The notes under the pieces: generated by a model | What the model saw: the letters and a program-made list of their open reading frames with translations, nothing else | Databases searched by the model: none | What the model was told of the DNA's origin: nothing | Translations under genes and position numbers: made by a program | In this document: positions 1 to 52,429 of the stretch, piece by piece | How positions within the stretch are numbered: the first letter of the stretch is position 1 | How the letters are laid out: each line of letters begins with the position of its first letter | DNA from: a virus | Taxonomy: Duplodnaviria > Caudoviricetes | Strand: one strand, 5' to 3' | Length of the DNA stretch: 52,429 nt | Virus record (IMG/VR): IMGVR_UViG_3300049489_000174 | Span: 1 to 52,429 of that record

Positions 1-10
1 ATGCTGCCGC

Positions 11-87
11 TGCTGCCGCTGCTGCCGCTGCAAGAAAACAAATGAAATTAAAGCAAGTAGCAATTATCAAAGAGTTTATTGGTGTTA
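11..87. repeat. 77-bp terminal direct repeat (assembly overlap; circular or circularly permuted genome)
   Basis: 11-87 is identical to 52353-52429; the ORF starting at 51916 continues in frame across the junction to TAA at 105-107. Confidence 0.9.
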
Positions 88-190
88 ATCCCTTTGCAAA
101 GGTCTAACCAATGAACGAAAATGAAGCTACGCTGTTAGCAGTATTAATACTGCTATGCGTTGTATTATCTTCTTCGCCAAAAGGCGACCA

Positions 191-316
191 ATGAACCGTT
201 GGACCAAAGAAGACAAAGCAGAGGTGCTATACACAATCCTCTGTACGCTTATAATCGCAGCGATATTCTTTCCATTCTTCAAATACACAATCATCACCGT
301 TATCCTAGGAAACTAA
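191..316 (+). CDS. small membrane protein (41 aa, not in ORF track)
   Basis: MNRWTKEDKAEVLYTILCTLIIAAIFFPFFKYTIITVILGN; ATGA-coupled to a 27-aa ORF at 111-194. Confidence 0.5.
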   Translation: MNRWTKEDKAEVLYTILCTLIIAAIFFPFFKYTIITVILGN

Positions 317-317
317 C

Positions 318-557
318 ATGTCTACATGGAAAGTGCAGATATTCGGCAAAGAATGTAGTGAAACATGGGAGATTTCTGTTGTAAGAACAGACAACAAGCA
401 TGGTCAAGAATCATGGGGCTGGTTCGACTAAAATAAATTACTAGTAAGCCATAATGGAGGACCATGCCGTTGGCCTCTTACAAAATTCGTATTGGATAGA
501 CAAGTGCAGATAGCGCACGATCTATGCAATAACTTAAACACTAAGGAAACACCATGA
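318..557 (+). pseudogene. hypothetical protein gene interrupted by an in-frame TAA (429-431)
   Basis: MSTWKVQIF...SWGWFD*NKLLVSHNGGPCRWPL...KETP*; the frame stays open after the stop and ends in an ATGA overlap with the next gene. Confidence 0.6.
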
Positions 558-979
558 AACAAGAACTCCGCAACGACTGCATCGACGAAGCAATGTCAAT
601 GCAGATCAACGGTCGTAATCAAGAGAATTACAAGCACTATGCATTTGTAATTCAAAACGGACGTATTGTGTCATATGGATGTAACACTCGCGTAACACAT
701 AAAACGATTTATACTCGTACTACACCTGATGGTGTTACACTGTATAGTTTGCATGCTGAGTTTGTTGCATATCAGAAAGCCAAGAAATCAAAACTGTTTA
801 ATATCGAAGAACCATTTGATATTCTTGTGCTACGATTGAATAATCACTTACGGCTGATGGACAGCAAGCCATGCCGTATCTGTGAAAACTTCCTCTCACA
901 CACGTCGTGCCGTCGTGCCTATTACTCAAAGAGTAATAGTTTCACGATCGAAGGTAACGACTACGTGCAGATACAGTGA
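554..979 (+). CDS. Zn-dependent cytidine/deoxycytidylate deaminase-fold protein
   Basis: HAE and SKPCxxC motifs (SLHAEF...SKPCRIC); SD AAGGA upstream. Confidence 0.85.
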   Translation: MKQELRNDCIDEAMSMQINGRNQENYKHYAFVIQNGRIVSYGCNTRVTHKTIYTRTTPDGVTLYSLHAEFVAYQKAKKSKLFNIEEPFDILVLRLNNHLRLMDSKPCRICENFLSHTSCRRAYYSKSNSFTIEGNDYVQIQ

Positions 980-992
980 AAGGAAATAACAA

Positions 993-1187
993 ATGAAATA
1001 TATAATCCTATCTAGAGTATGCGTGTTTCTAAACAAAGAAAAGTTAGATGATTTTGCTGAATTAGTAGAAGATTACACAAAAGAAAGATGGGTACCTGTT
1101 GGTGGTGTATGTATTTCGATGGACGCCAATCGTAGCCCATCAGAATTTATAGTTGCACAATCATTAACATTTACAAAGGAAGGTTAA
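993..1187 (+). CDS. DUF1737-like small protein
   Basis: W-x-P-x-GG-V...Q-S-L pattern resembles DUF1737; SD AAGGA. Confidence 0.55.
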   Translation: MKYIILSRVCVFLNKEKLDDFAELVEDYTKERWVPVGGVCISMDANRSPSEFIVAQSLTFTKEG

Positions 1188-1190
1188 TCA

Positions 1191-1379
1191 ATGAAAGTCT
1201 ACCTAAACACATACAGCCATTATCCCGTCATATCTCTGTGTACAGAGCAAAACAGTGCATTTGATATGGTAGTAGATATTCCAGCTAATCTAGTAAAACA
1301 ATATCAAGATGCAGAAGAAAAATATACTAAGATACAAGAAAAACTCTTATCATACTATAAAGAAGCCAAGAAAGGCTAA
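1191..1379 (+). CDS. hypothetical protein
   Basis: tightly packed ORF with SD. Confidence 0.7.
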   Translation: MKVYLNTYSHYPVISLCTEQNSAFDMVVDIPANLVKQYQDAEEKYTKIQEKLLSYYKEAKKG

Positions 1380-1382
1380 CAA

Positions 1383-1610
1383 ATGAACCTTCGCACCATC
1401 GACCCAAACACCAAATACGACCTACGTAGTGCAGTATCACTACGTAATGGTATCACACTATACGAAGCATTCCTAGCATGGTCACGCAAAGGCTGTGAAA
1501 TTGCTAAGGATACAAGTAACCGTACACCTGAGGTACGTAGACGAATAGTACAGAGATGCTTTCGTAAGGCTAAGAATTGCTTTCATGTTAGAATGATGCC
1601 GGAGGTGTAA
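1383..1610 (+). CDS. hypothetical basic protein
   Basis: tight operon packing. Confidence 0.7.
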   Translation: MNLRTIDPNTKYDLRSAVSLRNGITLYEAFLAWSRKGCEIAKDTSNRTPEVRRRIVQRCFRKAKNCFHVRMMPEV

Positions 1611-1611
1611 A

Positions 1612-1770
1612 ATGCACACACCACAGATCCTAATTATAATTCTGTTTACAATCAGAGTAACATATGCTGCATGCTGCAACGGAGAAAGTAGAAAGATAGT
1701 TGGATGGGCTACGTTTATTAATGTAGTATTACTAACAGCACTGCTGTATTGGGGAGGTTTCTTTGGGTAA
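1612..1770 (+). CDS. small two-TM membrane protein (52 aa, not in ORF track)
   Basis: SD GGAGG; MHTPQILIIILFTIRV...LLYWGGFFG. Confidence 0.6.
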   Translation: MHTPQILIIILFTIRVTYAACCNGESRKIVGWATFINVVLLTALLYWGGFFG

Positions 1771-2020
1771 CTCACCTGAAATTCACACACAGAAATATGT
1801 ATACATAGAAGACATCGTTGAGTCGTTCAATCTCAATAGTGAGCAAGCACACGATCTTTTAACAGAAAGCACAACTGTTACATTCGGAGATGATGCAGAG
1901 GTATTCATCTCTGCTAATATACTGAAAAACATCTTTTCTGATATTTGTAACATTCCACTATCTGATTATCTTAGCTCGTTGCACAGCAAGCAAATTCAAA
2001 TTCTCATCCATCGTGGTTAA
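1763..2020 (+). CDS. hypothetical protein
   Basis: TTG start with GGAGG SD. Confidence 0.6.
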   Translation: MGNSPEIHTQKYVYIEDIVESFNLNSEQAHDLLTESTTVTFGDDAEVFISANILKNIFSDICNIPLSDYLSSLHSKQIQILIHRG

Positions 2021-2045
2021 TAGCCACACAAACAAGGAACGCAAC

Positions 2046-2660
2046 ATGCGTAAGCCCACCCGTCGTATCAACGACACGTTCAACAACAATACTGCACTAA
2101 AGATAATTGCTTTAGTGCAGCACACTCCAACACCTACAATTCACGAAGTTAGAAAACTTCTTGAGAGTGTTGGTAAGATTATTCGTACTAACTACGTTCG
2201 TCGTGTTGATGTTGTAGGATTGAAGAAGACTCATAAAATCAAAAGTATCGAAGAAGGAAAGACAAAGGCCCGCTGTAAGGCTGGTGATATTGTTAAGGCT
2301 CTGCATAGTATTAATAGTAAGTTAGGGCATAATCGTAAATGTATTATTATAGATGAAGTATCTAAAACATTAATGCCTATGGCTGTATCTCTGGAGAGTA
2401 ACCATGGCACTGATGCAACGGTTAGGCGGTTTACTCCGCAGCCTAACTTTGCACCACATGTATTAAAGCAAGCAGAAGCGCGCATTAATCGTGTTAAACC
2501 TCCTACCACTGAAGTAACACCACCTACTAGAGCCGAGAAAAAGCGTACAGAGCAGCTAATCGCTGAACGCGAAGCCCGTCGCTCGCAGTTACAAGAAGAA
2601 CGTAAGATTGCACTACAAAAGCTCGCTGATAAGATTGACAAGTTAAAAGCTCAGGTGTAA
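2046..2660 (+). CDS. hypothetical basic protein with C-terminal coiled coil
   Basis: ATG 2046 preceded by AAGGA; K/R-rich. Confidence 0.75.
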   Translation: MRKPTRRINDTFNNNTALKIIALVQHTPTPTIHEVRKLLESVGKIIRTNYVRRVDVVGLKKTHKIKSIEEGKTKARCKAGDIVKALHSINSKLGHNRKCIIIDEVSKTLMPMAVSLESNHGTDATVRRFTPQPNFAPHVLKQAEARINRVKPPTTEVTPPTRAEKKRTEQLIAEREARRSQLQEERKIALQKLADKIDKLKAQV

Positions 2661-2661
2661 C

Positions 2662-2895
2662 GTGCCTGATTTCAGCCACCGCATAGACTGCTCTACTGAG
2701 GTGCGAGCACACTATGTGAAAATGAAGTATGAGAAAATAGTAGTATTGAAACATCATCTAGCTGCTCTTACACTGACAGTAGATGGGCAGTTTGTATATA
2801 TTGATGGGCTAATAACTACTGCTCAAGATCCAGGATACATACGTGGTTTGCTAGATGGCGTCAAAGAAACAATCACCGTTTACTACGAAGGGTAA
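2662..2895 (+). CDS. hypothetical protein (start uncertain)
   Basis: ORF in the early cluster. Confidence 0.5.
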   Translation: MPDFSHRIDCSTEVRAHYVKMKYEKIVVLKHHLAALTLTVDGQFVYIDGLITTAQDPGYIRGLLDGVKETITVYYEG

Positions 2896-3163
2896 ACAAT
2901 GCAACGCTATTCATCATTCGCAATTAATTCAATGCACGAGTCTACTGATGGCGAGTATGTAAAATACTCTGATGTAGAAGCATTGATTGCTCGCAATAAT
3001 ATTTTAGAAAAGTAATGGATAGATTTATAGGAAATATTGGTGATAAAAAGCTATTAAATGCCAAGTTAAATGTATTAAAGCCATATGCCACTACTGATAC
3101 AGAAGCAAGATCAGTATGTGAATGTATTGAACTATTACTTTTACTACCTTGAAAGGATGATAT

Positions 3164-3373
3164 ATGCCATACTATATTCATAAGCCACATTGGTTTAGAC
3201 GCGGATTAAAGCGTAAGTTTAAGGCAAATAAAGGATTGCATAGGGATTGTAGTAAAGCTTCGAGGGCTTATGTAGATAATCATGATGATTCATCTGTATT
3301 TAGAAGCTTCCGCCCATTTATGAGAGACTCTAGACACATGCAGAAAGGAATGGTGAAATATGCCACAAAGTGA
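3164..3373 (+). CDS. hypothetical protein
   Basis: SD AAGGA; overlaps next gene. Confidence 0.55.
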   Translation: MPYYIHKPHWFRRGLKRKFKANKGLHRDCSKASRAYVDNHDDSSVFRSFRPFMRDSRHMQKGMVKYATK

Positions 3374-3659
3374 CCGCGCCCGTCGTGCCGCAGAAAAGCT
3401 GGAGCTTCTGAAACGCAACCTAGATAAAGATGTATTTATTATTGCATCAGGCACATGGTTACGTGTTAAGCTAAATGCAATACAAGTAAGTGAAGATCAG
3501 AAAACATATTGGTACTATACAAGTGCGTTCAATGAAAGTTTCAGAACTAACAATGTATATCTGACCATTCAATCATGCAATGCTGCTATTGCATCAAAGT
3601 GGCGTTGGATCAAAGCAGGTAAAGCAACACATAAGGATTTGAACTATGTCCATTCGTGA
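3360..3659 (+). CDS. hypothetical protein
   Basis: overlapping operon packing. Confidence 0.7.
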   Translation: MPQSDRARRAAEKLELLKRNLDKDVFIIASGTWLRVKLNAIQVSEDQKTYWYYTSAFNESFRTNNVYLTIQSCNAAIASKWRWIKAGKATHKDLNYVHS

Positions 3660-3840
3660 AGATGTAGCAAAGTATCTTCATAATAATGAGGTGCTACGAC
3701 TAAACTGGCACTTATCGTATGCGTTTACTGATGAAATCTTAGCACTAGTTCAGAAAGGTCTAGAGAAAGAACTGACCAATGGGTCTAGTAATAACAAGAG
3801 TGAGACAGACAGTAGAGAAATTCAAAACATTCCCAGCTGA
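3646..3840 (+). CDS. hypothetical protein
   Basis: SD AAGGA. Confidence 0.55.
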   Translation: MSIREDVAKYLHNNEVLRLNWHLSYAFTDEILALVQKGLEKELTNGSSNNKSETDSREIQNIPS

Positions 3841-4000
3841 TAAGTTTCATCTCTGCATACTAGTCAATGGGATTAGCTTCTACACTCGTATAGAATACGG
3901 CAGAAGTTACCCATTAACTAGAGCAAACTTCCCTGTTCCACAAACACTACTGCTAGAAATGAACCTAGCAACTAACACATGGAGAGCCTATTATGTATGA
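3779..4000 (+). CDS. hypothetical protein
   Basis: operon packing. Confidence 0.6.
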   Translation: MGLVITRVRQTVEKFKTFPADKFHLCILVNGISFYTRIEYGRSYPLTRANFPVPQTLLLEMNLATNTWRAYYV

Positions 4001-4217
4001 TTTACAGAAATTACAAGAACAACTCACCGATGCAGTAATTGCTAATACTGCAAAAACTATTAAACTATTAGGAAATAGGATGCGAGAGTGCAGTTATATA
4101 AGCGATGATGCTCTTAATAGCTACTATAGATATAGAACAGAAGCAATAAAAAATAGTAATGAGAGGCTAACTCAAATTTCTAAGCTAATCACAGATATTC
4201 AGAACGATGCAACGTAA
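3993..4217 (+). CDS. hypothetical protein
   Basis: SD GGAG; helical. Confidence 0.65.
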   Translation: MYDLQKLQEQLTDAVIANTAKTIKLLGNRMRECSYISDDALNSYYRYRTEAIKNSNERLTQISKLITDIQNDAT

Positions 4218-4285
4218 ATAACACCTGATAAATATACAGAAAGGAGGTGATTATGGAGTTATCTCTTTATGATGGAGAAAGAGAA

Positions 4286-4870
4286 GTGAATATATTCTAC
4301 CTTCACCCTTGTGCCGCAGTATCTGCGTCCTACATGCATGATAAGCATGTAGTAAAAATGATAGTAGAATCTGCACAATTACTATCCACAGCAGCACAGA
4401 TGGTTTGTATGGAGCGTGATACTAGACTCTACAAACCATGTTATATCAATCATCCATGCGCTGTGTGGACTAGATTATCAGTAGATAATTATGAGTGGTT
4501 ATATCAGCACTATATATCTCTTATCAAGATATATGAGTTCACATATAACGACGAGCATCGTAGTGCAGAACTAATGAAGGCATTAAAAGAATATCTAGTT
4601 CTTATGCCTAAAACAGGCTTTACTGAGCCACCATTATGCATGCCTGATGAGTATAAAGTACCTAATGTATCACATTATATCTCATATCGTAAGTATTATC
4701 TAGCCGAAAAAGCTAAAAAGCGTCACTACCGTCGTATCAAACCACCATATTGGGTACAAGAGTACCACAACGCTAGGAGTAACCACGCGATAGAAACAAC
4801 AGTATATTTACCAACAAAATCGGATCTTGAAGAATTGTCGTCGGATCAGTCAGTCTCAGACGAAACCTAA
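4286..4870 (+). CDS. pyrimidine-dimer DNA glycosylase / endonuclease V-like family protein
   Basis: family-typical (M)NIFYL...DKHVVKMIVESAQLLSTA, NHPCAVW, PPLCMPDEYK, YRKYY; GTG start at 4286 after GGAG. Confidence 0.8.
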   Translation: MNIFYLHPCAAVSASYMHDKHVVKMIVESAQLLSTAAQMVCMERDTRLYKPCYINHPCAVWTRLSVDNYEWLYQHYISLIKIYEFTYNDEHRSAELMKALKEYLVLMPKTGFTEPPLCMPDEYKVPNVSHYISYRKYYLAEKAKKRHYRRIKPPYWVQEYHNARSNHAIETTVYLPTKSDLEELSSDQSVSDET

Positions 4871-4884
4871 AAGACACTTTCCGC

Positions 4885-4912
4885 TTGCATTCATCATCAA
4901 GTAGGGTATAAT
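4885..4912 (+). promoter_or_regulatory. sigma70-type promoter TTGCAT-N16-TATAAT
   Basis: -35 at 4885-4890, -10 at 4907-4912, intergenic. Confidence 0.75.
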
Positions 4913-5012
4913 AGTCTTACACCCGGACACCAACCCCACCCGGCCCGTCCAGCCAATGGCCGAAGGTCCAACACCTTCAAAAGAAAACAACAAAGTAAGA
5001 AAAGAATATAAC

Positions 5013-5534
5013 ATGCCTCTCCCCGCCGCTATCACTAAGTCAGTCGCTCCTACCACCACTGCAACCGCTCCAGTTACTGCGGCTGCTACAAATGCAGTTG
5101 AGACTTCTGCTCCAGAAGCATCAGCCGATAAGAAGGTTTCACATATCAAGCAGTTCGCATCAGTTAAGGATGAAGCCGGTAATCTGATTCCTGTTCCTCG
5201 TCCACTTGGTGTTGATCTAGTTGAGTTCGCTAAGGAAACCTACGCTTTCGTCAATGACAAAGCTAAGGCCCTTGGTGCCGAGCTAGCTGAGCTAGTCGAA
5301 GCTGCTGATAGCCTAGATAAGGAAACCATCCCCGGTTCTAAGGAAGGCAAAATCACCTACGGTTTCGCCAACATCCTAGTCAAGCTGTCAGACATCTACG
5401 ATGCAACTCAGCGTAAGCGTGGCGCTGGCGGCTTCGCTGCTATCAAGGCTCGTGAAGCTGCTAAGGATGCTAAGATCGAACAGCTACAGAAGCAGCTCGA
5501 AGCCCTCATGGCTCAGCTTAATGGAGCAAAGTGA
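5013..5534 (+). CDS. probably abundant hypothetical protein (Ala/Thr-rich N-terminus, C-terminal coiled coil)
   Basis: own promoter and terminator; C-ending codons like the capsid gene; ATG at 5013. Confidence 0.8.
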   Translation: MPLPAAITKSVAPTTTATAPVTAAATNAVETSAPEASADKKVSHIKQFASVKDEAGNLIPVPRPLGVDLVEFAKETYAFVNDKAKALGAELAELVEAADSLDKETIPGSKEGKITYGFANILVKLSDIYDATQRKRGAGGFAAIKAREAAKDAKIEQLQKQLEALMAQLNGAK

Positions 5535-5587
5535 TCGGACTAGGCAAACAACCCTAATAGCTGCCTAGATAATATATAAGGGGCAAC

Positions 5588-5637
5588 ACCCCTAGAAGTG
5601 CGAAAACAATAGTAGCGCTTCTAGGGGTTTGTTGTTT
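5588..5637 (+). terminator. intrinsic terminator
   Basis: ACCCCTAGAAGTGC / GCGCTTCTAGGGGT stem followed by TTGTTGTTT. Confidence 0.8.
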
Positions 5638-5657
5638 ATATAGACTAGGAAATAACA

Positions 5658-5993
5658 ATGATCAAACACTACGTATCATGGCGTGTATATGGTAAGACAC
5701 TTTTCTTCTGCGATACAGAATACAAGAGTGTATACAACTACTTTCTGAAACATTGCCCAGGTACCGCAGATATTAAGACAAGGTTGTTTCAAGTAGAGGA
5801 TGTAAAGAATGCTGATAAAATGGTGTATGCTGCGGTAACAGGTAACAAGGATGCATTTATCAAGAAATTATTTCAACAATTCGCTGATAAGTACACAGCA
5901 GGATGCATTATTCGTTATACACAGCAGGTGCTACGTGAGCATCCACCGAAGGTTAATGTTGTGAAAGATGAAGATTTATGTTTAATACCGTAG
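5658..5993 (+). CDS. hypothetical protein
   Basis: SD AGGA, 111 aa. Confidence 0.75.
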   Translation: MIKHYVSWRVYGKTLFFCDTEYKSVYNYFLKHCPGTADIKTRLFQVEDVKNADKMVYAAVTGNKDAFIKKLFQQFADKYTAGCIIRYTQQVLREHPPKVNVVKDEDLCLIP

Positions 5994-6016
5994 TATCTAC
6001 GACACTTTAATTCTAC

Positions 6017-6044
6017 TTGACTTTTCCATAAAGCCCGGTAGAAT
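6017..6044 (+). promoter_or_regulatory. sigma70-type promoter TTGACT-N16-TAGAAT
   Basis: intergenic; spacer shared with the promoters at 13048 and 46395. Confidence 0.8.
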
Positions 6045-6061
6045 GCACTCAAGGACAAACA

Positions 6062-6403
6062 ATGAGCATCATCTCACAGATGGAAGAAATCGACGCTAAG
6101 CGTAAGCAGCTTAAACGCTACAACGCTGATGTTCATTACAATTTTACACGTACCGACGATCTTAGAAAGCTGCTAGAAGAAGCTAAGAAGTCTCTAGCAT
6201 ATTATCAAGAATGTATACCGATGATCGAAGCTGAGTTAATTGCTATTGCTAAAGATACAGAAGCAAAAGAAAAGTATATTGTGAACTACAGCAGTAAGAT
6301 TGAGAATATCGAAGAAGCAACAAAGCTAGCACTTAAGATTGCAAAGCTAGAAAAAGAGAAGGCTGCTGCAATCAAAAAGAATGCAAGAACACCTGTTAAC
6401 TAA
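6062..6403 (+). CDS. coiled-coil hypothetical protein
   Basis: SD AAGGA; heptad pattern. Confidence 0.75.
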   Translation: MSIISQMEEIDAKRKQLKRYNADVHYNFTRTDDLRKLLEEAKKSLAYYQECIPMIEAELIAIAKDTEAKEKYIVNYSSKIENIEEATKLALKIAKLEKEKAAAIKKNARTPVN

Positions 6404-6419
6404 GCCGATAGGATAATAC

Positions 6420-6701
6420 ATGAGTAGCTTCGCTGATTTCAAAGACTTTTATGCTAGGCATAAAGACATCATTGCTAAGTATGAAGCTAAGCGAAGCTAC
6501 GTCGAAACGTTGCTTGAAACAAAAGCAGAATCCGCTGATCCTGTGGAACAAAGTATCTTAGAAACTTGGTTACAAGCTGGTTCTACGTGGCTGCGAGACA
6601 ATGAAGAAGAATACAATAAAGCTACTACAATATCTAAGTTATGTGAGAGTGATGTTAACTCTGTGTTTGAGTTATACGATTCAATCTATTCAACCCAATA
6701 A
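6420..6701 (+). CDS. hypothetical protein
   Basis: SD AGGA. Confidence 0.75.
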   Translation: MSSFADFKDFYARHKDIIAKYEAKRSYVETLLETKAESADPVEQSILETWLQAGSTWLRDNEEEYNKATTISKLCESDVNSVFELYDSIYSTQ

Positions 6702-6713
6702 CGAAAGACAATA

Positions 6714-7010
6714 ATGTCAGATCCTCAATTTACTAATGATTGGTGTAAATTAGAAGGTATTACAATTAAAGAAGATGGAAGCCATGTGTTTACTTTGGCC
6801 TCTACTTTGATCAATAGATATAAGAATTTCAGTAGTGCGCTACATCTGATCTTTGGGCTATCATGGCATAATCATCGTGATTATCTACATCGGTGCAAAG
6901 AACATCTGATGCAAGTGTGGACTAAAGATCAAGTAGCAACGGAAGAATGGTTGCAACAGTTCGTTCAGTATTATATCACAGAAGTCGAACAATACCCACA
7001 GGATGGCTGA
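6714..7010 (+). CDS. hypothetical protein
   Basis: operon packing. Confidence 0.7.
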   Translation: MSDPQFTNDWCKLEGITIKEDGSHVFTLASTLINRYKNFSSALHLIFGLSWHNHRDYLHRCKEHLMQVWTKDQVATEEWLQQFVQYYITEVEQYPQDG

Positions 7011-7013
7011 GCC

Positions 7014-7280
7014 ATGGCTAAAACTAAGGCTGATCTAGAGCAAGAGATTGTTGAGAAGGATCGTAGTATTAGAATGTTAAAAGAGCGAATTGATGTATTA
7101 TATCAACGTAAGACTAAGCGCGCTGTATTAGAACTTCATAATGCACGTAAGTACAGTAAACATATTGAGCTTGAATCGGCGAAAGTTTCTGCACTTAATA
7201 GTATTGCAGTGTCTTTAAGCGATATTAACAGTATTTTACGGCAGGCCGCAGAACCTAAGAACAAAGGTAAAAAGTCATGA
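7014..7280 (+). CDS. coiled-coil hypothetical protein
   Basis: operon packing. Confidence 0.7.
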   Translation: MAKTKADLEQEIVEKDRSIRMLKERIDVLYQRKTKRAVLELHNARKYSKHIELESAKVSALNSIAVSLSDINSILRQAAEPKNKGKKS

Positions 7281-7450
7281 AACTATCCAAACTAGTAAAG
7301 CAAATTGCAAAGCTAGTCGAGATTCCAGAAGATGACATTGATCCTGACCTAATTTTTGAAGCGTTGCCCGCTGGTACAGTGGAAGACGATAGTGATGTTG
7401 ACCTAGAAGATGACAACACATTCGATCCACCCGAGATTGCAGACGAGTAA
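7277..7450 (+). CDS. 57-aa highly acidic protein (not in ORF track)
   Basis: ATGA overlap upstream and TAATG overlap downstream; MKLSKLVKQIAKLVEIPEDDIDPDLIFEALPAGTVEDDSDVDLEDDNTFDPPEIADE. Confidence 0.75.
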   Translation: MKLSKLVKQIAKLVEIPEDDIDPDLIFEALPAGTVEDDSDVDLEDDNTFDPPEIADE

Positions 7451-7965
7451 TGCCTATCAAGCGCTATAACAATATTACTGGTGAATGGGAAGAAATATCA
7501 CAATATCAATTCCGATTGATCAAACTTATAGCGCAAGGCGTCATTGATACTGGTCATTATCAAACTGTAAGGAATGGTAATGACCAGTTGTTAATGGAAA
7601 CCTTCTGCGACCCGTTGAACCTTTGTATCTTAGAAGGCCCAGAATCAACGATACGCTACATGTTCGATCTATGGGATGAAGATTGTAAGCCAGTAGTAAA
7701 CTTCCTAGTTAAAATATATAAGTCATGGCCTTCTGATCTAGGAGCAGAGAACATAGAGGCATGGCGAGACTTTATACTAGACTCCTACGATCTTCAAGAA
7801 GTATACGAAAGATTCCAGCTGATAAGTGACACTGGAAGTAAGTTAAAGAAACTACTAAAGCAGAAAATAAAGTATGCGACCAGACTTAGCAGACAGCTTG
7901 AGAAGATTAAATCTAATCGTAAAAAGTGGCGACAGAGCCGACGAGAACTTACTGGTGGCCGCTAA
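7450..7965 (+). CDS. hypothetical protein
   Basis: 171-aa ORF, translationally coupled. Confidence 0.75.
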   Translation: MPIKRYNNITGEWEEISQYQFRLIKLIAQGVIDTGHYQTVRNGNDQLLMETFCDPLNLCILEGPESTIRYMFDLWDEDCKPVVNFLVKIYKSWPSDLGAENIEAWRDFILDSYDLQEVYERFQLISDTGSKLKKLLKQKIKYATRLSRQLEKIKSNRKKWRQSRRELTGGR

Positions 7966-8257
7966 GTGCATAATGGCACTGATAACTGCACCTGCTGTAG
8001 TATTACAATCATATACCTCACTGAACGAAACGCATTACATGCATGAGTGCTTTATCTCTGAGATTATATGGGAATACTATGGTATAGGTAGGCGATACAA
8101 TCCTTTTGCTTGGCATCTAATGAAGACTATTAAACAGTATGACAAGAAACAATTTGCTGATGTAGGATTCAACAAAGAGTTTATATCAGTGTATTGTAAT
8201 ATGATAGATACAGTAAACACCTTAGCAACCACAGAAACACAAATAGCACTTATATGA
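7874..8257 (+). CDS. hypothetical protein (true start probably ~7955-7973)
   Basis: ATGA-coupled to the nuclease gene. Confidence 0.6.
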   Translation: MRPDLADSLRRLNLIVKSGDRADENLLVAAKCIMALITAPAVVLQSYTSLNETHYMHECFISEIIWEYYGIGRRYNPFAWHLMKTIKQYDKKQFADVGFNKEFISVYCNMIDTVNTLATTETQIALI

Positions 8258-8664
8258 GCCGACCAAACGAAGTATTAGAGTCTAACTTTAGCAAGAAGTT
8301 TAGGCAGACTCTAGAAGCATATGGATGCTATGCGCCTTGCATATCAGGTGGTATGTTCACTGCTGGGCAGCCAGATACTACTGTAGTAACTAGGCAAGGT
8401 GCTGTGTTATTCGTAGAGTTTAAGATATGGCGTATGACAGGACCACCACAGAATAAGCAAGCAGTAGAAAACCTACTGAAAGGACCACAGATAGCAGTAA
8501 TTAAGCACCGGCTGTGGAAGTATGGAGCAACCTGTGTTATAGTAGCACAGTTACATAACAATATAGATAAGTGTGCTTATACAGATGGCACTTACTTTGA
8601 TGTAGTAGAGTGGAAAACTTTAGCTAAGTCGTTAAGTGAATTGAAGCCAGCACCGATAGTATAA
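8254..8664 (+). CDS. VRR-NUC / PD-(D/E)xK nuclease (resolvase-like)
   Basis: E...GQPD...FVEFK...Q motif; adjacent to SNF2 helicase. Confidence 0.8.
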   Translation: MSRPNEVLESNFSKKFRQTLEAYGCYAPCISGGMFTAGQPDTTVVTRQGAVLFVEFKIWRMTGPPQNKQAVENLLKGPQIAVIKHRLWKYGATCVIVAQLHNNIDKCAYTDGTYFDVVEWKTLAKSLSELKPAPIV

Positions 8665-8692
8665 CAGATATACCTAACAAGAAAGAAACAAT

Positions 8693-10516
8693 ATGTTCTC
8701 CGTAGATATGTTCAGTGCTACTGAGCTTATTTTAGTTCCAGATGCTTACGATCCTGTTGAGCATTCAAAGTTTCAAGGCTTTACAGAACGTAAGTGGGCT
8801 AATAATTCTGACTACAAAGGTTGGATTGTACCTTGCAATCCTAAGTCAGTAGAATATCTGAATAGCGTATGGCGTGAGAATGCTGACTTCACTCTAAGTG
8901 AATCAGCACGCATGATGATTATGTTTGAGACATTGACTAATAAGGTCAATGCTAAGAAAAGTATCAAGCGTTGGGAGTATTTATTTGATGATAAGATTAC
9001 TGATTTCTGCTACCCGTCGAACCGTCGGCCCTTTGACCATCAACGTGTAGCAGTAGAAGCAATGTATGGTGCTGAGTATTTCGGACTACTCATGGAAATG
9101 GGTACAGGAAAGACAAAGTGCATTGTAGATGAGTTAAAGCTATATCAAATTAAGATGAATGAGCAGAAAGAGATGTTACGCTGTATCATTGGTTGCCCTA
9201 AAGCACTAATGGTAAACTGGAAGCGCGAACTAGAATCAGAACTCAATACCTGTGGCGACTGTGTAATTGAGATTCTTAACAAGGGTGATTTCAAAGCTAT
9301 TGAGCAAGTATACTCATGCATGAAGTCTAAAGCATCTACAAAGGTGCTAATCGTATCTTATGACTCCTTTGCCACCCTTCTCAAAATCTTGCTTGCTTTC
9401 AAGCCGGTTTATCTATGCTGCGATGAGTCTCATTATCTTAAGAATGGAGAATCGCAGCGATGGAGGGCCGTTAATGAAGTTGCTAAGAATACTTCGATAC
9501 GACGGATTCTTACAGGTACACCAGTCTCTAATAATATTCTGGACGTATTCTCACAATTCCAACTGTTACGTCCCGGTTGTCTTGGATTTAACACATATAA
9601 TGCCTTCAAGAGAGAGTATGCAGAAGTAGAATCTACTGGACAATTCGAGAAGATTACAGGGTTTAAGAACGTCGAACGCTTAAAAGAGAATATGGCTGCT
9701 ATCTCTTTTATCGTTAAGAAAGATCGTTGCTTAGACCTTCCAGCTAAGATGTATGAAACAGTAGCTATTGAGATGCCTGCTAATGTTCGCGATATTTATG
9801 AAGAATTTTCTAATAACTTCTATGTTGCTCTAGCTGGCACAGATCAGGAAGTTACTACTGAATACATCATTGTTCAGATGTTAAAGCTGTGCCAGATTTG
9901 CTCTGGATACGTCGTATCGCAGGATATGAATACCACAGAAACCACAATTGACGCCGATGGTAATATCGTTCCTAAGGTTATCACTAATCTAACAGAGATT
10001 CCTGGTGGTGATTACAAGCTAGAACAGATGCTTGATGATATTGAAGAAGCTGTGCCAGAGGGTAAAGTTATTGTATGGGCTAGATTTAATCATGATATTC
10101 TACGTATCGTCGAGCGTTTGAAAGCTAGAGGTATTCGTGGCTGCCCTTTCTACGGTGCGACGTCTGGTAAAGAACGTCAACAATACATTGATGACTTTAA
10201 TGGTGAATCTGATCTAGATGTATTCGTAGCTAACGCTGGTGCTGGTGGCGTAGGTCTAACACTACTAGGCCCAGCCAGTAAAACAGTTAAGACTGTTTAT
10301 TACTACAATAATGATTTCAGCTACGGCAAGCGCAATCAATCAGAGGACCGTTGCCATCGTATTGGCTTAAAGAATCCTATTCTGTATAAAGATTACTGTT
10401 ACGCTAATAGCATTGAAGAATACATTGCTACGAAGTTACAGCAAAAGAAAGACCTATCTGATGCTGTTAAGAATGTAGGCGAGATTAAAGAACTACTCCT
10501 AGCCAATCGAGGATAA
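8693..10516 (+). CDS. SNF2-family SF2 helicase/ATPase
   Basis: MEMGTGKT, DESH, LTGTP, GGVGLTL, QSEDRCHRIG motifs. Confidence 0.95.
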   Translation: MFSVDMFSATELILVPDAYDPVEHSKFQGFTERKWANNSDYKGWIVPCNPKSVEYLNSVWRENADFTLSESARMMIMFETLTNKVNAKKSIKRWEYLFDDKITDFCYPSNRRPFDHQRVAVEAMYGAEYFGLLMEMGTGKTKCIVDELKLYQIKMNEQKEMLRCIIGCPKALMVNWKRELESELNTCGDCVIEILNKGDFKAIEQVYSCMKSKASTKVLIVSYDSFATLLKILLAFKPVYLCCDESHYLKNGESQRWRAVNEVAKNTSIRRILTGTPVSNNILDVFSQFQLLRPGCLGFNTYNAFKREYAEVESTGQFEKITGFKNVERLKENMAAISFIVKKDRCLDLPAKMYETVAIEMPANVRDIYEEFSNNFYVALAGTDQEVTTEYIIVQMLKLCQICSGYVVSQDMNTTETTIDADGNIVPKVITNLTEIPGGDYKLEQMLDDIEEAVPEGKVIVWARFNHDILRIVERLKARGIRGCPFYGATSGKERQQYIDDFNGESDLDVFVANAGAGGVGLTLLGPASKTVKTVYYYNNDFSYGKRNQSEDRCHRIGLKNPILYKDYCYANSIEEYIATKLQQKKDLSDAVKNVGEIKELLLANRG

Positions 10517-10520
10517 TAAC

Positions 10521-10754
10521 ATGAGCAAACGAATCTTAGGTATCGAAGTATCTTCCATCTACAAAGATGTTGCTGCTGGACTAGCTCATATGGATAATAC
10601 AGAGCAAGCCGAGTTCTTCGGTATATTTGCCGATGAACTTAAAGATGCTTGTGGAACTACCTATCATACAGAGGTGCAGATGCTCGATGTAGCTAAGGAA
10701 ATGACTTTAGAACAACTGGATGTATTTAAGATTCTTAATAGCGAAAGGCAATAA
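10521..10754 (+). CDS. hypothetical protein
   Basis: SD GAGGA. Confidence 0.75.
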   Translation: MSKRILGIEVSSIYKDVAAGLAHMDNTEQAEFFGIFADELKDACGTTYHTEVQMLDVAKEMTLEQLDVFKILNSERQ

Positions 10755-11327
10755 ATGCTAAACAGTAATGACATATTAAAGAAGTTAGAATGTGGCGGTA
10801 TCAAAGCGTACTACAAGAATACACCTGTAAGTAAGGATTTTCTTACAATCAATCCTAACAGTGTTGATGTTACTTTAGGTGCTAGTGTACTACGTATTGA
10901 TCCTAGTGTCGAAGTTATTGATGTATTAGATAATACTTCGTTACGATGGTACGAAGATATTATTCGTCCAGAGGGTATGCTTATTATGCCAGATGAGTTT
11001 CTGCTTGCTACAGTAAATGAAAGATTTTCTTGTGGTAATGCTATTACTCAAATGTACGAAGGTCGCAGTACCATCGCTCGTATAGGCTTATTCACACATA
11101 TATGTGCTGGATTTGGTGACATTGGTTTCGACGGAAATTTTACACTAGAGTTAAAGAATGTAAGTAACAAACCAATTAAGGTATATCCTGATATTCGTAT
11201 TGGACAAGTAGCATTTATAGAGACTAAGAGTTTTCTATCTAATGAAGAATTATATCTTGGTGCTTATCGTCATCAGTATGATCGACCATTGCCACCTGTT
11301 CTAGGTGAAGATCGGATGTTCCAATGA
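10755..11327 (+). CDS. dcd: dCTP deaminase
   Basis: NPNSVDVTLG, EGRSTIARIGL, AGFGDIGFDGNFTLEL, RIGQ motifs. Confidence 0.92.
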   Translation: MLNSNDILKKLECGGIKAYYKNTPVSKDFLTINPNSVDVTLGASVLRIDPSVEVIDVLDNTSLRWYEDIIRPEGMLIMPDEFLLATVNERFSCGNAITQMYEGRSTIARIGLFTHICAGFGDIGFDGNFTLELKNVSNKPIKVYPDIRIGQVAFIETKSFLSNEELYLGAYRHQYDRPLPPVLGEDRMFQ

Positions 11328-11430
11328 GTAAATCATGGCTTGATCGTCAAATAGAAAAGCTGCCTCCTGAAAAGCAAAAGAAAGTACACCAGTTATCTAA
11401 GAAGATAATTAAAAATAATAAGGATAAGAA

Positions 11431-11754
11431 ATGAGTAAAGTTATTATTCTTGTAAATAAACATAATGAAGACTACTCTGCACTAAAGGAGTTCGGAGAAA
11501 TAGAGTTTGCTTATCAATCAGTGAATAAAGCATATGATAACTACGATGACTTTATTGACCGACTGACTAAGTTGTTTGAAGAAACTACTTATGATGATAA
11601 AGTTGTTTTGAATGGGCCAGCTTGGTTGATTGGATTTGCTAGTTATTTGTGGCTAACACGAAACTTACCTGCGATCGTCGGTTCTGCTACAGGTATTATT
11701 CATTTTAACTCTAACAAGGCTAAGTATTATGAAGTACAAGCCTCTAACATTTAA
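11431..11754 (+). CDS. hypothetical alpha/beta protein
   Basis: SD AAGGA; 107 aa. Confidence 0.7.
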   Translation: MSKVIILVNKHNEDYSALKEFGEIEFAYQSVNKAYDNYDDFIDRLTKLFEETTYDDKVVLNGPAWLIGFASYLWLTRNLPAIVGSATGIIHFNSNKAKYYEVQASNI

Positions 11755-11763
11755 AACTAAGTC

Positions 11764-12093
11764 ATGACACAAATAGATGTACTATTCTGGTTTACAGGTA
11801 TCATGATATGGGTTACCATATCAGTTGTGCTAGCTACAATAGTAGTTGTGGTTAGCACATACATAGTAGTTACAGCTAGGCAAAGGGTTAAGAACTGGTG
11901 TATGATTAGATATATAATGAAGTATGATATAAGTCTTGACGACATGGATGATATTAGGAACGCTTGTGATTATGCTAGTTACAAACATGGAAAGCCATTT
12001 AAGGATAAGAAGGATTGCTATGATTGGATTTTATGTGTAGCAGAGAACTTCAAACATAGAAAATCATTAGATAATAACAAGGAAACACCATGA
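11764..12093 (+). CDS. membrane-anchored hypothetical protein
   Basis: N-terminal hydrophobic helix. Confidence 0.65.
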   Translation: MTQIDVLFWFTGIMIWVTISVVLATIVVVVSTYIVVTARQRVKNWCMIRYIMKYDISLDDMDDIRNACDYASYKHGKPFKDKKDCYDWILCVAENFKHRKSLDNNKETP

Positions 12094-12602
12094 ACCTAAC
12101 ATCAAAACAAGTAGAAGAAGCAACAGTAGAAAAATGTAATGCTTTAGAGAAGATCATTAATGATTTATCTGAAACCATCGACCCGTTGGTATTTGGTACT
12201 GGTCAAGCAGACCTAGATGTACAACTACGCCTATACATTACAATGGATTTCCTATTAGATACTTGCTCAAGGCTAACTAAGATTTGTAATACTAATCAGC
12301 CTATTGTTGCTGAACGCGCACAGAAGTTAATGGTTGAGCGTGACATGGATAGTATTGAAATGTTCGGTAAGAAGTTTTCACCTGATACAAAGACATATGT
12401 ATCAGTGAACGCTGCTAATAAGCCAGGAATTATTGCATGGTTACAGAAGCAAGAGTCTGGTAAAGAGCTAGTTAAACTAGACTTCAATGCTAAGTCCTTT
12501 GAATCTTATATAAAGAAAGAGATTCTGGATAAAGGTGCAGAAGTACCAGAAGGTGTGTCATGCTTCGATAAACCAATACTCACTGTTAGAAAGTCTCGGT
12601 GA
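12090..12602 (+). CDS. phage replication-module protein of unknown function
   Basis: SD AAGGA; IIAWLQ...LVK...VPEGV pattern; near the SSB-like gene. Confidence 0.65.
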   Translation: MNLTSKQVEEATVEKCNALEKIINDLSETIDPLVFGTGQADLDVQLRLYITMDFLLDTCSRLTKICNTNQPIVAERAQKLMVERDMDSIEMFGKKFSPDTKTYVSVNAANKPGIIAWLQKQESGKELVKLDFNAKSFESYIKKEILDKGAEVPEGVSCFDKPILTVRKSR

Positions 12603-12605
12603 TGT

Positions 12606-12797
12606 ATGGGTTGCGATTGTATTAAGAGTACAATCACACAGATAAACAAAGGAAACCTTGATGAAGTAACAAAGAAAGCAAAGATGAAAACAGTATGCCC
12701 TAGGTGTACTAGTAACATGACGATCAATCACAACAAAGGAACCGTCGAATGCTTGAGTCCAACGTGTGGTTATTCCATTCCATTATCGCAGTGGTAA
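12606..12797 (+). CDS. small zinc-ribbon protein
   Basis: CDC, CPRC and CLSPTC cysteines. Confidence 0.6.
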   Translation: MGCDCIKSTITQINKGNLDEVTKKAKMKTVCPRCTSNMTINHNKGTVECLSPTCGYSIPLSQW

Positions 12798-13039
12798 TAC
12801 TAGTGCTTGCTGGCAAATCACTTACAGGATACTTAACTAGTAGTGATCTATTAGAGAAACTTCGATTGAAGTATCCTATCTTTCATCAGAAGCCTTTCTC
12901 TTGTGCATACTGTATGAGTTTTTGGGTATCAGCATTAATGGGATTATTCTGGTGCTACTTCTTTGGATACTATAATCCTATTGTATTTATGTGCATATGG
13001 TTTGCTATTCATAGAATGATTATGCAAGCGTACTGGTAA
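12749..13039 (+). CDS. DUF1360-like membrane protein
   Basis: TM helices around CAYCMSFW (CxxCxxxW). Confidence 0.6.
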   Translation: MLESNVWLFHSIIAVVILVLAGKSLTGYLTSSDLLEKLRLKYPIFHQKPFSCAYCMSFWVSALMGLFWCYFFGYYNPIVFMCIWFAIHRMIMQAYW

Positions 13040-13047
13040 AGTTTTTC

Positions 13048-13075
13048 TTGACTTTTAGATAAAGTATGGTATAAT
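13048..13075 (+). promoter_or_regulatory. sigma70-type promoter TTGACT-N16-TATAAT
   Basis: intergenic, upstream of the replication operon. Confidence 0.85.
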
Positions 13076-13148
13076 GAAAATCCATGCCTCAAACGGGCAT
13101 GCAACCCCGTTACTTCTAGGCAAGTAACACAACGAACGAAAGAATCCA

Positions 13149-13907
13149 ATGAGTAACGAACTATCTATCTACAACGGAGCCGAAGATTTCGCTGACATGC
13201 GCCAGAGTGATATTCTCACTCCACGCATTAAGCTCATGCAATTCACATCACAAGAAGTTAAAACACGTAAGCGTAATGCTGGCGAGTTCGTATCACAAGT
13301 CGATAACGGTGTATTAATTCCAGCTGATAAGTCTAGCTTAGTAGTTCCACTAATGTTCTGGCTACAGTGGATTGAATGGAACCCTGATCGTGCAGCACCA
13401 AAGGATAAGTTAATTTTGGATCAATCAACTGACCCACGCGGAGCTTTGGCTAAGCGTGCAGAATCATTTGAGAAGATACAAACTAAGAACGGTCCTAAGC
13501 TGGCAGTAACAGAGAACTATAATTTCCTTCTAGCACTACCAGAGATCAGTGGTAACTACACTGATATTTATATTTATAGCTTTGCTCGTAGCTCGCATAA
13601 GATTGGTAAGACTTGGCTTAACCGTATGCAGCGTATTCGTCATGGTGGTAATATTGCGCCTATCTGGATGCATGCATGGCCTCTGTCATCTAAGGTAGAG
13701 AAGAAAGAGAATGACGAATACTGCGTTCCTGTGATCGGTGATGCACAACAGATTCCACAGGATTCATGGGATCAGTTGAATGAGTTGTCTAAGCAATTGA
13801 AATCACGTAAGGCAGAGATGGCTGCCCGTGCTGCTGCATCAGAAACTAGTGAACATGCAGAAGGTGAAGGTAATCAAGCTAAGACTGGCGAGCAACCGCC
13901 GTTTTGA
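13149..13907 (+). CDS. putative single-stranded DNA-binding protein
   Basis: DILTPRIKLMQ..S N-terminus; low-complexity acidic tail ending in PPF; heads the replication operon. Confidence 0.65.
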   Translation: MSNELSIYNGAEDFADMRQSDILTPRIKLMQFTSQEVKTRKRNAGEFVSQVDNGVLIPADKSSLVVPLMFWLQWIEWNPDRAAPKDKLILDQSTDPRGALAKRAESFEKIQTKNGPKLAVTENYNFLLALPEISGNYTDIYIYSFARSSHKIGKTWLNRMQRIRHGGNIAPIWMHAWPLSSKVEKKENDEYCVPVIGDAQQIPQDSWDQLNELSKQLKSRKAEMAARAAASETSEHAEGEGNQAKTGEQPPF

Positions 13908-14066
13908 TGATAACTATTCTTTAGTTATAATTGATGATGTGTGAGCCTCTAGTAAGCTAGTGATAATCATTCACAGCAATGTAATAACACTAAAGAGCAA
14001 CCACACCTTGGCAGTAACTAACTAGACGTAGGAAGTTACTATTAACGATAAATAATTGCTATGGCT

Positions 14067-14112
14067 ATTCTAGTTTGCCGGGTCCTAGAATTAAAATATA
14101 TAATACCCGGCA
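14067..14112 (+). ncRNA. H-type RNA pseudoknot immediately 5' of the tRNA
   Basis: S1 ATTCTAG(14067-73)/CTAGAAT(14085-91); S2 TGCCGGGT(14076-83)/ACCCGGCA(14105-12); loops UU, C and A-rich 13 nt. Confidence 0.6.
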
Positions 14113-14117
14113 CATAT

Positions 14118-14190
14118 CCACCTGTAGCTCAGCGGTTAGAGCAGCGGCCTTATAAGCCGTTGGTCGATGGTTCGATTCCATCCAGGTGGA
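14118..14190 (+). tRNA. tRNA-Ile(UAU)
   Basis: acceptor CCACCTG/CAGGTGG; D arm GCTC/GAGC; anticodon stem GCGGC/GCCGT with loop CT-TAT-AA (anticodon 14151-53); T arm GATGG-TTCGATT-CCATC; discriminator A; CCA not encoded in register. Confidence 0.92.
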
Positions 14191-14209
14191 CTCCACCCTA
14201 GGAAACAAA

Positions 14210-15031
14210 ATGACTATTGAAGCTAAGATTATCTGTGACTCACAAGCATTCACAGCTGGTCCAAGACTAACAACGTTCGTACTTCGTTATCCACGATTCA
14301 TACATGCCGAGTTTATGACTCATCGTATGTTTAGTAGGAATGCATCTAGTAGTCGTGCTATTCCTATAGAGAAGATGATTGAAATAATTATTAATGATCC
14401 GGCTATGCCAATATATTGGGGCAAGAATCAGAGCGGCATGCAAGCTAAAGAAGAACTAGATGCCGAGAAGATTGCATATGCTAAGTCTATGTGGCTCGCT
14501 GCTATGAATGATGCAGTAGCTAATACAAAAGTTATGCTTGCATTAGGACTACATAAACAGATTACTAATCGTATCTTAGAACCTTGGCAACACATTACAG
14601 TTGTGTGTTCTGCTACTACTTACAAGAACTTCTTTAAGCTACGTTGCCATCCTGACGCACAACCAGAGATTGCTGAACTAGCACGTCAGATGCGTGATCT
14701 ATACAATAGCACTGAGCCTAAAGAAACAAAGTTCCATCTTCCATTTATCAAAGATGATGAACTACTAGAACATGACTCAGATACTTTGATTAAGTGCTCC
14801 GTCGCCCGTTGTGCCAGAGTATCATATCTAAATCATGATGGTACTAATCCAAGTATAGAAAAAGACATTGTACTACATGATCGTCTATGTGCTAACAATC
14901 CAGGCCACTTCTCACCTTTTGAGCACGTAGCAGAAGCACAAGATTATGCAAACCGTAATAAGTTTGATAAGAACTTTCAAGGTTGGGTACAATATCGTTC
15001 AACATTCAAGCATGAAAGCGGTCTACTATGA
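14210..15031 (+). CDS. thyX: FAD-dependent thymidylate synthase
   Basis: THRMFSRNASSSRAIP signature; HKQ..NR.LEPW; AQPEI; HFSPFEH. Confidence 0.92.
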   Translation: MTIEAKIICDSQAFTAGPRLTTFVLRYPRFIHAEFMTHRMFSRNASSSRAIPIEKMIEIIINDPAMPIYWGKNQSGMQAKEELDAEKIAYAKSMWLAAMNDAVANTKVMLALGLHKQITNRILEPWQHITVVCSATTYKNFFKLRCHPDAQPEIAELARQMRDLYNSTEPKETKFHLPFIKDDELLEHDSDTLIKCSVARCARVSYLNHDGTNPSIEKDIVLHDRLCANNPGHFSPFEHVAEAQDYANRNKFDKNFQGWVQYRSTFKHESGLL

Positions 15032-15651
15032 AAACTTTACTCGTCGGTATCTGCGGTAAGAAAGGTAGTGGTAAGACACTATTTGCTAATAATCTAGAGT
15101 TAGATTTGAATACTCACAACAGTTACCGTCGTTTACAGGTAGATCGTTATTCATTTGCACAGCCTTTGAAGCAAGTATGTCATATACTATTTGGTGGTGA
15201 TGAGCAAGGATGGTTTGGTACTGACGAGGATAAGAATAAGAAACTACCATTCTTCGCTGATAAGTGTAGCAAAGTACCGACGTACCGTCGTGCTATGCAA
15301 GTAGTAGGTACTGATCTATTTCGTAACAATCTATATCAGAGCATCTGGACTGATATAGCATATAATACAATCTTCAACTTCCCTGAGGAACTACAACCAG
15401 AGATTACTATTATCGACGATATACGTTTTAAGAATGAAGCTGAGTTCGTAACTAACAATGGTGGCATCACTGTATATATTGAGCGCAATACTAATACACC
15501 AACTGACTGGCATGCATCAGAACAGATGCACAAAGGTATGCATAAGTTCGATTACTGTTTCGACGATGTTGGTAATCGTTGGGTGCATGAGGCTTCTATT
15601 GTATCACACGACGTAATTAACAGGATCGAAAAGGCACATGAAACACCGTGA
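15028..15651 (+). CDS. deoxynucleoside monophosphate kinase
   Basis: GICGKKGSGKT P-loop, SFAQPLK, R..MQ.VGTD, IDDIRFKNE, HASE. Confidence 0.9.
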   Translation: MKTLLVGICGKKGSGKTLFANNLELDLNTHNSYRRLQVDRYSFAQPLKQVCHILFGGDEQGWFGTDEDKNKKLPFFADKCSKVPTYRRAMQVVGTDLFRNNLYQSIWTDIAYNTIFNFPEELQPEITIIDDIRFKNEAEFVTNNGGITVYIERNTNTPTDWHASEQMHKGMHKFDYCFDDVGNRWVHEASIVSHDVINRIEKAHETP

Positions 15652-18481
15652 TCCAAAGACATTAATTTCGCAATTCGAGATTGCAAATTATGACGATGGA
15701 TCAGAGTTCGTAACAGTTGAATGCCCTTATCATAACGATAAGCATGATGATGTAAGAAGTTGTCATGGTCGTGTTAATAAAGAACACGGTGGGTTTAACT
15801 GTTGGTCCTGCGGTGCTACTGGTACACTACTTAAACTAATAGCAACTAAGTACGCTGTACCTGTAAATGTTATCGAGGCAAGGGTAGATGGTTTATTAAC
15901 TGCTACCCTTACTGACTTTGATGCATCATATGTATCTCACTGCCATACTCAGCTGCTAGGCAACCCAGAAGCTATTGCTCAGCTAGAGAATAGGCATGGC
16001 ATATCTAAGCAGAGTATTGTTAAATACTCTCTTGGATGGTACAATGTAAATAGCAGAATAACTATACCTGTGTATAATATCAACAATCAAATTGTTGATT
16101 TCCGCATGTATAAGTATGATCCTTCTGATCCTAAGAAGAAGTTAAAAGGCATCAAAGGTGCTGAGTCATGCTTATTCTTAGCTCAGAATATCATAGATAA
16201 CAATACTGTATATGTAACAGAAGGTGAGTTTAAGTCTATACTGTTATCACAGATGGGATTTCCTGCATGCTGCGGTACTGCGGGCGCTGGTACTTGGAGT
16301 GATGCTTGGTCTACTGCATTTAAGAATAAAGATGTAGTAATTGTATATGATGTTGATAAGCCTGGACGCAGAGGTGCTGATAAAGTAATACGCTCGATGC
16401 TTAGATACGTAAATCGTATCAAGAATGTATTCCTAGCTGATGTAGTTGATATTGAAAATGGCGACATCACTGATTATGTTGTTAAGAAGCATAAGACAGC
16501 TGCTGATTTCAAAGAGTTAGTAGAGAAAACACCTTGGTTATCACAGAAGGATTTTATTGGTTCTTCCTCAATAGAGCTAGAACGTAATGATCCTATTGAA
16601 CTACGACTATCTAACTCATCTAAAGCAGAGTATAACGGCAAGATAATTTCTACTGTTGCAGTAGTATCTGCTAAGGCACAAGCACCTTATGTAGTTCCTA
16701 AAAAGTGTGCAGTTTTATGCATGCGTGATAAAGACTACTGCCATATGTGCAAGATATATGCAGCACCTGCCGACTCTACATTTGTAATACCTCCTGATGA
16801 TCCAGAACTATTGAAGATGGTAGGTACTACAGAGAAGGGGCAGAAAGATGCTCTACGAAAAATATCTGGTATCTATATTAATTGTAAGTCCAGTTCTTTT
16901 AATGTTACTGAGTCTTATAACGTTGATGAACTTAGACTTGTACCTCAAATTGCTATCGGCCATACTTCCGAAGAACAGATCACACGCAAAGCCTTTTTCG
17001 TCGGACACGGGCTTGCTAGTAATAATTCGTATAAGTTTCTCGCTAGAGCATGCCCTTCGCCTACTGATAGTGTTGCTACTTTTATTGCATATGAAGCTGC
17101 TCCGCAAGAAAACGATATTGATACATATAAAAGGACGATGGATCTATCTGTCTTTTCGCCAATTGAGAACACCGTTGAAAGCATTAAGGCTAAACTAGAT
17201 GATATTTATGAAGATTTTGAAGTAAATGTTACACGTATCTATCAGCGTCGTGATCTACACATATTCTTTGATCTTATCTGGCACTCAGCATTGTTCGTTA
17301 CATTCCAAGGTAGAGAGTTAAAAGGTTGGGTCGATGCTCTAGTCATCGGTGATTCTGGTCAGGGTAAATCAGAATGCTCATCTAGATTACGCGATCATTA
17401 TAAGTGTGGTGAGCGCGTAGATACTAAGCGTGCTAGTATTGCTGGTATCGTTGGTGGTCTACAACAAACGTCGGACCGTTGGTTCATTACTTGGGGTACT
17501 ATTCCACTCAACGATCGTAGGTTAGTAATACTAGAAGAAATCAAAGGTATGATGCCAGCTGCATTATCAGCTATGACTGATATGCGCTCATCAGGTGTTG
17601 CTGAACTAATTAAGATTGATCGTGCTAAGACAATGGCTCGTACACGCCTAGCTTGGATTAGTAACCCTCGTTCAGATAGTAAGATGGCTGCATACAATTA
17701 TGGTGTTAATGCAGTACAAGAATTGATCGGTGCACCAGAAGATATACGTCGCTTTGATATGGTAATGGCAGTAGTATCAGGTGAAGTTCCACTTGATATA
17801 GTTAATAAGCGTAACACAGCAGAAGTTAAGCATGAGTACACATCTGAGCTATGCCAGGATCTAATAGGTTGGTGCTGGTCACGCAAACCTAGTCAGGTAG
17901 TTATCTCTACTGCTACAGAAGATAGGATACTTAAACATGCGCAAGATATGGGTAAAACTTATTCTTCTACTTGTCCTATCGTTGAACCGTCGGATCAACG
18001 TCTTAAAATCACAAGATTGGCTGCGGCTCTTGCTGGTAGATTATACAGCACAACCGACGGCGAGAATCTAATTGTACTTCCTGAGCATGTAGATGTAGTA
18101 GTAGAGTTTCTTAATCGTATTTATAAGTCCAGAGCACTAGGATACCACGACTTCTCACAAAGTAAGAAAGGAGAAGAAGACATCACTGATCCAGAAGGCT
18201 TAGAGAAAATCCTAGCGGAGATGCCTAATGCTCGTGACTCTATTAATTGCATCATTGATTCTGATTTACTTCGACCTGAAGATATTCAGAACATTACAGA
18301 TTGGCCGGTCGATAGATCGAACGAGTTTATTGGGTTACTTGTACGCAAAGGCGCTATTAGGCGCTCTAGGCGTGGTGGCTATCGTAAAACATCTGCATTC
18401 ATTGATATTCTAAAGAAGCTAGATAGAATGAACCTACAATCCGAAACCTACAAAGAACGTATCAGTAGGGGAGAGTTCTAA
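15638..18481 (+). CDS. DnaG-type primase (Zn finger + TOPRIM) fused to MCM-like AAA+ helicase
   Basis: CPYH...CWSC zinc finger; TEGE and YDVD TOPRIM motifs; central Cys cluster; GDSGQGKS Walker A; LVILEE Walker B; IRRFD arginine finger. Confidence 0.85.
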   Translation: MKHRDPKTLISQFEIANYDDGSEFVTVECPYHNDKHDDVRSCHGRVNKEHGGFNCWSCGATGTLLKLIATKYAVPVNVIEARVDGLLTATLTDFDASYVSHCHTQLLGNPEAIAQLENRHGISKQSIVKYSLGWYNVNSRITIPVYNINNQIVDFRMYKYDPSDPKKKLKGIKGAESCLFLAQNIIDNNTVYVTEGEFKSILLSQMGFPACCGTAGAGTWSDAWSTAFKNKDVVIVYDVDKPGRRGADKVIRSMLRYVNRIKNVFLADVVDIENGDITDYVVKKHKTAADFKELVEKTPWLSQKDFIGSSSIELERNDPIELRLSNSSKAEYNGKIISTVAVVSAKAQAPYVVPKKCAVLCMRDKDYCHMCKIYAAPADSTFVIPPDDPELLKMVGTTEKGQKDALRKISGIYINCKSSSFNVTESYNVDELRLVPQIAIGHTSEEQITRKAFFVGHGLASNNSYKFLARACPSPTDSVATFIAYEAAPQENDIDTYKRTMDLSVFSPIENTVESIKAKLDDIYEDFEVNVTRIYQRRDLHIFFDLIWHSALFVTFQGRELKGWVDALVIGDSGQGKSECSSRLRDHYKCGERVDTKRASIAGIVGGLQQTSDRWFITWGTIPLNDRRLVILEEIKGMMPAALSAMTDMRSSGVAELIKIDRAKTMARTRLAWISNPRSDSKMAAYNYGVNAVQELIGAPEDIRRFDMVMAVVSGEVPLDIVNKRNTAEVKHEYTSELCQDLIGWCWSRKPSQVVISTATEDRILKHAQDMGKTYSSTCPIVEPSDQRLKITRLAAALAGRLYSTTDGENLIVLPEHVDVVVEFLNRIYKSRALGYHDFSQSKKGEEDITDPEGLEKILAEMPNARDSINCIIDSDLLRPEDIQNITDWPVDRSNEFIGLLVRKGAIRRSRRGGYRKTSAFIDILKKLDRMNLQSETYKERISRGEF

Positions 18482-20334
18482 TGCTTAAAGAGCATCTAGC
18501 TAAGTTTGATACAGAAGATGTAATTGCTATTGACGTTGAAACAATATCGTATGATGATAATGAACCAGCACTTAAACCATATCATGGTCATCGTACTGGT
18601 TTAATTATCATTGGACAAAAGAAAGGTAAAGACAATCTAGTTCTCTCTGTTCCTATACGCCATAGGACAGAGGGGGCTAAGTGTTTTCCACTAGAAAGTG
18701 TATTACCTGATATTAAAGAGTTCTTTCTTAAAGTTAAGTTGTATACAAACCTTAACATTAAGTTCGATCTACATAACTTAGCACAAGATGGTTTGTTTCT
18801 TCCTAATGCATCTTATATTGATTTATCTAGTATGGCTCGGTTCGTCGACCATACTCTTTTATCATATAGTTTAGAATCTTTATGTGAACTATACACTGGT
18901 ACAAGAAAGTCTGATACAGCGAAGGTATGGTGTGAAAAGAATAATACAAAGGACTATGGTAGAATACCGCTAGATATTCTTGTTCCTTATGGTGAGATAG
19001 ACGTTATCGGTGCATTAGATTTGTACTACGCACTACTGAACAGAATGCCTAAAGAGTCTATCAAGGCTTTTAAGACAGAAGTAAATTGTATTAAACATCT
19101 GTTTTGGGCAGAGCGTACAGGTATTCCTATTAATAAAGACTTTCTGTTAAAGCGTCGTATTGGTCTACTTCATACTATGATTAATACTAGTTTAGATATA
19201 ACTAGATTAAGTAATGGTAATATTGAAAACCCAGGATCGTCGGACCAGCGTAACGCATTCTTTACTTCTGTAGGTATTGAACCTATTGAACGTACAGAGA
19301 AAGGTAAGCCCAGCTGGGGTAACAAAGTATTAGAACTAGTAAACCACCCTGTTGCTAAGAAGCTAGTAGAATATAATAAGGCTGCAATTCAAGAATCGAC
19401 GTTCTGCGGTGGATGGATTTCGCATGCCGACAAGGATGGTATTATTCATCCGCAGTATCGTATCAGCGGTACTAGGACAGGTAGATTAAGTAGTGCAGAA
19501 CCTAATGTACAAAATCCACCAGAATGGATATTAGAGTCGTGGCTGATACCCGACGGTTACACTGGTATTAAATGGGACTTATCACAGATTGAGTATCGCA
19601 TATTTAGTCATTACAGTAATGATGCTGAACTGCTAGCATTGTATGCTGCTAATCCTAAAGTAGACTTTCATCAATTAATCGCTGATCGTCTAGGCATGCC
19701 TAGAAAACCAGTGAAGTCTATTAACTTCGGTATTTTGTATGGTATGGGTAATACTAAATTAACTAAATCACTCACTGTCGCTCTATCAGAGTTCGATTCT
19801 CCTGATATGCGTATTAAACTTAGAAAGTTCTTGCCAGCTGGTAAATTGATAATACCAGATATAGGTGACATTGATGATGCTGTAATGGCAGAAGTATCTA
19901 AGGGCGTACTTAGAGACTACAACGAGCGTGTACCAGCAGTTAAGAAACTAATGAATCAGGTACGTGAAGCTATTCAAGTACGCGGTAAGATACGTAACTT
20001 CTTTGGTAGAGAATATAAGTTTACTCTGTCAAAAGCATATATCGCTCTTAACTATTTGATTCAAGGATCAGCAGCCGATTACTTCAAACAACTACTAGAC
20101 TTATCTACAGAGGAAATGATTTCTCTTGGATGGCTAGTTAACAGTGAGGAAATCTGTGACTACTACCTTTATGATAATATACATGATGCTATTGTTTGTA
20201 TTGTTAAAGATGATAAGGTCGAGACATACACGAAGATAATAAATAATCTTTTAGCTAAGGCTCCATTCAGAGTTCCTATTCTGTGTGACTTTGAATATTA
20301 CAAAGGTAACTTCGGTAAAGGATCAAAGTTATGA
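18481..20334 (+). CDS. polA: DNA polymerase family A with 3'-5' exonuclease
   Basis: IDVET Exo I, NIKFD Exo II, TGRLSSAEPNVQN, DLSQIEYR motif A, KSINFGILYG motif B, NYLIQGSAAD, IHDA motif C. Confidence 0.95.
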   Translation: MLKEHLAKFDTEDVIAIDVETISYDDNEPALKPYHGHRTGLIIIGQKKGKDNLVLSVPIRHRTEGAKCFPLESVLPDIKEFFLKVKLYTNLNIKFDLHNLAQDGLFLPNASYIDLSSMARFVDHTLLSYSLESLCELYTGTRKSDTAKVWCEKNNTKDYGRIPLDILVPYGEIDVIGALDLYYALLNRMPKESIKAFKTEVNCIKHLFWAERTGIPINKDFLLKRRIGLLHTMINTSLDITRLSNGNIENPGSSDQRNAFFTSVGIEPIERTEKGKPSWGNKVLELVNHPVAKKLVEYNKAAIQESTFCGGWISHADKDGIIHPQYRISGTRTGRLSSAEPNVQNPPEWILESWLIPDGYTGIKWDLSQIEYRIFSHYSNDAELLALYAANPKVDFHQLIADRLGMPRKPVKSINFGILYGMGNTKLTKSLTVALSEFDSPDMRIKLRKFLPAGKLIIPDIGDIDDAVMAEVSKGVLRDYNERVPAVKKLMNQVREAIQVRGKIRNFFGREYKFTLSKAYIALNYLIQGSAADYFKQLLDLSTEEMISLGWLVNSEEICDYYLYDNIHDAIVCIVKDDKVETYTKIINNLLAKAPFRVPILCDFEYYKGNFGKGSKL

Positions 20335-20567
20335 ACTTCATTCACATTGTTAAATACGGTGTAAACATCATCATCGCTACACAAAATATCAGGCACATCA
20401 TGTTGAGTGATGTGCCTGATAGGAGTGACAAGTACCAGATCGAAGTTTTATATTTTGACGGTAATGTACTCGAAATTAGGTCTGATGAGTTAAAGAACGA
20501 TGAGAAGCTATGTATAGCTCTTATGGAAGAAATAGGCGCACTACTCAGTGTTCAAACTATATCTTAA
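20331..20567 (+). CDS. hypothetical protein
   Basis: ATGA-coupled to the polymerase; last gene before the strand switch. Confidence 0.7.
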   Translation: MNFIHIVKYGVNIIIATQNIRHIMLSDVPDRSDKYQIEVLYFDGNVLEIRSDELKNDEKLCIALMEEIGALLSVQTIS

Positions 20568-20947
20568 ACTATATGCCCTAGCTCAGCGTATACTTTTATC
20601 AGCGGCCATGGTATACGCTTTCCACCCATTTCAATCATTAACTCTAGAAAGTAATGCCCGCGTGAAACTATAGCAGCAGTATCTAGCGCAGTGTAATCTA
20701 TATTGATTACTCCATTAGCCCAATCTGCTCCATCAGCAGTTGGGCTTAATGTTTTAGCTGAGATAGCTACTGATATACCATCTAGCTCTATTAGTGCTGC
20801 ACGTATCGTTGCAGTGGATAGATTTAGATTACCCATCGTACCGTCGGGTAATTCCTCCTGTAATGTATAGTATAGAGGAGAATCATAGCCTGAGCGTATC
20901 AGCTGATCGTCTATATTGCAGAAGGTATTGATATTAGACATTTGCAC
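20564..20947 (-). CDS. BppU-like / Ig-like tail tip protein
   Basis: beta-rich; NLSTATI...GVINI...DT...GHYFLELMI pattern. Confidence 0.55.
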   Translation of the reverse strand: MQMSNINTFCNIDDQLIRSGYDSPLYYTLQEELPDGTMGNLNLSTATIRAALIELDGISVAISAKTLSPTADGADWANGVINIDYTALDTAAIVSRGHYFLELMIEMGGKRIPWPLIKVYAELGHIV

Positions 20948-21767
20948 GTCCTGTGGTACGACGGATTGGCTTTGATGTTATTGTATTGCGTTTATTTGAT
21001 ATAGTACCGAACTTGGAGCAGATTAACTTTTGATTAGAGTTGTATAGAACTATATTTCCAAACGCTTCATCTGATGGAATACCTATTAATCTTATCGGTT
21101 GTTTAAGTATCAACGGTCCGAAGGTTTCAGATGACGCAATACCTTGCAGTGCTATTATTGATATTAGCTTAATAGCGCCGAAAGACTCTGATGATGGTAT
21201 GCCAGATAAAACTATTTTACTATTTAGCTTTATAGTACCAAATGATTCTGAGGAGGATATTCCAGTAAGCAGTATTTTAGGAATTAACTTTATAGTGCCA
21301 AATGCTTCTGATGATGCTATACCAGTAAGAGCTACTTTACCATTTACCTTTATAGTACCGAACGCTTCTGATGATGCTATACCAGTTAGTGATATTGTAG
21401 TTGGGCTTACAGCAGCTACTGTTATAGTACCAAATGCTTCTGACGATGTTATACCAGTAAGAGCTAGTTTAGCATTTATGTTTATAGCACCGAATGATTC
21501 TGACGATGCTATACCAGTTAGTGATACTTTGCTATTTAGCTTTATTGACCCGAAGGTTTCAGACGATGGAATACCAGATAGTGTTATTGTAGACGCTGCT
21601 ACAGCAGATACAGTTATACTACCGAATGCTTCGTCGGAAGTAATGCCTGTTAATACTATGATACTAGCAGCAGGCTCAACGTCACTATATATACCATCTG
21701 ACCCTACACGTTCACTGTCTACAGATGGAAAGAACTTATATATGCCAGCAGAGCCGAAGTATTCCAT
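20934..21767 (-). CDS. virion protein with ten ~20-aa repeats (LxGIxSxExFGxI)
   Basis: repeats visible in both protein and DNA; tail-fibre region. Confidence 0.8.
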   Translation of the reverse strand: MEYFGSAGIYKFFPSVDSERVGSDGIYSDVEPAASIIVLTGITSDEAFGSITVSAVAASTITLSGIPSSETFGSIKLNSKVSLTGIASSESFGAININAKLALTGITSSEAFGTITVAAVSPTTISLTGIASSEAFGTIKVNGKVALTGIASSEAFGTIKLIPKILLTGISSSESFGTIKLNSKIVLSGIPSSESFGAIKLISIIALQGIASSETFGPLILKQPIRLIGIPSDEAFGNIVLYNSNQKLICSKFGTISNKRNTITSKPIRRTTGRANV

Positions 21768-21768
21768 G

Positions 21769-23829
21769 TTAGCTCACAGTCGGATTATCAATCCATCCTG
21801 AGTAGGTCGTACCACCGTAAGCCTCTAAGAATATATCCATATTCTGAGCTATTGTGGATGTAACAACTATTGAAACTGTTTCCCAAGTATCTGCAATAGC
21901 TGTCATTTCAGTCTGCACCCGCGCAGTTAGTCCAGGCTGTCTCATTGCTACAAGACGCATTATCAAACCGACGTTATCACGCCGCATACGAAGTGATATT
22001 GTCTTAGTCTCATTTGCAGCAAATGGTATAACAGCTACTTTCAATGTGAACGGAGCATCGGCCTGCCAGGATGCAGATGTAATATTGATCCTCCAGCTAC
22101 TTGTACCAGTGTCAAACACAGTTGTATCCCGGATCACTGTAACACCGCTCATATAGATTCTATCATCACCATCAGCACCATTATGCTTGATTAAGAATAC
22201 TCCAGCATTGCTGCTATCATTAGTTACAGCGAAATTAACTGCTGTTACACCTTGAACGTTATACATTCCAGTTATCAATGGGGCGTCGCTGTTAACTTTT
22301 ATAGCACCAGAACATGGAGAATTGAGCTTAACGTCTCTAATCGGTATTGGATCAGGTGTGGTAATTGCACCAATCAGTAGAGAAGACAGATTATTCCAGG
22401 TATTCTTTATGGACATACTGAATATTTTACAAGCCGACAACTGAACAAGATCCCTAGCACGAGTATTATATTCTATGAATACTCTCTCAAAAGTTATACC
22501 AATACCGCGTAGTAGTGCTTGAATAACAGATTGATCCGCACCGCCACTACCAATGTATACGTCAGTAAATGCTATATTACCAGCTTGTGCTGTTGAGTCG
22601 CCTTCCAGTGTTGCACACAAGAATACCATCTGCGAGAATGCGCTATATCTGAATCTAAATATATTAACATAAGATGAACTATTGCCTACTCGGCATAAGC
22701 CGAATCTTTCAAAGTTAATGTATGATCTAGTTGTACTTTGGACTAAGAACCTTCCACTACCATTTATAGTTATAACAAATGTTATTCCATTTGTATCCTG
22801 CGTACTCATATCAGTACGATTCCAGCCACCAGAATACGTTATAGGTAGCCCTAATGATCCAGATTCCTGCACCTGTACAACACCATTACCAGTGGAGGTT
22901 TGATGTTCCATTACAGATGCCAACCATGTGTATAACGTCTGATTAGTCTTGGTATCACCTTGGTACGGTGGTACGTTATTAGTTACTGTACCTATTGCAC
23001 TGAACAATCCAGGTGAATTTGCGTCTAGATACAATATATCATTTATAACTCCACGAACAAGGAATGGCTTCTCTCCATTCTCAGTCCAGAAATCAGCTAT
23101 TGTTCCAGTAAAACTAACAACAGTGTTCAATGTTATACAGTCGGAAGCTATTACAGCTTTAGAAGCAAAGAAGTTTTGGAAACGCATTGTAGGCGTTCCA
23201 GGATCGCTAGTAGCATATATTGCAATTGATCTAACATTGTTTGGTAATGGACCACCATTTTCCCAGACCAAAGCATGGTATATATTTGTAGGGTTAAGAC
23301 CGCCAGTTGCACGACATGATGTACCAACTGTAAAAGAGACAATAGGGACATCACCAGTTGCATCACTACACAAATCAACTCTTATACGCTCAGCACTCTG
23401 TGCAGAACTTGTATACATCCATGCATTGAAGACTTCATAAGCAGAGAAATCAGTAGCAACACCTAGATCAATGTATGCCATTTTACCAGTTACAAATGAT
23501 GTGCCAACAGCTAAAGACAATGCATTAGCTGTTACACGCTTATTCGTTGTATCAGAAGAAGCAGTTATATTCGCTGATGCAACCCATCCAGCACTACCAT
23601 CACAAGTAGCAACATCCTTGCAAGTTCCGGCCGGCAGACTAATCTGCGCTGTACCATTAGTTATAGAGCAATTAGTGATTGATCCTGTACGGCTCGCCAT
23701 AAAGCGAACAGTGTCTCCAGGCGCTGTGCGTGTAGATGTTGCACCAGATTGAATGGTTCTGAACCGTGATGCAAAATCTGTTCCAGCATTTGCATCATTG
23801 CCATCATCTGCACCGTACAGGATTCCCAT
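21769..23829 (-). CDS. tail fibre/spike, probable receptor-binding protein
   Basis: GNDANAG N-terminus; beta-rich body; C-terminal jelly-roll-like domain; position in the tail module. Confidence 0.7.
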   Translation of the reverse strand: MGILYGADDGNDANAGTDFASRFRTIQSGATSTRTAPGDTVRFMASRTGSITNCSITNGTAQISLPAGTCKDVATCDGSAGWVASANITASSDTTNKRVTANALSLAVGTSFVTGKMAYIDLGVATDFSAYEVFNAWMYTSSAQSAERIRVDLCSDATGDVPIVSFTVGTSCRATGGLNPTNIYHALVWENGGPLPNNVRSIAIYATSDPGTPTMRFQNFFASKAVIASDCITLNTVVSFTGTIADFWTENGEKPFLVRGVINDILYLDANSPGLFSAIGTVTNNVPPYQGDTKTNQTLYTWLASVMEHQTSTGNGVVQVQESGSLGLPITYSGGWNRTDMSTQDTNGITFVITINGSGRFLVQSTTRSYINFERFGLCRVGNSSSYVNIFRFRYSAFSQMVFLCATLEGDSTAQAGNIAFTDVYIGSGGADQSVIQALLRGIGITFERVFIEYNTRARDLVQLSACKIFSMSIKNTWNNLSSLLIGAITTPDPIPIRDVKLNSPCSGAIKVNSDAPLITGMYNVQGVTAVNFAVTNDSSNAGVFLIKHNGADGDDRIYMSGVTVIRDTTVFDTGTSSWRINITSASWQADAPFTLKVAVIPFAANETKTISLRMRRDNVGLIMRLVAMRQPGLTARVQTEMTAIADTWETVSIVVTSTIAQNMDIFLEAYGGTTYSGWIDNPTVS

Positions 23830-23832
23830 GAA

Positions 23833-24069
23833 TTACTCCGGTAATGTTGCTACGATAGTCATCGCAGCTGGAAGCACATATGTATTATGCTGTATTGTTT
23901 CAACTGACAAATCACTCAACTTAAGAGCACCAACCTCTGCTCCATCGCTAGGAGTGATGAGAATGTAGTCATCTGATCCCATGCGGAACGGGCATCCAGG
24001 CTCAAGATTCTGAGCTTCAGTAGTCTCAGAAGCGAGTTGTGGAAATGTGTGTGTAATCGTTGTTTGCAT
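23833..24069 (-). CDS. small hypothetical protein
   Basis: AAGGAG SD before ATG 24069. Confidence 0.65.
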   Translation of the reverse strand: MQTTITHTFPQLASETTEAQNLEPGCPFRMGSDDYILITPSDGAEVGALKLSDLSVETIQHNTYVLPAAMTIVATLPE

Positions 24070-24087
24070 AATAACTCCTTTCAAGAG

Positions 24088-24495
24088 TTAGAGTTTGAAT
24101 ATCTTATTTGCGCCAGAGTCGAACTGAATAGTAATATCACCGCCACTTGGAGTGAATGGTAATCCTGTACCAGTATCAAAGATACAGATGAGTGGCGACG
24201 TACTAGCTACACCAGTATCTTTATATAGGATAACATATTCAAACTGATCGCCAGTAACACCAGTAATAGTTACATCATCTGCATCTGCTACACCTAGTGT
24301 GCTAGTCTTATTAGATAAATTACCGCTGGTACCAACACGACCACCAGCGGGAATATCAGATAAGAACTCATGTGCTGCTGTATCTATAGTATAGTCAGCA
24401 GCATCTACACACACTACTTTAATATCGTTAGTAAGCCAAGCAATAGATCCTTCTAGGAACTTCTGTCGGCCTTTATCATACATTCTGCTTGCCAT
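24088..24495 (-). CDS. conserved phage tail-fibre-associated structural protein
   Basis: Y..G...FL.G...W...DIKV...GVADADDVT...GGDITIQF...KIF pattern. Confidence 0.7.
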   Translation of the reverse strand: MASRMYDKGRQKFLEGSIAWLTNDIKVVCVDAADYTIDTAAHEFLSDIPAGGRVGTSGNLSNKTSTLGVADADDVTITGVTGDQFEYVILYKDTGVASTSPLICIFDTGTGLPFTPSGGDITIQFDSGANKIFKL

Positions 24496-24505
24496 GTGTT
24501 ATCCT

Positions 24506-24799
24506 TTACTTTAGGATTTCGGCTAGATCATCAGCACTTATATCACCTAGCGTAGCAGCAACGTCGACCTCAGAACCTTCGTTCTCAGCATTATAGGCTT
24601 CAAGAATAGTTACAAGACGAGGCTGTGCAACCTGCTTAACAGTGGCATCCTTAGAAACCTTCTTCATAGCTGGCGAGTAATCAGCGTAGTAGCTCTGCTT
24701 TAATAGAGCTAACTTACCTTCATTATTGACAGTTGCATAACCAACGCCCGCAGGATCATTGATTATTTCATTCTTGATTAACTCAGGTAGTGTTGCCAT
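24506..24799 (-). CDS. hypothetical virion-module protein
   Basis: L..EI..DPAGVGY; operon packing. Confidence 0.65.
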   Translation of the reverse strand: MATLPELIKNEIINDPAGVGYATVNNEGKLALLKQSYYADYSPAMKKVSKDATVKQVAQPRLVTILEAYNAENEGSEVDVAATLGDISADDLAEILK

Positions 24800-24803
24800 T
24801 GTA

Positions 24804-25148
24804 TCATCCAATGTTTACTAGAGTGAATTGACGTGAGAAGAACACCTTAGAAGTAGCGTCTGTGAAACGCACGAAGCCAAAGTAAGTCCCTGGGCCGAAG
24901 TCTAGGTTAGCAGGTACTAGTGCTAGAGTACACTTACCATCGGTAGCAGTAGTAACAGTTACTGAAACTGTCTTTAGTGCTGCGTTACGACGATCCGAGG
25001 TATCATATACAACTAGATCGACGGTACCTGTTGATAGTGCTTGAATAGCACCAGCATCAGTGAGAATAGTGATTGGAATGCCAGAGTAGTTAGCACCCTT
25101 TTGGAATTGTATGCTTCCGCCAACCTGACCGTTAAATAGTGCTTTCAT
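24804..25148 (-). CDS. Ig/BppU-like structural protein (paralog of 25157-25504)
   Basis: shares MKA..NG..G, DAGA..L and FGPGTY.GF with its neighbour. Confidence 0.7.
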   Translation of the reverse strand: MKALFNGQVGGSIQFQKGANYSGIPITILTDAGAIQALSTGTVDLVVYDTSDRRNAALKTVSVTVTTATDGKCTLALVPANLDFGPGTYFGFVRFTDATSKVFFSRQFTLVNIG

Positions 25149-25156
25149 GTTATACC

Positions 25157-25504
25157 TTACTGAATGATTAGTGTTGCGGGGATGTTAGAAAACTCTACAG
25201 TCGAACCGACGTTTTCAACACGCTTCATAAAGCCATAGTAAGTACCAGGGCCGAAGTTGAGCTGTGCTGATGTTAGAGTTACAGTTAATGATCCAGCGGT
25301 TGCAATAGCAATAACACCTGCTGCTGAGAGCGAGGACGTTACGCTACGATCCTTCTTAGTGTAGAACTCTAATGTAAGAGTATCTGCTGTAAGGTCTAGC
25401 TGCGCACCAGCGTCAGATAGAAGAACTACATTCAAAGCAGGTTCGTCGCCACCTTTGAATAAACGTACTTCTGGACCTTCGACTCCATTGATAATTGCTT
25501 TCAT
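25157..25504 (-). CDS. Ig/BppU-like structural protein (paralog of 24804-25148)
   Basis: shares the same motifs with its neighbour. Confidence 0.7.
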   Translation of the reverse strand: MKAIINGVEGPEVRLFKGGDEPALNVVLLSDAGAQLDLTADTLTLEFYTKKDRSVTSSLSAAGVIAIATAGSLTVTLTSAQLNFGPGTYYGFMKRVENVGSTVEFSNIPATLIIQ

Positions 25505-25562
25505 AATGTTCCTTAGTTAAAGGGTTTCTTAATTCTATCTTTATCTAGTAAGCAGTCAAGTA

Positions 25563-26090
25563 TTATTTGATACGCACGGCTCTTATACCGCCACGAACAG
25601 TGAGAGTTGAAGTTGCAAACGTAGCTACAGCTTTTGCATAATATGTAGTATCAGTTGCTAAGGTTATGCGGAACGGCGGCGATGATATTATGGTTTCACC
25701 AGCATTTAATACTAAAGCATTAAACTTCAAACGAGCGACGTTACGATCGTAGTCACGCCCTGTAGATACGTTTCCAGTTGCAGTACCTATGAATGCTTCA
25801 AGGTCAGTAATGGTTGTAGTTGCTGCTGGTGCAAATCTAGCTACTACAGTTGCTTCCCATACACCTTTAGTCAATCCTAGTGATGTTATATCAGCTATGG
25901 TTGCTGTGGTTAGAGATACAGTAGAACCAGCGTATGCTTCTTTTAACTCTCCTACTTCTCCAGCTAGTATTGCTCTAGCTGTTGTATCTCCCCATAGTAT
26001 ATTTCCTGGGAATGCTGTCTGCGGTACTGTTTCGTTACCGCCTAGTGCGGCACCATTATCAACACACTGCCTAACTCTCTGTGTAGCCAT
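25563..26090 (-). CDS. beta-sandwich structural protein (fibre head-like)
   Basis: Thr/Ala-rich beta strands; SD AGGAG. Confidence 0.6.
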   Translation of the reverse strand: MATQRVRQCVDNGAALGGNETVPQTAFPGNILWGDTTARAILAGEVGELKEAYAGSTVSLTTATIADITSLGLTKGVWEATVVARFAPAATTTITDLEAFIGTATGNVSTGRDYDRNVARLKFNALVLNAGETIISSPPFRITLATDTTYYAKAVATFATSTLTVRGGIRAVRIK

Positions 26091-26100
26091 TGTATCTCCT

Positions 26101-29100
26101 TTATGAGTAGATTACACTACCGAGTGGATCTAATTGGAATGTTACATTAACCGCTATTACGCCTAATTCTAAGGTTTCAAAGCACGGTCTTTTATAAGTA
26201 CCATAAAACATTAATTGAATAGTCGTACTACCAGATTGTAAATACTCGCTTATAAATCCAGAATCTACTGTAAGTTGACCTATAGTTTCTGAACATGGTG
26301 TAGGGGCTGGTGGCGATAGCACAGTTTTATCTAAATATAAATATACTCCTGACTCTCCACTATTTACAGTATTAGACCCATGACCACCATTTATTATTAT
26401 TTGCACTCTTACTATTGTAAATGGTAGATCCCCAGTAGAATATTTAGCTATTAAATCGGCCGCTTCTACAGATGAATTATATACAGTTATTGATGCTGGA
26501 TCAGCAACTATAACAGGATGAAATCCATCCCTGCATGGAGGATCGGCAGGTATTGGCTCTGTAGTATCACCGCCACCTTGCGGGTCATCATCTTTAGTAC
26601 CACCAGGAGTGCAATCACATGCTCCTAGTGTACTGCCACCATTACTATGTGGGCTACCTAATCCATCTCCATATACTGGATTTGTAACGCCATGCATATC
26701 AGCTACACCATCTTGAATAACGTCTGGATTTATGAACCCATTCTTTGCAGATTCTTTTATATTACAATATAGTAATGGGGACATTTGCTTTGCTACTATA
26801 TCAACATACGATTTATCTAGCTCTATATGTGTAGTTATTCTATCTATAGTGCATAGACCAGCTTGCAAAGGAAAGAACTTTTTCTTACTGCCAGCAGTCT
26901 CTAATGCATAACCATAAGCATTATTAGCGCCTATAGGATATATAGTCCCTGCATGACTATATACTAATGCTCCTGGGCCTGCTTTACCATATGCTCCAAT
27001 TACTAAATCGGGTATATATGCTTGATCTGCTGCACTAGGTATAGATAGTATAGAATTTTCATCTAGCAACTCAGGAGTATTAAAATATAACGTGTCCCCT
27101 GGTTCTAGCATATAGTTGTGTAATGTAACTCTACAATTTATATTCCTAGTAGTACAATTTATTTGCTTTATTGAGCCTGAACCGGGAGAGCATACTGCGC
27201 CACAAAAGAATGCTGCACTTTGTATATCTTTAATATGCTTTAAGTCAAATTGTAGTATATTATCTCTGCTTGATAATGCCTTGCCTCTAGAATCAAGCAT
27301 CTTAGTCTGACTATCATAATCAGACGATATATATGAAGCCTTCAAGTAAACTGGTAATGTTTCTGTAGGCTCAAATATAGTTATTGCTTCTAGTGCTGGG
27401 GAACAATCGCCGGAGTATACTATAATCTCTCTGCCATTATTCTCTGTGTTTCCATTGCCAATAGACACACCTATTGATTTCTCTATTAGCTTAGAAGAAT
27501 CAATTACTCTTGAATAATTAACTTTTGAGCTTAATAAATACTGGTCTCCTAGCTCTATTGGGTCAGTAGCAACATCTTCACAACCTATAGACTTAACACT
27601 ATTTGTATGCTCAATGTCATGGTACTGATTATATAATAATTGAAGCTTACCATCTCTATAGTACAGAGATGCACATGCTTCATATAATAGTGTATCTAAT
27701 ACTTGTGTTAAAGTCTCATTATATATTTTAGCTGAAACATAAGGACCATAATCAACAGCAGTATTATTTACTGTTTGATCACCGAATAGTGTTGAGTATG
27801 TTTTACCTAACTTATTGAATGGATAGCTAGTTGCTTTGAATATATCGTAGAGTATATCATTTAATTTTTTGAATGGTCCAATATCAACAACTAGAAATGA
27901 AGAGTCAATATTACTACCTGTATTCTCATATAGTTCTACTGTAGATGTGCTATTAGGGGCAGTTACTAAGTCATTTCCTAATGTTATTGTCTTAGTAGAT
28001 TTTACATAGCTTTGCACTATATTAACTTGCCCAGCACCAGTGCCAGATGCTATCTTAACAATAAGTCCAGTTATATCTATACCCCCACCAACTAGAGGCT
28101 CATTCAATACTATTGTAGACACACTACCACTAGCTACAGTGTATGTTGCCAGTGGAGAATCTGAGATTGTTTGGTCGCGTGCAATCTCTTTAAGATCGCC
28201 CTTTAGAGTAATCTTACATAGATAAGGCAGGAATATCTCTACTGCGCAGTAGTTGTATTTTATAGACTCTATAGATTCTGTTGGTATCTTTATTAACTTT
28301 GAACCATACGCAGCATATATTCTATCACCTGTTATTGTAGTACCAGGGAATAACTTTATAAAATAACCGGGCTTCAAATTAGCAAAGTTATTTAGGAATG
28401 GTTTAGCATGTGAGTTAATGCTATTATTTATAATTAATAGCCATGTATCAGGCTCTGTACTAGTTCCAAATCTAGAAGTATTTACAGCACCAGATACTAG
28501 TACAGTTCCTAGTGATACACTGGGATTTCTTACATAATAATTTGCAGTTGTGTACTCATTAGTATCACCAGTAGCATAATCAAAATGTGCTAATATACCA
28601 TTAAATGCAATTACTGTTGGGTTGCTTATATCTGACCATCCATCAGATACTAATGTTGTAGAGAATCTTACAGAAATACCCGTCTCTTTATATGTAGATG
28701 GAGATGCAAATGTTATAGGATATATGTTCATATATCCTTTAGCTATGTCATTTACACCAGATAACCTCACTACTTTATCAGCTATTGTAGCCTCTACGCC
28801 GCCTATAGTAGATACGGAATGGACCGTTAATTTGAAGTACCCAATGTCAGATGGTAGATTATCTATTTGTGACTTATCTTTAAACGCTATTTTTGTTCTC
28901 GAATATATGTTTGGAAATATTGACGCTCCAGCAAATATACCTACACTCTTACAATCAATACTCATTACTGGCTGATCGAAGTAAGTAGCTTCTGATGCTA
29001 CGTTAGCTGCGAATAGTCGAACACCGCCGACATTCTGGACATCTACTTTCAATGCTTCACCGGTACGACGGTTTACTAGAATCACAGTAGGGTTTGCACT

Positions 29101-29979
29101 GCCTATTATATCATCTAATAATCCCTCTAATGCTCCTAGCTTAGATGTTGTACTACCATCTAGATTAGGCGTAAGACGGAATCCATCAGTAACATTATAA
29201 GATGCTACTGCTTGGAATGGTATTTCAAAGTAGTCTCTACGCTTTGTTATACCAGATGTGGCTGTAGAATCACCATACGCCTTTACTTTACTATGGTACC
29301 CTATGTGCAAAGGGGTATCTACAAGTAGTTTATACTCGTCTAAGTCATAGTGAGTGAATACTTTATCTACGTCTGCCGGTACTAGATCTATTGCACTATT
29401 TAACTTATCATTCATTAATAGTGTGAAGTCTATTAATGATATGTCAGTTGTTAGAGATGAGTTACTCCAGTTGAACCCATCTATTTTATACATTCCGCTA
29501 ACTGTCCACTGTGATAGTGTAAGTACAAGCATTTGCTCTGGGCTTGTAGTGTATAATACAAATAGAACATTAACAGGTGATAATGTCCCTGTTATGTACT
29601 TATTACCTATACCTTTAAGGTTCTTTAGCGCCGCTGTTCCATGTTTTAGTTTAACAGAGGCTGTTTTACGTATCAAACCACCAGACTGCGATACCACCTC
29701 TGTTATATCTATATATTCTATATCGTCAATTATAGTATTATCATTCTTTGGTAGTGTATCAACTATGTCAGGCATATTTGAATATATGCCTAATACTTTA
29801 TCAGCATTAGTAAATATGTCGCTGTTTCTATCATTGTATGTATAGAACGCTCCTAGCGCATCAGCTGCTGGGTATGCCTCCGGTGCTACAGTCTGAGGCT
29901 CGTCTTCTGTATTAAAATAATAAGCAACTAGTACCGCTGCTAGTGATGCATCATATGCAGATACTAGTCCTTGTTTCAT
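26101..29979 (-). CDS. large tail tip / hub protein
   Basis: 1292 aa, second gene after the tape measure; internal IASGTGAGQ..I..Y domain seen in tail proteins. Confidence 0.7.
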   Translation of the reverse strand: MKQGLVSAYDASLAAVLVAYYFNTEDEPQTVAPEAYPAADALGAFYTYNDRNSDIFTNADKVLGIYSNMPDIVDTLPKNDNTIIDDIEYIDITEVVSQSGGLIRKTASVKLKHGTAALKNLKGIGNKYITGTLSPVNVLFVLYTTSPEQMLVLTLSQWTVSGMYKIDGFNWSNSSLTTDISLIDFTLLMNDKLNSAIDLVPADVDKVFTHYDLDEYKLLVDTPLHIGYHSKVKAYGDSTATSGITKRRDYFEIPFQAVASYNVTDGFRLTPNLDGSTTSKLGALEGLLDDIIGSANPTVILVNRRTGEALKVDVQNVGGVRLFAANVASEATYFDQPVMSIDCKSVGIFAGASIFPNIYSRTKIAFKDKSQIDNLPSDIGYFKLTVHSVSTIGGVEATIADKVVRLSGVNDIAKGYMNIYPITFASPSTYKETGISVRFSTTLVSDGWSDISNPTVIAFNGILAHFDYATGDTNEYTTANYYVRNPSVSLGTVLVSGAVNTSRFGTSTEPDTWLLIINNSINSHAKPFLNNFANLKPGYFIKLFPGTTITGDRIYAAYGSKLIKIPTESIESIKYNYCAVEIFLPYLCKITLKGDLKEIARDQTISDSPLATYTVASGSVSTIVLNEPLVGGGIDITGLIVKIASGTGAGQVNIVQSYVKSTKTITLGNDLVTAPNSTSTVELYENTGSNIDSSFLVVDIGPFKKLNDILYDIFKATSYPFNKLGKTYSTLFGDQTVNNTAVDYGPYVSAKIYNETLTQVLDTLLYEACASLYYRDGKLQLLYNQYHDIEHTNSVKSIGCEDVATDPIELGDQYLLSSKVNYSRVIDSSKLIEKSIGVSIGNGNTENNGREIIVYSGDCSPALEAITIFEPTETLPVYLKASYISSDYDSQTKMLDSRGKALSSRDNILQFDLKHIKDIQSAAFFCGAVCSPGSGSIKQINCTTRNINCRVTLHNYMLEPGDTLYFNTPELLDENSILSIPSAADQAYIPDLVIGAYGKAGPGALVYSHAGTIYPIGANNAYGYALETAGSKKKFFPLQAGLCTIDRITTHIELDKSYVDIVAKQMSPLLYCNIKESAKNGFINPDVIQDGVADMHGVTNPVYGDGLGSPHSNGGSTLGACDCTPGGTKDDDPQGGGDTTEPIPADPPCRDGFHPVIVADPASITVYNSSVEAADLIAKYSTGDLPFTIVRVQIIINGGHGSNTVNSGESGVYLYLDKTVLSPPAPTPCSETIGQLTVDSGFISEYLQSGSTTIQLMFYGTYKRPCFETLELGVIAVNVTFQLDPLGSVIYS

Positions 29980-30794
29980 ACTTTGATCCTCTTAACCTTT
30001 ATTGTTGCTAGAGTGGTATTCGCAGGCGAGTTTTTAAATTTAAGCTGTAATGTAGTGGCTGCTAGTTCTACATCAAACGAATCATTGTATGGCAATGCTC
30101 CAATACCTTCTGATACAACTTTAATATCAGATGCAATTATATCTACAGTTACAAGCCTACTAAATTGTGTAACACCAGAAGCTAAGTATCCTACTACTAA
30201 GAATACAACATGCTTCATTACAGCGGATTCAACTGAGTCGATAACTTGATACACATCAGCAACACCAACAGTTGTAGTAGTAGTTGGTGTATGAGGTGTA
30301 TTGTAATCTGCTATATGTGCCGATAAAGCTGTGCTCATTAGACTTCCTGACTGCGTAGAATCATTTACCTCTAATATCTTTAACGAGAAGTCCCACAGTA
30401 TATTACTATTTATGTCTCTCTTTAGAGTATATCCAGTATCAGACAGATTCAAAGAGTTTTGATTAACTCTTACGTTATAGGTATTACCTATATAGTCTTG
30501 ATATTTAACTACCGCTAATCCCCAACCTACAAATTCTAGGAATTGTATAAGCGCAGCACGCTCAGTGTCTGGTATTGACTTAAAATCTAAAATATGCTCA
30601 GTTGATAATGTATTGCCATAGTCATATACCTTCACTCCACCATTAGCAGTCCTGAATATACTTTGATTTCTTCCACTGCTTATCTGATTGCCTATCTCTG
30701 GTGCTTTGATAGCTAGAGCTAGTGTAGCAGTCTCATAAGTAGCATCCAATGGATACCAGAACTTACAGGTGAATGGATGATCGTATGCAGGCAT
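29976..30794 (-). CDS. distal tail-like protein
   Basis: directly follows the tape measure; beta-rich. Confidence 0.6.
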   Translation of the reverse strand: MPAYDHPFTCKFWYPLDATYETATLALAIKAPEIGNQISSGRNQSIFRTANGGVKVYDYGNTLSTEHILDFKSIPDTERAALIQFLEFVGWGLAVVKYQDYIGNTYNVRVNQNSLNLSDTGYTLKRDINSNILWDFSLKILEVNDSTQSGSLMSTALSAHIADYNTPHTPTTTTTVGVADVYQVIDSVESAVMKHVVFLVVGYLASGVTQFSRLVTVDIIASDIKVVSEGIGALPYNDSFDVELAATTLQLKFKNSPANTTLATIKVKRIKV

Positions 30795-30795
30795 C

Positions 30796-33700
30796 TTATA
30801 ATCCTCTTACTACGCCTAGTTGTGCTGCTGACCCTACTGTGCTACCGTTAGTTGTTCTATCATCGCGTCTAAAGTCACCTTGACCGAAGGTATCGGTATT
30901 AGGTGTATCTATCTTATTACCTTTATCCTTAGCTTGCTTCTTTAATGCTTCTGTAACTCTCGCTTCTACTAGTGATTTAATCTCTGGTGCTAGCCCAGCC
31001 CACGCATCAGGCACAGATATTGATAGATTGTTTGTTACTGCTGCACCAGACTCTTTATTAACAGCAGCTATTGCTTTAGCGAATTGCTCTGCAATCATGC
31101 TTAACTGCGTAGTCTTAGGATCCGATGCTGCATCAGATATACCACTAGTGTACTTACTAGTTACATCTTCCATCTTAGACCCGATTAGTGCATCATATGA
31201 GTGTGAACGATTATTCCAGAATCGCTCTCCTTCGCCACGTTGTGTAGCATCAGACTTCATAGCATCATATGTTGATTCTATGTTACCACGAATCTCTTTT
31301 GCTCTATCCATATCTCCGCTGTTTAGTGCAGATTTATAGTTATCTATTAAGCCTGGTAGTCTCTTTTCTAACTGTTTGAAGTTAGGGCCAGTTCCGCCGG
31401 GTGTGCCATCATCTCTACGCTTACTACGACGGTCTTGAATATCGTTCAGTAGGTCTTCTGCCTTTTTACGCTCTGCTATTGACCTCTTATGTTCTTTATC
31501 TACATCTGATAGATACTTCTTATATGCATCGAGTTGTGTTTTTAATGCTTCTTCTTGTGCTTTAACTTCTGTCTTAGTCTTTTGATTTAGTATCTTATCG
31601 TATAATGCATCCATTTGATTTGTTATATCATTTACAGAGTTTCTACCTGCACTAAGCTCTGGATTAAATCTAGCCTGCGCATTCAGTAGTTCTGCTTGCT
31701 TATTATACTCTGCTACTACTTGCTCTAAGCGCTTTTGCATAGCACTTACTCTACTAAGATCCTGAGACTCTATAGCCTCTTTAAGATCATTCTCAGCTTT
31801 TAACTTTTCTTCTAATAGTGGTTGTAGTCCTTGTTCATACTCAATACGTATTTGTTTCTTTATATCTTCCAGCTGTGCCATTGCATCTTCACGTTGTAGT
31901 GCTAGGTCATCTAGTGCTTCACGTTGCTCAGGTAACATTCTATCATTCAATGATTTAGTTAAACGCTTGCCTGGAGTAATTCCACTATTAGTAGATGAGA
32001 AGTCCCACCCACCTGATGAGAATAATGATTTACCTGCTTCATCAGTACCAGTTTGTGATCCTGATATTGCATCATATGCATTCTGTAATTTTGCTTGCTT
32101 CTGCCTTTTGATAACCTCATTTATAACTTTAATTAATTCAGTCTGTGATATGCCAGAATCTTTTAATTGCTGTTTTGCAGCATCCATCAGTTCTTTAGGT
32201 ATTTTTTTATACCAATCTGTGACACCTTCTGTAGTAGTATTAGAAAGGTCTATAGTCTGTATATTTGAGTAATCATTGCCTTTAGTTCTATTCATTACAC
32301 CAGCAACTGCGCCGCTATTACCGAACATATCTTCATATTGCTGCCCAGCTTTCCCACCACCAGTAGCCTTATTAATAAACTCTGCCATTGCAGAGCCGGC
32401 GTTCTTTAATGAACTAGTTACAGAGTCTATGCCTGCACCGATGCGATGCCATAGATTATCTTGAATCTTTAATTGTGCTACTATAGCAGATCCATCAGAG
32501 TTTACAGTAGCACTCCATTCTTTCCACTTATCTAGATTGTTAGTTATTGCTGCTGCGCCACGCTTAGCGAATGCTTCATCGAATATTTCACCTAATGCTG
32601 TTAGGCTGCCGCCGGTCTTTTCCTTTATCTCTGCCATAACATCAGCGAATTGCTTGCCTTTGAATGCATTTTCGCCGTATGCTATTCCTAGACGATCTAA
32701 TTCTTTCTTAGCTTTAGCAGTTGGATTAGTTAGCCCGTCTATGATACGGTACATAGCGGTGAACTCTTGACCATTACGGAAACCAGCGTTAGTTAGTGCG
32801 ACTAAGCCAGTACCTAGGTCTTCTATAGATACACCAGCAGATTGTGCAGCTGATGCTACTTTGCCTAAGTGGCCATTCAATGCTTCTACTTGTATCTTAC
32901 CAGCATCAACGATGTTGAACAGCACATCATTTACATGTCCTAACTCATATACTGACTTGCCATATACAGTCATTGTTGTAGTTAGTGCTGATATAGCAGT
33001 CTTTAAATCACTACCTAGAACCATCTTTAACTGTAGTGCATTCTCCATGAACGTAGTTAATTCTGATTCTTTGATGCCAGAAGATAGTGCTTCTTTCATT
33101 CCTTTGACTACATCTATTATGTTAGTCTCGAATGCTGCCCCTAGTTCTCCCGCCTTTTTTCCTAGGTCTGATATTTGGTCTTTGAACGATAGTGCTGATG
33201 CTGCATTGTTATCGTACAGCGTACTCATATCAGCTAGAGTCTTATTTAGCTCTTTACCGTATACAAGTAGTCCAGCAACAGCTGCTGTAGCTCCTACTGC
33301 TGCACCACCTATTGCTAGTGTTGACCCGCCTAATTCTATTCCGCCCATTCCAACCATATTAGCTGCTGCATACATACCGCCAGCGGCTTGATAGTTGCCA
33401 GTCATTGTTGATAAACCAGCACCTATACGCAATGCTTTATCGGCACCCATTGAGAACGGTGCTGGTTGTTGTGGCTTCTTACTACGCGCAATTATATCTT
33501 CGCGTAATGCACGTATACGCGCAGCATCTTGTGATGCTTCTAATGCATTGGCTTTAGCTATTGATCTACCTACTGCATCCGCGGCTTGTTCTTGTAACCT
33601 CTGCTTTTCAGAATAAAATGCCTTAGCGTCGGCTAGTATCTGACGTTGCTTCTCTTTATTAGCATTTATCTCCGCTGTATTGAATTGCTTATTGGTACGT

Positions 33701-34002
33701 CCAGTTGCATTCTCTGCTTGTACTAGTAAATTATACTCTCTCTTAAATGCTTCTTCTTTTAATCGCTCTATTTCTTTTAATTGACTTGCTTGATCTTGTT
33801 TAATCTGGTTTAATATAGTTCCTAACTTCTTACGAACGCCCTCTGGAGCATTTGCCATCTCATCATTTAATTTCTTAAATGATGTTTGAAGCCCATCTAG
33901 TTCTTTCTTACCTTCACTGTTTAGCTTCTTTAGATTATCTATGGCCTTACTGGTATCAACAGTAGCCTTTATAACATAATCAACAGGAGAACTATCACTC
34001 AT
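30796..34002 (-). CDS. tail tape measure protein (TP901-type core)
   Basis: 1068 aa, helical; ALSSG...D.GK...AQSAGVSIEDL...L.NPT..A...LDRLGI core; follows the chaperone pair. Confidence 0.92.
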   Translation of the reverse strand: MSDSSPVDYVIKATVDTSKAIDNLKKLNSEGKKELDGLQTSFKKLNDEMANAPEGVRKKLGTILNQIKQDQASQLKEIERLKEEAFKREYNLLVQAENATGRTNKQFNTAEINANKEKQRQILADAKAFYSEKQRLQEQAADAVGRSIAKANALEASQDAARIRALREDIIARSKKPQQPAPFSMGADKALRIGAGLSTMTGNYQAAGGMYAAANMVGMGGIELGGSTLAIGGAAVGATAAVAGLLVYGKELNKTLADMSTLYDNNAASALSFKDQISDLGKKAGELGAAFETNIIDVVKGMKEALSSGIKESELTTFMENALQLKMVLGSDLKTAISALTTTMTVYGKSVYELGHVNDVLFNIVDAGKIQVEALNGHLGKVASAAQSAGVSIEDLGTGLVALTNAGFRNGQEFTAMYRIIDGLTNPTAKAKKELDRLGIAYGENAFKGKQFADVMAEIKEKTGGSLTALGEIFDEAFAKRGAAAITNNLDKWKEWSATVNSDGSAIVAQLKIQDNLWHRIGAGIDSVTSSLKNAGSAMAEFINKATGGGKAGQQYEDMFGNSGAVAGVMNRTKGNDYSNIQTIDLSNTTTEGVTDWYKKIPKELMDAAKQQLKDSGISQTELIKVINEVIKRQKQAKLQNAYDAISGSQTGTDEAGKSLFSSGGWDFSSTNSGITPGKRLTKSLNDRMLPEQREALDDLALQREDAMAQLEDIKKQIRIEYEQGLQPLLEEKLKAENDLKEAIESQDLSRVSAMQKRLEQVVAEYNKQAELLNAQARFNPELSAGRNSVNDITNQMDALYDKILNQKTKTEVKAQEEALKTQLDAYKKYLSDVDKEHKRSIAERKKAEDLLNDIQDRRSKRRDDGTPGGTGPNFKQLEKRLPGLIDNYKSALNSGDMDRAKEIRGNIESTYDAMKSDATQRGEGERFWNNRSHSYDALIGSKMEDVTSKYTSGISDAASDPKTTQLSMIAEQFAKAIAAVNKESGAAVTNNLSISVPDAWAGLAPEIKSLVEARVTEALKKQAKDKGNKIDTPNTDTFGQGDFRRDDRTTNGSTVGSAAQLGVVRGL

Positions 34003-34672
34003 AATTTGAATCCTAGGGACGTGGCTTCTTCTATGTCTCTTATGTTACCGTATGCAAGCAAATGACCTTGAGTAACTCTATCTTTAGAATAGAACCACTC
34101 AAGGTCTTTGCCAAATCTTTCACATAAACGATAAATTTGATATAGTTGAGTTCTACCTCTTGGTAACTCTGGCACTGAGCGTTTAATCTCATTACCTACT
34201 ACTACATCAAATTCTTCTTTAACATCTATTACGAATTTTTTTTTGTCTCATCAATCTCATCAACAGTGATCTGTGTTAGTTCATGTACTATACCGAACAC
34301 AGTTGATATATCACCTTCTGATAGTCCAGATGACCGAATCTCATCAGATAGAGCCTTCATGCTTTCCATATTAACAGGTAGATTAGTAAACTCTATTCCA
34401 GGGGTATTTTTAGTTACCTTCCAGAATGTGTACATATTCTTATGGAACTGCCACTCTTTATAATCAGCTATATACTTAGCATCTTCCCAATTAGTAACTC
34501 GCTCAGGTGGCTTACCTACGCGAGATATTTCTGTAACTGGTGGCGCTGGCTCTGGATATATCTTTATGAACTCGCGTTCTAGACCGATTGGTAGTGAAGT
34601 TACTACTAGTTCAACACCATGTATACTAATGGTGCGAGCTACTCGATCTATCTCTTTACCTTGAATACGCAT
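33999..34672 (-). CDS. tail assembly chaperone GT produced by programmed -1 frameshift
   Basis: A9 run (34244-34236 on -) just before the G stop; the -1 frame (FVIDVKEEF...RLCERFGKDLEWF...GFKL) is open to a TGA overlapping the tape-measure ATG. Confidence 0.8.
34229..34672 (-). CDS. tail assembly chaperone G
   Basis: between tail tube and tape measure; ends ...TKKNS at the slippery site. Confidence 0.85.
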   Translation of the reverse strand: MRIQGKEIDRVARTISIHGVELVVTSLPIGLEREFIKIYPEPAPPVTEISRVGKPPERVTNWEDAKYIADYKEWQFHKNMYTFWKVTKNTPGIEFTNLPVNMESMKALSDEIRSSGLSEGDISTVFGIVHELTQITVDEIDETKKNS

Positions 34673-34717
34673 GGTTGCTCCTATGCGATAGTGGAATGGA
34701 GGACGGAGATTATACTA

Positions 34718-35212
34718 TCAGGGCGTGAAAGTACGTGTTGGCTTTACAGCTAGACACATACCTGACACGCTAATGCTATTAGCATCATTACCTTCGCGGA
34801 AGTTCAACGACTCAGCGTGGAACTTGGGGAACAGTAGTGTTTCGTAGTTAGCTGGATTGCAAGGATCAAAGATCCTGAACTCTAGGTTCACACGGAATGG
34901 GCCACAACTAGGATCGACGTTCATCCAAGTTGAGGCATTACCAGCTTGACTAAGCGCATCGACAACGCTAACGCCAACGTTACCAGCGTTACCTTGCCAT
35001 TGCTCGAATAGGAATGAGAAGCTAACATCCATTTCCTTTTCATCACCAGCACGGCTGTGATCTATGACACCACGATTACGAATGGTGAAGCTAGGCGAAT
35101 GAACAGTGAAGTTTAGATCGCCAGAAGCAATGGGAATGATTAGAGTGTTAGGAGTACCCGAGCCGTCAATGATTTTAAGCTGGCCATGGCGAAGATTACG
35201 AGTAGATGACAT
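34718..35212 (-). CDS. major tail (tube) protein
   Basis: position; beta-rich; high-expression codon usage. Confidence 0.75.
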   Translation of the reverse strand: MSSTRNLRHGQLKIIDGSGTPNTLIIPIASGDLNFTVHSPSFTIRNRGVIDHSRAGDEKEMDVSFSFLFEQWQGNAGNVGVSVVDALSQAGNASTWMNVDPSCGPFRVNLEFRIFDPCNPANYETLLFPKFHAESLNFREGNDANSISVSGMCLAVKPTRTFTP

Positions 35213-35215
35213 ATG

Positions 35216-35680
35216 TTATTCCTTATCTATGATAATACCTTCTGTAATGATAACAGAGGACATTAAGTGTAATGGCGGTGAGTTTTGATATATCTGTTTA
35301 GAGAAGTCAGATAGACTCCTCAAATCTATGTATTTAATTATACTCTCTTTGAACTGGATGCAACTACTTTTTATCTGTATATCTTGCTGATGAAACACAT
35401 CTTTATATATGTCTCCAAGCTCATATATCCTATTAATCTTTTTATCTGCTCTATGCTCTGCGTGTGCAGAGTATGTACTTATTTGTACAGCTATCTTTCT
35501 TCCTTGAGCATTCTTTCTAATATTCATAGGAATACTATACAGTAATTCAAACGATGCCCATTCATCTTTACCAGCAACAGATGGATTTGCCATACCTTTT
35601 AGAAACACTGGTGCAGTAGGCAGTATATCTGCTACCATCTTTGCTAGGCTAAGATATATCTCAGAGTCTTTAGCTTTCAT
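35216..35680 (-). CDS. tail terminator-like protein
   Basis: synteny and size. Confidence 0.6.
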   Translation of the reverse strand: MKAKDSEIYLSLAKMVADILPTAPVFLKGMANPSVAGKDEWASFELLYSIPMNIRKNAQGRKIAVQISTYSAHAEHRADKKINRIYELGDIYKDVFHQQDIQIKSSCIQFKESIIKYIDLRSLSDFSKQIYQNSPPLHLMSSVIITEGIIIDKE

Positions 35681-36159
35681 ATTGTTGCCTTAAATTTCTC
35701 AAAGGCTATCTTTACAAACCCTTGATGTTGTGATGGATAAAATCCATACTCAATATATTTAAGATATTTATCCCACATTCTATTAGCAAAGTAATATACA
35801 AACCCTTGCCTAGTCTTCTTCTTTACTAATCTCCATCCAGAGTAATTATCCCCATCTTCTAGCGAGAAGCCTGGGCCTATCTCTAGTCCCATTTTAGCAG
35901 CTGGATGTGACGGGTACATATCTCTGAATGCTGCAACACCAGCAGCAGCGCCAGTATCTTTAGGTGTTGCCTTTACTAATTCCATACCGAATACATGCAT
36001 AGCATAATCAGTCTTAGCTTCAAACTTACCAACCATGTCTTCTTCTATTACCTTCATTATATCTGCAAACTTAACAGAGGCTTCTTGTGGATTATTAACA
36101 ATTACAGGTGCTTTAGGTAATAGATTTCTACCTTTTACATTTAACTTCTCAGGTGTCAT
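35677..36159 (-). CDS. HK97 gp10-like tail completion protein
   Basis: TPKDTG...N...Y..YIEYG...GFV motif. Confidence 0.75.
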   Translation of the reverse strand: MTPEKLNVKGRNLLPKAPVIVNNPQEASVKFADIMKVIEEDMVGKFEAKTDYAMHVFGMELVKATPKDTGAAAGVAAFRDMYPSHPAAKMGLEIGPGFSLEDGDNYSGWRLVKKKTRQGFVYYFANRMWDKYLKYIEYGFYPSQHQGFVKIAFEKFKATI

Positions 36160-36584
36160 TTGAAGTCCGTGCAACCTAATCTAATTCTAGATGCCAGTGT
36201 TGTAAAGTCTATAGCACATACACGCCACTTCTTTTTAAGCTGCGGATCATATAGTGTATCACCATCATTAATAGTGTATTTATCAGATACAGGTACTTCT
36301 ATAACAACATCGTACTTATCAATGTTGTCTATCTGTACAGCGCCGTCTCTATCCTTAAACTGCCGTACAGACTGTGAGTTGCGGTTAGCTAAACCTCTAT
36401 AAATACAACCTTCAATTAGGATCTTTATAGGATCACTGTCTAATACACCGGTAGTGTAGTCTAATTGTTTATTATAATCATGAGTTAAATACAGAGTAAC
36501 TTTATTATCAAAGATGACATAATCATCCTTAATACCTGTTACGAATAGGCATTCGATATTAGAGTTTAAGTCTATATCACTCAT
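36156..36584 (-). CDS. head closure (stopper) protein
   Basis: synteny; I..GD....KWRV..I beta pattern. Confidence 0.6.
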   Translation of the reverse strand: MSDIDLNSNIECLFVTGIKDDYVIFDNKVTLYLTHDYNKQLDYTTGVLDSDPIKILIEGCIYRGLANRNSQSVRQFKDRDGAVQIDNIDKYDVVIEVPVSDKYTINDGDTLYDPQLKKKWRVCAIDFTTLASRIRLGCTDFK

Positions 36585-36590
36585 AAAGAC

Positions 36591-36821
36591 TCAGGTGTAG
36601 CCTACTGTTTCAATTTCCCAAGGCTCTTCTAATTCAGTTATCTGATCGTTCAGAGATTTGATCTGGTCGTCAAGCATCTTAGCATACTCTATCCAAGATA
36701 CTTTCTGACCATCAATATCGTAGTTAGGCTTAGGAGACTTACTAAGTAAATACTTCTGATCGACTAGGTTATCCCTAGTCTTCATCAGCTGTGTTTTTAT
36801 TTCATCGTCTGTATATGGCAT
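36591..36821 (-). CDS. gpW-like head completion/adaptor protein
   Basis: 76 aa helix-hairpin-helix with PNYDIDGQKVSW. Confidence 0.7.
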   Translation of the reverse strand: MPYTDDEIKTQLMKTRDNLVDQKYLLSKSPKPNYDIDGQKVSWIEYAKMLDDQIKSLNDQITELEEPWEIETVGYT

Positions 36822-36843
36822 AGATTATCCTTAGTAAGAGTAA

Positions 36844-36871
36844 CACCCAGGAGGGAGCAATCTCCTGGGTG
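36844..36871 (-). terminator. hairpin after the major capsid gene (terminator/attenuator)
   Basis: perfect 10-bp stem CACCCAGGAG/CTCCTGGGTG; weak U tail. Confidence 0.6.
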
Positions 36872-36900
36872 CCATTGTACTCCGCCCTCCACCCGGCGAA

Positions 36901-38067
36901 TTATGCGTTATATAGCTGAGCAACGTACCATGGAGCGCGAATGTATGCACCGCCGCGTTCATCAGCACGGAACTGAGCAACAACGTCACGATCAAAGTCG
37001 TCATCACTATTTGGTCCCTTAGCACGAACGCTAAGTGGGAATAATGTACGATAACGGAATGCAGTCTTAGGATCGCCAATGTACCAGTAATCAGCGGCGT
37101 TAGTAGCTGATACACCACCTTCGTTGACTAGGAGCCAATCTAGCCAAACGCTAGAAAGAACACTCATAGCATTGATAGGATTGCCGCTGATCGTGACGCG
37201 ATTACCAGTGTTGGTAGCTTCACGCACTTCTGTAGCGTTGAGGATACGCTTAGCAGTGTTGACCTTATAGGCACTTACAACCATAACCTTTGGAGTTACA
37301 GCGATAGGTTCACCTAGAGTGCGATCATCCTTCATAGCAGTGAACAACTGCATAGCAGTGTCGACGCTAGTCCAGTCGGCTAGAGGAGTAGAAGCCTTCT
37401 TATTGATACGCGCACCAGTGGTCAGGTAGGTATTAGCTGCAACGCCCTTGCGTGAGAAGCTATTATCTAGACCAGCGAACACGCGAAGAATGCGCTTCTC
37501 TTTATCAGTACCTAGACGCTTACCAATGCTCTGAGCCATCTCTAGGACTTTATCAGTCTTATCGAAGAAGATGATTTCGCGAGTTAGGCTGATACGTAGA
37601 CCGCGCTTCTTAGTACGAGGAACGTCGATGTAATCCTCACCGAACTTGGTGTCAGGATATTCCTCGCCTTCCTTCACTTCTAGAGCGTTATCATCAATAG
37701 GAGCAATACCAGGTTCACGGGTATTGTCTTCGTTAGAAGTTTCCTCTGAGACTAGCTGTGATCCGATGAACTCTGGAGCCTTATATGCCTCTAGAACACC
37801 CTGCATAATAAGGGTCTGAGTGATATTAGTGAATGCAGTCGAGTTTACTGGGTCAGTAGCTTCTTGAATAACCTTGGCTGAGCCTTCTGGACTATCCTTG
37901 CTTAGCTTCTGTAGGCAAGCAGAACCAAGAGTAGATTCAGCAATATCACGGATGCTTAGTTCATCCTTAGTGATCTTGCCTTCCTTCATAAGACTGACGA
38001 TATTCTCGGCTGTCTCACGAACTTCTGCTTTAGTCTTGCCTTCAAAGGCGACTGATAGATTTGACAT
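36901..38067 (-). CDS. major capsid protein (HK97 fold, Mu gpT-like)
   Basis: VKEGEEYP...K.G..ISLTREII..D; position; strong codon bias. Confidence 0.9.
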   Translation of the reverse strand: MSNLSVAFEGKTKAEVRETAENIVSLMKEGKITKDELSIRDIAESTLGSACLQKLSKDSPEGSAKVIQEATDPVNSTAFTNITQTLIMQGVLEAYKAPEFIGSQLVSEETSNEDNTREPGIAPIDDNALEVKEGEEYPDTKFGEDYIDVPRTKKRGLRISLTREIIFFDKTDKVLEMAQSIGKRLGTDKEKRILRVFAGLDNSFSRKGVAANTYLTTGARINKKASTPLADWTSVDTAMQLFTAMKDDRTLGEPIAVTPKVMVVSAYKVNTAKRILNATEVREATNTGNRVTISGNPINAMSVLSSVWLDWLLVNEGGVSATNAADYWYIGDPKTAFRYRTLFPLSVRAKGPNSDDDFDRDVVAQFRADERGGAYIRAPWYVAQLYNA

Positions 38068-38085
38068 ATTATAAGCTCCTATTTA

Positions 38086-38565
38086 TTAGCGCTTAATAGC
38101 TGTATTGATGAGGCGGACTAGAACAGTTGTTGAACCAATCGGTGCTTCCTTGACTACAACACCAACTGCACGAGCCTTAGTAGCAACTGCTTCATAGGTC
38201 TGCTTTAGGTTGTTACCAGTGTCCTTCGATAGCCCAACATAGGTACCGAATAGATAAGCTGATGCAGCAGCAACAGTAAGAGGAACTTCAAAGTTACCAT
38301 CTTGTAGAAGCTGAACTTCTAGATCACGAGGATCAGTAGAAGCTGCACGACTACGGCCACTTGCAATACCACCTAAGGCAGCAGCAAAGTTAGTCTGAGT
38401 AGTAGCTAGATCAGTAGTCCAAGTGAATGAAGTTGCAGCTAAAGCTTTACCTGACACTACTGCGGTAGCATCACCAGGGAGAATAGTTGCAGCAGGGACA
38501 GTTGAGTTGAGTGTAACAGCTAATGTTACAGGCTCAGTAGGACCAGTACGATGAATAGTTGGCAT
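38086..38565 (-). CDS. capsid decoration/cement protein
   Basis: Ala/Thr-rich beta protein directly upstream of the capsid gene. Confidence 0.7.
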   Translation of the reverse strand: MPTIHRTGPTEPVTLAVTLNSTVPAATILPGDATAVVSGKALAATSFTWTTDLATTQTNFAAALGGIASGRSRAASTDPRDLEVQLLQDGNFEVPLTVAAASAYLFGTYVGLSKDTGNNLKQTYEAVATKARAVGVVVKEAPIGSTTVLVRLINTAIKR

Positions 38566-38577
38566 ATATTATATTCC

Positions 38578-39678
38578 TTACTTTTTACCTAGGGCTGCTA
38601 GGATTGAATCTTTATCGCACTTCTTCTTTCCTGGTGCTTTTGGAGTAGTTTCGACGCTCTCATGCTTGAGAGTCTGAGGAACTTCCTTAGCTATAGCCTT
38701 ACGATCAGCTAGAAGCTCTGTGGTATCTTTACCAGCTTCAATAGCTTCACGAACTAGCTTGGTGAATGTTGCAGTCACTAGATTAGCTGGAATACCAGTG
38801 ATGGCTTCCTGTACCTTCTTATCTAGTACCTTTTCTGCTTCGATAGCTTCTTCCTTAATCGCGGAGACAATGTCTTTACGAGAAGTCTTAAGCATTTCTA
38901 GCGTAACTTCTTCAATCTTCATATCATTTCCTTCTGTAGAGGTTGATGCAGATGTTGATTCTTGCACTGGAAAGAGTTTGCTAACTTCAAGGGTAGCATC
39001 CTCGTATATCGATTTTAATTTTAATGCCTTTTCCTTAGCGGTCAAACTCTTTTCCATTGAATACATGCTTTCCCACACTAAATCGCTAACTGCCCTTGCA
39101 ACTGTCCGTATTTTATCATCATCAGTTAGTTCAGTAATCTTATCTCCTACTACACCTTCTGAGAATAGACCATTAGTAGTGGATGCGTTACTTACTATAT
39201 CAACAGAGAATACTTTACCTACTTTGGTTACTGCATTCTCTGATTCTGAATAAACTACTTGTGCGACGTGCGACATACCTAGCTTAGAAGGCTTGTTCTC
39301 TGCCCACCACTTAACGGCTTCAAACAATGGGTGCTTCTCGTTAAGAACTACATCACCATATATTCCTTTACCTTCTTTGAATACTGGTGAGTCAATATAG
39401 CCTATCTTATCAGCAATGTCACGGTTCTGATATTCTGATTTATTATGATTGGTGTTTACATCCACACCATTATAATTAGACACAGAAGCTGATAGGGCTT
39501 CTTCTTTATAAGTATAAGGATCAGTTTTACCCTTTTCCTTATTCTTAGCCTTTAAGCCTACAAGGTGAACGTCTTTTATACGATTACCTTCAACCTTTAG
39601 GGCTTCATTATATACCTGTAATGACTCGCCATTAGGAGTTACTACAGTGTCTTCAAAGTGTACTTTGCGTTTACTCAT
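38578..39678 (-). CDS. prohead protease-scaffold protein
   Basis: NTNH, GMSH, SVDIVSNASTT.GLFSE protease motifs; helical C-terminal scaffold. Confidence 0.85.
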   Translation of the reverse strand: MSKRKVHFEDTVVTPNGESLQVYNEALKVEGNRIKDVHLVGLKAKNKEKGKTDPYTYKEEALSASVSNYNGVDVNTNHNKSEYQNRDIADKIGYIDSPVFKEGKGIYGDVVLNEKHPLFEAVKWWAENKPSKLGMSHVAQVVYSESENAVTKVGKVFSVDIVSNASTTNGLFSEGVVGDKITELTDDDKIRTVARAVSDLVWESMYSMEKSLTAKEKALKLKSIYEDATLEVSKLFPVQESTSASTSTEGNDMKIEEVTLEMLKTSRKDIVSAIKEEAIEAEKVLDKKVQEAITGIPANLVTATFTKLVREAIEAGKDTTELLADRKAIAKEVPQTLKHESVETTPKAPGKKKCDKDSILAALGKK

Positions 39679-40040
39679 TTGATTCGTCCTTCTACTAGTT
39701 GTAGGCGAGTATCCATAGCACTTACAACTTTATTAAAAGTCTTAAGTTCTACTTCTACACTCTTTATTAGTTCTTTAAGTTCTACGTTATTAGCCTTCAT
39801 ATTTGACAAGTGAATATCATGCTCTTTGATAGCGATGGTATTACCAGCGGATATTCCGTGTAGCCATACAAGATACATTATAATGAATGGAGTTACACTT
39901 ACAACAGCGTATTGTAGTATTGATTTAATACTTACTGCATTTAGTTTCTCTGTAGCCACGTTACGCTGGTCTTTACTGTTATGATGTGAATGGAAATCAA
40001 AGTCATCGTAGGATTCATTTTGCTTCTTAGCAGTTGTCAT
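39675..40040 (-). CDS. single-TM coiled-coil membrane protein (holin/XhlA-like candidate)
   Basis: TM ILQYAVVSVTPFIIMYLVWL followed by a heptad coil. Confidence 0.5.
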   Translation of the reverse strand: MTTAKKQNESYDDFDFHSHHNSKDQRNVATEKLNAVSIKSILQYAVVSVTPFIIMYLVWLHGISAGNTIAIKEHDIHLSNMKANNVELKELIKSVEVELKTFNKVVSAMDTRLQLVEGRIK

Positions 40041-41509
40041 TGCTTTCCTCCCCCTGCATCAGCAGATTTAGGTGTTCCTTTTGAGGTTGTCATTCCGTCA
40101 TTTGAAGCGTTATTAGATGCAAATGTGCCGCCAGCACTACCAGGAGCTATTTCACCTGGCTGTAATGTTGCTATGTGACGAATGGTATCTGCGCGTTCTA
40201 TATTATAGTTGAATCCGAAGGTACGAGATATAGTACGTGGACCGACAGAGCCTACCTGTTGTAATACTTGAAGCACTCTTGCTTCATCTAGTGATTTACC
40301 AACAGCTAGACGTGGTCCGAAAACCCATATAGCATACTTAGTCTTTTCGCGTTCTGTATTAATACCCATTAATTCTTGGACACGCCAAAATAGCTCTATA
40401 ACATGATCATATAACCACATCTGCTCAGTGCTAAAGTTTGCTATTACTGGTGATCCAGGCGACAGTGGATCAGTGGGTTCTTTTGCTAGAAGCCAATCAA
40501 CAGGTAGTACATGTCCTGCTGCTATCTGCGCTAATTCTTTATCTATTACACCAATGAAGTTAGAAGTATTAATAGAATGTGCTGGAAACTCATATGTAGT
40601 TCCCTTCGGTGCATCTAATATAGTACCAGCACTTAGTTTACGTGCGGTAGTAGATTTACCAGTTACAGAGTCGGTACGTGTACGTCCATCAGATTGCTTA
40701 TTTACTAATGATTGCACGCGAGCCTGGGACTGATTCTCATGCTGCCGTATTAATGCAATAGCTGATTGAATCTGTGTTAAAGTAGACACATTTAATAGTA
40801 ACTTATCTAAACGACGGAAATTAGTAAACAATGGCCAGTTGTCAGGAATACCTCTAGGCGTATCCATATCAACATTACGCTTACCATGTATAACTTTTTC
40901 TTCTGGTATAGTAGATTCTACACCACCTATATTAACAACATAGCCTATGACTGATTCATAATCGGTTGGTGTCTTTAGTTTTATACCAGAGGGTGCTTTT
41001 ACTGAGTCGCTTGAACGAACTACATAAGGATCAATAAAGCGTAATGTAGGAACATCATTGGTATCGTAGATACGCCAGAGGAACTCTCCATCACGCTTTG
41101 CACGCTTTAATGTATCTATCAAACGTAGGTCAAACTTGTTAGCAGTACAGAAGGCTTGCCAGTTCTCCTTCATCTTCTTTATTTTACTATCTGGCTTTGC
41201 TTTCCCTATGTCCTGCGGTTCGCCTAGATATTCAGCGGGTGTTATCTCTACTGTTACACCATTACCAATGATGTGATTACGATAATGAAATTGTATATTC
41301 TTTGCTATTTCGTTCGTAGAGTCAATGGTACGCGAGATTTTACGAATACTATCTAACTGCGCATCAGTAAACTCAAATGCCTTATCTTGTAATGTAAGAG
41401 TTAAATCAGCATATCCAGGAAATGACTCTAATGGATCAGAGTATACTTCTGATGCTTCTTGAACTAACCTCTCAACAAATGTTTCTAGAGATTTAGATAA
41501 TTTGCTCAT
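40037..41509 (-). CDS. portal protein (lambda-like)
   Basis: IIGNG, RDGEF, VIH......RGIP motifs; between terminase and protease. Confidence 0.85.
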   Translation of the reverse strand: MSKLSKSLETFVERLVQEASEVYSDPLESFPGYADLTLTLQDKAFEFTDAQLDSIRKISRTIDSTNEIAKNIQFHYRNHIIGNGVTVEITPAEYLGEPQDIGKAKPDSKIKKMKENWQAFCTANKFDLRLIDTLKRAKRDGEFLWRIYDTNDVPTLRFIDPYVVRSSDSVKAPSGIKLKTPTDYESVIGYVVNIGGVESTIPEEKVIHGKRNVDMDTPRGIPDNWPLFTNFRRLDKLLLNVSTLTQIQSAIALIRQHENQSQARVQSLVNKQSDGRTRTDSVTGKSTTARKLSAGTILDAPKGTTYEFPAHSINTSNFIGVIDKELAQIAAGHVLPVDWLLAKEPTDPLSPGSPVIANFSTEQMWLYDHVIELFWRVQELMGINTEREKTKYAIWVFGPRLAVGKSLDEARVLQVLQQVGSVGPRTISRTFGFNYNIERADTIRHIATLQPGEIAPGSAGGTFASNNASNDGMTTSKGTPKSADAGGGKQ

Positions 41510-41546
41510 GATTATATTTTATCCTTATTTACATTACTTCAAGTGT

Positions 41547-42824
41547 TTATACAGCGAATGTTGGTCCTGATTTAATTACTGCTGTTTCATATGCCTCTAA
41601 TAAACTACCGTTCCATGCTAGCCCATTATTAAGCGGCATTTTGAAATATGACGCTGGCATTACCATTAGCCTAGGCAAAGTTCCACCGCCGCCTGGGTTA
41701 AACGTGCCTATTATTCCATTTTCTAATAAACATATATCATAATAGTCAGCCGCTTCTACATCACACGTACCTACGGTTAATTTGTTGGTAGTTCTAGTAT
41801 GAACAACTGTATATGTAGCACCTGAACCAGACCAGCTTCCAGTGAATGTTGGCCAATCACCATAACCTGTACCAACACATCCTGGAGTTATTCCAGTACA
41901 AGGACAAGACCCGCTAATCATTCCAATATATGCCCCACTATTTTTTATGTATCCTGGATCTGATCCATATGGTGTATATACGTACTCATACGTCATTCTT
42001 CTTGTTAAGTTATCAGGTGATGTGTAGTTTTCCTCTACTGTCCACGAAAATTCAGTATAGGAATCCATAAACTCTAGTATTACTTCTGGTAATATAACTC
42101 CATTTAATGATACTGTTACACCGCATTTTAATGAAGTGCCATTAAACCCTATTTGACCAACATAAGTACCACCTGTAGATTCCATTCTGCTCATAACCAT
42201 AACAGTGAAGCCACCTTGAAATACAGTAGTTGATCCATTGCCGACTGAGCATATATTAGCACCGCTCTGAGATACTATAGCACTATTCCTAGTGCCGGAA
42301 ATCCATCTAGATGATTGTATTTTAACATTTGGTTGTGTTGCTATAAAAATACCTACTGGCGTGTATTCATTAGCTTTTACATTAGACCCACCAGAAAACC
42401 CATATGGAGTATATCCAGATGGTACTAATACAGTTCTATATGGTATTAATACATTTGGTGCGGGCGGTATACATTCCACCTGATCCATTTGTATTTTCTT
42501 TTCTGGCGTATATCCAGCCGTTATTATTGTTTTTAATTTATCCTTCGTACCTTCTAGCACATTATTACAGTTACATATCATCTTAGCTTTCTTACCAGTG
42601 TAGTTTGAATGTGTGAATGTAGCCCCTAACCCAAATCCATCTGAAGAAACAGACACAGATCCATCGTGATTTTTGAACTTTATCTGTCCATCTCTATATA
42701 TTAACCAGCCAGATGATACTCTATCGCTGCCATCACCATCGACACCTAATGAGCCTCCTGGCTGCTTATCGAACGATAAATCTATTATCTTTTCACCTTC
42801 TAAACATCCACATGTTAAGCTCAT
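41547..42824 (-). CDS. Cys/Gly-rich beta protein of unknown function
   Basis: 425 aa; CGC, CNC, CPC; inserted between terminase and portal. Confidence 0.7.
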   Translation of the reverse strand: MSLTCGCLEGEKIIDLSFDKQPGGSLGVDGDGSDRVSSGWLIYRDGQIKFKNHDGSVSVSSDGFGLGATFTHSNYTGKKAKMICNCNNVLEGTKDKLKTIITAGYTPEKKIQMDQVECIPPAPNVLIPYRTVLVPSGYTPYGFSGGSNVKANEYTPVGIFIATQPNVKIQSSRWISGTRNSAIVSQSGANICSVGNGSTTVFQGGFTVMVMSRMESTGGTYVGQIGFNGTSLKCGVTVSLNGVILPEVILEFMDSYTEFSWTVEENYTSPDNLTRRMTYEYVYTPYGSDPGYIKNSGAYIGMISGSCPCTGITPGCVGTGYGDWPTFTGSWSGSGATYTVVHTRTTNKLTVGTCDVEAADYYDICLLENGIIGTFNPGGGGTLPRLMVMPASYFKMPLNNGLAWNGSLLEAYETAVIKSGPTFAV

Positions 42825-43519
42825 ATATCTGCTTTCGTATTGTCAATAATCCTCTTTACATCAGCATCTTGAAATTCTCTATGTTCATTCTTATTATATA
42901 AATACTCCACATATTCTTTCTTATCTTTAGGTACTGCACTTTCTATAACATCTTTGGCTAGATCATAATATGCTTTTGAATCACTTAGTGACGACCTGTA
43001 CTTGATAAGCACATATATCCCTATACACAAAGATATACACGCAAGCCCATAACCAAAGTATAACCAATACGCCAACACTTGAGGTATAGCTAATGCTAAT
43101 CCCATTGTAGCTGCACAAGCGATCCCCGTCGTTAAAATCATCTTCTTTGCTATTGGAGAAAAGAAAAAAAGGAACACACATACTAGAACGCCTATTAAGC
43201 ATACTCCAGCACATGAGTAAGAGATTAATTTTAGTTTATCTAATCGTTCTTCTTCCAGCTGCTTTTTCTTTATATCTAATTCAGCCTCATATGCAGCTAG
43301 TAATGCTTTAGTCTTAGCTATATATGATTGTAGTTTCTTAACGGCTTCTGGAGTTGGTACTTCTTCTGCTACATTATTATATGTAGGCGATGCTGTAGCA
43401 CTTCCAGCAGATATTCCTTCTGCTATTTTATTGGTGGTATTGTTAATACGCTCTTGTATTCCTTCACCTTTACAGGATAGCATTAGCATTGATATTACTA
43501 TTAATAGTAATGTACGCAT
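42821..43519 (-). CDS. lipoprotein with coiled coil and three TM helices (spanin/lysis candidate)
   Basis: signal peptide with lipobox MLS-C16; amphipathic helix; three hydrophobic segments. Confidence 0.6.
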   Translation of the reverse strand: MRTLLLIVISMLMLSCKGEGIQERINNTTNKIAEGISAGSATASPTYNNVAEEVPTPEAVKKLQSYIAKTKALLAAYEAELDIKKKQLEEERLDKLKLISYSCAGVCLIGVLVCVFLFFFSPIAKKMILTTGIACAATMGLALAIPQVLAYWLYFGYGLACISLCIGIYVLIKYRSSLSDSKAYYDLAKDVIESAVPKDKKEYVEYLYNKNEHREFQDADVKRIIDNTKADI

Positions 43520-43527
43520 ATCGTTCC

Positions 43528-45105
43528 TTAATTGAATGATAATTGGTCGCCTAACCCATCATCACCTACTGCACTATCGTCTTGCACTTCATCGCTATCA
43601 CCTAGATCATGCACTGACGTTAGAAGTCTTATTAGTCCTTCTAATGCATCTGGCCCGTCATCATGATCTGAATTAGGATGATCTTGTATCTGCTCTAGTA
43701 GTATCTTTGTGTATGGGCAGTTTCGTTTGAATCTAAAGAATCCACGTTGAAACCATATAGATAACCGAGATATACGAGTATTCTTATGTACTCCATAGTT
43801 CTCAACACCTATTATATTTGGCGCAATTATGCCTTCCTCTTGTAACTTTGCAAATAGTTCCTCTGCTACTAATGCTTGGAAACCATTAGATTCACAGCCA
43901 AATGCTACATATCTAACCTGTTTATACCATTCTACGATAGTAGATGTAAGTTCAGTTAGCGGTATCTTTCTTATGTCGCACTCAATATAACAACATCTCT
44001 GTGCAGGGCAATAATGACCAGTGAGTATAGGGTTATAGTCACCACGTTTTGTTTCTAATCCTTTTGATGGATCGCAGAATCCTACGGTTACTAGCTTCTC
44101 ATCAGGTAGTTCATCATACATTACTGCATCAGAGAACCATTCTTCAGGAAACTCTGACTTTGTAGGATCTCTAGGATTATTCTGCTTTTCTGCATCAAAC
44201 GCAGCATCACCAATAGATGCACGTAGGCACATTAGATCGTAGTAATCTTCTTTCTCAGCCCATAGCACTTCTGTATCAGCAATCATTGCTGCTTTATTAT
44301 CTATAAATAGTTGTTTACACTCCTCTTTACGTCCATCGTTCCACAGCTTCTTCCACATCTTCCATAGTTCTTCTTCTTTACTCCATTTCATTACAGCGCT
44401 GAACTTAATGGTTATGAAGTCAGGACGATCAGCGAGTATACCTACCATACTCTTACGATGTAGATTATTGCCTACAACGAAGAAGTTAGTGTTTGTATCA
44501 CCACACGGTATCAATGCTCTATTTAGCCAGTTAATATCTTTGTCACGCATGGTCGGTGATCTAACATCATCATCACTCTGCGGGTCGTCTAGTACAATAA
44601 GCGTAGGACGAAATTGACGATATTTAATACCGCGAGCATTCTTGCCTTTACCTAATGCAGCTATGCATACACCACTAGCAGTGATTAAATACTCATCTGA
44701 CCAACTATCTCCTTTAGTGCAAGCCATCGGATACTTCTTACGAAGTTCCTCATTAGTCTCTAGTTCAGCACGTATGCTTTTAACGTATTTCACAGCCATA
44801 TCGCTGGTATCAGCACATAGTAATATGAATCTTTCTGATCCTTCACATATAGCTTTTAACGGCATAGCAAATGAGCAGAATGTGCTCTTTGCATATCCAC
44901 GCGGAACTATAACAGTACGCCTCTGCTTTCTACTGAACTTTAATTCATCAGCAGTGCGGCATAATGTATGATGTACTTCACTAAATCCTTTATCGAAGTA
45001 GTGAGGTATATACTTTTGTGCCCATTCTAGCAGACCTATTTCATCAGTTTGTACTGCTTTCGCTCTTATGCGATCTGCGAGCGACGTTAGTATATTCTCT
45101 GTCAT
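43528..45105 (-). CDS. terL: terminase large subunit
   Basis: PRGYAKST Walker A, LIVLDD Walker B, EKQNNP, CDPS, ESNGFQ, HDDGPDA nuclease motif. Confidence 0.95.
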   Translation of the reverse strand: MTENILTSLADRIRAKAVQTDEIGLLEWAQKYIPHYFDKGFSEVHHTLCRTADELKFSRKQRRTVIVPRGYAKSTFCSFAMPLKAICEGSERFILLCADTSDMAVKYVKSIRAELETNEELRKKYPMACTKGDSWSDEYLITASGVCIAALGKGKNARGIKYRQFRPTLIVLDDPQSDDDVRSPTMRDKDINWLNRALIPCGDTNTNFFVVGNNLHRKSMVGILADRPDFITIKFSAVMKWSKEEELWKMWKKLWNDGRKEECKQLFIDNKAAMIADTEVLWAEKEDYYDLMCLRASIGDAAFDAEKQNNPRDPTKSEFPEEWFSDAVMYDELPDEKLVTVGFCDPSKGLETKRGDYNPILTGHYCPAQRCCYIECDIRKIPLTELTSTIVEWYKQVRYVAFGCESNGFQALVAEELFAKLQEEGIIAPNIIGVENYGVHKNTRISRLSIWFQRGFFRFKRNCPYTKILLEQIQDHPNSDHDDGPDALEGLIRLLTSVHDLGDSDEVQDDSAVGDDGLGDQLSFN

Positions 45106-45929
45106 ATACCATTTTCCTCGTCGTCTATCGTCATACGTGCTGCTTGCTCTTTCAGTGAGTCGTGCAGTAATCGTATCTTTACATCTTCACCACGTATCTT
45201 TATTGTATCGCCAGGAGTGAATGGTATGTTTTCTACTGGTCTTGTTTTAGGTTGTAACTTCTCTATCTCTGATGCAACGGTTTCTAGGTACTGTGCTGGA
45301 ACGTATTTAGCTATAATGTCAGTTACACCAGAGAATATCTTTTCTATAGTCTCAGGAGTTATTTCATTCATCTTACTCATCTTCTCAGTTATCTGAGAGA
45401 TTTTCTCACACAGTATTGTTACTTGCGCTATAAGATCAATAGGTATTTGCCCTGTATTGACCTTCATCACGATTTCACTTAACATCAAACGCATCATCGC
45501 TTGTTCGGCGTCTAGCTGAATCTTAGTTGGTGAACGTAGTATAGCTTCGTAGCGTTCTTGCAGACTGGGATCAGAGAATAAATTAGTATACATATTAACT
45601 TTCTTTAAGTGCTTCTTACAAGTTAGTGAATTACTATATGTTGTGCATCTTTGATTGTATTTGTTTATCGCTACGCAGCGACGACGGCCTTTGTAATCTA
45701 CTTCCGGCAGTACGCCGGTACGTTCGTATATATTCCACATCAACTCATTTGCTCTTACATTACCTACTGCAACACCTAACTGTATCGCTGATAACAGTTC
45801 TGGATTATTACCATTGCATACTTGTACTATGCCTATGTACTCTAGATCAGTAACTAAATCTCTATTCTCAGTAATTATTTCTTTCCAATTACCGCCTTGC
45901 AGTTCAGTAGTTACAATATTACTTTCCAT
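45102..45929 (-). CDS. terS: putative terminase small subunit with CCCH zinc finger
   Basis: immediately upstream of terL; RCVAINKYNQRCTTYSNSLTCKKH; helical oligomerisation region. Confidence 0.6.
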   Translation of the reverse strand: MESNIVTTELQGGNWKEIITENRDLVTDLEYIGIVQVCNGNNPELLSAIQLGVAVGNVRANELMWNIYERTGVLPEVDYKGRRRCVAINKYNQRCTTYSNSLTCKKHLKKVNMYTNLFSDPSLQERYEAILRSPTKIQLDAEQAMMRLMLSEIVMKVNTGQIPIDLIAQVTILCEKISQITEKMSKMNEITPETIEKIFSGVTDIIAKYVPAQYLETVASEIEKLQPKTRPVENIPFTPGDTIKIRGEDVKIRLLHDSLKEQAARMTIDDEENGI

Positions 45930-45935
45930 ATAAGA

Positions 45936-45970
45936 ATTATACTTGACAATTACTATGTGTCAAGTATAAT
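45936..45970. promoter_or_regulatory. palindromic bidirectional promoter (TTGACA-N16-TATAAT on both strands)
   Basis: ATTATACTTGACA-N9-TGTCAAGTATAAT perfect 13-bp inverted repeat between divergent genes. Confidence 0.88.
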
Positions 45971-46005
45971 GTAACAGTTAGTATTCTACTAGCAATGGAG
46001 GAATT

Positions 46006-46398
46006 ATGCAACGAGTTGTTAATGAGTGGAAGTATGTGCCGGATAGGACTGATCTGATTATTCAGTCATTTAAGACTGGAGAAGTAGTTATATCGTTCTA
46101 TGGTATTAAACCAGATTATATCATGGCTCTGCGTCATCTACGCTGGTGCTTTGAGTCAAGTAAAGGACATGCCTATGCTACTGATCTTACAGCAGAGATT
46201 CCTAAACTTCTAAACTGCGGTACGCATAAAGTGTACTTATGGAAGTATCTATCTTATCTAATAACAGGTAAAGTTACTTCTGCATGGGTACGTATTAATC
46301 TATCTGAGTTTAGATTCGGTGAAGGTTCTATACTAGACAGCTCTGGATCAAGTATACTTTGGACGGACTTGGCTCCACTCCAGTTAAAAACTTCTTGA
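46006..46398 (+). CDS. degenerate HNH-endonuclease-like protein (one module)
   Basis: NEW...D...IKPD...LRW...KGHAY...VYLWKYL...SEFR follows phage HNH architecture but lacks the catalytic His/Asn; SD GGAGGA. Confidence 0.55.
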   Translation: MQRVVNEWKYVPDRTDLIIQSFKTGEVVISFYGIKPDYIMALRHLRWCFESSKGHAYATDLTAEIPKLLNCGTHKVYLWKYLSYLITGKVTSAWVRINLSEFRFGEGSILDSSGSSILWTDLAPLQLKTS

Positions 46399-46422
46399 CT
46401 TTTGTATAAAGTCGGGTATAAT
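46395..46422 (+). promoter_or_regulatory. sigma70-type promoter TTGACT-N16-TATAAT
   Basis: same spacer family as 6017 and 13048. Confidence 0.85.
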
Positions 46423-46442
46423 AGATTTACGGAGAGCCTATT

Positions 46443-47621
46443 ATGCCGCGACTTTTCAAGTCTTGGGTTAATACAGTTGATGATGTTTCACTTCTATGTG
46501 TGACTGTAGATAACAAGACTATATACAATGCTCTGATGCCATCTAGTGTTGGTTCCATTGTGGCAGAGTATAATTGGAAATACATCAAGGGTGTATTCTT
46601 CTGTAAAGATGGTACGTTATTAGAATTGTTATCGAATGTTTACGGCTACGAAGGTAAGGTACGTAGAATAGAAAGTACAGATGACTACTTTCCTCGTAAT
46701 ATACAATCTAATTTGAGTAACTTTAATGGTAACTTCGGTACTTTGATACCACGGGCCAAAGGCGATTTTGTCATATCTCGCGTAGACTGTCATCCTAGAA
46801 TGAAGTATAAGAACAAGAATGAATGGTGCTGGCTACCCGTTAATATACAGAATAACAAGTTTGTTATGGTACGTATTAACAAGTGTAATGCACATTTTCT
46901 TAATAAAAACGCTGTATTAATCAATAATAAACTACATTTATATCCTGATTTCAAAGGATTTGATGGTAAATTTCATGGAAAACAGCTTACTTCTGTGATA
47001 TTTAAGGCTGTTTTTGGTATAAAAGGTTATAATAAGCATGTAAGTTTAATAGATTATACTGATTTTAGAGTGGATTTTAAGCAACAATGCTTCGTTTCTG
47101 GTAAGAATATACGTAATAATTGGTCTAAATTACAGGATAATATGTGGTTATTAGAGATAGTTATTAGTAATACTAAGCGTTGGTTGCCTGATACTTTGGC
47201 TTATCGGAACAAGAGTACAGGTAGAGTTTATGCTATTTTTAATAAGTGTTATGATGAGAATTTGTTTACTTGGAATGACGGTGCTATGACTATCAACGTG
47301 TACGACGATCTTAATACCATTGCAGCACCTATGTTCATAGCACGCGATAACAAGATGCCAGTTGATAATATATACATTCCTGCTAGAATGGGTAAGTATT
47401 ACCAGAAGGCTGTAGATACAGGTAACTTCAAATCTAGAGCTGCCTTTGAGCATACTGAGTTATCTACGCATCGTGGTGGTAGAGTTATGATGACCAAAGC
47501 TAAACTAATATCCAGAAGAAAAGTAAGTGCTGCTGTAGTATATGAATATGCTACAGGTAAGTATGCACTAGACTTGCGTCCTGAATCAATTATCGTCGGT
47601 TCTACTAATAAGGAAGCATAA
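46443..47621 (+). CDS. protein with three degenerate HNH-like modules
   Basis: modules end in DYFPRNI, DFRVDF and DLRPESI (compare canonical DNRRxNL); no LHR or VDH histidines. Confidence 0.5.
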   Translation: MPRLFKSWVNTVDDVSLLCVTVDNKTIYNALMPSSVGSIVAEYNWKYIKGVFFCKDGTLLELLSNVYGYEGKVRRIESTDDYFPRNIQSNLSNFNGNFGTLIPRAKGDFVISRVDCHPRMKYKNKNEWCWLPVNIQNNKFVMVRINKCNAHFLNKNAVLINNKLHLYPDFKGFDGKFHGKQLTSVIFKAVFGIKGYNKHVSLIDYTDFRVDFKQQCFVSGKNIRNNWSKLQDNMWLLEIVISNTKRWLPDTLAYRNKSTGRVYAIFNKCYDENLFTWNDGAMTINVYDDLNTIAAPMFIARDNKMPVDNIYIPARMGKYYQKAVDTGNFKSRAAFEHTELSTHRGGRVMMTKAKLISRRKVSAAVVYEYATGKYALDLRPESIIVGSTNKEA

Positions 47622-47624
47622 TCT

Positions 47625-47885
47625 ATGTCACTAGAATACGCACTCAAAGTCAACGAAGAACTAAAGAAAGGTCTAGTATCAGATAACGAGGCACATATTC
47701 TTTTACGTTGGTACCGTAGTATGCCATTTCTTGATGGTATGAAGGTACAACGGTACGTCGAACGTTGTACTAATATCGTCGAGGCTGAGTTGTTTCTTGA
47801 ACGTCTTTGTATTATGCATGAATGTGACCCTTTCTTTAGAGCGGCCCATATTCCTTTTGAGCTTCAGTTACAAGGAGAACAGTGA
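47625..47885 (+). CDS. hypothetical protein
   Basis: SD AAGGA. Confidence 0.7.
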   Translation: MSLEYALKVNEELKKGLVSDNEAHILLRWYRSMPFLDGMKVQRYVERCTNIVEAELFLERLCIMHECDPFFRAAHIPFELQLQGEQ

Positions 47886-47889
47886 TAGT

Positions 47890-48138
47890 ATGCCACATAT
47901 AACAGAGAAGTCTGTAACTAACTATTCTAATAGAGTACAGTCTAAACTACTCAAAGGCCCATGGTCAGCAGATGAAGATTCTACACTAATACACTTAGTG
48001 TCAAAGTTCAACGCTGAGCATACTTACAAAATAGGTAATGTTAACAGAATGTATGCTATAATATCAGATACTATGCATCGGTCTATTTCTTCTTGTCAAC
48101 GACGGTACGTCGAACTAAAGAACTTAGGGAGAGCGTAA
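47890..48138 (+). CDS. single Myb/SANT-domain DNA-binding protein
   Basis: KGPWSADEDSTLIHLV...YAIISDTMHRSISSCQRRYVEL matches the Myb consensus KGpWtxEEDxxL...Ia..l.RS..qC..Rw; SD AAGGAG before ATG 47890. Confidence 0.8.
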   Translation: MPHITEKSVTNYSNRVQSKLLKGPWSADEDSTLIHLVSKFNAEHTYKIGNVNRMYAIISDTMHRSISSCQRRYVELKNLGRA

Positions 48139-48139
48139 T

Positions 48140-48475
48140 ATGCCTAAACTCGAATACATGCTCAATGGGGATACCATTGAGGCATCATCAGATATTAAAC
48201 TTGCATTCTTTTGTCCGGGATGCGAGTGCCATCATGCTTATACTATTAAGGCATATAATAACGTCGGGCCGACGTGGCAGTGGAATAACAGTATGGATAA
48301 ACCTACTTTCTCTCCATCTTTACTTGTAAACTTTACACAGTGGGATGAAGAACAGAAAGTTGGTGTTAAGAGAGTATGCCATCTATTTATGAACGATGGT
48401 AAGATACAGTTCTTGAGTGATTGTACACATAAGCTCGCCGGTACGACGGTTGATATGCTTGATGTGGAAGTGTGA
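48140..48475 (+). CDS. DUF6527-family protein
   Basis: FFCPGC..HH, W.WN...PTFSPSLLV, CHLFM.DGKIQFLSDCTH.LAG.TV. Confidence 0.75.
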   Translation: MPKLEYMLNGDTIEASSDIKLAFFCPGCECHHAYTIKAYNNVGPTWQWNNSMDKPTFSPSLLVNFTQWDEEQKVGVKRVCHLFMNDGKIQFLSDCTHKLAGTTVDMLDVEV

Positions 48476-48476
48476 T

Positions 48477-48815
48477 ATGGCTCCTAACCTAGATCACGAT
48501 GATATAGTAGAGCATAATGAGCACTTATTCAAGCAGTACGTAGAACCATACTTACTGACACCAGAGAAATATTACTATTACTTACAACCGTCACAACATA
48601 TCGACAGTGCAACAGAAGTAGTTATAGTTTCACGCTCTAAACTAATAGACTATCTTAAGACGACGATATTTTATGCTGCCTCATTATCAGAAGATATTAT
48701 GATTGATGACTTTCTTGTAGTACACTTTGGTGCAGAAGCTAAGATTAACAGCAGTGGCAATGTTGTGGTTGATGTTAGACCAGATGAGGCGATTTCTACT
48801 GTTAGGAGATTATAA
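48477..48815 (+). CDS. hypothetical protein
   Basis: ATG 48477 directly after the previous stop. Confidence 0.65.
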   Translation: MAPNLDHDDIVEHNEHLFKQYVEPYLLTPEKYYYYLQPSQHIDSATEVVIVSRSKLIDYLKTTIFYAASLSEDIMIDDFLVVHFGAEAKINSSGNVVVDVRPDEAISTVRRL

Positions 48816-49301
48816 GTATAATTGGTATAATAGATTATATAATTTATCTGCGATTTTATGCTCGATATACCTTTGGTGCTTCGGGTGATTTGTTTTATTG
48901 TATGATGATACTATGATACTGCTTTACTGATGTGCGATGATTCATTGGTACTGCGGTACGTCGGTACTTTGTTATGTAGATATGATAATGATGGGTATAA
49001 TTGGTATAATAGATGTTGCTTGCATTGCGCAATGTTACGACGGTGCCTACGGCCCTTTGTAAGCGTGTGTTAGCATACCCTCCCCCATTGGCACGTTGTG
49101 TGCTTGTCATATGTTATCGCTTGACATACATTCAATGCATACATTGGCACGTTATGTGCTAGTGTCATATCAACGTATCACGATGGACCGATGGTACGAC
49201 GGTACGTTGACGGGCCTGCGGACGCGTTATGATAGGGCCATGCAGCCAACGTGCTGCGCTAACCATCCAACGGTGCAGCAAGCACCAAGGACATGTCAGC
49301 C

Positions 49302-49583
49302 ATGAGTGCCCATAACATCCTCATCATCCTTCCCGGCGCCAAGACAAAGATAGAGGAAATGCAGGATGCATCATATGCATTTATCGCAGCACAGGGAGCG
49401 AAGGGACTGAAACGCAATGATGCAGACGCTTCACATGATGCAGATATCATCATCGACGCTGCCAAGCCGATCGTTGAGGAACAAGCACGAAAGCATCTGC
49501 GCAACGCAGTAGGCAAGGATACATGGCAGGATCGCGCTGCGCTACTTAAGCGCGCGCTACAATTGTCCCGTAGTGTCCGCTAA
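49302..49583 (+). CDS. GC-rich small helical hypothetical protein
   Basis: AAGGA SD; Ala-rich helical; precedes the structured RNA (alternative start 49293). Confidence 0.65.
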   Translation: MSAHNILIILPGAKTKIEEMQDASYAFIAAQGAKGLKRNDADASHDADIIIDAAKPIVEEQARKHLRNAVGKDTWQDRAALLKRALQLSRSVR

Positions 49584-49603
49584 TCCGCCGTTATTGTAAC
49601 ATA

Positions 49604-49905
49604 TCCGCGCCAGAGCGTTGCCAACGGTTAAATATACGTCGGCACGCAAGTCCCCGTATGGGCAGGCGTGGAACAACATATACGTAGCACAACGGTACAA
49701 TGGTCAATATTGACCGACGTACCGTTGTATCCATTCCCATGCCCTAACAAGGGAACGAATGGAGTTTGTACGTTTCAACGTGGTGGCAGTACCACAACAT
49801 GCGAAGGCTAAAGCATGTGCAAACGTACCGTAAAGCATTGCGACAACATGCCATAATGAGTCACTAGGGGAGAATAGTACCTAGTAGCAACGGACCATTG
49901 TGCTA
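49604..49905 (+). ncRNA. putative multi-helix structured non-coding RNA
   Basis: series of 5-10 bp helices with G-U pairs on the + strand; no ORF; ends at a strong hairpin. Confidence 0.55.
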
Positions 49906-49950
49906 ATAATCCTACGAGGATCATTCGATCTTCGTAGGATTATTGTTTTG
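49905..49950 (+). terminator. long hairpin / intrinsic terminator
   Basis: AATAATCCTACGAGGATC-attc-GATCTTCGTAGGATTATT followed by GTTTT. Confidence 0.75.
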
Positions 49951-50016
49951 TATCATACTACAATAATCGCAAAATATCATACACAACAATAATCCTACGA
50001 TACAAAGGACGACGAT

Positions 50017-50235
50017 ATGCCTGCACCAGTAAATCCATCATTGAATAAAAAAACAAAGCAATGGACAGTACAGCGCATCCGTACAAAACAAGGGCGCATT
50101 GTACGTGATGGCGATAGAATACATCGTGGCAAAGGTCCATGTTCGGAGGTGAAGCGTAAAGCGTACCGTAGGTACGCACATCGGACGGGATTTAATGCTG
50201 AGTATGTTCGTTGCTCGTCGTTACAGATGGCATAA
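50017..50235 (+). CDS. small very basic hypothetical protein
   Basis: AAGGA SD 7 nt upstream; K/R-rich. Confidence 0.4.
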   Translation: MPAPVNPSLNKKTKQWTVQRIRTKQGRIVRDGDRIHRGKGPCSEVKRKAYRRYAHRTGFNAEYVRCSSLQMA

Positions 50236-50409
50236 TTGCCTAGAATATAAATCCCGCCAAGCCGGCCCAAAGTCTGCCGGCGGACCCGAGGGATTGCCCG
50301 ATAAGGCCGTTTCCCGTCGATCCTGCGGACTTTGAGGGGCTGACCATTGCCGTCGTCCGTCGGGGCTGAGATCGCATTTTCTTAGCATTTATGTCTAGGA
50401 ATACTTTTA

Positions 50410-50465
50410 TACTGTGGTACTGCGGTACTGCGGTACTGCGGTACTGCGGTACGACGGTTCAGTGG
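50410..50465. repeat. tandem 8-bp repeat array TACTGCGG (4 perfect + 3 degenerate), iteron-like
   Basis: tactgtgg-(tactgcgg)4-tacgacgg-ttcagtgg. Confidence 0.9.
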
Positions 50466-50537
50466 TGTTTATACTGCTGTGAAACTTTGTACAGCTATGC
50501 TTTTATCAGTAGGATTTACTATCAGAATTACCTACGT

Positions 50538-50787
50538 TCGTCGGTACGACGGTACAGCGGGTGTTTTAACAGAAGTGGGCCAGATAGGTACTATACTGAT
50601 ATATATGTTACTTACTATTGTTATAAATTAAAAAAAGAAAAAAAGGGAAAAAAGGGTGTAAGGTTTTGTTTACACTTTTTTTTAGAAAAAAAGATTTAGA
50701 GAGAGATCAAACCTAAGTAACATATATATCTATATAGTACAGTAGGTGGCCCACTTACCGTCAAACTTCGGACCGTCGTACCTACGA
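50538..50787. other. putative replication origin: ~75-bp imperfect inverted repeat around an A/T-tract core
   Basis: arms 50538-50614 and 50714-50787 share AAGTGGGCCA, GTACTATA, GATATATATGTTACTTA and GGTACGACGGT; core of A and T runs; long non-coding region. Confidence 0.7.
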
Positions 50788-51066
50788 TCATCGATCCTAA
50801 TGACATAGCCCACCCCCCGCAGCGTATCAAAATTCCTAGCATCATGCATTCTACTAGGCATTATCATCTCATCAACATTATATAAACGTACAGCAAATCA
50901 AAGTTAGCATTGTTGCAAAACTATATAAACTACTGATAAAACCCAGACAGCGTCTAGGTAATCCTAGCACCTGTTACATCCCAGGAAAGCACTTATGTGC
51001 CCTTCAATCTTCTCTGATCTATTTCTGACCCACTACATCGAAGATAACAAGCTAGGACTATTACTG

Positions 51067-51094
51067 TTGAAAGCAGTAGATCCGCTGTTATACT
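51067..51094 (+). promoter_or_regulatory. promoter TTGAAA-N16-TATACT with TG extended -10
   Basis: upstream of the small-gene cluster; same 16-bp spacing. Confidence 0.6.
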
Positions 51095-51155
51095 TTCAGT
51101 GCTGGGAGGAAATTATCTCTGTCTCACAAAAATCTAATATCTAAGGAACAAACAA

Positions 51156-51434
51156 ATGAAAATCAAATGTGATTATACACTCCACAGCGGTACAGTTGTC
51201 AACAATTTCACAGCAAATGTAGAAAATATGAAAGACTTTCATGAGTATATGCGGCAAGGGTTTATTGTTAACGGTGATATTAAGTCGTTCACGATCCTAG
51301 AAATCGACGGAACAAAGATAAATCATCCAGTCGAAGAGAATGTACTTGCTGTACAAAAGCAGAAAGAATCACTGTTAAAGAATGCAAAGATAGGCGATAA
51401 ATGGAAGACTAGAAATGGTATTGTACCAATGTAA
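51156..51434 (+). CDS. hypothetical protein
   Basis: SD AAGGA. Confidence 0.7.
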   Translation: MKIKCDYTLHSGTVVNNFTANVENMKDFHEYMRQGFIVNGDIKSFTILEIDGTKINHPVEENVLAVQKQKESLLKNAKIGDKWKTRNGIVPM

Positions 51435-51444
51435 TTAAACTTAT

Positions 51445-51825
51445 ATGAATATATATCATGTATATTCATATAAGTTTAATTACATTGGTACTGACGGTGT
51501 AAAATATCTTCTTACAACCACAGTCGATGGTATATACGATATTGATGCAACTAAACCGCAGGATCTAGACATCTTCGAACCGTTGAACCAAAGCATCACA
51601 GGAACGCTGATCGAAGATAAAAAGAAAGTCGATCAAATGCTAAAAGAAATAGAAACAGTATCTGGAAACTTACATACAATCTACGAAGTCGTATATCGTC
51701 GTACCGACGGCTCAATGGTACAAGTAAAAGTAGAGCATAAAGTATTAATACCACTGTTAAATGCAATAACAGAAGCGCATGGTACTGATTGTCTGCGGTC
51801 CGTCGATCAACAATATACACATTAA
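51445..51825 (+). CDS. hypothetical protein
   Basis: 126-aa ORF in operon. Confidence 0.65.
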   Translation: MNIYHVYSYKFNYIGTDGVKYLLTTTVDGIYDIDATKPQDLDIFEPLNQSITGTLIEDKKKVDQMLKEIETVSGNLHTIYEVVYRRTDGSMVQVKVEHKVLIPLLNAITEAHGTDCLRSVDQQYTH

Positions 51826-51843
51826 GTAGTCGTACCTTTGTAA

Positions 51844-51873
51844 TACAGTAACAAAGTAAAAAATGTTACTGTA
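51844..51873. promoter_or_regulatory. intergenic inverted repeat overlapping a TATAAT box
   Basis: TACAGTAACA-N10-TGTTACTGTA; TATAAT at 51872-77. Confidence 0.45.
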
Positions 51874-51915
51874 TAATTAAAGTACAACCACCCATGCTAT
51901 CCAAGGAGCATAACC

Positions 51916-52429
51916 ATGCAACATTCCATCATCACCAGCCCAAAAGAGTTCTGTGAACATTATCATGCTTGCGTAACAGGGTACAATTTCGCAGTACAAT
52001 ATGAAACAATGGAAGAAGTATGGAATAAGTGTGAACGACCTGATTGGATGATTTGGATATTGAATACGTTACAATGGAACTATAATAAGCAGAAACTAGC
52101 AGCAAAGTTCGTCAGAGAAATCTGGCATCTATTGAAGGATCAACGTAGCAAAGATGCTATTATTGCTATTGAAAATGATTCTTTAACACCTGAAATCAAA
52201 AATGCTGCTGCCGCTGCTGCCGCTGCTGCTGCCGCTGCTGCCGCTGATGCTTATGCTTATGCTTATGCTGCCGCTGCTGCCGCTGCTGCTGCTGCCGCTG
52301 ATGCTTATGCTGCTGCTGCTGCTTATGCCGCTGATGCTTATGCTTATGCTTATGCTGCCGCTGCTGCCGCTGCAAGAAAACAAATGAAATTAAAGCAAGT
52401 AGCAATTATCAAAGAGTTTATTGGTGTTA
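51916..52429 (+). CDS. poly-Ala (A/Y/D) tract protein; continues across the junction to stop at 107
   Basis: SD AAGGAG; MQHSIITSPKEFCEHYHAC...WNKCERPDWMIW...LLKDQRSKDAI...(A/Y/D)n...RKQMKLKQVAIIKEFIGVNPFAKV. Confidence 0.85.
   Translation, partial: MQHSIITSPKEFCEHYHACVTGYNFAVQYETMEEVWNKCERPDWMIWILNTLQWNYNKQKLAAKFVREIWHLLKDQRSKDAIIAIENDSLTPEIKNAAAAAAAAAAAAAADAYAYAYAAAAAAAAAAADAYAAAAAYAADAYAYAYAAAAAAARKQMKLKQVAIIKEFIGV
52204..52374 (+). repeat. codon-phased microsatellite (GCT/GCC/TAT/GAT units)
   Basis: GCTGCCGCT and GCTTAT units encoding the Ala/Tyr/Asp tract. Confidence 0.9.

Follow-up and report, generated by a model that had tools for sequence, protein, structure and literature searches.

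Signals such as Chi, KOPS and the recognition sites of primases consist of one word each and are not known to form lattices of 8-bp units that have palindromic cores. Among described systems with repeated sites, more than 20 dispersed, orientation-dependent repressor sites appear in the available portion of PMC9283540, and the centromere bound by the ribbon-helix-helix ParB of pSM19035 consists of contiguous short repeats in mixed orientation, at least four contiguous heptads being required, according to the accessible sections of PMC9499535. Cyanobacterial LexA has the consensus RGTACNNNDGTWCB, with a "tandem repeat structure" AGTACWNWTGTACT, and the LexA regulons treated in the available part of that source contain single 14-mers upstream of SOS genes (PMC3091678). 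This consensus amounts to GTAC half-sites placed 8 bp apart. In the window, that is, the whole stretch of 52,429 nt of viral DNA analysed here, an 8-bp unit centred on GTAC (GTACCGNN; loosest form, GNNCCG) recurs in strict 8-bp register, and all the example coordinates listed for it in an earlier note are present in the sequence.

GNNCCGTY occurs 22 times in forward and 19 times in reverse orientation, and these 41 copies compare with 14.4 ± 3.3 in dinucleotide shuffles of both strands (maximum 21, n = 100) and with 24.1 ± 3.8 in synonymous-codon shuffles, none of 300 reaching 41. The tandem form gave a much stronger signal: CCGNNGNNCC was found 38 times, versus 3.2 ± 1.9 in dinucleotide shuffles and, when codons were shuffled synonymously with intergenic DNA kept unchanged, 11.4 ± 2.2 (0/300), while GNNCCGNNGNNCC was found 20 times versus 0.7 and GGTACNNNGGTAC 11 times versus 0.0. 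Tandem counts thus lay above every codon-preserving control, since they were reached by none of 300 synonymous and none of 300 codon-order shuffles. The register was equally clear, with 100 CG pairs 8 bp apart versus around 51 at the other spacings that share this codon phase, and 13 GTAC pairs at 8 bp versus at most four at every other distance tested (4 to 24, leaving out codon multiples and multiples of 8). Additionally, 41 two-unit windows reached a position-weight-matrix (PWM) score of at least 12, versus 1.6 expected. Within coding sequence the copies comprise two to four units; each of the three codon phases is represented among the 22 coding sites, and the peptides they specify are unrelated, indicating that the signal resides in the DNA and not in the protein.

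The longest run of units, designated here the main array, contains about six units on the minus strand (50410..50460, direct-repeat family D1). Tandem Repeats Finder delimited it to 50410-50452, with period 8, 5.4 copies and 97% matches; on the plus strand it reads as four copies of GGTACTGC followed by GGTACGAC, corresponding to GTACCGCA/GTACCGTC on the minus strand. The hexamer TATACT directly precedes the array. To its right, a three-unit cluster (cluster B, 50535..50560, minus strand, PWM score 23) is mirrored by a cluster of about three units on the plus strand (cluster C, 50767..50800), and both form inverted repeat I3, whose arms (50538-50553 and 50772-50787) are 94% complementary. Between these inverted clusters, near 50.65 kb, lies an AT-rich centre. 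The core (50588..50740, inverted repeats I1 and I7) has 27-nt I1 arms, 50588-50614 and 50714-50740, that are 93% complementary and separated by 99 bp of AT-rich sequence that contains A/T tracts as well as a small hairpin. All these elements are embedded in a quasi-palindromic region of ca. 550 bp (50390..50941), with two 96-bp direct modules on the left side, both containing iterons (direct repeats D3-D5), and inverted copies of the flanks of these modules on the right side (inverted repeats I2, I5 and I6). From its anatomy, we consider this quasi-palindrome a putative replication origin and early control region. GC skew gave no independent origin signal, following gene strand.

The strongest sites occupy non-coding DNA beside sigma-70-like promoter matches and a strong terminator; promoter-like matches in the zone were not above chance (17 versus 16.3 in shuffles). 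Additional sites to the left of the quasi-palindromic region include a head-to-head palindrome of two plus two units in non-coding DNA (49685..49725; PWM clusters 49686 and 49716, on opposite strands), a non-coding four-unit cluster (49184..49215, minus strand, PWM score 22), and a three-unit cluster (48946..48970, minus strand, PWM score 22) whose end is separated by 12 bp from a following sigma-70-like promoter match (48982-49010). The terminator, at 49904-49945, implies plus-strand transcription, whereas the non-coding clusters at 48.9-49.2 kb face the opposite way. Three in-gene tandem sites on the minus strand (47743, 48101 and 48439, within 47736..48455) are likewise opposed to plus-strand genes, including the ends of the genes for a Myb-like and a DUF6527 protein.

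The motif had been described as genome-wide and radiating from the origin. Enrichment did hold for 1-30 kb and 47.6-50.25 kb, where observed counts were matched by none or one of 300 synonymous shuffles, but not for 30-47.6 kb, with no CCGNNGNNCC versus about 1.3 expected, which is no enrichment and yet no significant depletion. Both descriptions therefore fail, because a 16-kb structural block (29700..45700), containing the tape measure, tail, head, portal and large terminase genes, is unenriched; nor is there any two-sided decay over distance. CCGNNGNNCC is absent between 29631 and 47744, and only two PWM clusters were found in or at the edge of the unenriched zone, at 36922 (score 10) and at 45709, the latter within the gene adjoining the large terminase.

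Elsewhere, the clusters are arranged by orientation. Twelve forward clusters of the degenerate GNNCCGNNGNNCC type extend along 193..15290 and across the record end: ten are at 196-15277, in plus-strand early and replication genes, and the other two, at 50773 and 51580, form one block with them via the record end. The strongest site outside 47-51 kb, with three to four units on the plus strand (15266..15297), lies within a dNMP kinase gene, 365 bp before the start of the gene for a primase-MCM fusion. Polarity switches immediately after it, with the next site (15804) in reverse orientation, and seven reverse clusters follow along 15804..29071, three in the plus-strand primase-MCM and DNA polymerase A genes and four in minus-strand distal-tail or accessory genes.

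We examined this polarity by collapsing CCGNNGNNCC matches to 29 clusters and fitting a split with two breakpoints. The best split, with 15804-49193 reverse and the rest forward, classed 26 of the 29 correctly, and none of 1000 label permutations equalled it. From 50.65 kb via the record end to 15.5 kb there were 12 forward clusters and none in reverse, versus three forward and 14 reverse elsewhere (Fisher test, p = 1e-5). Nevertheless, the significance of the flip hinges on the definition of the motif: with the hexamer GTACCG/CGGTAC, many of whose 33 clusters are expected by chance, the split classed 25 of 33 and was equalled by 275 of 1000 permutations. Of the two flips claimed previously, the one at ca. 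50.65 kb is retained; the one near 21 kb is not firm, the second flip being situated anywhere between 15.3 and 20.9 kb, and the orientation call of the near-palindromic sites at 17981 and 19239 varies with scoring. Coding strand alone does not account for orientation, because in called genes 16 sites run along transcription and six are opposed to it, among the latter some located in the genes for primase-MCM, DNA polymerase A and DUF6527.

A relative, G004, whose primase-MCM is 46% identical, serves as an independent replicate and also carries an 8-bp lattice, with a different core: GTNAC pairs number 35 at 8 bp versus 0-2 at distances 5-13. Its 27 chains are confined to 2.6-14.3 kb (23 chains) and 46.9-52.2 kb (four), without any across the 32 kb in which the polymerase gene, the primase gene and the structural module are situated. 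The densest cluster (12.67-13.15 kb), with direct and inverted units, has the terminase side on one flank and the early genes on the other, a map position comparable to that of the lattice locus in the window, and a strong site (46900-47010) is located just upstream of the primase-MCM gene, its counterpart in the window being that at 15266. Inverted two-unit pairs, 85-150 bp apart, are frequent and flank intergenic gaps among early genes; beyond the motif, the DNA between them has no mutual homology, which rules out copies of an element. By our reading, the chains of G004 show no arm polarity, 13 pointing in one direction and 10 in the opposite one, and the unit of this phage becomes a palindrome once degenerate positions are allowed. 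The proposal in the earlier note that polarity tracks the replication arm thus remains suggestive for the window, where it depends on motif definition, and does not extend to this relative. The same geometry with a different core is as expected of a protein and its sites co-diverging.

The early region encodes a single sequence-specific DNA-binding protein recognisable with Pfam, an 82-aa Myb/SANT-like product (47890..48138, plus strand, six-frame match) in which the previously noticed Myb-like domain was substantiated (PF00249, E = 1.1e-5, 25.9 bits versus a cut-off of 24.4). This protein is one candidate for reading the motif. G004 lacks a counterpart of it, and the search yielded a single homologue in all. 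The product of 50017-50235, taken before for a dead HNH protein, gave no family match and an Atlas structure model of low confidence. DUF6527 is the one protein that the two lattice-bearing phages (window and G004) alone have in common; it was rejected as the binder, since only one of 80 DUF6527 loci has a lattice, namely G004 itself. The RHH_1 model had no matches in the six frames of the window or G004, and our search found no motif-binding protein in the phage. The primase-MCM fusion (15638..18481, plus strand; Pfam and homologues), about 17 kb from the origin-like locus, comprises a zinc ribbon and a DnaG/T7 gp4-type primase half, followed by an MCM-like P-loop half; its profile matched DnaG and T7 primase chains in the PDB over residues 117-272. 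It is a candidate initiator-helicase for the origin-like locus.

We tentatively propose, as a reading with close to an even chance of being correct, that the lattice comprises the cooperative sites of one sequence-specific DNA-binding protein, nucleated at the origin/control palindrome. The DNA-level signal, the strict 8-bp register, the 550-bp quasi-palindrome and the geometry of G004 are best compatible with such a binder, dense at the origin-like locus and sparse elsewhere, as the earlier note had envisaged. None of the findings points to the DNA-marking system that this note had raised as a candidate. The protein would most probably be phage-encoded and is best read as fast-diverging. One protein would be seated on each GTAC-centred 8-bp unit and touch its neighbour on the next, so that two to six contiguous units would form a cooperative site. 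The locus of high occupancy would be the quasi-palindrome, with its six-unit array and mirrored three-unit clusters round the AT-rich centre, where the primase-MCM helicase may be loaded bidirectionally. Copies of two to four units, in genes and in non-coding DNA at 48.8-50 kb, would be auxiliary sites of lower affinity for the same protein, those in early, replication and accessory genes being written via codon choice, whereas the late structural operon would be kept free of them. These auxiliary sites could modulate early and middle transcription or keep the protein close to the replisome; with a role tied to the replisome, sites would be expected all along the genome, and the 16 kb without enrichment count against it. 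The distance of about 17 kb between the origin-like locus and the primase-MCM gene likewise does not favour the proposal.

Alternatively, the sites might be purely operators through which a phage regulator shuts off or gates early and middle genes, a reading that we regard as rather unlikely. The array and mirrored clusters would then be operators of divergent early promoters and not an origin, in-gene copies would act as RNA polymerase roadblocks comparable to mycobacteriophage stoperators, and late structural genes would lack sites because they must stay on. Accordingly, site enrichment follows gene class (early, replication and accessory) in both phages, with none above expectation from tape measure to terminase, and the inverted pairs of G004 bracket intergenic gaps of early genes. 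Clusters also adjoin promoter-like hexamers (48947 before 48982-49010; the array after TATACT), but such matches are no more frequent than by chance, and the clusters at 48.9-49.2 kb oppose the transcription implied by the terminator. Likewise, the majority of in-gene sites runs along transcription (16 versus six), but the opposed ones include three within the genes for primase-MCM and DNA polymerase A, plus another where the DUF6527 gene ends, and the two-arm split (26/29) accommodates more sites than coding strand (16/22). The dispersed repressor sites of PMC9283540 offer a precedent for such a layout. Neither lattice phage has an integrase or an S24-type repressor, so that no immunity system is involved.

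It is improbable that the sites are boxes of a LexA-type host global regulator, coupling the early programme to the host SOS repressor or titrating it, with G004 carrying the box of a different host. To our knowledge, the GTNAC core of G004 matches no LexA box. The window contains 16 exact matches to RGTACNNNDGTWCB, versus 0.84 ± 1.10 in 100 shuffles (maximum 5), in the array and clusters 47744, 48947, 49193, 15273, 22962 and 45709 among others, although this consensus is cyanobacterial and may not be that of the host; a host protein would also agree with the failure to find a phage-encoded binder. Nevertheless, the nearest isolated phages, at 31% identity, infect Actinomycetota, the genome-collection match is a single 1-kb contig binned with a candidate-phylum bacterium, and the cores of the weaker sites on the right arm (GAAC, GGAC or GTGC) fall outside the consensus. 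Six-unit arrays and dozens of in-gene copies are also unlike the LexA regulons in the part of PMC3091678 available.

We attach little probability to a polar replication or recombination signal that runs along the arms and flips at origin and terminus, with a logic like that of primase sites (T7 gp4 reads 5′-GTC-3′), Chi, KOPS or Ter. The two-unit motif does flip at ca. 50.65 kb and at 15.3-15.8 kb, the latter within a plus-strand gene block, with the 26 clusters classed better than in any permutation; bidirectional forks from 50.65 kb would place 5′-...CCGTC-3′ on the lagging-strand template of both arms, the primase half is of DnaG/T7 gp4 type, and a strong site lies just upstream of primase-MCM in both phages. 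However, polarity was lost with the single hexamer, the arms would measure 17 and 35 kb, priming or fork guidance could hardly afford a 16-kb siteless stretch, and G004 has a unit palindromic at the degenerate level and no arm polarity.

Very doubtful is a pac or partition site formed by the array and palindrome, where a small terminase ring, or else a centromere-binding protein, would bind and wrap DNA in 8-bp steps, dispersed copies being incidental weak sites. The densest cluster of G004 is ca. 1 kb from terminase-side genes and site 45709 of the window lies in the gene adjoining the large terminase, but 4.5 kb separate the window palindrome from the terminase genes, ParA-type ATPases (PF13614) and RHH_1 proteins are lacking in both phages, and the excess of in-gene copies relative to synonymous shuffles argues for their being selected and not incidental. 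Lastly, a functionless pattern, arising from composition, codon usage or protein repeats or left by a small mobile element as it spread, is disfavoured to the point of being hardly credible, because, common as 8-bp tandem arrays are in viral contigs (32 four-unit stretches of GGTAC and 33 of the control CATGG), the shuffles, the three codon phases with unrelated peptides, the non-homologous segments between G004 pairs and the second phage with the same geometry on another core all speak against it.

Among 13 genomes of the family examined, only two have a lattice, which is thus not a family-wide requirement. CCGNNGNNCC was unenriched in five relatives (5-30 matches, versus 3-19 for a reversed-pattern control), and the GTNAC lattice gave 0-3 matches per strand in 21 other relatives; the lattice motif is therefore specific to each phage. 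In the equivalent early zone, relative G003 has its own 14-mer repeat, at 22.3-24.9 kb, and relative G005 its own 18-bp array.

All the positions exemplified in the earlier note for its 8-bp motif, GNNCCGTY, were confirmed in the sequence. The motif occurs 41 times on both strands, versus 14.4 ± 3.3 in dinucleotide shuffles, and it is also in excess over codon-preserving shuffles (24.1 ± 3.8 with synonymous shuffling; 0 of 300 reach 41). Most of the signal is carried by tandem forms: CCGNNGNNCC is present in 38 copies versus 3.2 expected, GNNCCGNNGNNCC in 20 versus 0.7, and GGTACNNNGGTAC in 11 versus 0.0 (dinucleotide shuffles). The words most over-represented in a de novo search were CCGTCG, CGACGG, CGTCGG, GGTACG and CGGTAC, plus the octamers TACGACGG and ACGACGGT. 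The sole non-codon period was 8 bp (100 CG pairs versus ca. 51), a distance at which there are 13 GTAC pairs, versus 1.5, with at most 4 at other distances, and a two-unit weight matrix (PWM) scored at least 12 at 41 places, versus 1.6 in shuffles. The best-conserved positions, C-G-G-x-x-C, are the + strand of the reverse copies and equal the GNNCCG of the earlier note. Strong sites are centred on palindromic GTAC, flanked by CG on a single side (GTACCG), and this CG sets the polarity of the unit.

The 22 hits in coding sequence are spread over the three codon phases, and their translations are unrelated peptides; therefore, the signal resides in the DNA and not in the proteins. Together with the synonymous shuffles, this rules out a protein-level repeat or a codon artefact. 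A structured RNA was also rejected as an explanation, because Rfam at gathering score matched only a tRNA at 14118 and, at E ≤ 0.1 in 48.8–51.2 kb, gave only two microRNA matches at chance level. The feature is thus real and statistically solid in shuffle tests, and was described largely correctly; nothing in the analysis supports its interpretation as DNA marking.

The sequence is a whole IMG/VR record of 52,429 bases, classed as linear and estimated to be 92% complete, with a GC content of ca. 39%. According to ORF-based gene calls, the + strand carries the genes that start at 46.0 kb and continue across the record end as far as 20.4 kb, and the − strand carries those between 20.5 and 45.9 kb. 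The + strand encodes an SNF2 helicase (8693–10516), a dCTP-deaminase-like protein (10755–11327), a ThyX-like protein (14186–15031), a dNMP kinase (15028–15651), a primase-MCM (15638–18481) composed of a zinc-ribbon DnaG/T7 gp4-type primase fused to an MCM-like ATPase, DNA polymerase A (18481–20334), and proteins similar to Pam3 gp32, gp33 and gp34; the tape measure, portal and large terminase are encoded on the − strand. The claim that the motif is genome-wide and radiates from an origin array was over-extended: enrichment over synonymous shuffles is seen in 1–30 kb and 47.6–50.25 kb, and there is none in 29.7–45.7 kb. Matches to the degenerate tandem pattern (two-unit hits) number 0 in 30–47.6 kb, versus ca. 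1.3 expected from synonymous shuffles, and none occurs between 29631 and 47744, a block that holds the conserved structural and packaging module. Non-coding DNA contains 16 of the 38 two-unit hits, mostly in a 2.3-kb zone around the palindrome described below, and the dispersed copies form 29 clusters by the two-unit pattern and 31 by PWM.

The region at 48.8–51.15 kb has low coding potential, a strong + strand terminator (49904–49945), and sigma-70-like matches in a number not above chance. Its main array (50410–50452) comprises 5.4 units, and 75 bp to its right there is a three-unit cluster, B (50535–50560). Inverted arms of 27 nt, 93% complementary, surround a 99-bp AT-rich centre, and a mirror-image cluster, C, is found at 50767–50800 (16-nt arms, 94% complementary), such that the array and clusters B and C flank the AT-rich spacer in inverted orientation, as origin iterons often do around an easily melted centre. 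They belong to an extended quasi-palindrome (50390–50941), lengthened by additional matches in direct (96-bp modules) and inverted orientation. The upstream non-coding DNA contains a three-unit cluster (48946), a four-unit cluster (49184) and a head-to-head palindrome of 2+2 units (49685–49725). GC skew follows the gene strand only.

Other features were observed in the same region. Directly before the array, 50250–50370 is markedly GC-rich for this AT-rich genome and contains three forward CCGTCG words; RNA folding of the GC-rich 50236–50392 was no better than that of shuffles (z = −1.14). Two copies of a ca. 35-bp word (cattggcacgtt.tgtgct.gtcatat) are found in non-coding DNA at 49085–49165, and this pair is bracketed by two copies (ca. 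48821 and ca. 48999) of the promoter-like words aattggtataatag.

Neither megablast against phage records nor a single-protein scan identified close relatives, and the best primase-MCM homologue in the collections searched is 55% identical. We examined 12 whole relatives out of 39, giving 13 family genomes with the window, and a short-period lattice was absent in 11 of the 12. In the other, G004 (primase-MCM 46% identical), the core is GTNAC, with 35 pairs at 8 bp versus 0–2 at distances 5–13. Both lattices consist of contiguous 8-bp units, at least two per site, as in the tandem operators of ribbon-helix-helix proteins (MetJ, omega and ParG type; 7–8-bp units), and the unit of G004, taken in its degenerate form, is a palindrome. 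G004 contains 27 GTNAC chains, 23 in 2.6–14.3 kb and 4 in 46.9–52.2 kb, with none in the intervening 32 kb, which holds the structural module plus the polymerase and primase genes. Its densest cluster (12.67–13.15 kb) mixes direct and inverted units and has the terminase side on one flank and the early genes on the other, which is also the arrangement in the window; elsewhere, inverted two-unit pairs, 85–150 bp apart, bracket intergenic gaps. Miniature mobile elements were discarded, because the segments that these pairs enclose show no homology apart from the motif. The window motif was not enriched in 5 relatives, nor the G004 motif in 21 other relatives. Of the 11 without a short-period lattice, G003 and G005 have repeats of a different kind in the corresponding zone. 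The C-terminal region of the primase-MCM is conserved among relatives bearing different repeats or none.

In G003 (L054–L056) there are 64 GGACGC words and, in its early zone (22.3–24.9 kb), at least 10 copies of a ca. 14-mer of the AACGTTGTGGACGCA type; outside this zone, GGACGC mostly follows the gene strand. G005 (L062) contains ca. 20 tandem 18-bp units with CGTGTCCG at 51.5–52.0 kb, at the record end and upstream of early genes. Arrays of GGTAC at 8 bp did not qualify as a widespread phage element, since four-unit lattices were found in 32 stretches of viral contigs versus 33 for the reversed-word control CATGG, and the GGTAC loci had no protein in common with the window except array translations. 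Long GGTAC-NNN arrays adjoin SRAP, UmuD-like, UmuC-like and Dam methylase genes in the unrelated viral contigs L063, L070, L074, L081 and L091.

That a small, cooperatively binding protein reads the lattice is suggested by its strict sub-helical register, its palindromic core, the contiguity and mixed orientation of its units, and its fast retargeting between relatives. By analogy, the register, core and contiguity would match those of proteins binding contiguous units, such as MetJ and the omega/ParB of pSM19035. The MetJ metbox is an 8-bp palindromic unit, and the GTAC core of the window is likewise palindromic. The pSM19035 heptads are contiguous 7-bp units, at least four of which must be contiguous (PMC9499535). 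As in both types of array (PMC9499535 for the heptads), the window has contiguous short units with a period well below the helical turn, 2–7 per site, in a mixture of direct and inverted orientations. The window differs in having dozens of sites, many of them in genes, and a main locus that is origin-like. It also differs, as does G004, in the lack of an RHH_1 protein (PF01402; no six-frame match at E ≤ 1 in either phage, found in 14 of 14 control genomes) and of a ParA-type partner (PF13614; no match in either). A ribbon-helix-helix protein could be hidden among the small orphan ORFs.

Inverted repeats flanking an AT-rich centre, an own primase-helicase and secondary iteron clusters away from the origin are characteristic of satellite phage P4, SV40 and SaPI. 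In P4, the alpha protein has octamer iterons both at ori and at crr, a second site; large T of SV40 uses pentamers, and SaPI Rep acts on its own origins. The window resembles these in its inverted short repeats, AT-rich centre, own primase-MCM and secondary clusters away from the main locus, but its copies number dozens and lie up to 30 kb from the centre, and its helicase half is MCM-like with a primase half of the DnaG/T7 type. On the precedent of P4 alpha, SV40 and SaPI, the mirrored clusters, the AT-rich centre and the primase-MCM would constitute an origin on which a pair of helicase rings is loaded in head-to-head orientation. The dispersed sites, restricted to early, replication and accessory genes, may in turn serve early or middle gene control.

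The logic of these dispersed sites is similar to that of the stoperators of mycobacteriophage cluster A (L5 gp71-type), several of whose defining features are not found here. Stoperators occur in more than 20 dispersed copies whose orientation matters, and the repressor and its motif change in step from one relative to another (PMC9283540 and PMC6550527). Each stoperator is an asymmetric 13-mer, present singly and bound by a monomeric repressor; most are located in short gaps between genes, on both arms of the genome, and they are part of lysogenic immunity. The window likewise has a single short motif that recurs many times across a phage genome, whereas its sites are tandems of 8-bp units, palindromic in their core and in many cases inside genes, and its structural operon has none above expectation. 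Nor is lysogenic immunity apparent, with tyrosine integrase (PF00589) and S24 peptidase (repressor) domains absent from both the window and G004. Binder-like geometry, origin-like anatomy and restriction to certain gene classes therefore lead us to prefer, tentatively and as something short of probable, a single protein that serves both the origin or control palindrome and the auxiliary sites inside genes. A purely transcriptional regulator is conceivable but doubtful.

The only recognisable sequence-specific DNA-binding domain of the early region is in the Myb/SANT-like protein (47890–48138), already proposed as a candidate binder. This protein has no counterpart in G004 and no relatives were found in viral contigs; its sole homologue, from a large protein collection, shows 66% identity over 85 aa and is on contigs of at most 4.1 kb. 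Pfam and PHROG searches identified no DNA-binding family beyond Myb among 47 window proteins and none among 10 G004 proteins, with a sub-threshold HTH match at 16437–16730 of the latter genome. The 72-aa basic protein beside the array, previously considered a dead HNH, had no family match, and in the Atlas it had a low-confidence model (pLDDT 0.47) and no match at 0.9 or above. DUF6527 (48140–48475) is the only protein common solely to the two lattice phages among the 13 family genomes. It was rejected as the binder, because only 1 of 80 DUF6527 loci from viral contigs (the match and up to 10 kb on each side) contained an 8-bp lattice, and that one was G004. Adjoining the densest cluster of G004 there are two small paralogous ORFs (13225–13739; 68 and 103 aa) with a common KIDD...VDTKLV...KWYW pattern, which resembles the N-terminal region of phage AP2/HNH-type endonucleases; in Pfam, the 103-aa ORF had no match and the 68-aa ORF only a sub-threshold one to Cript (E = 0.062).

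The host search produced one match in genome collections, a 1-kb contig, and the nearest isolates show 31% identity. LexA boxes of the Gram-positive type are GAAC-N4-GTTC. The cyanobacterial box has the consensus RGTACNNNDGTWCB (PMC3091678), and strong sites of the window fit it, with 16 exact matches versus 0.84 expected (0 of 100 shuffles reach 16), sharing the GTAC half-site word and the 8-bp centre-to-centre spacing, although this consensus is cyanobacterial and may not be that of the host. LexA boxes are single 14-mers in SOS-gene promoters (same source), whereas the window has arrays of up to six units and copies in genes, most of its sites are inside genes or in arrays, and its degenerate right-arm sites depart from the consensus. 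A host LexA-type factor is thus an unlikely reader of the lattice; annotators should be cautious, as the strong sites fit a host LexA consensus by sequence alone.

Unit orientation bears on a further alternative, a polar replication signal. From 50.65 kb via the record end to 15.5 kb, two-unit clusters (n = 29) are 12 forward and 0 reverse, versus 3 forward and 14 reverse in the remainder; the best two-breakpoint split places 26 of 29 correctly, which was equalled by 0 of 1000 permutations. Of the two flips proposed earlier, that at ca. 50.65 kb holds for two-unit clusters; the one at 21 kb is not firm, because two sites near 18–19 kb are ambiguous, so that the second flip lies somewhere in 15.3–20.9 kb. 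The resulting arms would be unequal (17 and 35 kb). Inside called genes, 16 sites are oriented with transcription and 6 against, and reverse copies are found in + strand genes at 15.8–19.3 kb and 47.7–48.5 kb. Coding strand alone, which had been raised as a possible explanation, therefore fails to account for orientation; non-coding clusters are mostly against the inferred + strand transcription. The polar signal is nonetheless quite improbable: with a single-hexamer definition the split is 25 of 33 and not significant (275 of 1000 permutations do as well), G004 shows no arm polarity, and the lack of enrichment in 29.7–45.7 kb departs from the whole-replicon spread of Chi, KOPS and Ter. A more novel reading, likewise improbable, is a polar code for the primase-MCM replisome or a partner, with units pointing the same way relative to fork movement in both arms. 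The code would change direction twice, once at the 50.65-kb palindrome and once immediately upstream of the primase-MCM gene, and its units would programme loading, pausing or priming of the fused primase-helicase. If true, it would represent a phage-sized polarity of the Ter/KOPS/Chi type, embedded in coding sequence by the selection of codons, and a relative would have arrived at it anew with a different word. The idea of nucleation at an origin and periodic spread has its closest analogue in phi29 p6, which nucleates at replication origins, spreads periodically, and serves both initiation and early-promoter control. p6 reads DNA bendability with a 24-bp period and not a sequence word, whereas the word of the window is sharply defined and has a period of 8 bp. 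A pac site or centromere is very unlikely, the latter without the ParA partner of the heptad systems, and absence of function, against the shuffle statistics, is scarcely credible.

The lattice is a new form of the known iteron and operator lattices, and the retargeted core in an independent relative adds to its interest. If a single protein reads it, this would be a compact natural recognition code overlaid on coding sequence, with dozens of sites that synonymous codon choice maintains in early and replication genes and no enrichment in late ones, and a route to how an uncultivated primase-MCM phage sets the place of its origin and the timing of its early genes. With the 8-bp register and palindromic core retargeted to another word in G004, the pair would allow a cooperative binder and its dispersed sites to be followed as they change specificity together.

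The nucleotide-metabolism set at 10755–15651 (dCTP-deaminase-like, ThyX-like and dNMP kinase) adjoins a tRNA-Ile (anticodon TAT, 14118–14191), and a pyrimidine-dimer-glycosylase-like protein is encoded at 4247–4870; together, these could be a sign that the DNA of the window contains a non-canonical base. The ORF at 51916–52429 contains a long low-complexity tract rich in Ala, Asp and Tyr (GCTGCCGCT-type repeats, periods 9–39) and runs off the record end. Its repeat words recur at bases 2–31, which makes it likely that the two record ends join within this gene, and a homologous repeat gene is present in G001, another relative. The − strand gene at 20934–21767 also contains tandem coding repeats of 60 bp (also 192 bp) at 21164–21632, with 78–79% matches.

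Follow-up and report, generated by a model that had tools for sequence, protein, structure and literature searches.

Known Structured RNAs and Repeat Arrays

Few of the structured non-coding RNAs of phages are understood, and the roles known for them are antitermination, immunity, packaging, and host takeover. Large, ornate examples associated with phages are GOLLD and ROOL, with a length of roughly 500-800 nt. The early operons of lambdoid phages carry cis-acting RNA signals, such as the boxB hairpins of the nut sites and the put RNAs of HK022. In ColE1-type copy control, which involves RNA I and RNA II, the hairpin tips are the specificity determinants. The type III toxin-antitoxin system ToxIN is arranged in the order RNA, terminator, and small protein gene. 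At the level of DNA, the ribbon-helix-helix protein omega/ParB of pSM19035 binds contiguous 7-bp repeats in mixed orientation, among them a two-forward, two-reverse arrangement (PMC9499535).

How does the present locus compare with these systems? The window, meaning the whole stretch of DNA that was analysed (52,429 nucleotides), comes from an uncultured freshwater siphovirus-like phage. The element discussed here lies at 49604-49950. Like GOLLD and ROOL, it is a GC-rich, multi-junction, non-coding sequence in a phage genome that was recognised by its structure. It differs from them in its length of ~300 nt, in having no Rfam match, and in not lying beside tRNA genes (a single tRNA, at 14118, is present). 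Moreover, GOLLD and ROOL form a wide family, whereas the element is known from one genome and one partial relative.

The likeness to the lambdoid nut and put signals consists of hairpins in a putative early transcript 5' of a terminator, and a stem that is kept while its sequence varies fits a specificity element. By contrast, the element has several times the size of nut and put, it is separated from the promoter motif by ~590 nt that include a gene, and no N-like partner is known. As in ColE1, a multi-hairpin RNA would lie beside repeat-rich replication or control DNA, but here a predicted strong terminator and a protein gene stand between the element and the arrays, and no antisense transcript is supported. 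The order RNA, terminator, small gene recalls ToxIN; a ToxI-like antitoxin RNA was considered and rejected, as 49584-49950 contains no tandem repeat and the downstream 72-aa protein has no family match. The GGTAC arrays of the window resemble the heptads of pSM19035 in being short gapless units in direct and inverted orientation, and the two-forward, two-reverse arrangement recurs at 49689-49728. However, the unit is 8 bp and not 7 bp, no ParA or ribbon-helix-helix protein was found, and the likeness concerns one of the six domains of the element.

The Control Island and Its Small Genes

Between two small genes, the element forms part of an early control island that is conserved yet evolves fast.

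49302-49583, plus strand: gene for a 93-aa protein (96 aa if the start is at 49293); frame 0 is clearly best.
50017-50235, plus strand: gene for a very basic 72-aa protein; frame 0 is best.
50236-50406, plus strand: second GC-rich folded stretch (z -2.82; 1 of 200 shuffles equal).

The start codon of the 93-aa gene at 49302 has AAGGA 10 nt on its 5' side, while the ORF listing extends the start to 49293. Homologs of the encoded protein share 89%, 42%, and 41-44% identity with it, and the closest (P0002) is encoded on a 2264-bp JGI contig. Further homologs are encoded on contigs of 853 bp (P0124, ENA), 1762 bp (P0125, Logan), and 965 bp (P0126, Logan). No homologs of the 72-aa protein were found. 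Neither protein belongs to a Pfam or PHROG family (Pfam at E<=5 gives only below-cut-off matches), and for both the ESM Atlas search gave low-confidence models and no usable relatives. Single-query searches of viral contigs with the 96-aa ORF, a 392-aa ORF, and the terminase found no match, nor did P0002 as a query in metagenome contigs, nor P0124 and P0125 in phages or in the fetched loci.

A search with a terminase alignment retrieved 80 loci. In two relatives, L005 and L006, whose terminases are ~50% identical, the same syntenic place holds an island that is GC-rich and for the most part non-coding and that contains small ORFs. The initial annotation had described the segment as GC-rich in an AT-rich genome, and GC content is indeed ~0.50-0.53 over 49100-49850 against 0.393 for the genome.

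Does the element itself encode a protein? A protein-coding test of 49584-49904 found no frame preference, and GC content is flat across codon positions, unlike in both flanking ORFs. The longest ORFs inside the element reach only 31-49 aa, and a related sequence carries a 1-nt deletion. Together, these results argue that the element is non-coding.

Architecture and Strength of the Fold

The element is predicted to be a chain of six compact domains, comprising two three-way junctions, three hairpins, and one bulged hairpin, with a terminal hairpin at its 3' end.

49604-49672, plus strand: domain 1, a three-way junction with an 8-bp closing stem, a long bulged hairpin, and a short hairpin (z -3.6).
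49689-49728, plus strand: domain 2, a 10-bp plus 6-bp hairpin made of 2+2 inverted 8-bp GGTAC-type units (z -5.2 on the plus strand, -6.1 on the minus strand).
49730-49763, plus strand: domain 3, a 7-bp plus 4-bp hairpin with a 5/3 internal loop (z -3.5), unchanged in the relative.
49768-49828, plus strand: domain 4, a three-way junction predicted by folding (z -2.7), with compensatory changes in the relative.
49829-49842, plus strand: domain 5, a small 5-bp hairpin predicted by folding and weak alone.
49852-49902, plus strand: domain 6, a bulged hairpin with an 11-nt loop (jointly with domain 5, z -2.0 on the plus strand, -0.1 on the minus strand).
49904-49950, plus strand: a terminal 19-bp hairpin and then TTTTG, an intrinsic-terminator-like 3' end (z -10.0).

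The closing stem of domain 1 (49604-11/49665-72) surrounds its two inner hairpins. The outer stem of domain 2 (49689-98/49719-28) surrounds a palindrome at 49702-15, and the stem of domain 3 (49730-36/49757-63) encloses CCCT/AGGG. In domain 4, the closing stem (49768-75/49821-28) contains inner hairpins at 49780-85/49790-95 and 49797-802/49813-18. The pairing of ACTAGG with CCTAGT is also present in the sequence. All pairs listed by the initial annotation are found at their positions, with one of them, TAGCA/TGCTA, being an alternative: the two segments can pair, but the MFE fold prefers 49852-58/49896-902. The terminal hairpin, described there as 18 bp long, is present with a length of 19 bp (49904-22/49927-45).

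Fold strength was expressed as z-scores against dinucleotide-preserving shuffles of the tested sequence itself. With RNA parameters, 49584-49950 folds at an MFE of -139 kcal/mol on the plus strand (z -6.27; 0 of 100 shuffles equal) and at z -5.38 on the minus strand. In a GC-corrected genome scan (200-nt windows, 100-nt step), the window starting at 49601 ranks fourth on the plus strand and fifth on the minus strand. Two neighbouring controls, the leader at 49015-49300 (z -1.03) and the ORF body at 49293-49583 (z +0.71), have no excess structure. The excess of folding is local to 49584-49950 and is not shared by its neighbours, and each of the domains folds by itself.

Could the fold be a functionless by-product of local high GC and repeats? 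The island is GC-rich, GC-rich sequence folds better in absolute terms, and parts of the element are built from the repeated palindromic core GTAC. However, the z-scores already come from dinucleotide-preserving shuffles, and equally GC-rich neighbours lack the excess; this explanation is very improbable.

The preference for the plus strand that had been read from G-U pairs proved genuine and modest. In the plus-strand fold, 11 of the 121 pairs are G-U, and these become A-C mismatches on the minus strand; the summed domain energies are -130.5 kcal/mol on the plus strand and -119.3 kcal/mol on the minus strand. Domain 2, by itself, folds slightly more strongly on the minus strand. With DNA parameters, the z-scores (-7.27 on the plus strand, -5.64 on the minus strand) are as significant as those from RNA folding, and folding alone therefore cannot tell RNA from single-stranded DNA; nor does it clearly tell the plus strand from the minus strand.

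Compensatory Changes in a Related Phage

Comparative evidence comes from one short contig of 254 nt (record 13 of run X3, another public run; depth 5.2) that aligns to 49719-49897. The contig differs from the window over this interval by 12 transitions and a 1-nt deletion (at 49787). Eight of the 12 transitions make up four double compensatory pairs (49780/95, 49781/94, 49783/92, and 49797/49818), another at 49790 converts G-U to G-C, and the remaining three are unpaired (49777, 49779, and 49844); not one predicted pair is broken. When 12 transitions were placed at random in 200,000 trials, on the structure predicted from the window only, four doubles never arose and the maximum was three, in 55 trials. 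Such double changes are unexpected without selection, which is a further point against a fold of no function.

The compensatory base changes that are looked for in homologs of a structured RNA were found in one relative, where they touch 2 of ~14 helices. The remaining helices are unchanged in it and thus uninformative either way. Domain 1 lies outside the comparative cover. The runs compared consist of DNA contigs, and in X2 and X3 parts of the stretch are without cover.

The changes are concentrated in one hairpin, the inner hairpin 49780-85/49790-95 of domain 4. Eight of its 12 paired positions have changed with pairing kept, while the surrounding block is almost unchanged: outside 49777-49797, 2 of 158 aligned positions differ. 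Blocks of 53 nt and 58 nt are unchanged, and domain 6 sits within the unchanged block 49845-49897. Variation of a hairpin with kept pairing in a near-identical block is what would be expected of a specificity determinant. On the 5' side of 49719, the likeness of the relative falls below 80%. This divergence, together with the near-identity outside the hairpin, suggests that the aligned block may be a recently exchanged module rather than a sequence under long purifying selection.

The GGTAC Repeats and a Possible Role as DNA

The initial annotation had noted an 8-bp motif throughout the genome. The motif is real, with 25 copies of CGGTAC on the plus strand against 7.2 expected, but it is unevenly spread: 17 of the 25 copies lie in 45716-51188. 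Contiguous arrays of it flank the island on both sides.

48946-48968, plus strand: array of three contiguous 8-bp GGTAC units (repeat family D1).
50410-50461, plus strand: array of about six contiguous 8-bp GGTAC units, from the repeat analysis; the contigs of the source run break here.

Further contiguous arrays are found at 49193-205 and 50537-56, and an AT-rich stretch with an inverted repeat (50588-50740) follows 3' of the arrays. Within the element, one stem had been ascribed to the 8-bp motif, and domain 2 does consist of such units, two and two inverted; the closing stem of domain 4 also contains the repeat. The presence of the repeat in domain 2, in the domain 4 closing stem, and in the flanking arrays suggests a DNA-binding protein.

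Do the inverted repeats, then, act as DNA? They might be sites for a small phage protein that reads the 8-bp units (an operator, a centromere-like site, or origin iterons), or hairpins of a single-stranded DNA origin, the RNA fold being a by-product. That one hairpin is made of an 8-bp DNA repeat makes this a serious rival, albeit an unlikely one overall. The clustering of the motif, the four arrays, the inverted units of domain 2, and the AT-rich inverted repeat downstream are all in keeping with it, as is the fold with DNA parameters. Moreover, L005, a relative, carries a repeated motif of its own at the corresponding places. The ParB sites of pSM19035 offer a precedent for contiguous repeats in mixed orientation (PMC9499535).

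The compensated hairpin at 49780-95 points in the other direction. It contains no GGTAC unit, and its sequence shifts while its pairing stays, which is the signature of a single-strand stem rather than of a duplex site recognised by its sequence. Nor is the unit found in domains 1, 3, 5, and 6. Contiguous repeats in a control region, as seen for iterons, operators, and centromere-type sites, are found only in domain 2 and the flanks. The element has a polarity, owing to its G-U pairs and T run. GC skew, which in this genome goes with the direction of the genes, has its turning points at 45953 and 21592 and not at the element. The neighbouring ORFs yielded no recognisable initiator, ParA/ParB, or ribbon-helix-helix family.

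It is plausible that the element lies beside an origin of replication, although an operator or a centromere-like array would explain the 8-bp arrays and the AT-rich inverted repeat just as well. A role as DNA is possible for the stem at 49689-49728, which consists of the 8-bp motif. For 49604-49950 as a whole, the preferred reading, to which an even chance is given, is a selected single-strand structure that is most likely a plus-strand RNA, forming the 3' part of an early transcript.

Promoter-Like and Terminator-Like Signals and a Downstream Hairpin

Signals that could begin and end such a transcript are present on the plus strand, on which the adjacent genes also lie.

48815-48835, plus strand: promoter-like double -10 motif, copy 1 (GTATAATTGGTATAAT core), identified from the genome motif count and relatives.
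48994-49014, plus strand: promoter-like double -10 motif, copy 2, with 10/12 consensus positions and TG before the -10.
49074-49085, plus strand: C-rich box CATACCYYCCCC, 63 nt 3' of the promoter motif, the single copy in the genome.
49932-50000, plus strand: alternative hairpin with 26-nt arms (92% complementary) that uses the 3' arm of the terminator.

The double -10 motif has two matches in the genome, where 0.01 would be expected, and recurs in the relatives L005 and L007. Judged by its sequence, copy 2 is the likely start of the element's transcript. L005 carries the C-rich box at a similar distance and L006 has it too; when the islands of the relatives are compared, the promoter motif and this box are the only shared items. 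Pairing of the box with the element is no better than in shuffles (54 of 300 equal).

At the other end, the terminator that had been noted in the initial annotation has the sequence features of an intrinsic (Rho-independent) terminator: 19 pairs (6 of them G-C), a 4-nt loop, and then TTTTGTATCA. A short U run, four T and then G, follows the hairpin. Around 49932-50000, the 13-mer AATAATCCTACGA occurs three times, in direct, inverted, and direct orientation, and the alternative hairpin stops 17 nt 5' of the start codon of the 72-aa gene. A promoter-like site on the minus strand (49980-49952) matches at 9/12 positions.

Does the element serve only the message that carries it? It could be a structured spacer in an early mRNA between the 93-aa and 72-aa genes, acting in cis. 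In that role it would protect the upstream message from 3'-exonucleases, offer duplexes for RNase III-type processing, or set the level of read-through into the 72-aa gene and beyond. This alternative is rather unlikely. In its favour, the element sits exactly between two coding-like ORFs with a terminator-like hairpin at its end, it shares their orientation, and the 3' arm of the terminator can pair with its downstream copy instead. However, that alternative partner lies downstream of the terminator, which leaves no classical antiterminator role before the termination decision. A junction-rich structure of ~300 nt with blocks of 53 nt and 58 nt that the relative shares unchanged exceeds the needs of a stabiliser or terminator, and no riboswitch or leader family of Rfam matches.

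Known RNA Families and Homolog Searches

The absence of a known core had been remarked on from the sequence, and Rfam searches bear it out: there are 0 matches in 49570-49960 at E<=10. For the whole window at the gathering score, the sole match is a tRNA at 14118-14190. At E<=10, 48800-50500 yields 12 weak matches, none of them inside 49584-49920, and the best are microRNA models on the 49932-50000 hairpin. No match was obtained to the Rfam models for tRNA or tmRNA, group I and II introns, self-cleaving ribozymes, riboswitches, the phage pRNA, or GOLLD, ROOL, and HEARO. ARAGORN finds nothing in the element and only the tRNA at 14118.

Might a known class nevertheless have been missed, such as an intron, a ribozyme, a tRNA-like element, a type III antitoxin RNA, or the end of a mobile element? 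The island (48946-50461) is bounded by similar 23-nt direct repeats and is thus superficially insertion-like. These bounding repeats, however, are 8-bp arrays of the kind seen elsewhere, and no gene is split at the island. Relatives keep the island at an equivalent place, which shows that it is not a recent insertion. With neither Rfam nor ARAGORN finding anything in the element, and no tandem repeats there, a missed class is hardly credible. A group I or II intron or an insertion was rejected on the same grounds (no split ORF, no intron model match, island kept in relatives).

Sequence searches outside the close relative were negative within their scope: no match was obtained by blastn when 48900-50500 was compared with phages and 49584-49950 with plasmids, and blastn and nhmmer searches of 48801-50700 against 82 loci gave nothing significant. 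A covariance model of 49764-49905, searched against the window and ten related loci, finds itself only. Patterns tolerant of purine/pyrimidine changes, made from two blocks identical in the relative, had 0 hits in viral, metagenome, and genome contigs. With a less strict hairpin pattern, a single unrelated phage sequence was hit on two contigs (L001 and L002), where the hairpin is antisense to genes in surroundings unlike the window; this candidate was rejected. As judged by these searches, the RNA is recognisably conserved only among very close relatives, and it is probably a new structured RNA that belongs to no known family.

A Possible Trans-Acting Early RNA

A search of public sequencing runs for the stretch listed no RNA-type run; thus, we infer transcription, strand, and ends from DNA. 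An early transcript would start at 48994-49014 (with a second copy of the motif at 48815-48835), carry the 93-aa gene, and end at 49904-49950. Termination would leave the RNA capped by a highly stable 3' hairpin, after which the folded module could persist longer than the coding part, as a non-coding RNA with a protein or nucleic acid partner. Contact with this partner would be made through invariant, largely single-stranded blocks, namely 49845-49897 and the linkers that carry ACAACAU, whereas specificity would be set by the fast-changing, always paired hairpin 49780-49795. Along with transcription and strand, we infer the stability of the RNA, its action in trans, and any partner. The complex of the element with the 93-aa protein that the initial annotation proposed is likewise putative and is suggested by adjacency. 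Its proposals of an anti-defence decoy, a packaging RNA, or a replication-control RNA are hypothetical.

It is tempting to speculate that the element represents an undescribed class of trans-acting phage early non-coding RNA, ~300 nt long and capped by a terminator. In such a class, the invariant single-stranded blocks would bind the partner, and specificity between closely related phages would lie in the hypervariable but always paired hairpin 49780-95, possibly together with the tip of 49689-728. This proposal is tentative and rather unlikely. Examples of the roles that it would allow are an immunity or replication-incompatibility determinant and a decoy for a host RNA-binding or defence protein.

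The element is a compact multi-junction structure with direct comparative support and no known family. Should the RNA exist and work in trans, a new RNA class would be gained, and with it a way to study how related phages distinguish one another; if the element is a structured spacer or a DNA site only, it would belong to ordinary phage regulation. Its very narrow known distribution restricts the evidence as well as the reach. At the loose end of the relative's contig, 8 letters of the outer 5' arm of domain 2 are kept, while the tip is different and self-complementary.

Genomic setting

The window is a single contig of 52,429 bp with 39.3% G+C, whose two ends overlap except for a differing repeat length, and it is from a tailed phage. 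The minus strand encodes the large terminase, portal, head protease/major head protein and tape measure; the plus strand encodes a helicase, a primase-helicase and a family A DNA polymerase. The terminase is ~31% identical to its top match in a collection of 50,697 deposited phage records. All sampled words of the stretch were found in one run only, labelled freshwater sediment metagenome, from which the record may come. The element (49584-49950) sits in a plus-strand block that begins at 46006, just past the point of divergence from the terminase genes, and is flanked by ORFs for a 93-aa and a 72-aa protein.

Coding potential and known RNA families

Does the element encode a protein? The ORFs within it are of 31-49 aa. 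Scored for codon usage with a model trained on 12 long genes of this phage, the 93-aa and 72-aa ORFs each have one clearly best frame; 49584-49904 has none, and its G+C is even across codon positions. The element is non-coding, and it has no match among curated RNA families. The sole Rfam match in the whole window at the gathering score is the tRNA at 14118. At E<=10, 12 weak matches were found in 48800-50500, none inside 49584-49920, and 49570-49960 searched alone at the same threshold returned none, as the initial annotation had anticipated in calling the RNA novel. ARAGORN found a single tRNA-Ile, located elsewhere, and no tandem repeats were detected within the element. That it belongs to a known class overlooked by these searches is scarcely credible.

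Fold of the element

The pairings listed in the initial annotation all exist in the sequence. Every domain is able to fold on its own, and the centroid of 49584-49950 retains all of them:

D1, 49604-72, three-way junction, z -3.6 (+), -3.0 (-)
D2, 49689-728, long hairpin, z -5.2 (+), -6.1 (-)
D3, 49730-63, hairpin, z -3.5 (+), -2.6 (-)
D4, 49768-828, three-way junction, z -2.7 (+), -1.9 (-)
D5, 49829-42, small hairpin, z jointly with D6 -2.0 (+), -0.1 (-)
D6, 49852-902, bulged hairpin, z jointly with D5 -2.0 (+), -0.1 (-)
Terminal hairpin, 49904-45, 19 bp, z -10.0 (+), -8.1 (-)

As RNA, 49584-49950 reaches an MFE of -139 kcal/mol against -99.7 +/- 6.3 in dinucleotide shuffles (z -6.27; 0 of 100 as good), so the proposed dense folding withstands shuffled controls. 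Its reverse complement gives z -5.38, and DNA parameters give z -7.27 (+) and -5.64 (reverse complement). The excess is a local one, absent from the ORF body (49293-49583; z +0.71) and from the leader (49015-49300; z -1.03), although both equal the element in GC-richness. In a GC-corrected genome scan (200-nt windows, 100-nt step), the window at 49601 ranks fourth on the plus strand and fifth on the minus strand.

Three copies of ACAACAU lie in or beside the linkers (49673-49679, 49794-49800, 49843-49849), two of them within a 17-nt imperfect direct repeat at 49786 and 49835. There are also two copies of AUAUACGU (49632-49639 and 49678-49685); the second ACAACAUGC could rival the first for GCAUGU at 49813-18, giving an alternative fold. 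A second GC-rich stretch, 50236-50406, lies 3' of the 72-aa ORF (z -2.8; 1 of 200 shuffles as good).

Compensatory changes in a related contig

The stretch is partly present in two other freshwater runs. Contigs of both were compared with the window at 80% likeness, yielding one informative record, X3 record 13, a 254-nt contig of a related phage (depth 5.2) aligned to 49719-49897. Its 12 substitutions are all transitions, and one nucleotide is missing at 49787. This deletion and ten of the substitutions fall within 49777-49797; the other two are at 49818 (the partner of 49797) and 49844.

With the fold predicted from the window sequence by itself as reference, both partners have changed in 49780/95, 49781/94, 49783/92 and 49797/49818 with complementarity kept, and the change at 49790 turns a G-U pair into G-C. 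The remaining changes, at 49777, 49779 and 49844, fall on unpaired positions; not one pair is lost. When 12 transitions were placed at random 200,000 times over the 179 aligned positions, no trial reached four double pairs (maximum three, in 55 trials), and only 3.4% left every pair intact. By the comparative test available, which comprises one contig and two helices, the element is real; the invariant helices are uninformative for or against. Beside these counts and the shuffled controls, a chance fold is very improbable.

The other 158 aligned positions hold two differences, whereas the sequence 5' of 49719 is less than 80% alike, so the aligned block may have been exchanged recently as a module. 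The 30 letters of the contig that precede 49719 keep 8 letters of the D2 outer 5' arm and have a different self-complementary tip.

Distribution

The distribution of the element is very narrow. Transition-tolerant patterns from the two blocks left unchanged in X3 record 13 had no match in viral, metagenome or genome collections; a looser hairpin pattern matched only an unrelated phage (contigs L001 and L002) and was rejected. The 93-aa protein has relatives at 89% (P0002), 42% (P0124) and 41-44% (P0125) identity and so represents a real small family, in which no known domain was found and whose members sit on contigs of 853-2264 bp. No relative of the basic 72-aa protein was found.

Distant relatives were sought through the terminase family (~42-55% identity, contigs roughly 50 kb), with 38 sequences chosen among 120 listed matches for alignment, leading to 80 loci. 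In two of these contigs, L005 and L006, a small-terminase-like gene, a divergent gene and a 392-aa gene stand in the same order as in the window. Further along, both have a GC-rich, largely non-coding island of about 1.5-2 kb, with one ORF for a helical, Ala-rich product and another that is small and basic. Beyond a promoter-like motif and a C-rich box, the window does not align with the islands, and a covariance model of 49764-49905 found no counterpart in 10 related loci. One L005 island segment folds well (z -4.35), and in L005 the antisense strand is often the better folder. The islands are taken as positional analogues only.

The 8-bp repeat

One stem had been described as built from a genome-wide 8-bp motif. 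The D2 stem does consist of such units; their spread over the genome is uneven, as 17 of the 25 plus-strand copies of CGGTAC (7.2 expected) cluster within 45716-51188. The unit, NNCGGTAC, is arranged head to tail in these arrays:

48946-48968, three units
49193-49205, two units
50410-50461, about six units
50537-50556, two to three units
15274-15290, minus strand

An AT-rich stretch with an inverted repeat (50588-50740) lies 3' of the arrays. The 8-bp period is atypical of origin iterons and resembles contiguous sites of small ribbon-helix-helix proteins.

In D2, two NNCGGTAC-type units precede two in inverted orientation. The ribbon-helix-helix ParB of pSM19035 binds contiguous units in mixed orientation, and the same two-forward, two-inverted order occurs among its sites, although the unit is 7 bp there and 8 bp here (PMC9499535). 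By this resemblance D2 may act as a duplex DNA site; the closing stem of D4 is a possible second one. No unit occurs in the compensated hairpin or in D1, D3, D5 and D6, and a DNA-level operator or origin is an unlikely account of the element.

Predicted transcription and proposed role

All direction-giving signals favour the plus strand: the neighbouring genes, the shared promoter motif upstream, and the hairpin and T run. The G-U argument of the initial annotation holds, with 11 such pairs becoming mismatches on the opposite strand, and the plus-strand advantage is about 11 kcal/mol with the domains summed. A 19-bp hairpin and then a short T run at the 3' end on the plus strand fit the putative terminator. 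The upstream and 3' motifs are:

48815-48835 and 48994-49014, double -10 motif GTATAATNGGTATAAT
L005 about 2080-2100 and L007 about 2965-2990, minus strands, double -10 motif
49074-49085, C-rich box CATACCYYCCCC
L005 about 2005-2016 and L006 about 2298-2309, minus strands, C-rich box
49905-49917, direct; 49932-49944, inverted (minus strand); 49988-50000, direct: three exact copies of the 13-mer AATAATCCTACGA

The two window copies of the promoter-like motif compare with 0.01 expected. In L007, another terminase relative, its form is GTATAATGAGTATAAT, and TTGACT precedes the second TATAAT by 16 nt. The motif probably represents the type of early promoter used by this phage group; it is common to phages with terminases only about 44-54% identical. 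In the window and L005 the box lies 63-67 nt 3' of the motif; it occurs in L006 too. It includes the anti-Shine-Dalgarno-like core CCUCC and is kept in relatives where nothing else aligns; its pairing with the element is no better than chance.

Since the directional signals are all plus, the element is read as the folded 3' portion of an early transcript that would run promoter, leader, 93-aa gene, six-domain RNA, terminator. The RNA would persist as a terminator-capped non-coding RNA that binds a partner and in which hairpin 49780-95 would vary and set specificity. We give this reading an even chance. The complex with the 93-aa protein and the anti-defence, packaging or replication roles proposed in the initial annotation are hypothetical.

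Might the structure instead act purely in cis, between the two genes? The middle copy of the 13-mer can pair either way: with one neighbour it makes the terminator hairpin, with the other a hairpin whose arms are 26 nt long and which stops 17 nt 5' of the start codon of the 72-aa ORF. Through the triple repeat, 49975-50000 becomes an alternative partner of the terminator 3' arm, which favours this reading. A structure acting solely in cis between the cistrons is nevertheless unlikely.

Other features of the genome

An ORF at 51916-52428, running on at 1-~110, crosses the record junction and codes for long Ala/Asp/Tyr low-complexity repeats (DNA repeats of GCTGCC/GCTTAT type), whose copy number is uncertain in the assembly because the overlapping ends differ in repeat length. 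The tRNA-Ile(UAU) gene (14118-14191) lies just 5' of the genes for a ThyX-type thymidylate synthase, a deoxynucleotide monophosphate kinase and the primase (14186-15651); a dCTP deaminase-like gene is at 10755-11327. This nucleotide-metabolism cluster might bear on DNA modification.

A near-perfect palindrome at 51423-51491 (34-nt arms, 97% complementary, 1-nt spacer, outer ends GTACC/GGTAC) covers the end of ORF 51156-51434 and the start of ORF 51445-51825. Of all 200-nt windows of the genome, this one folds best on both strands, and contigs of the source run end at it; it might serve as an origin or as a site of resolution or recombination.
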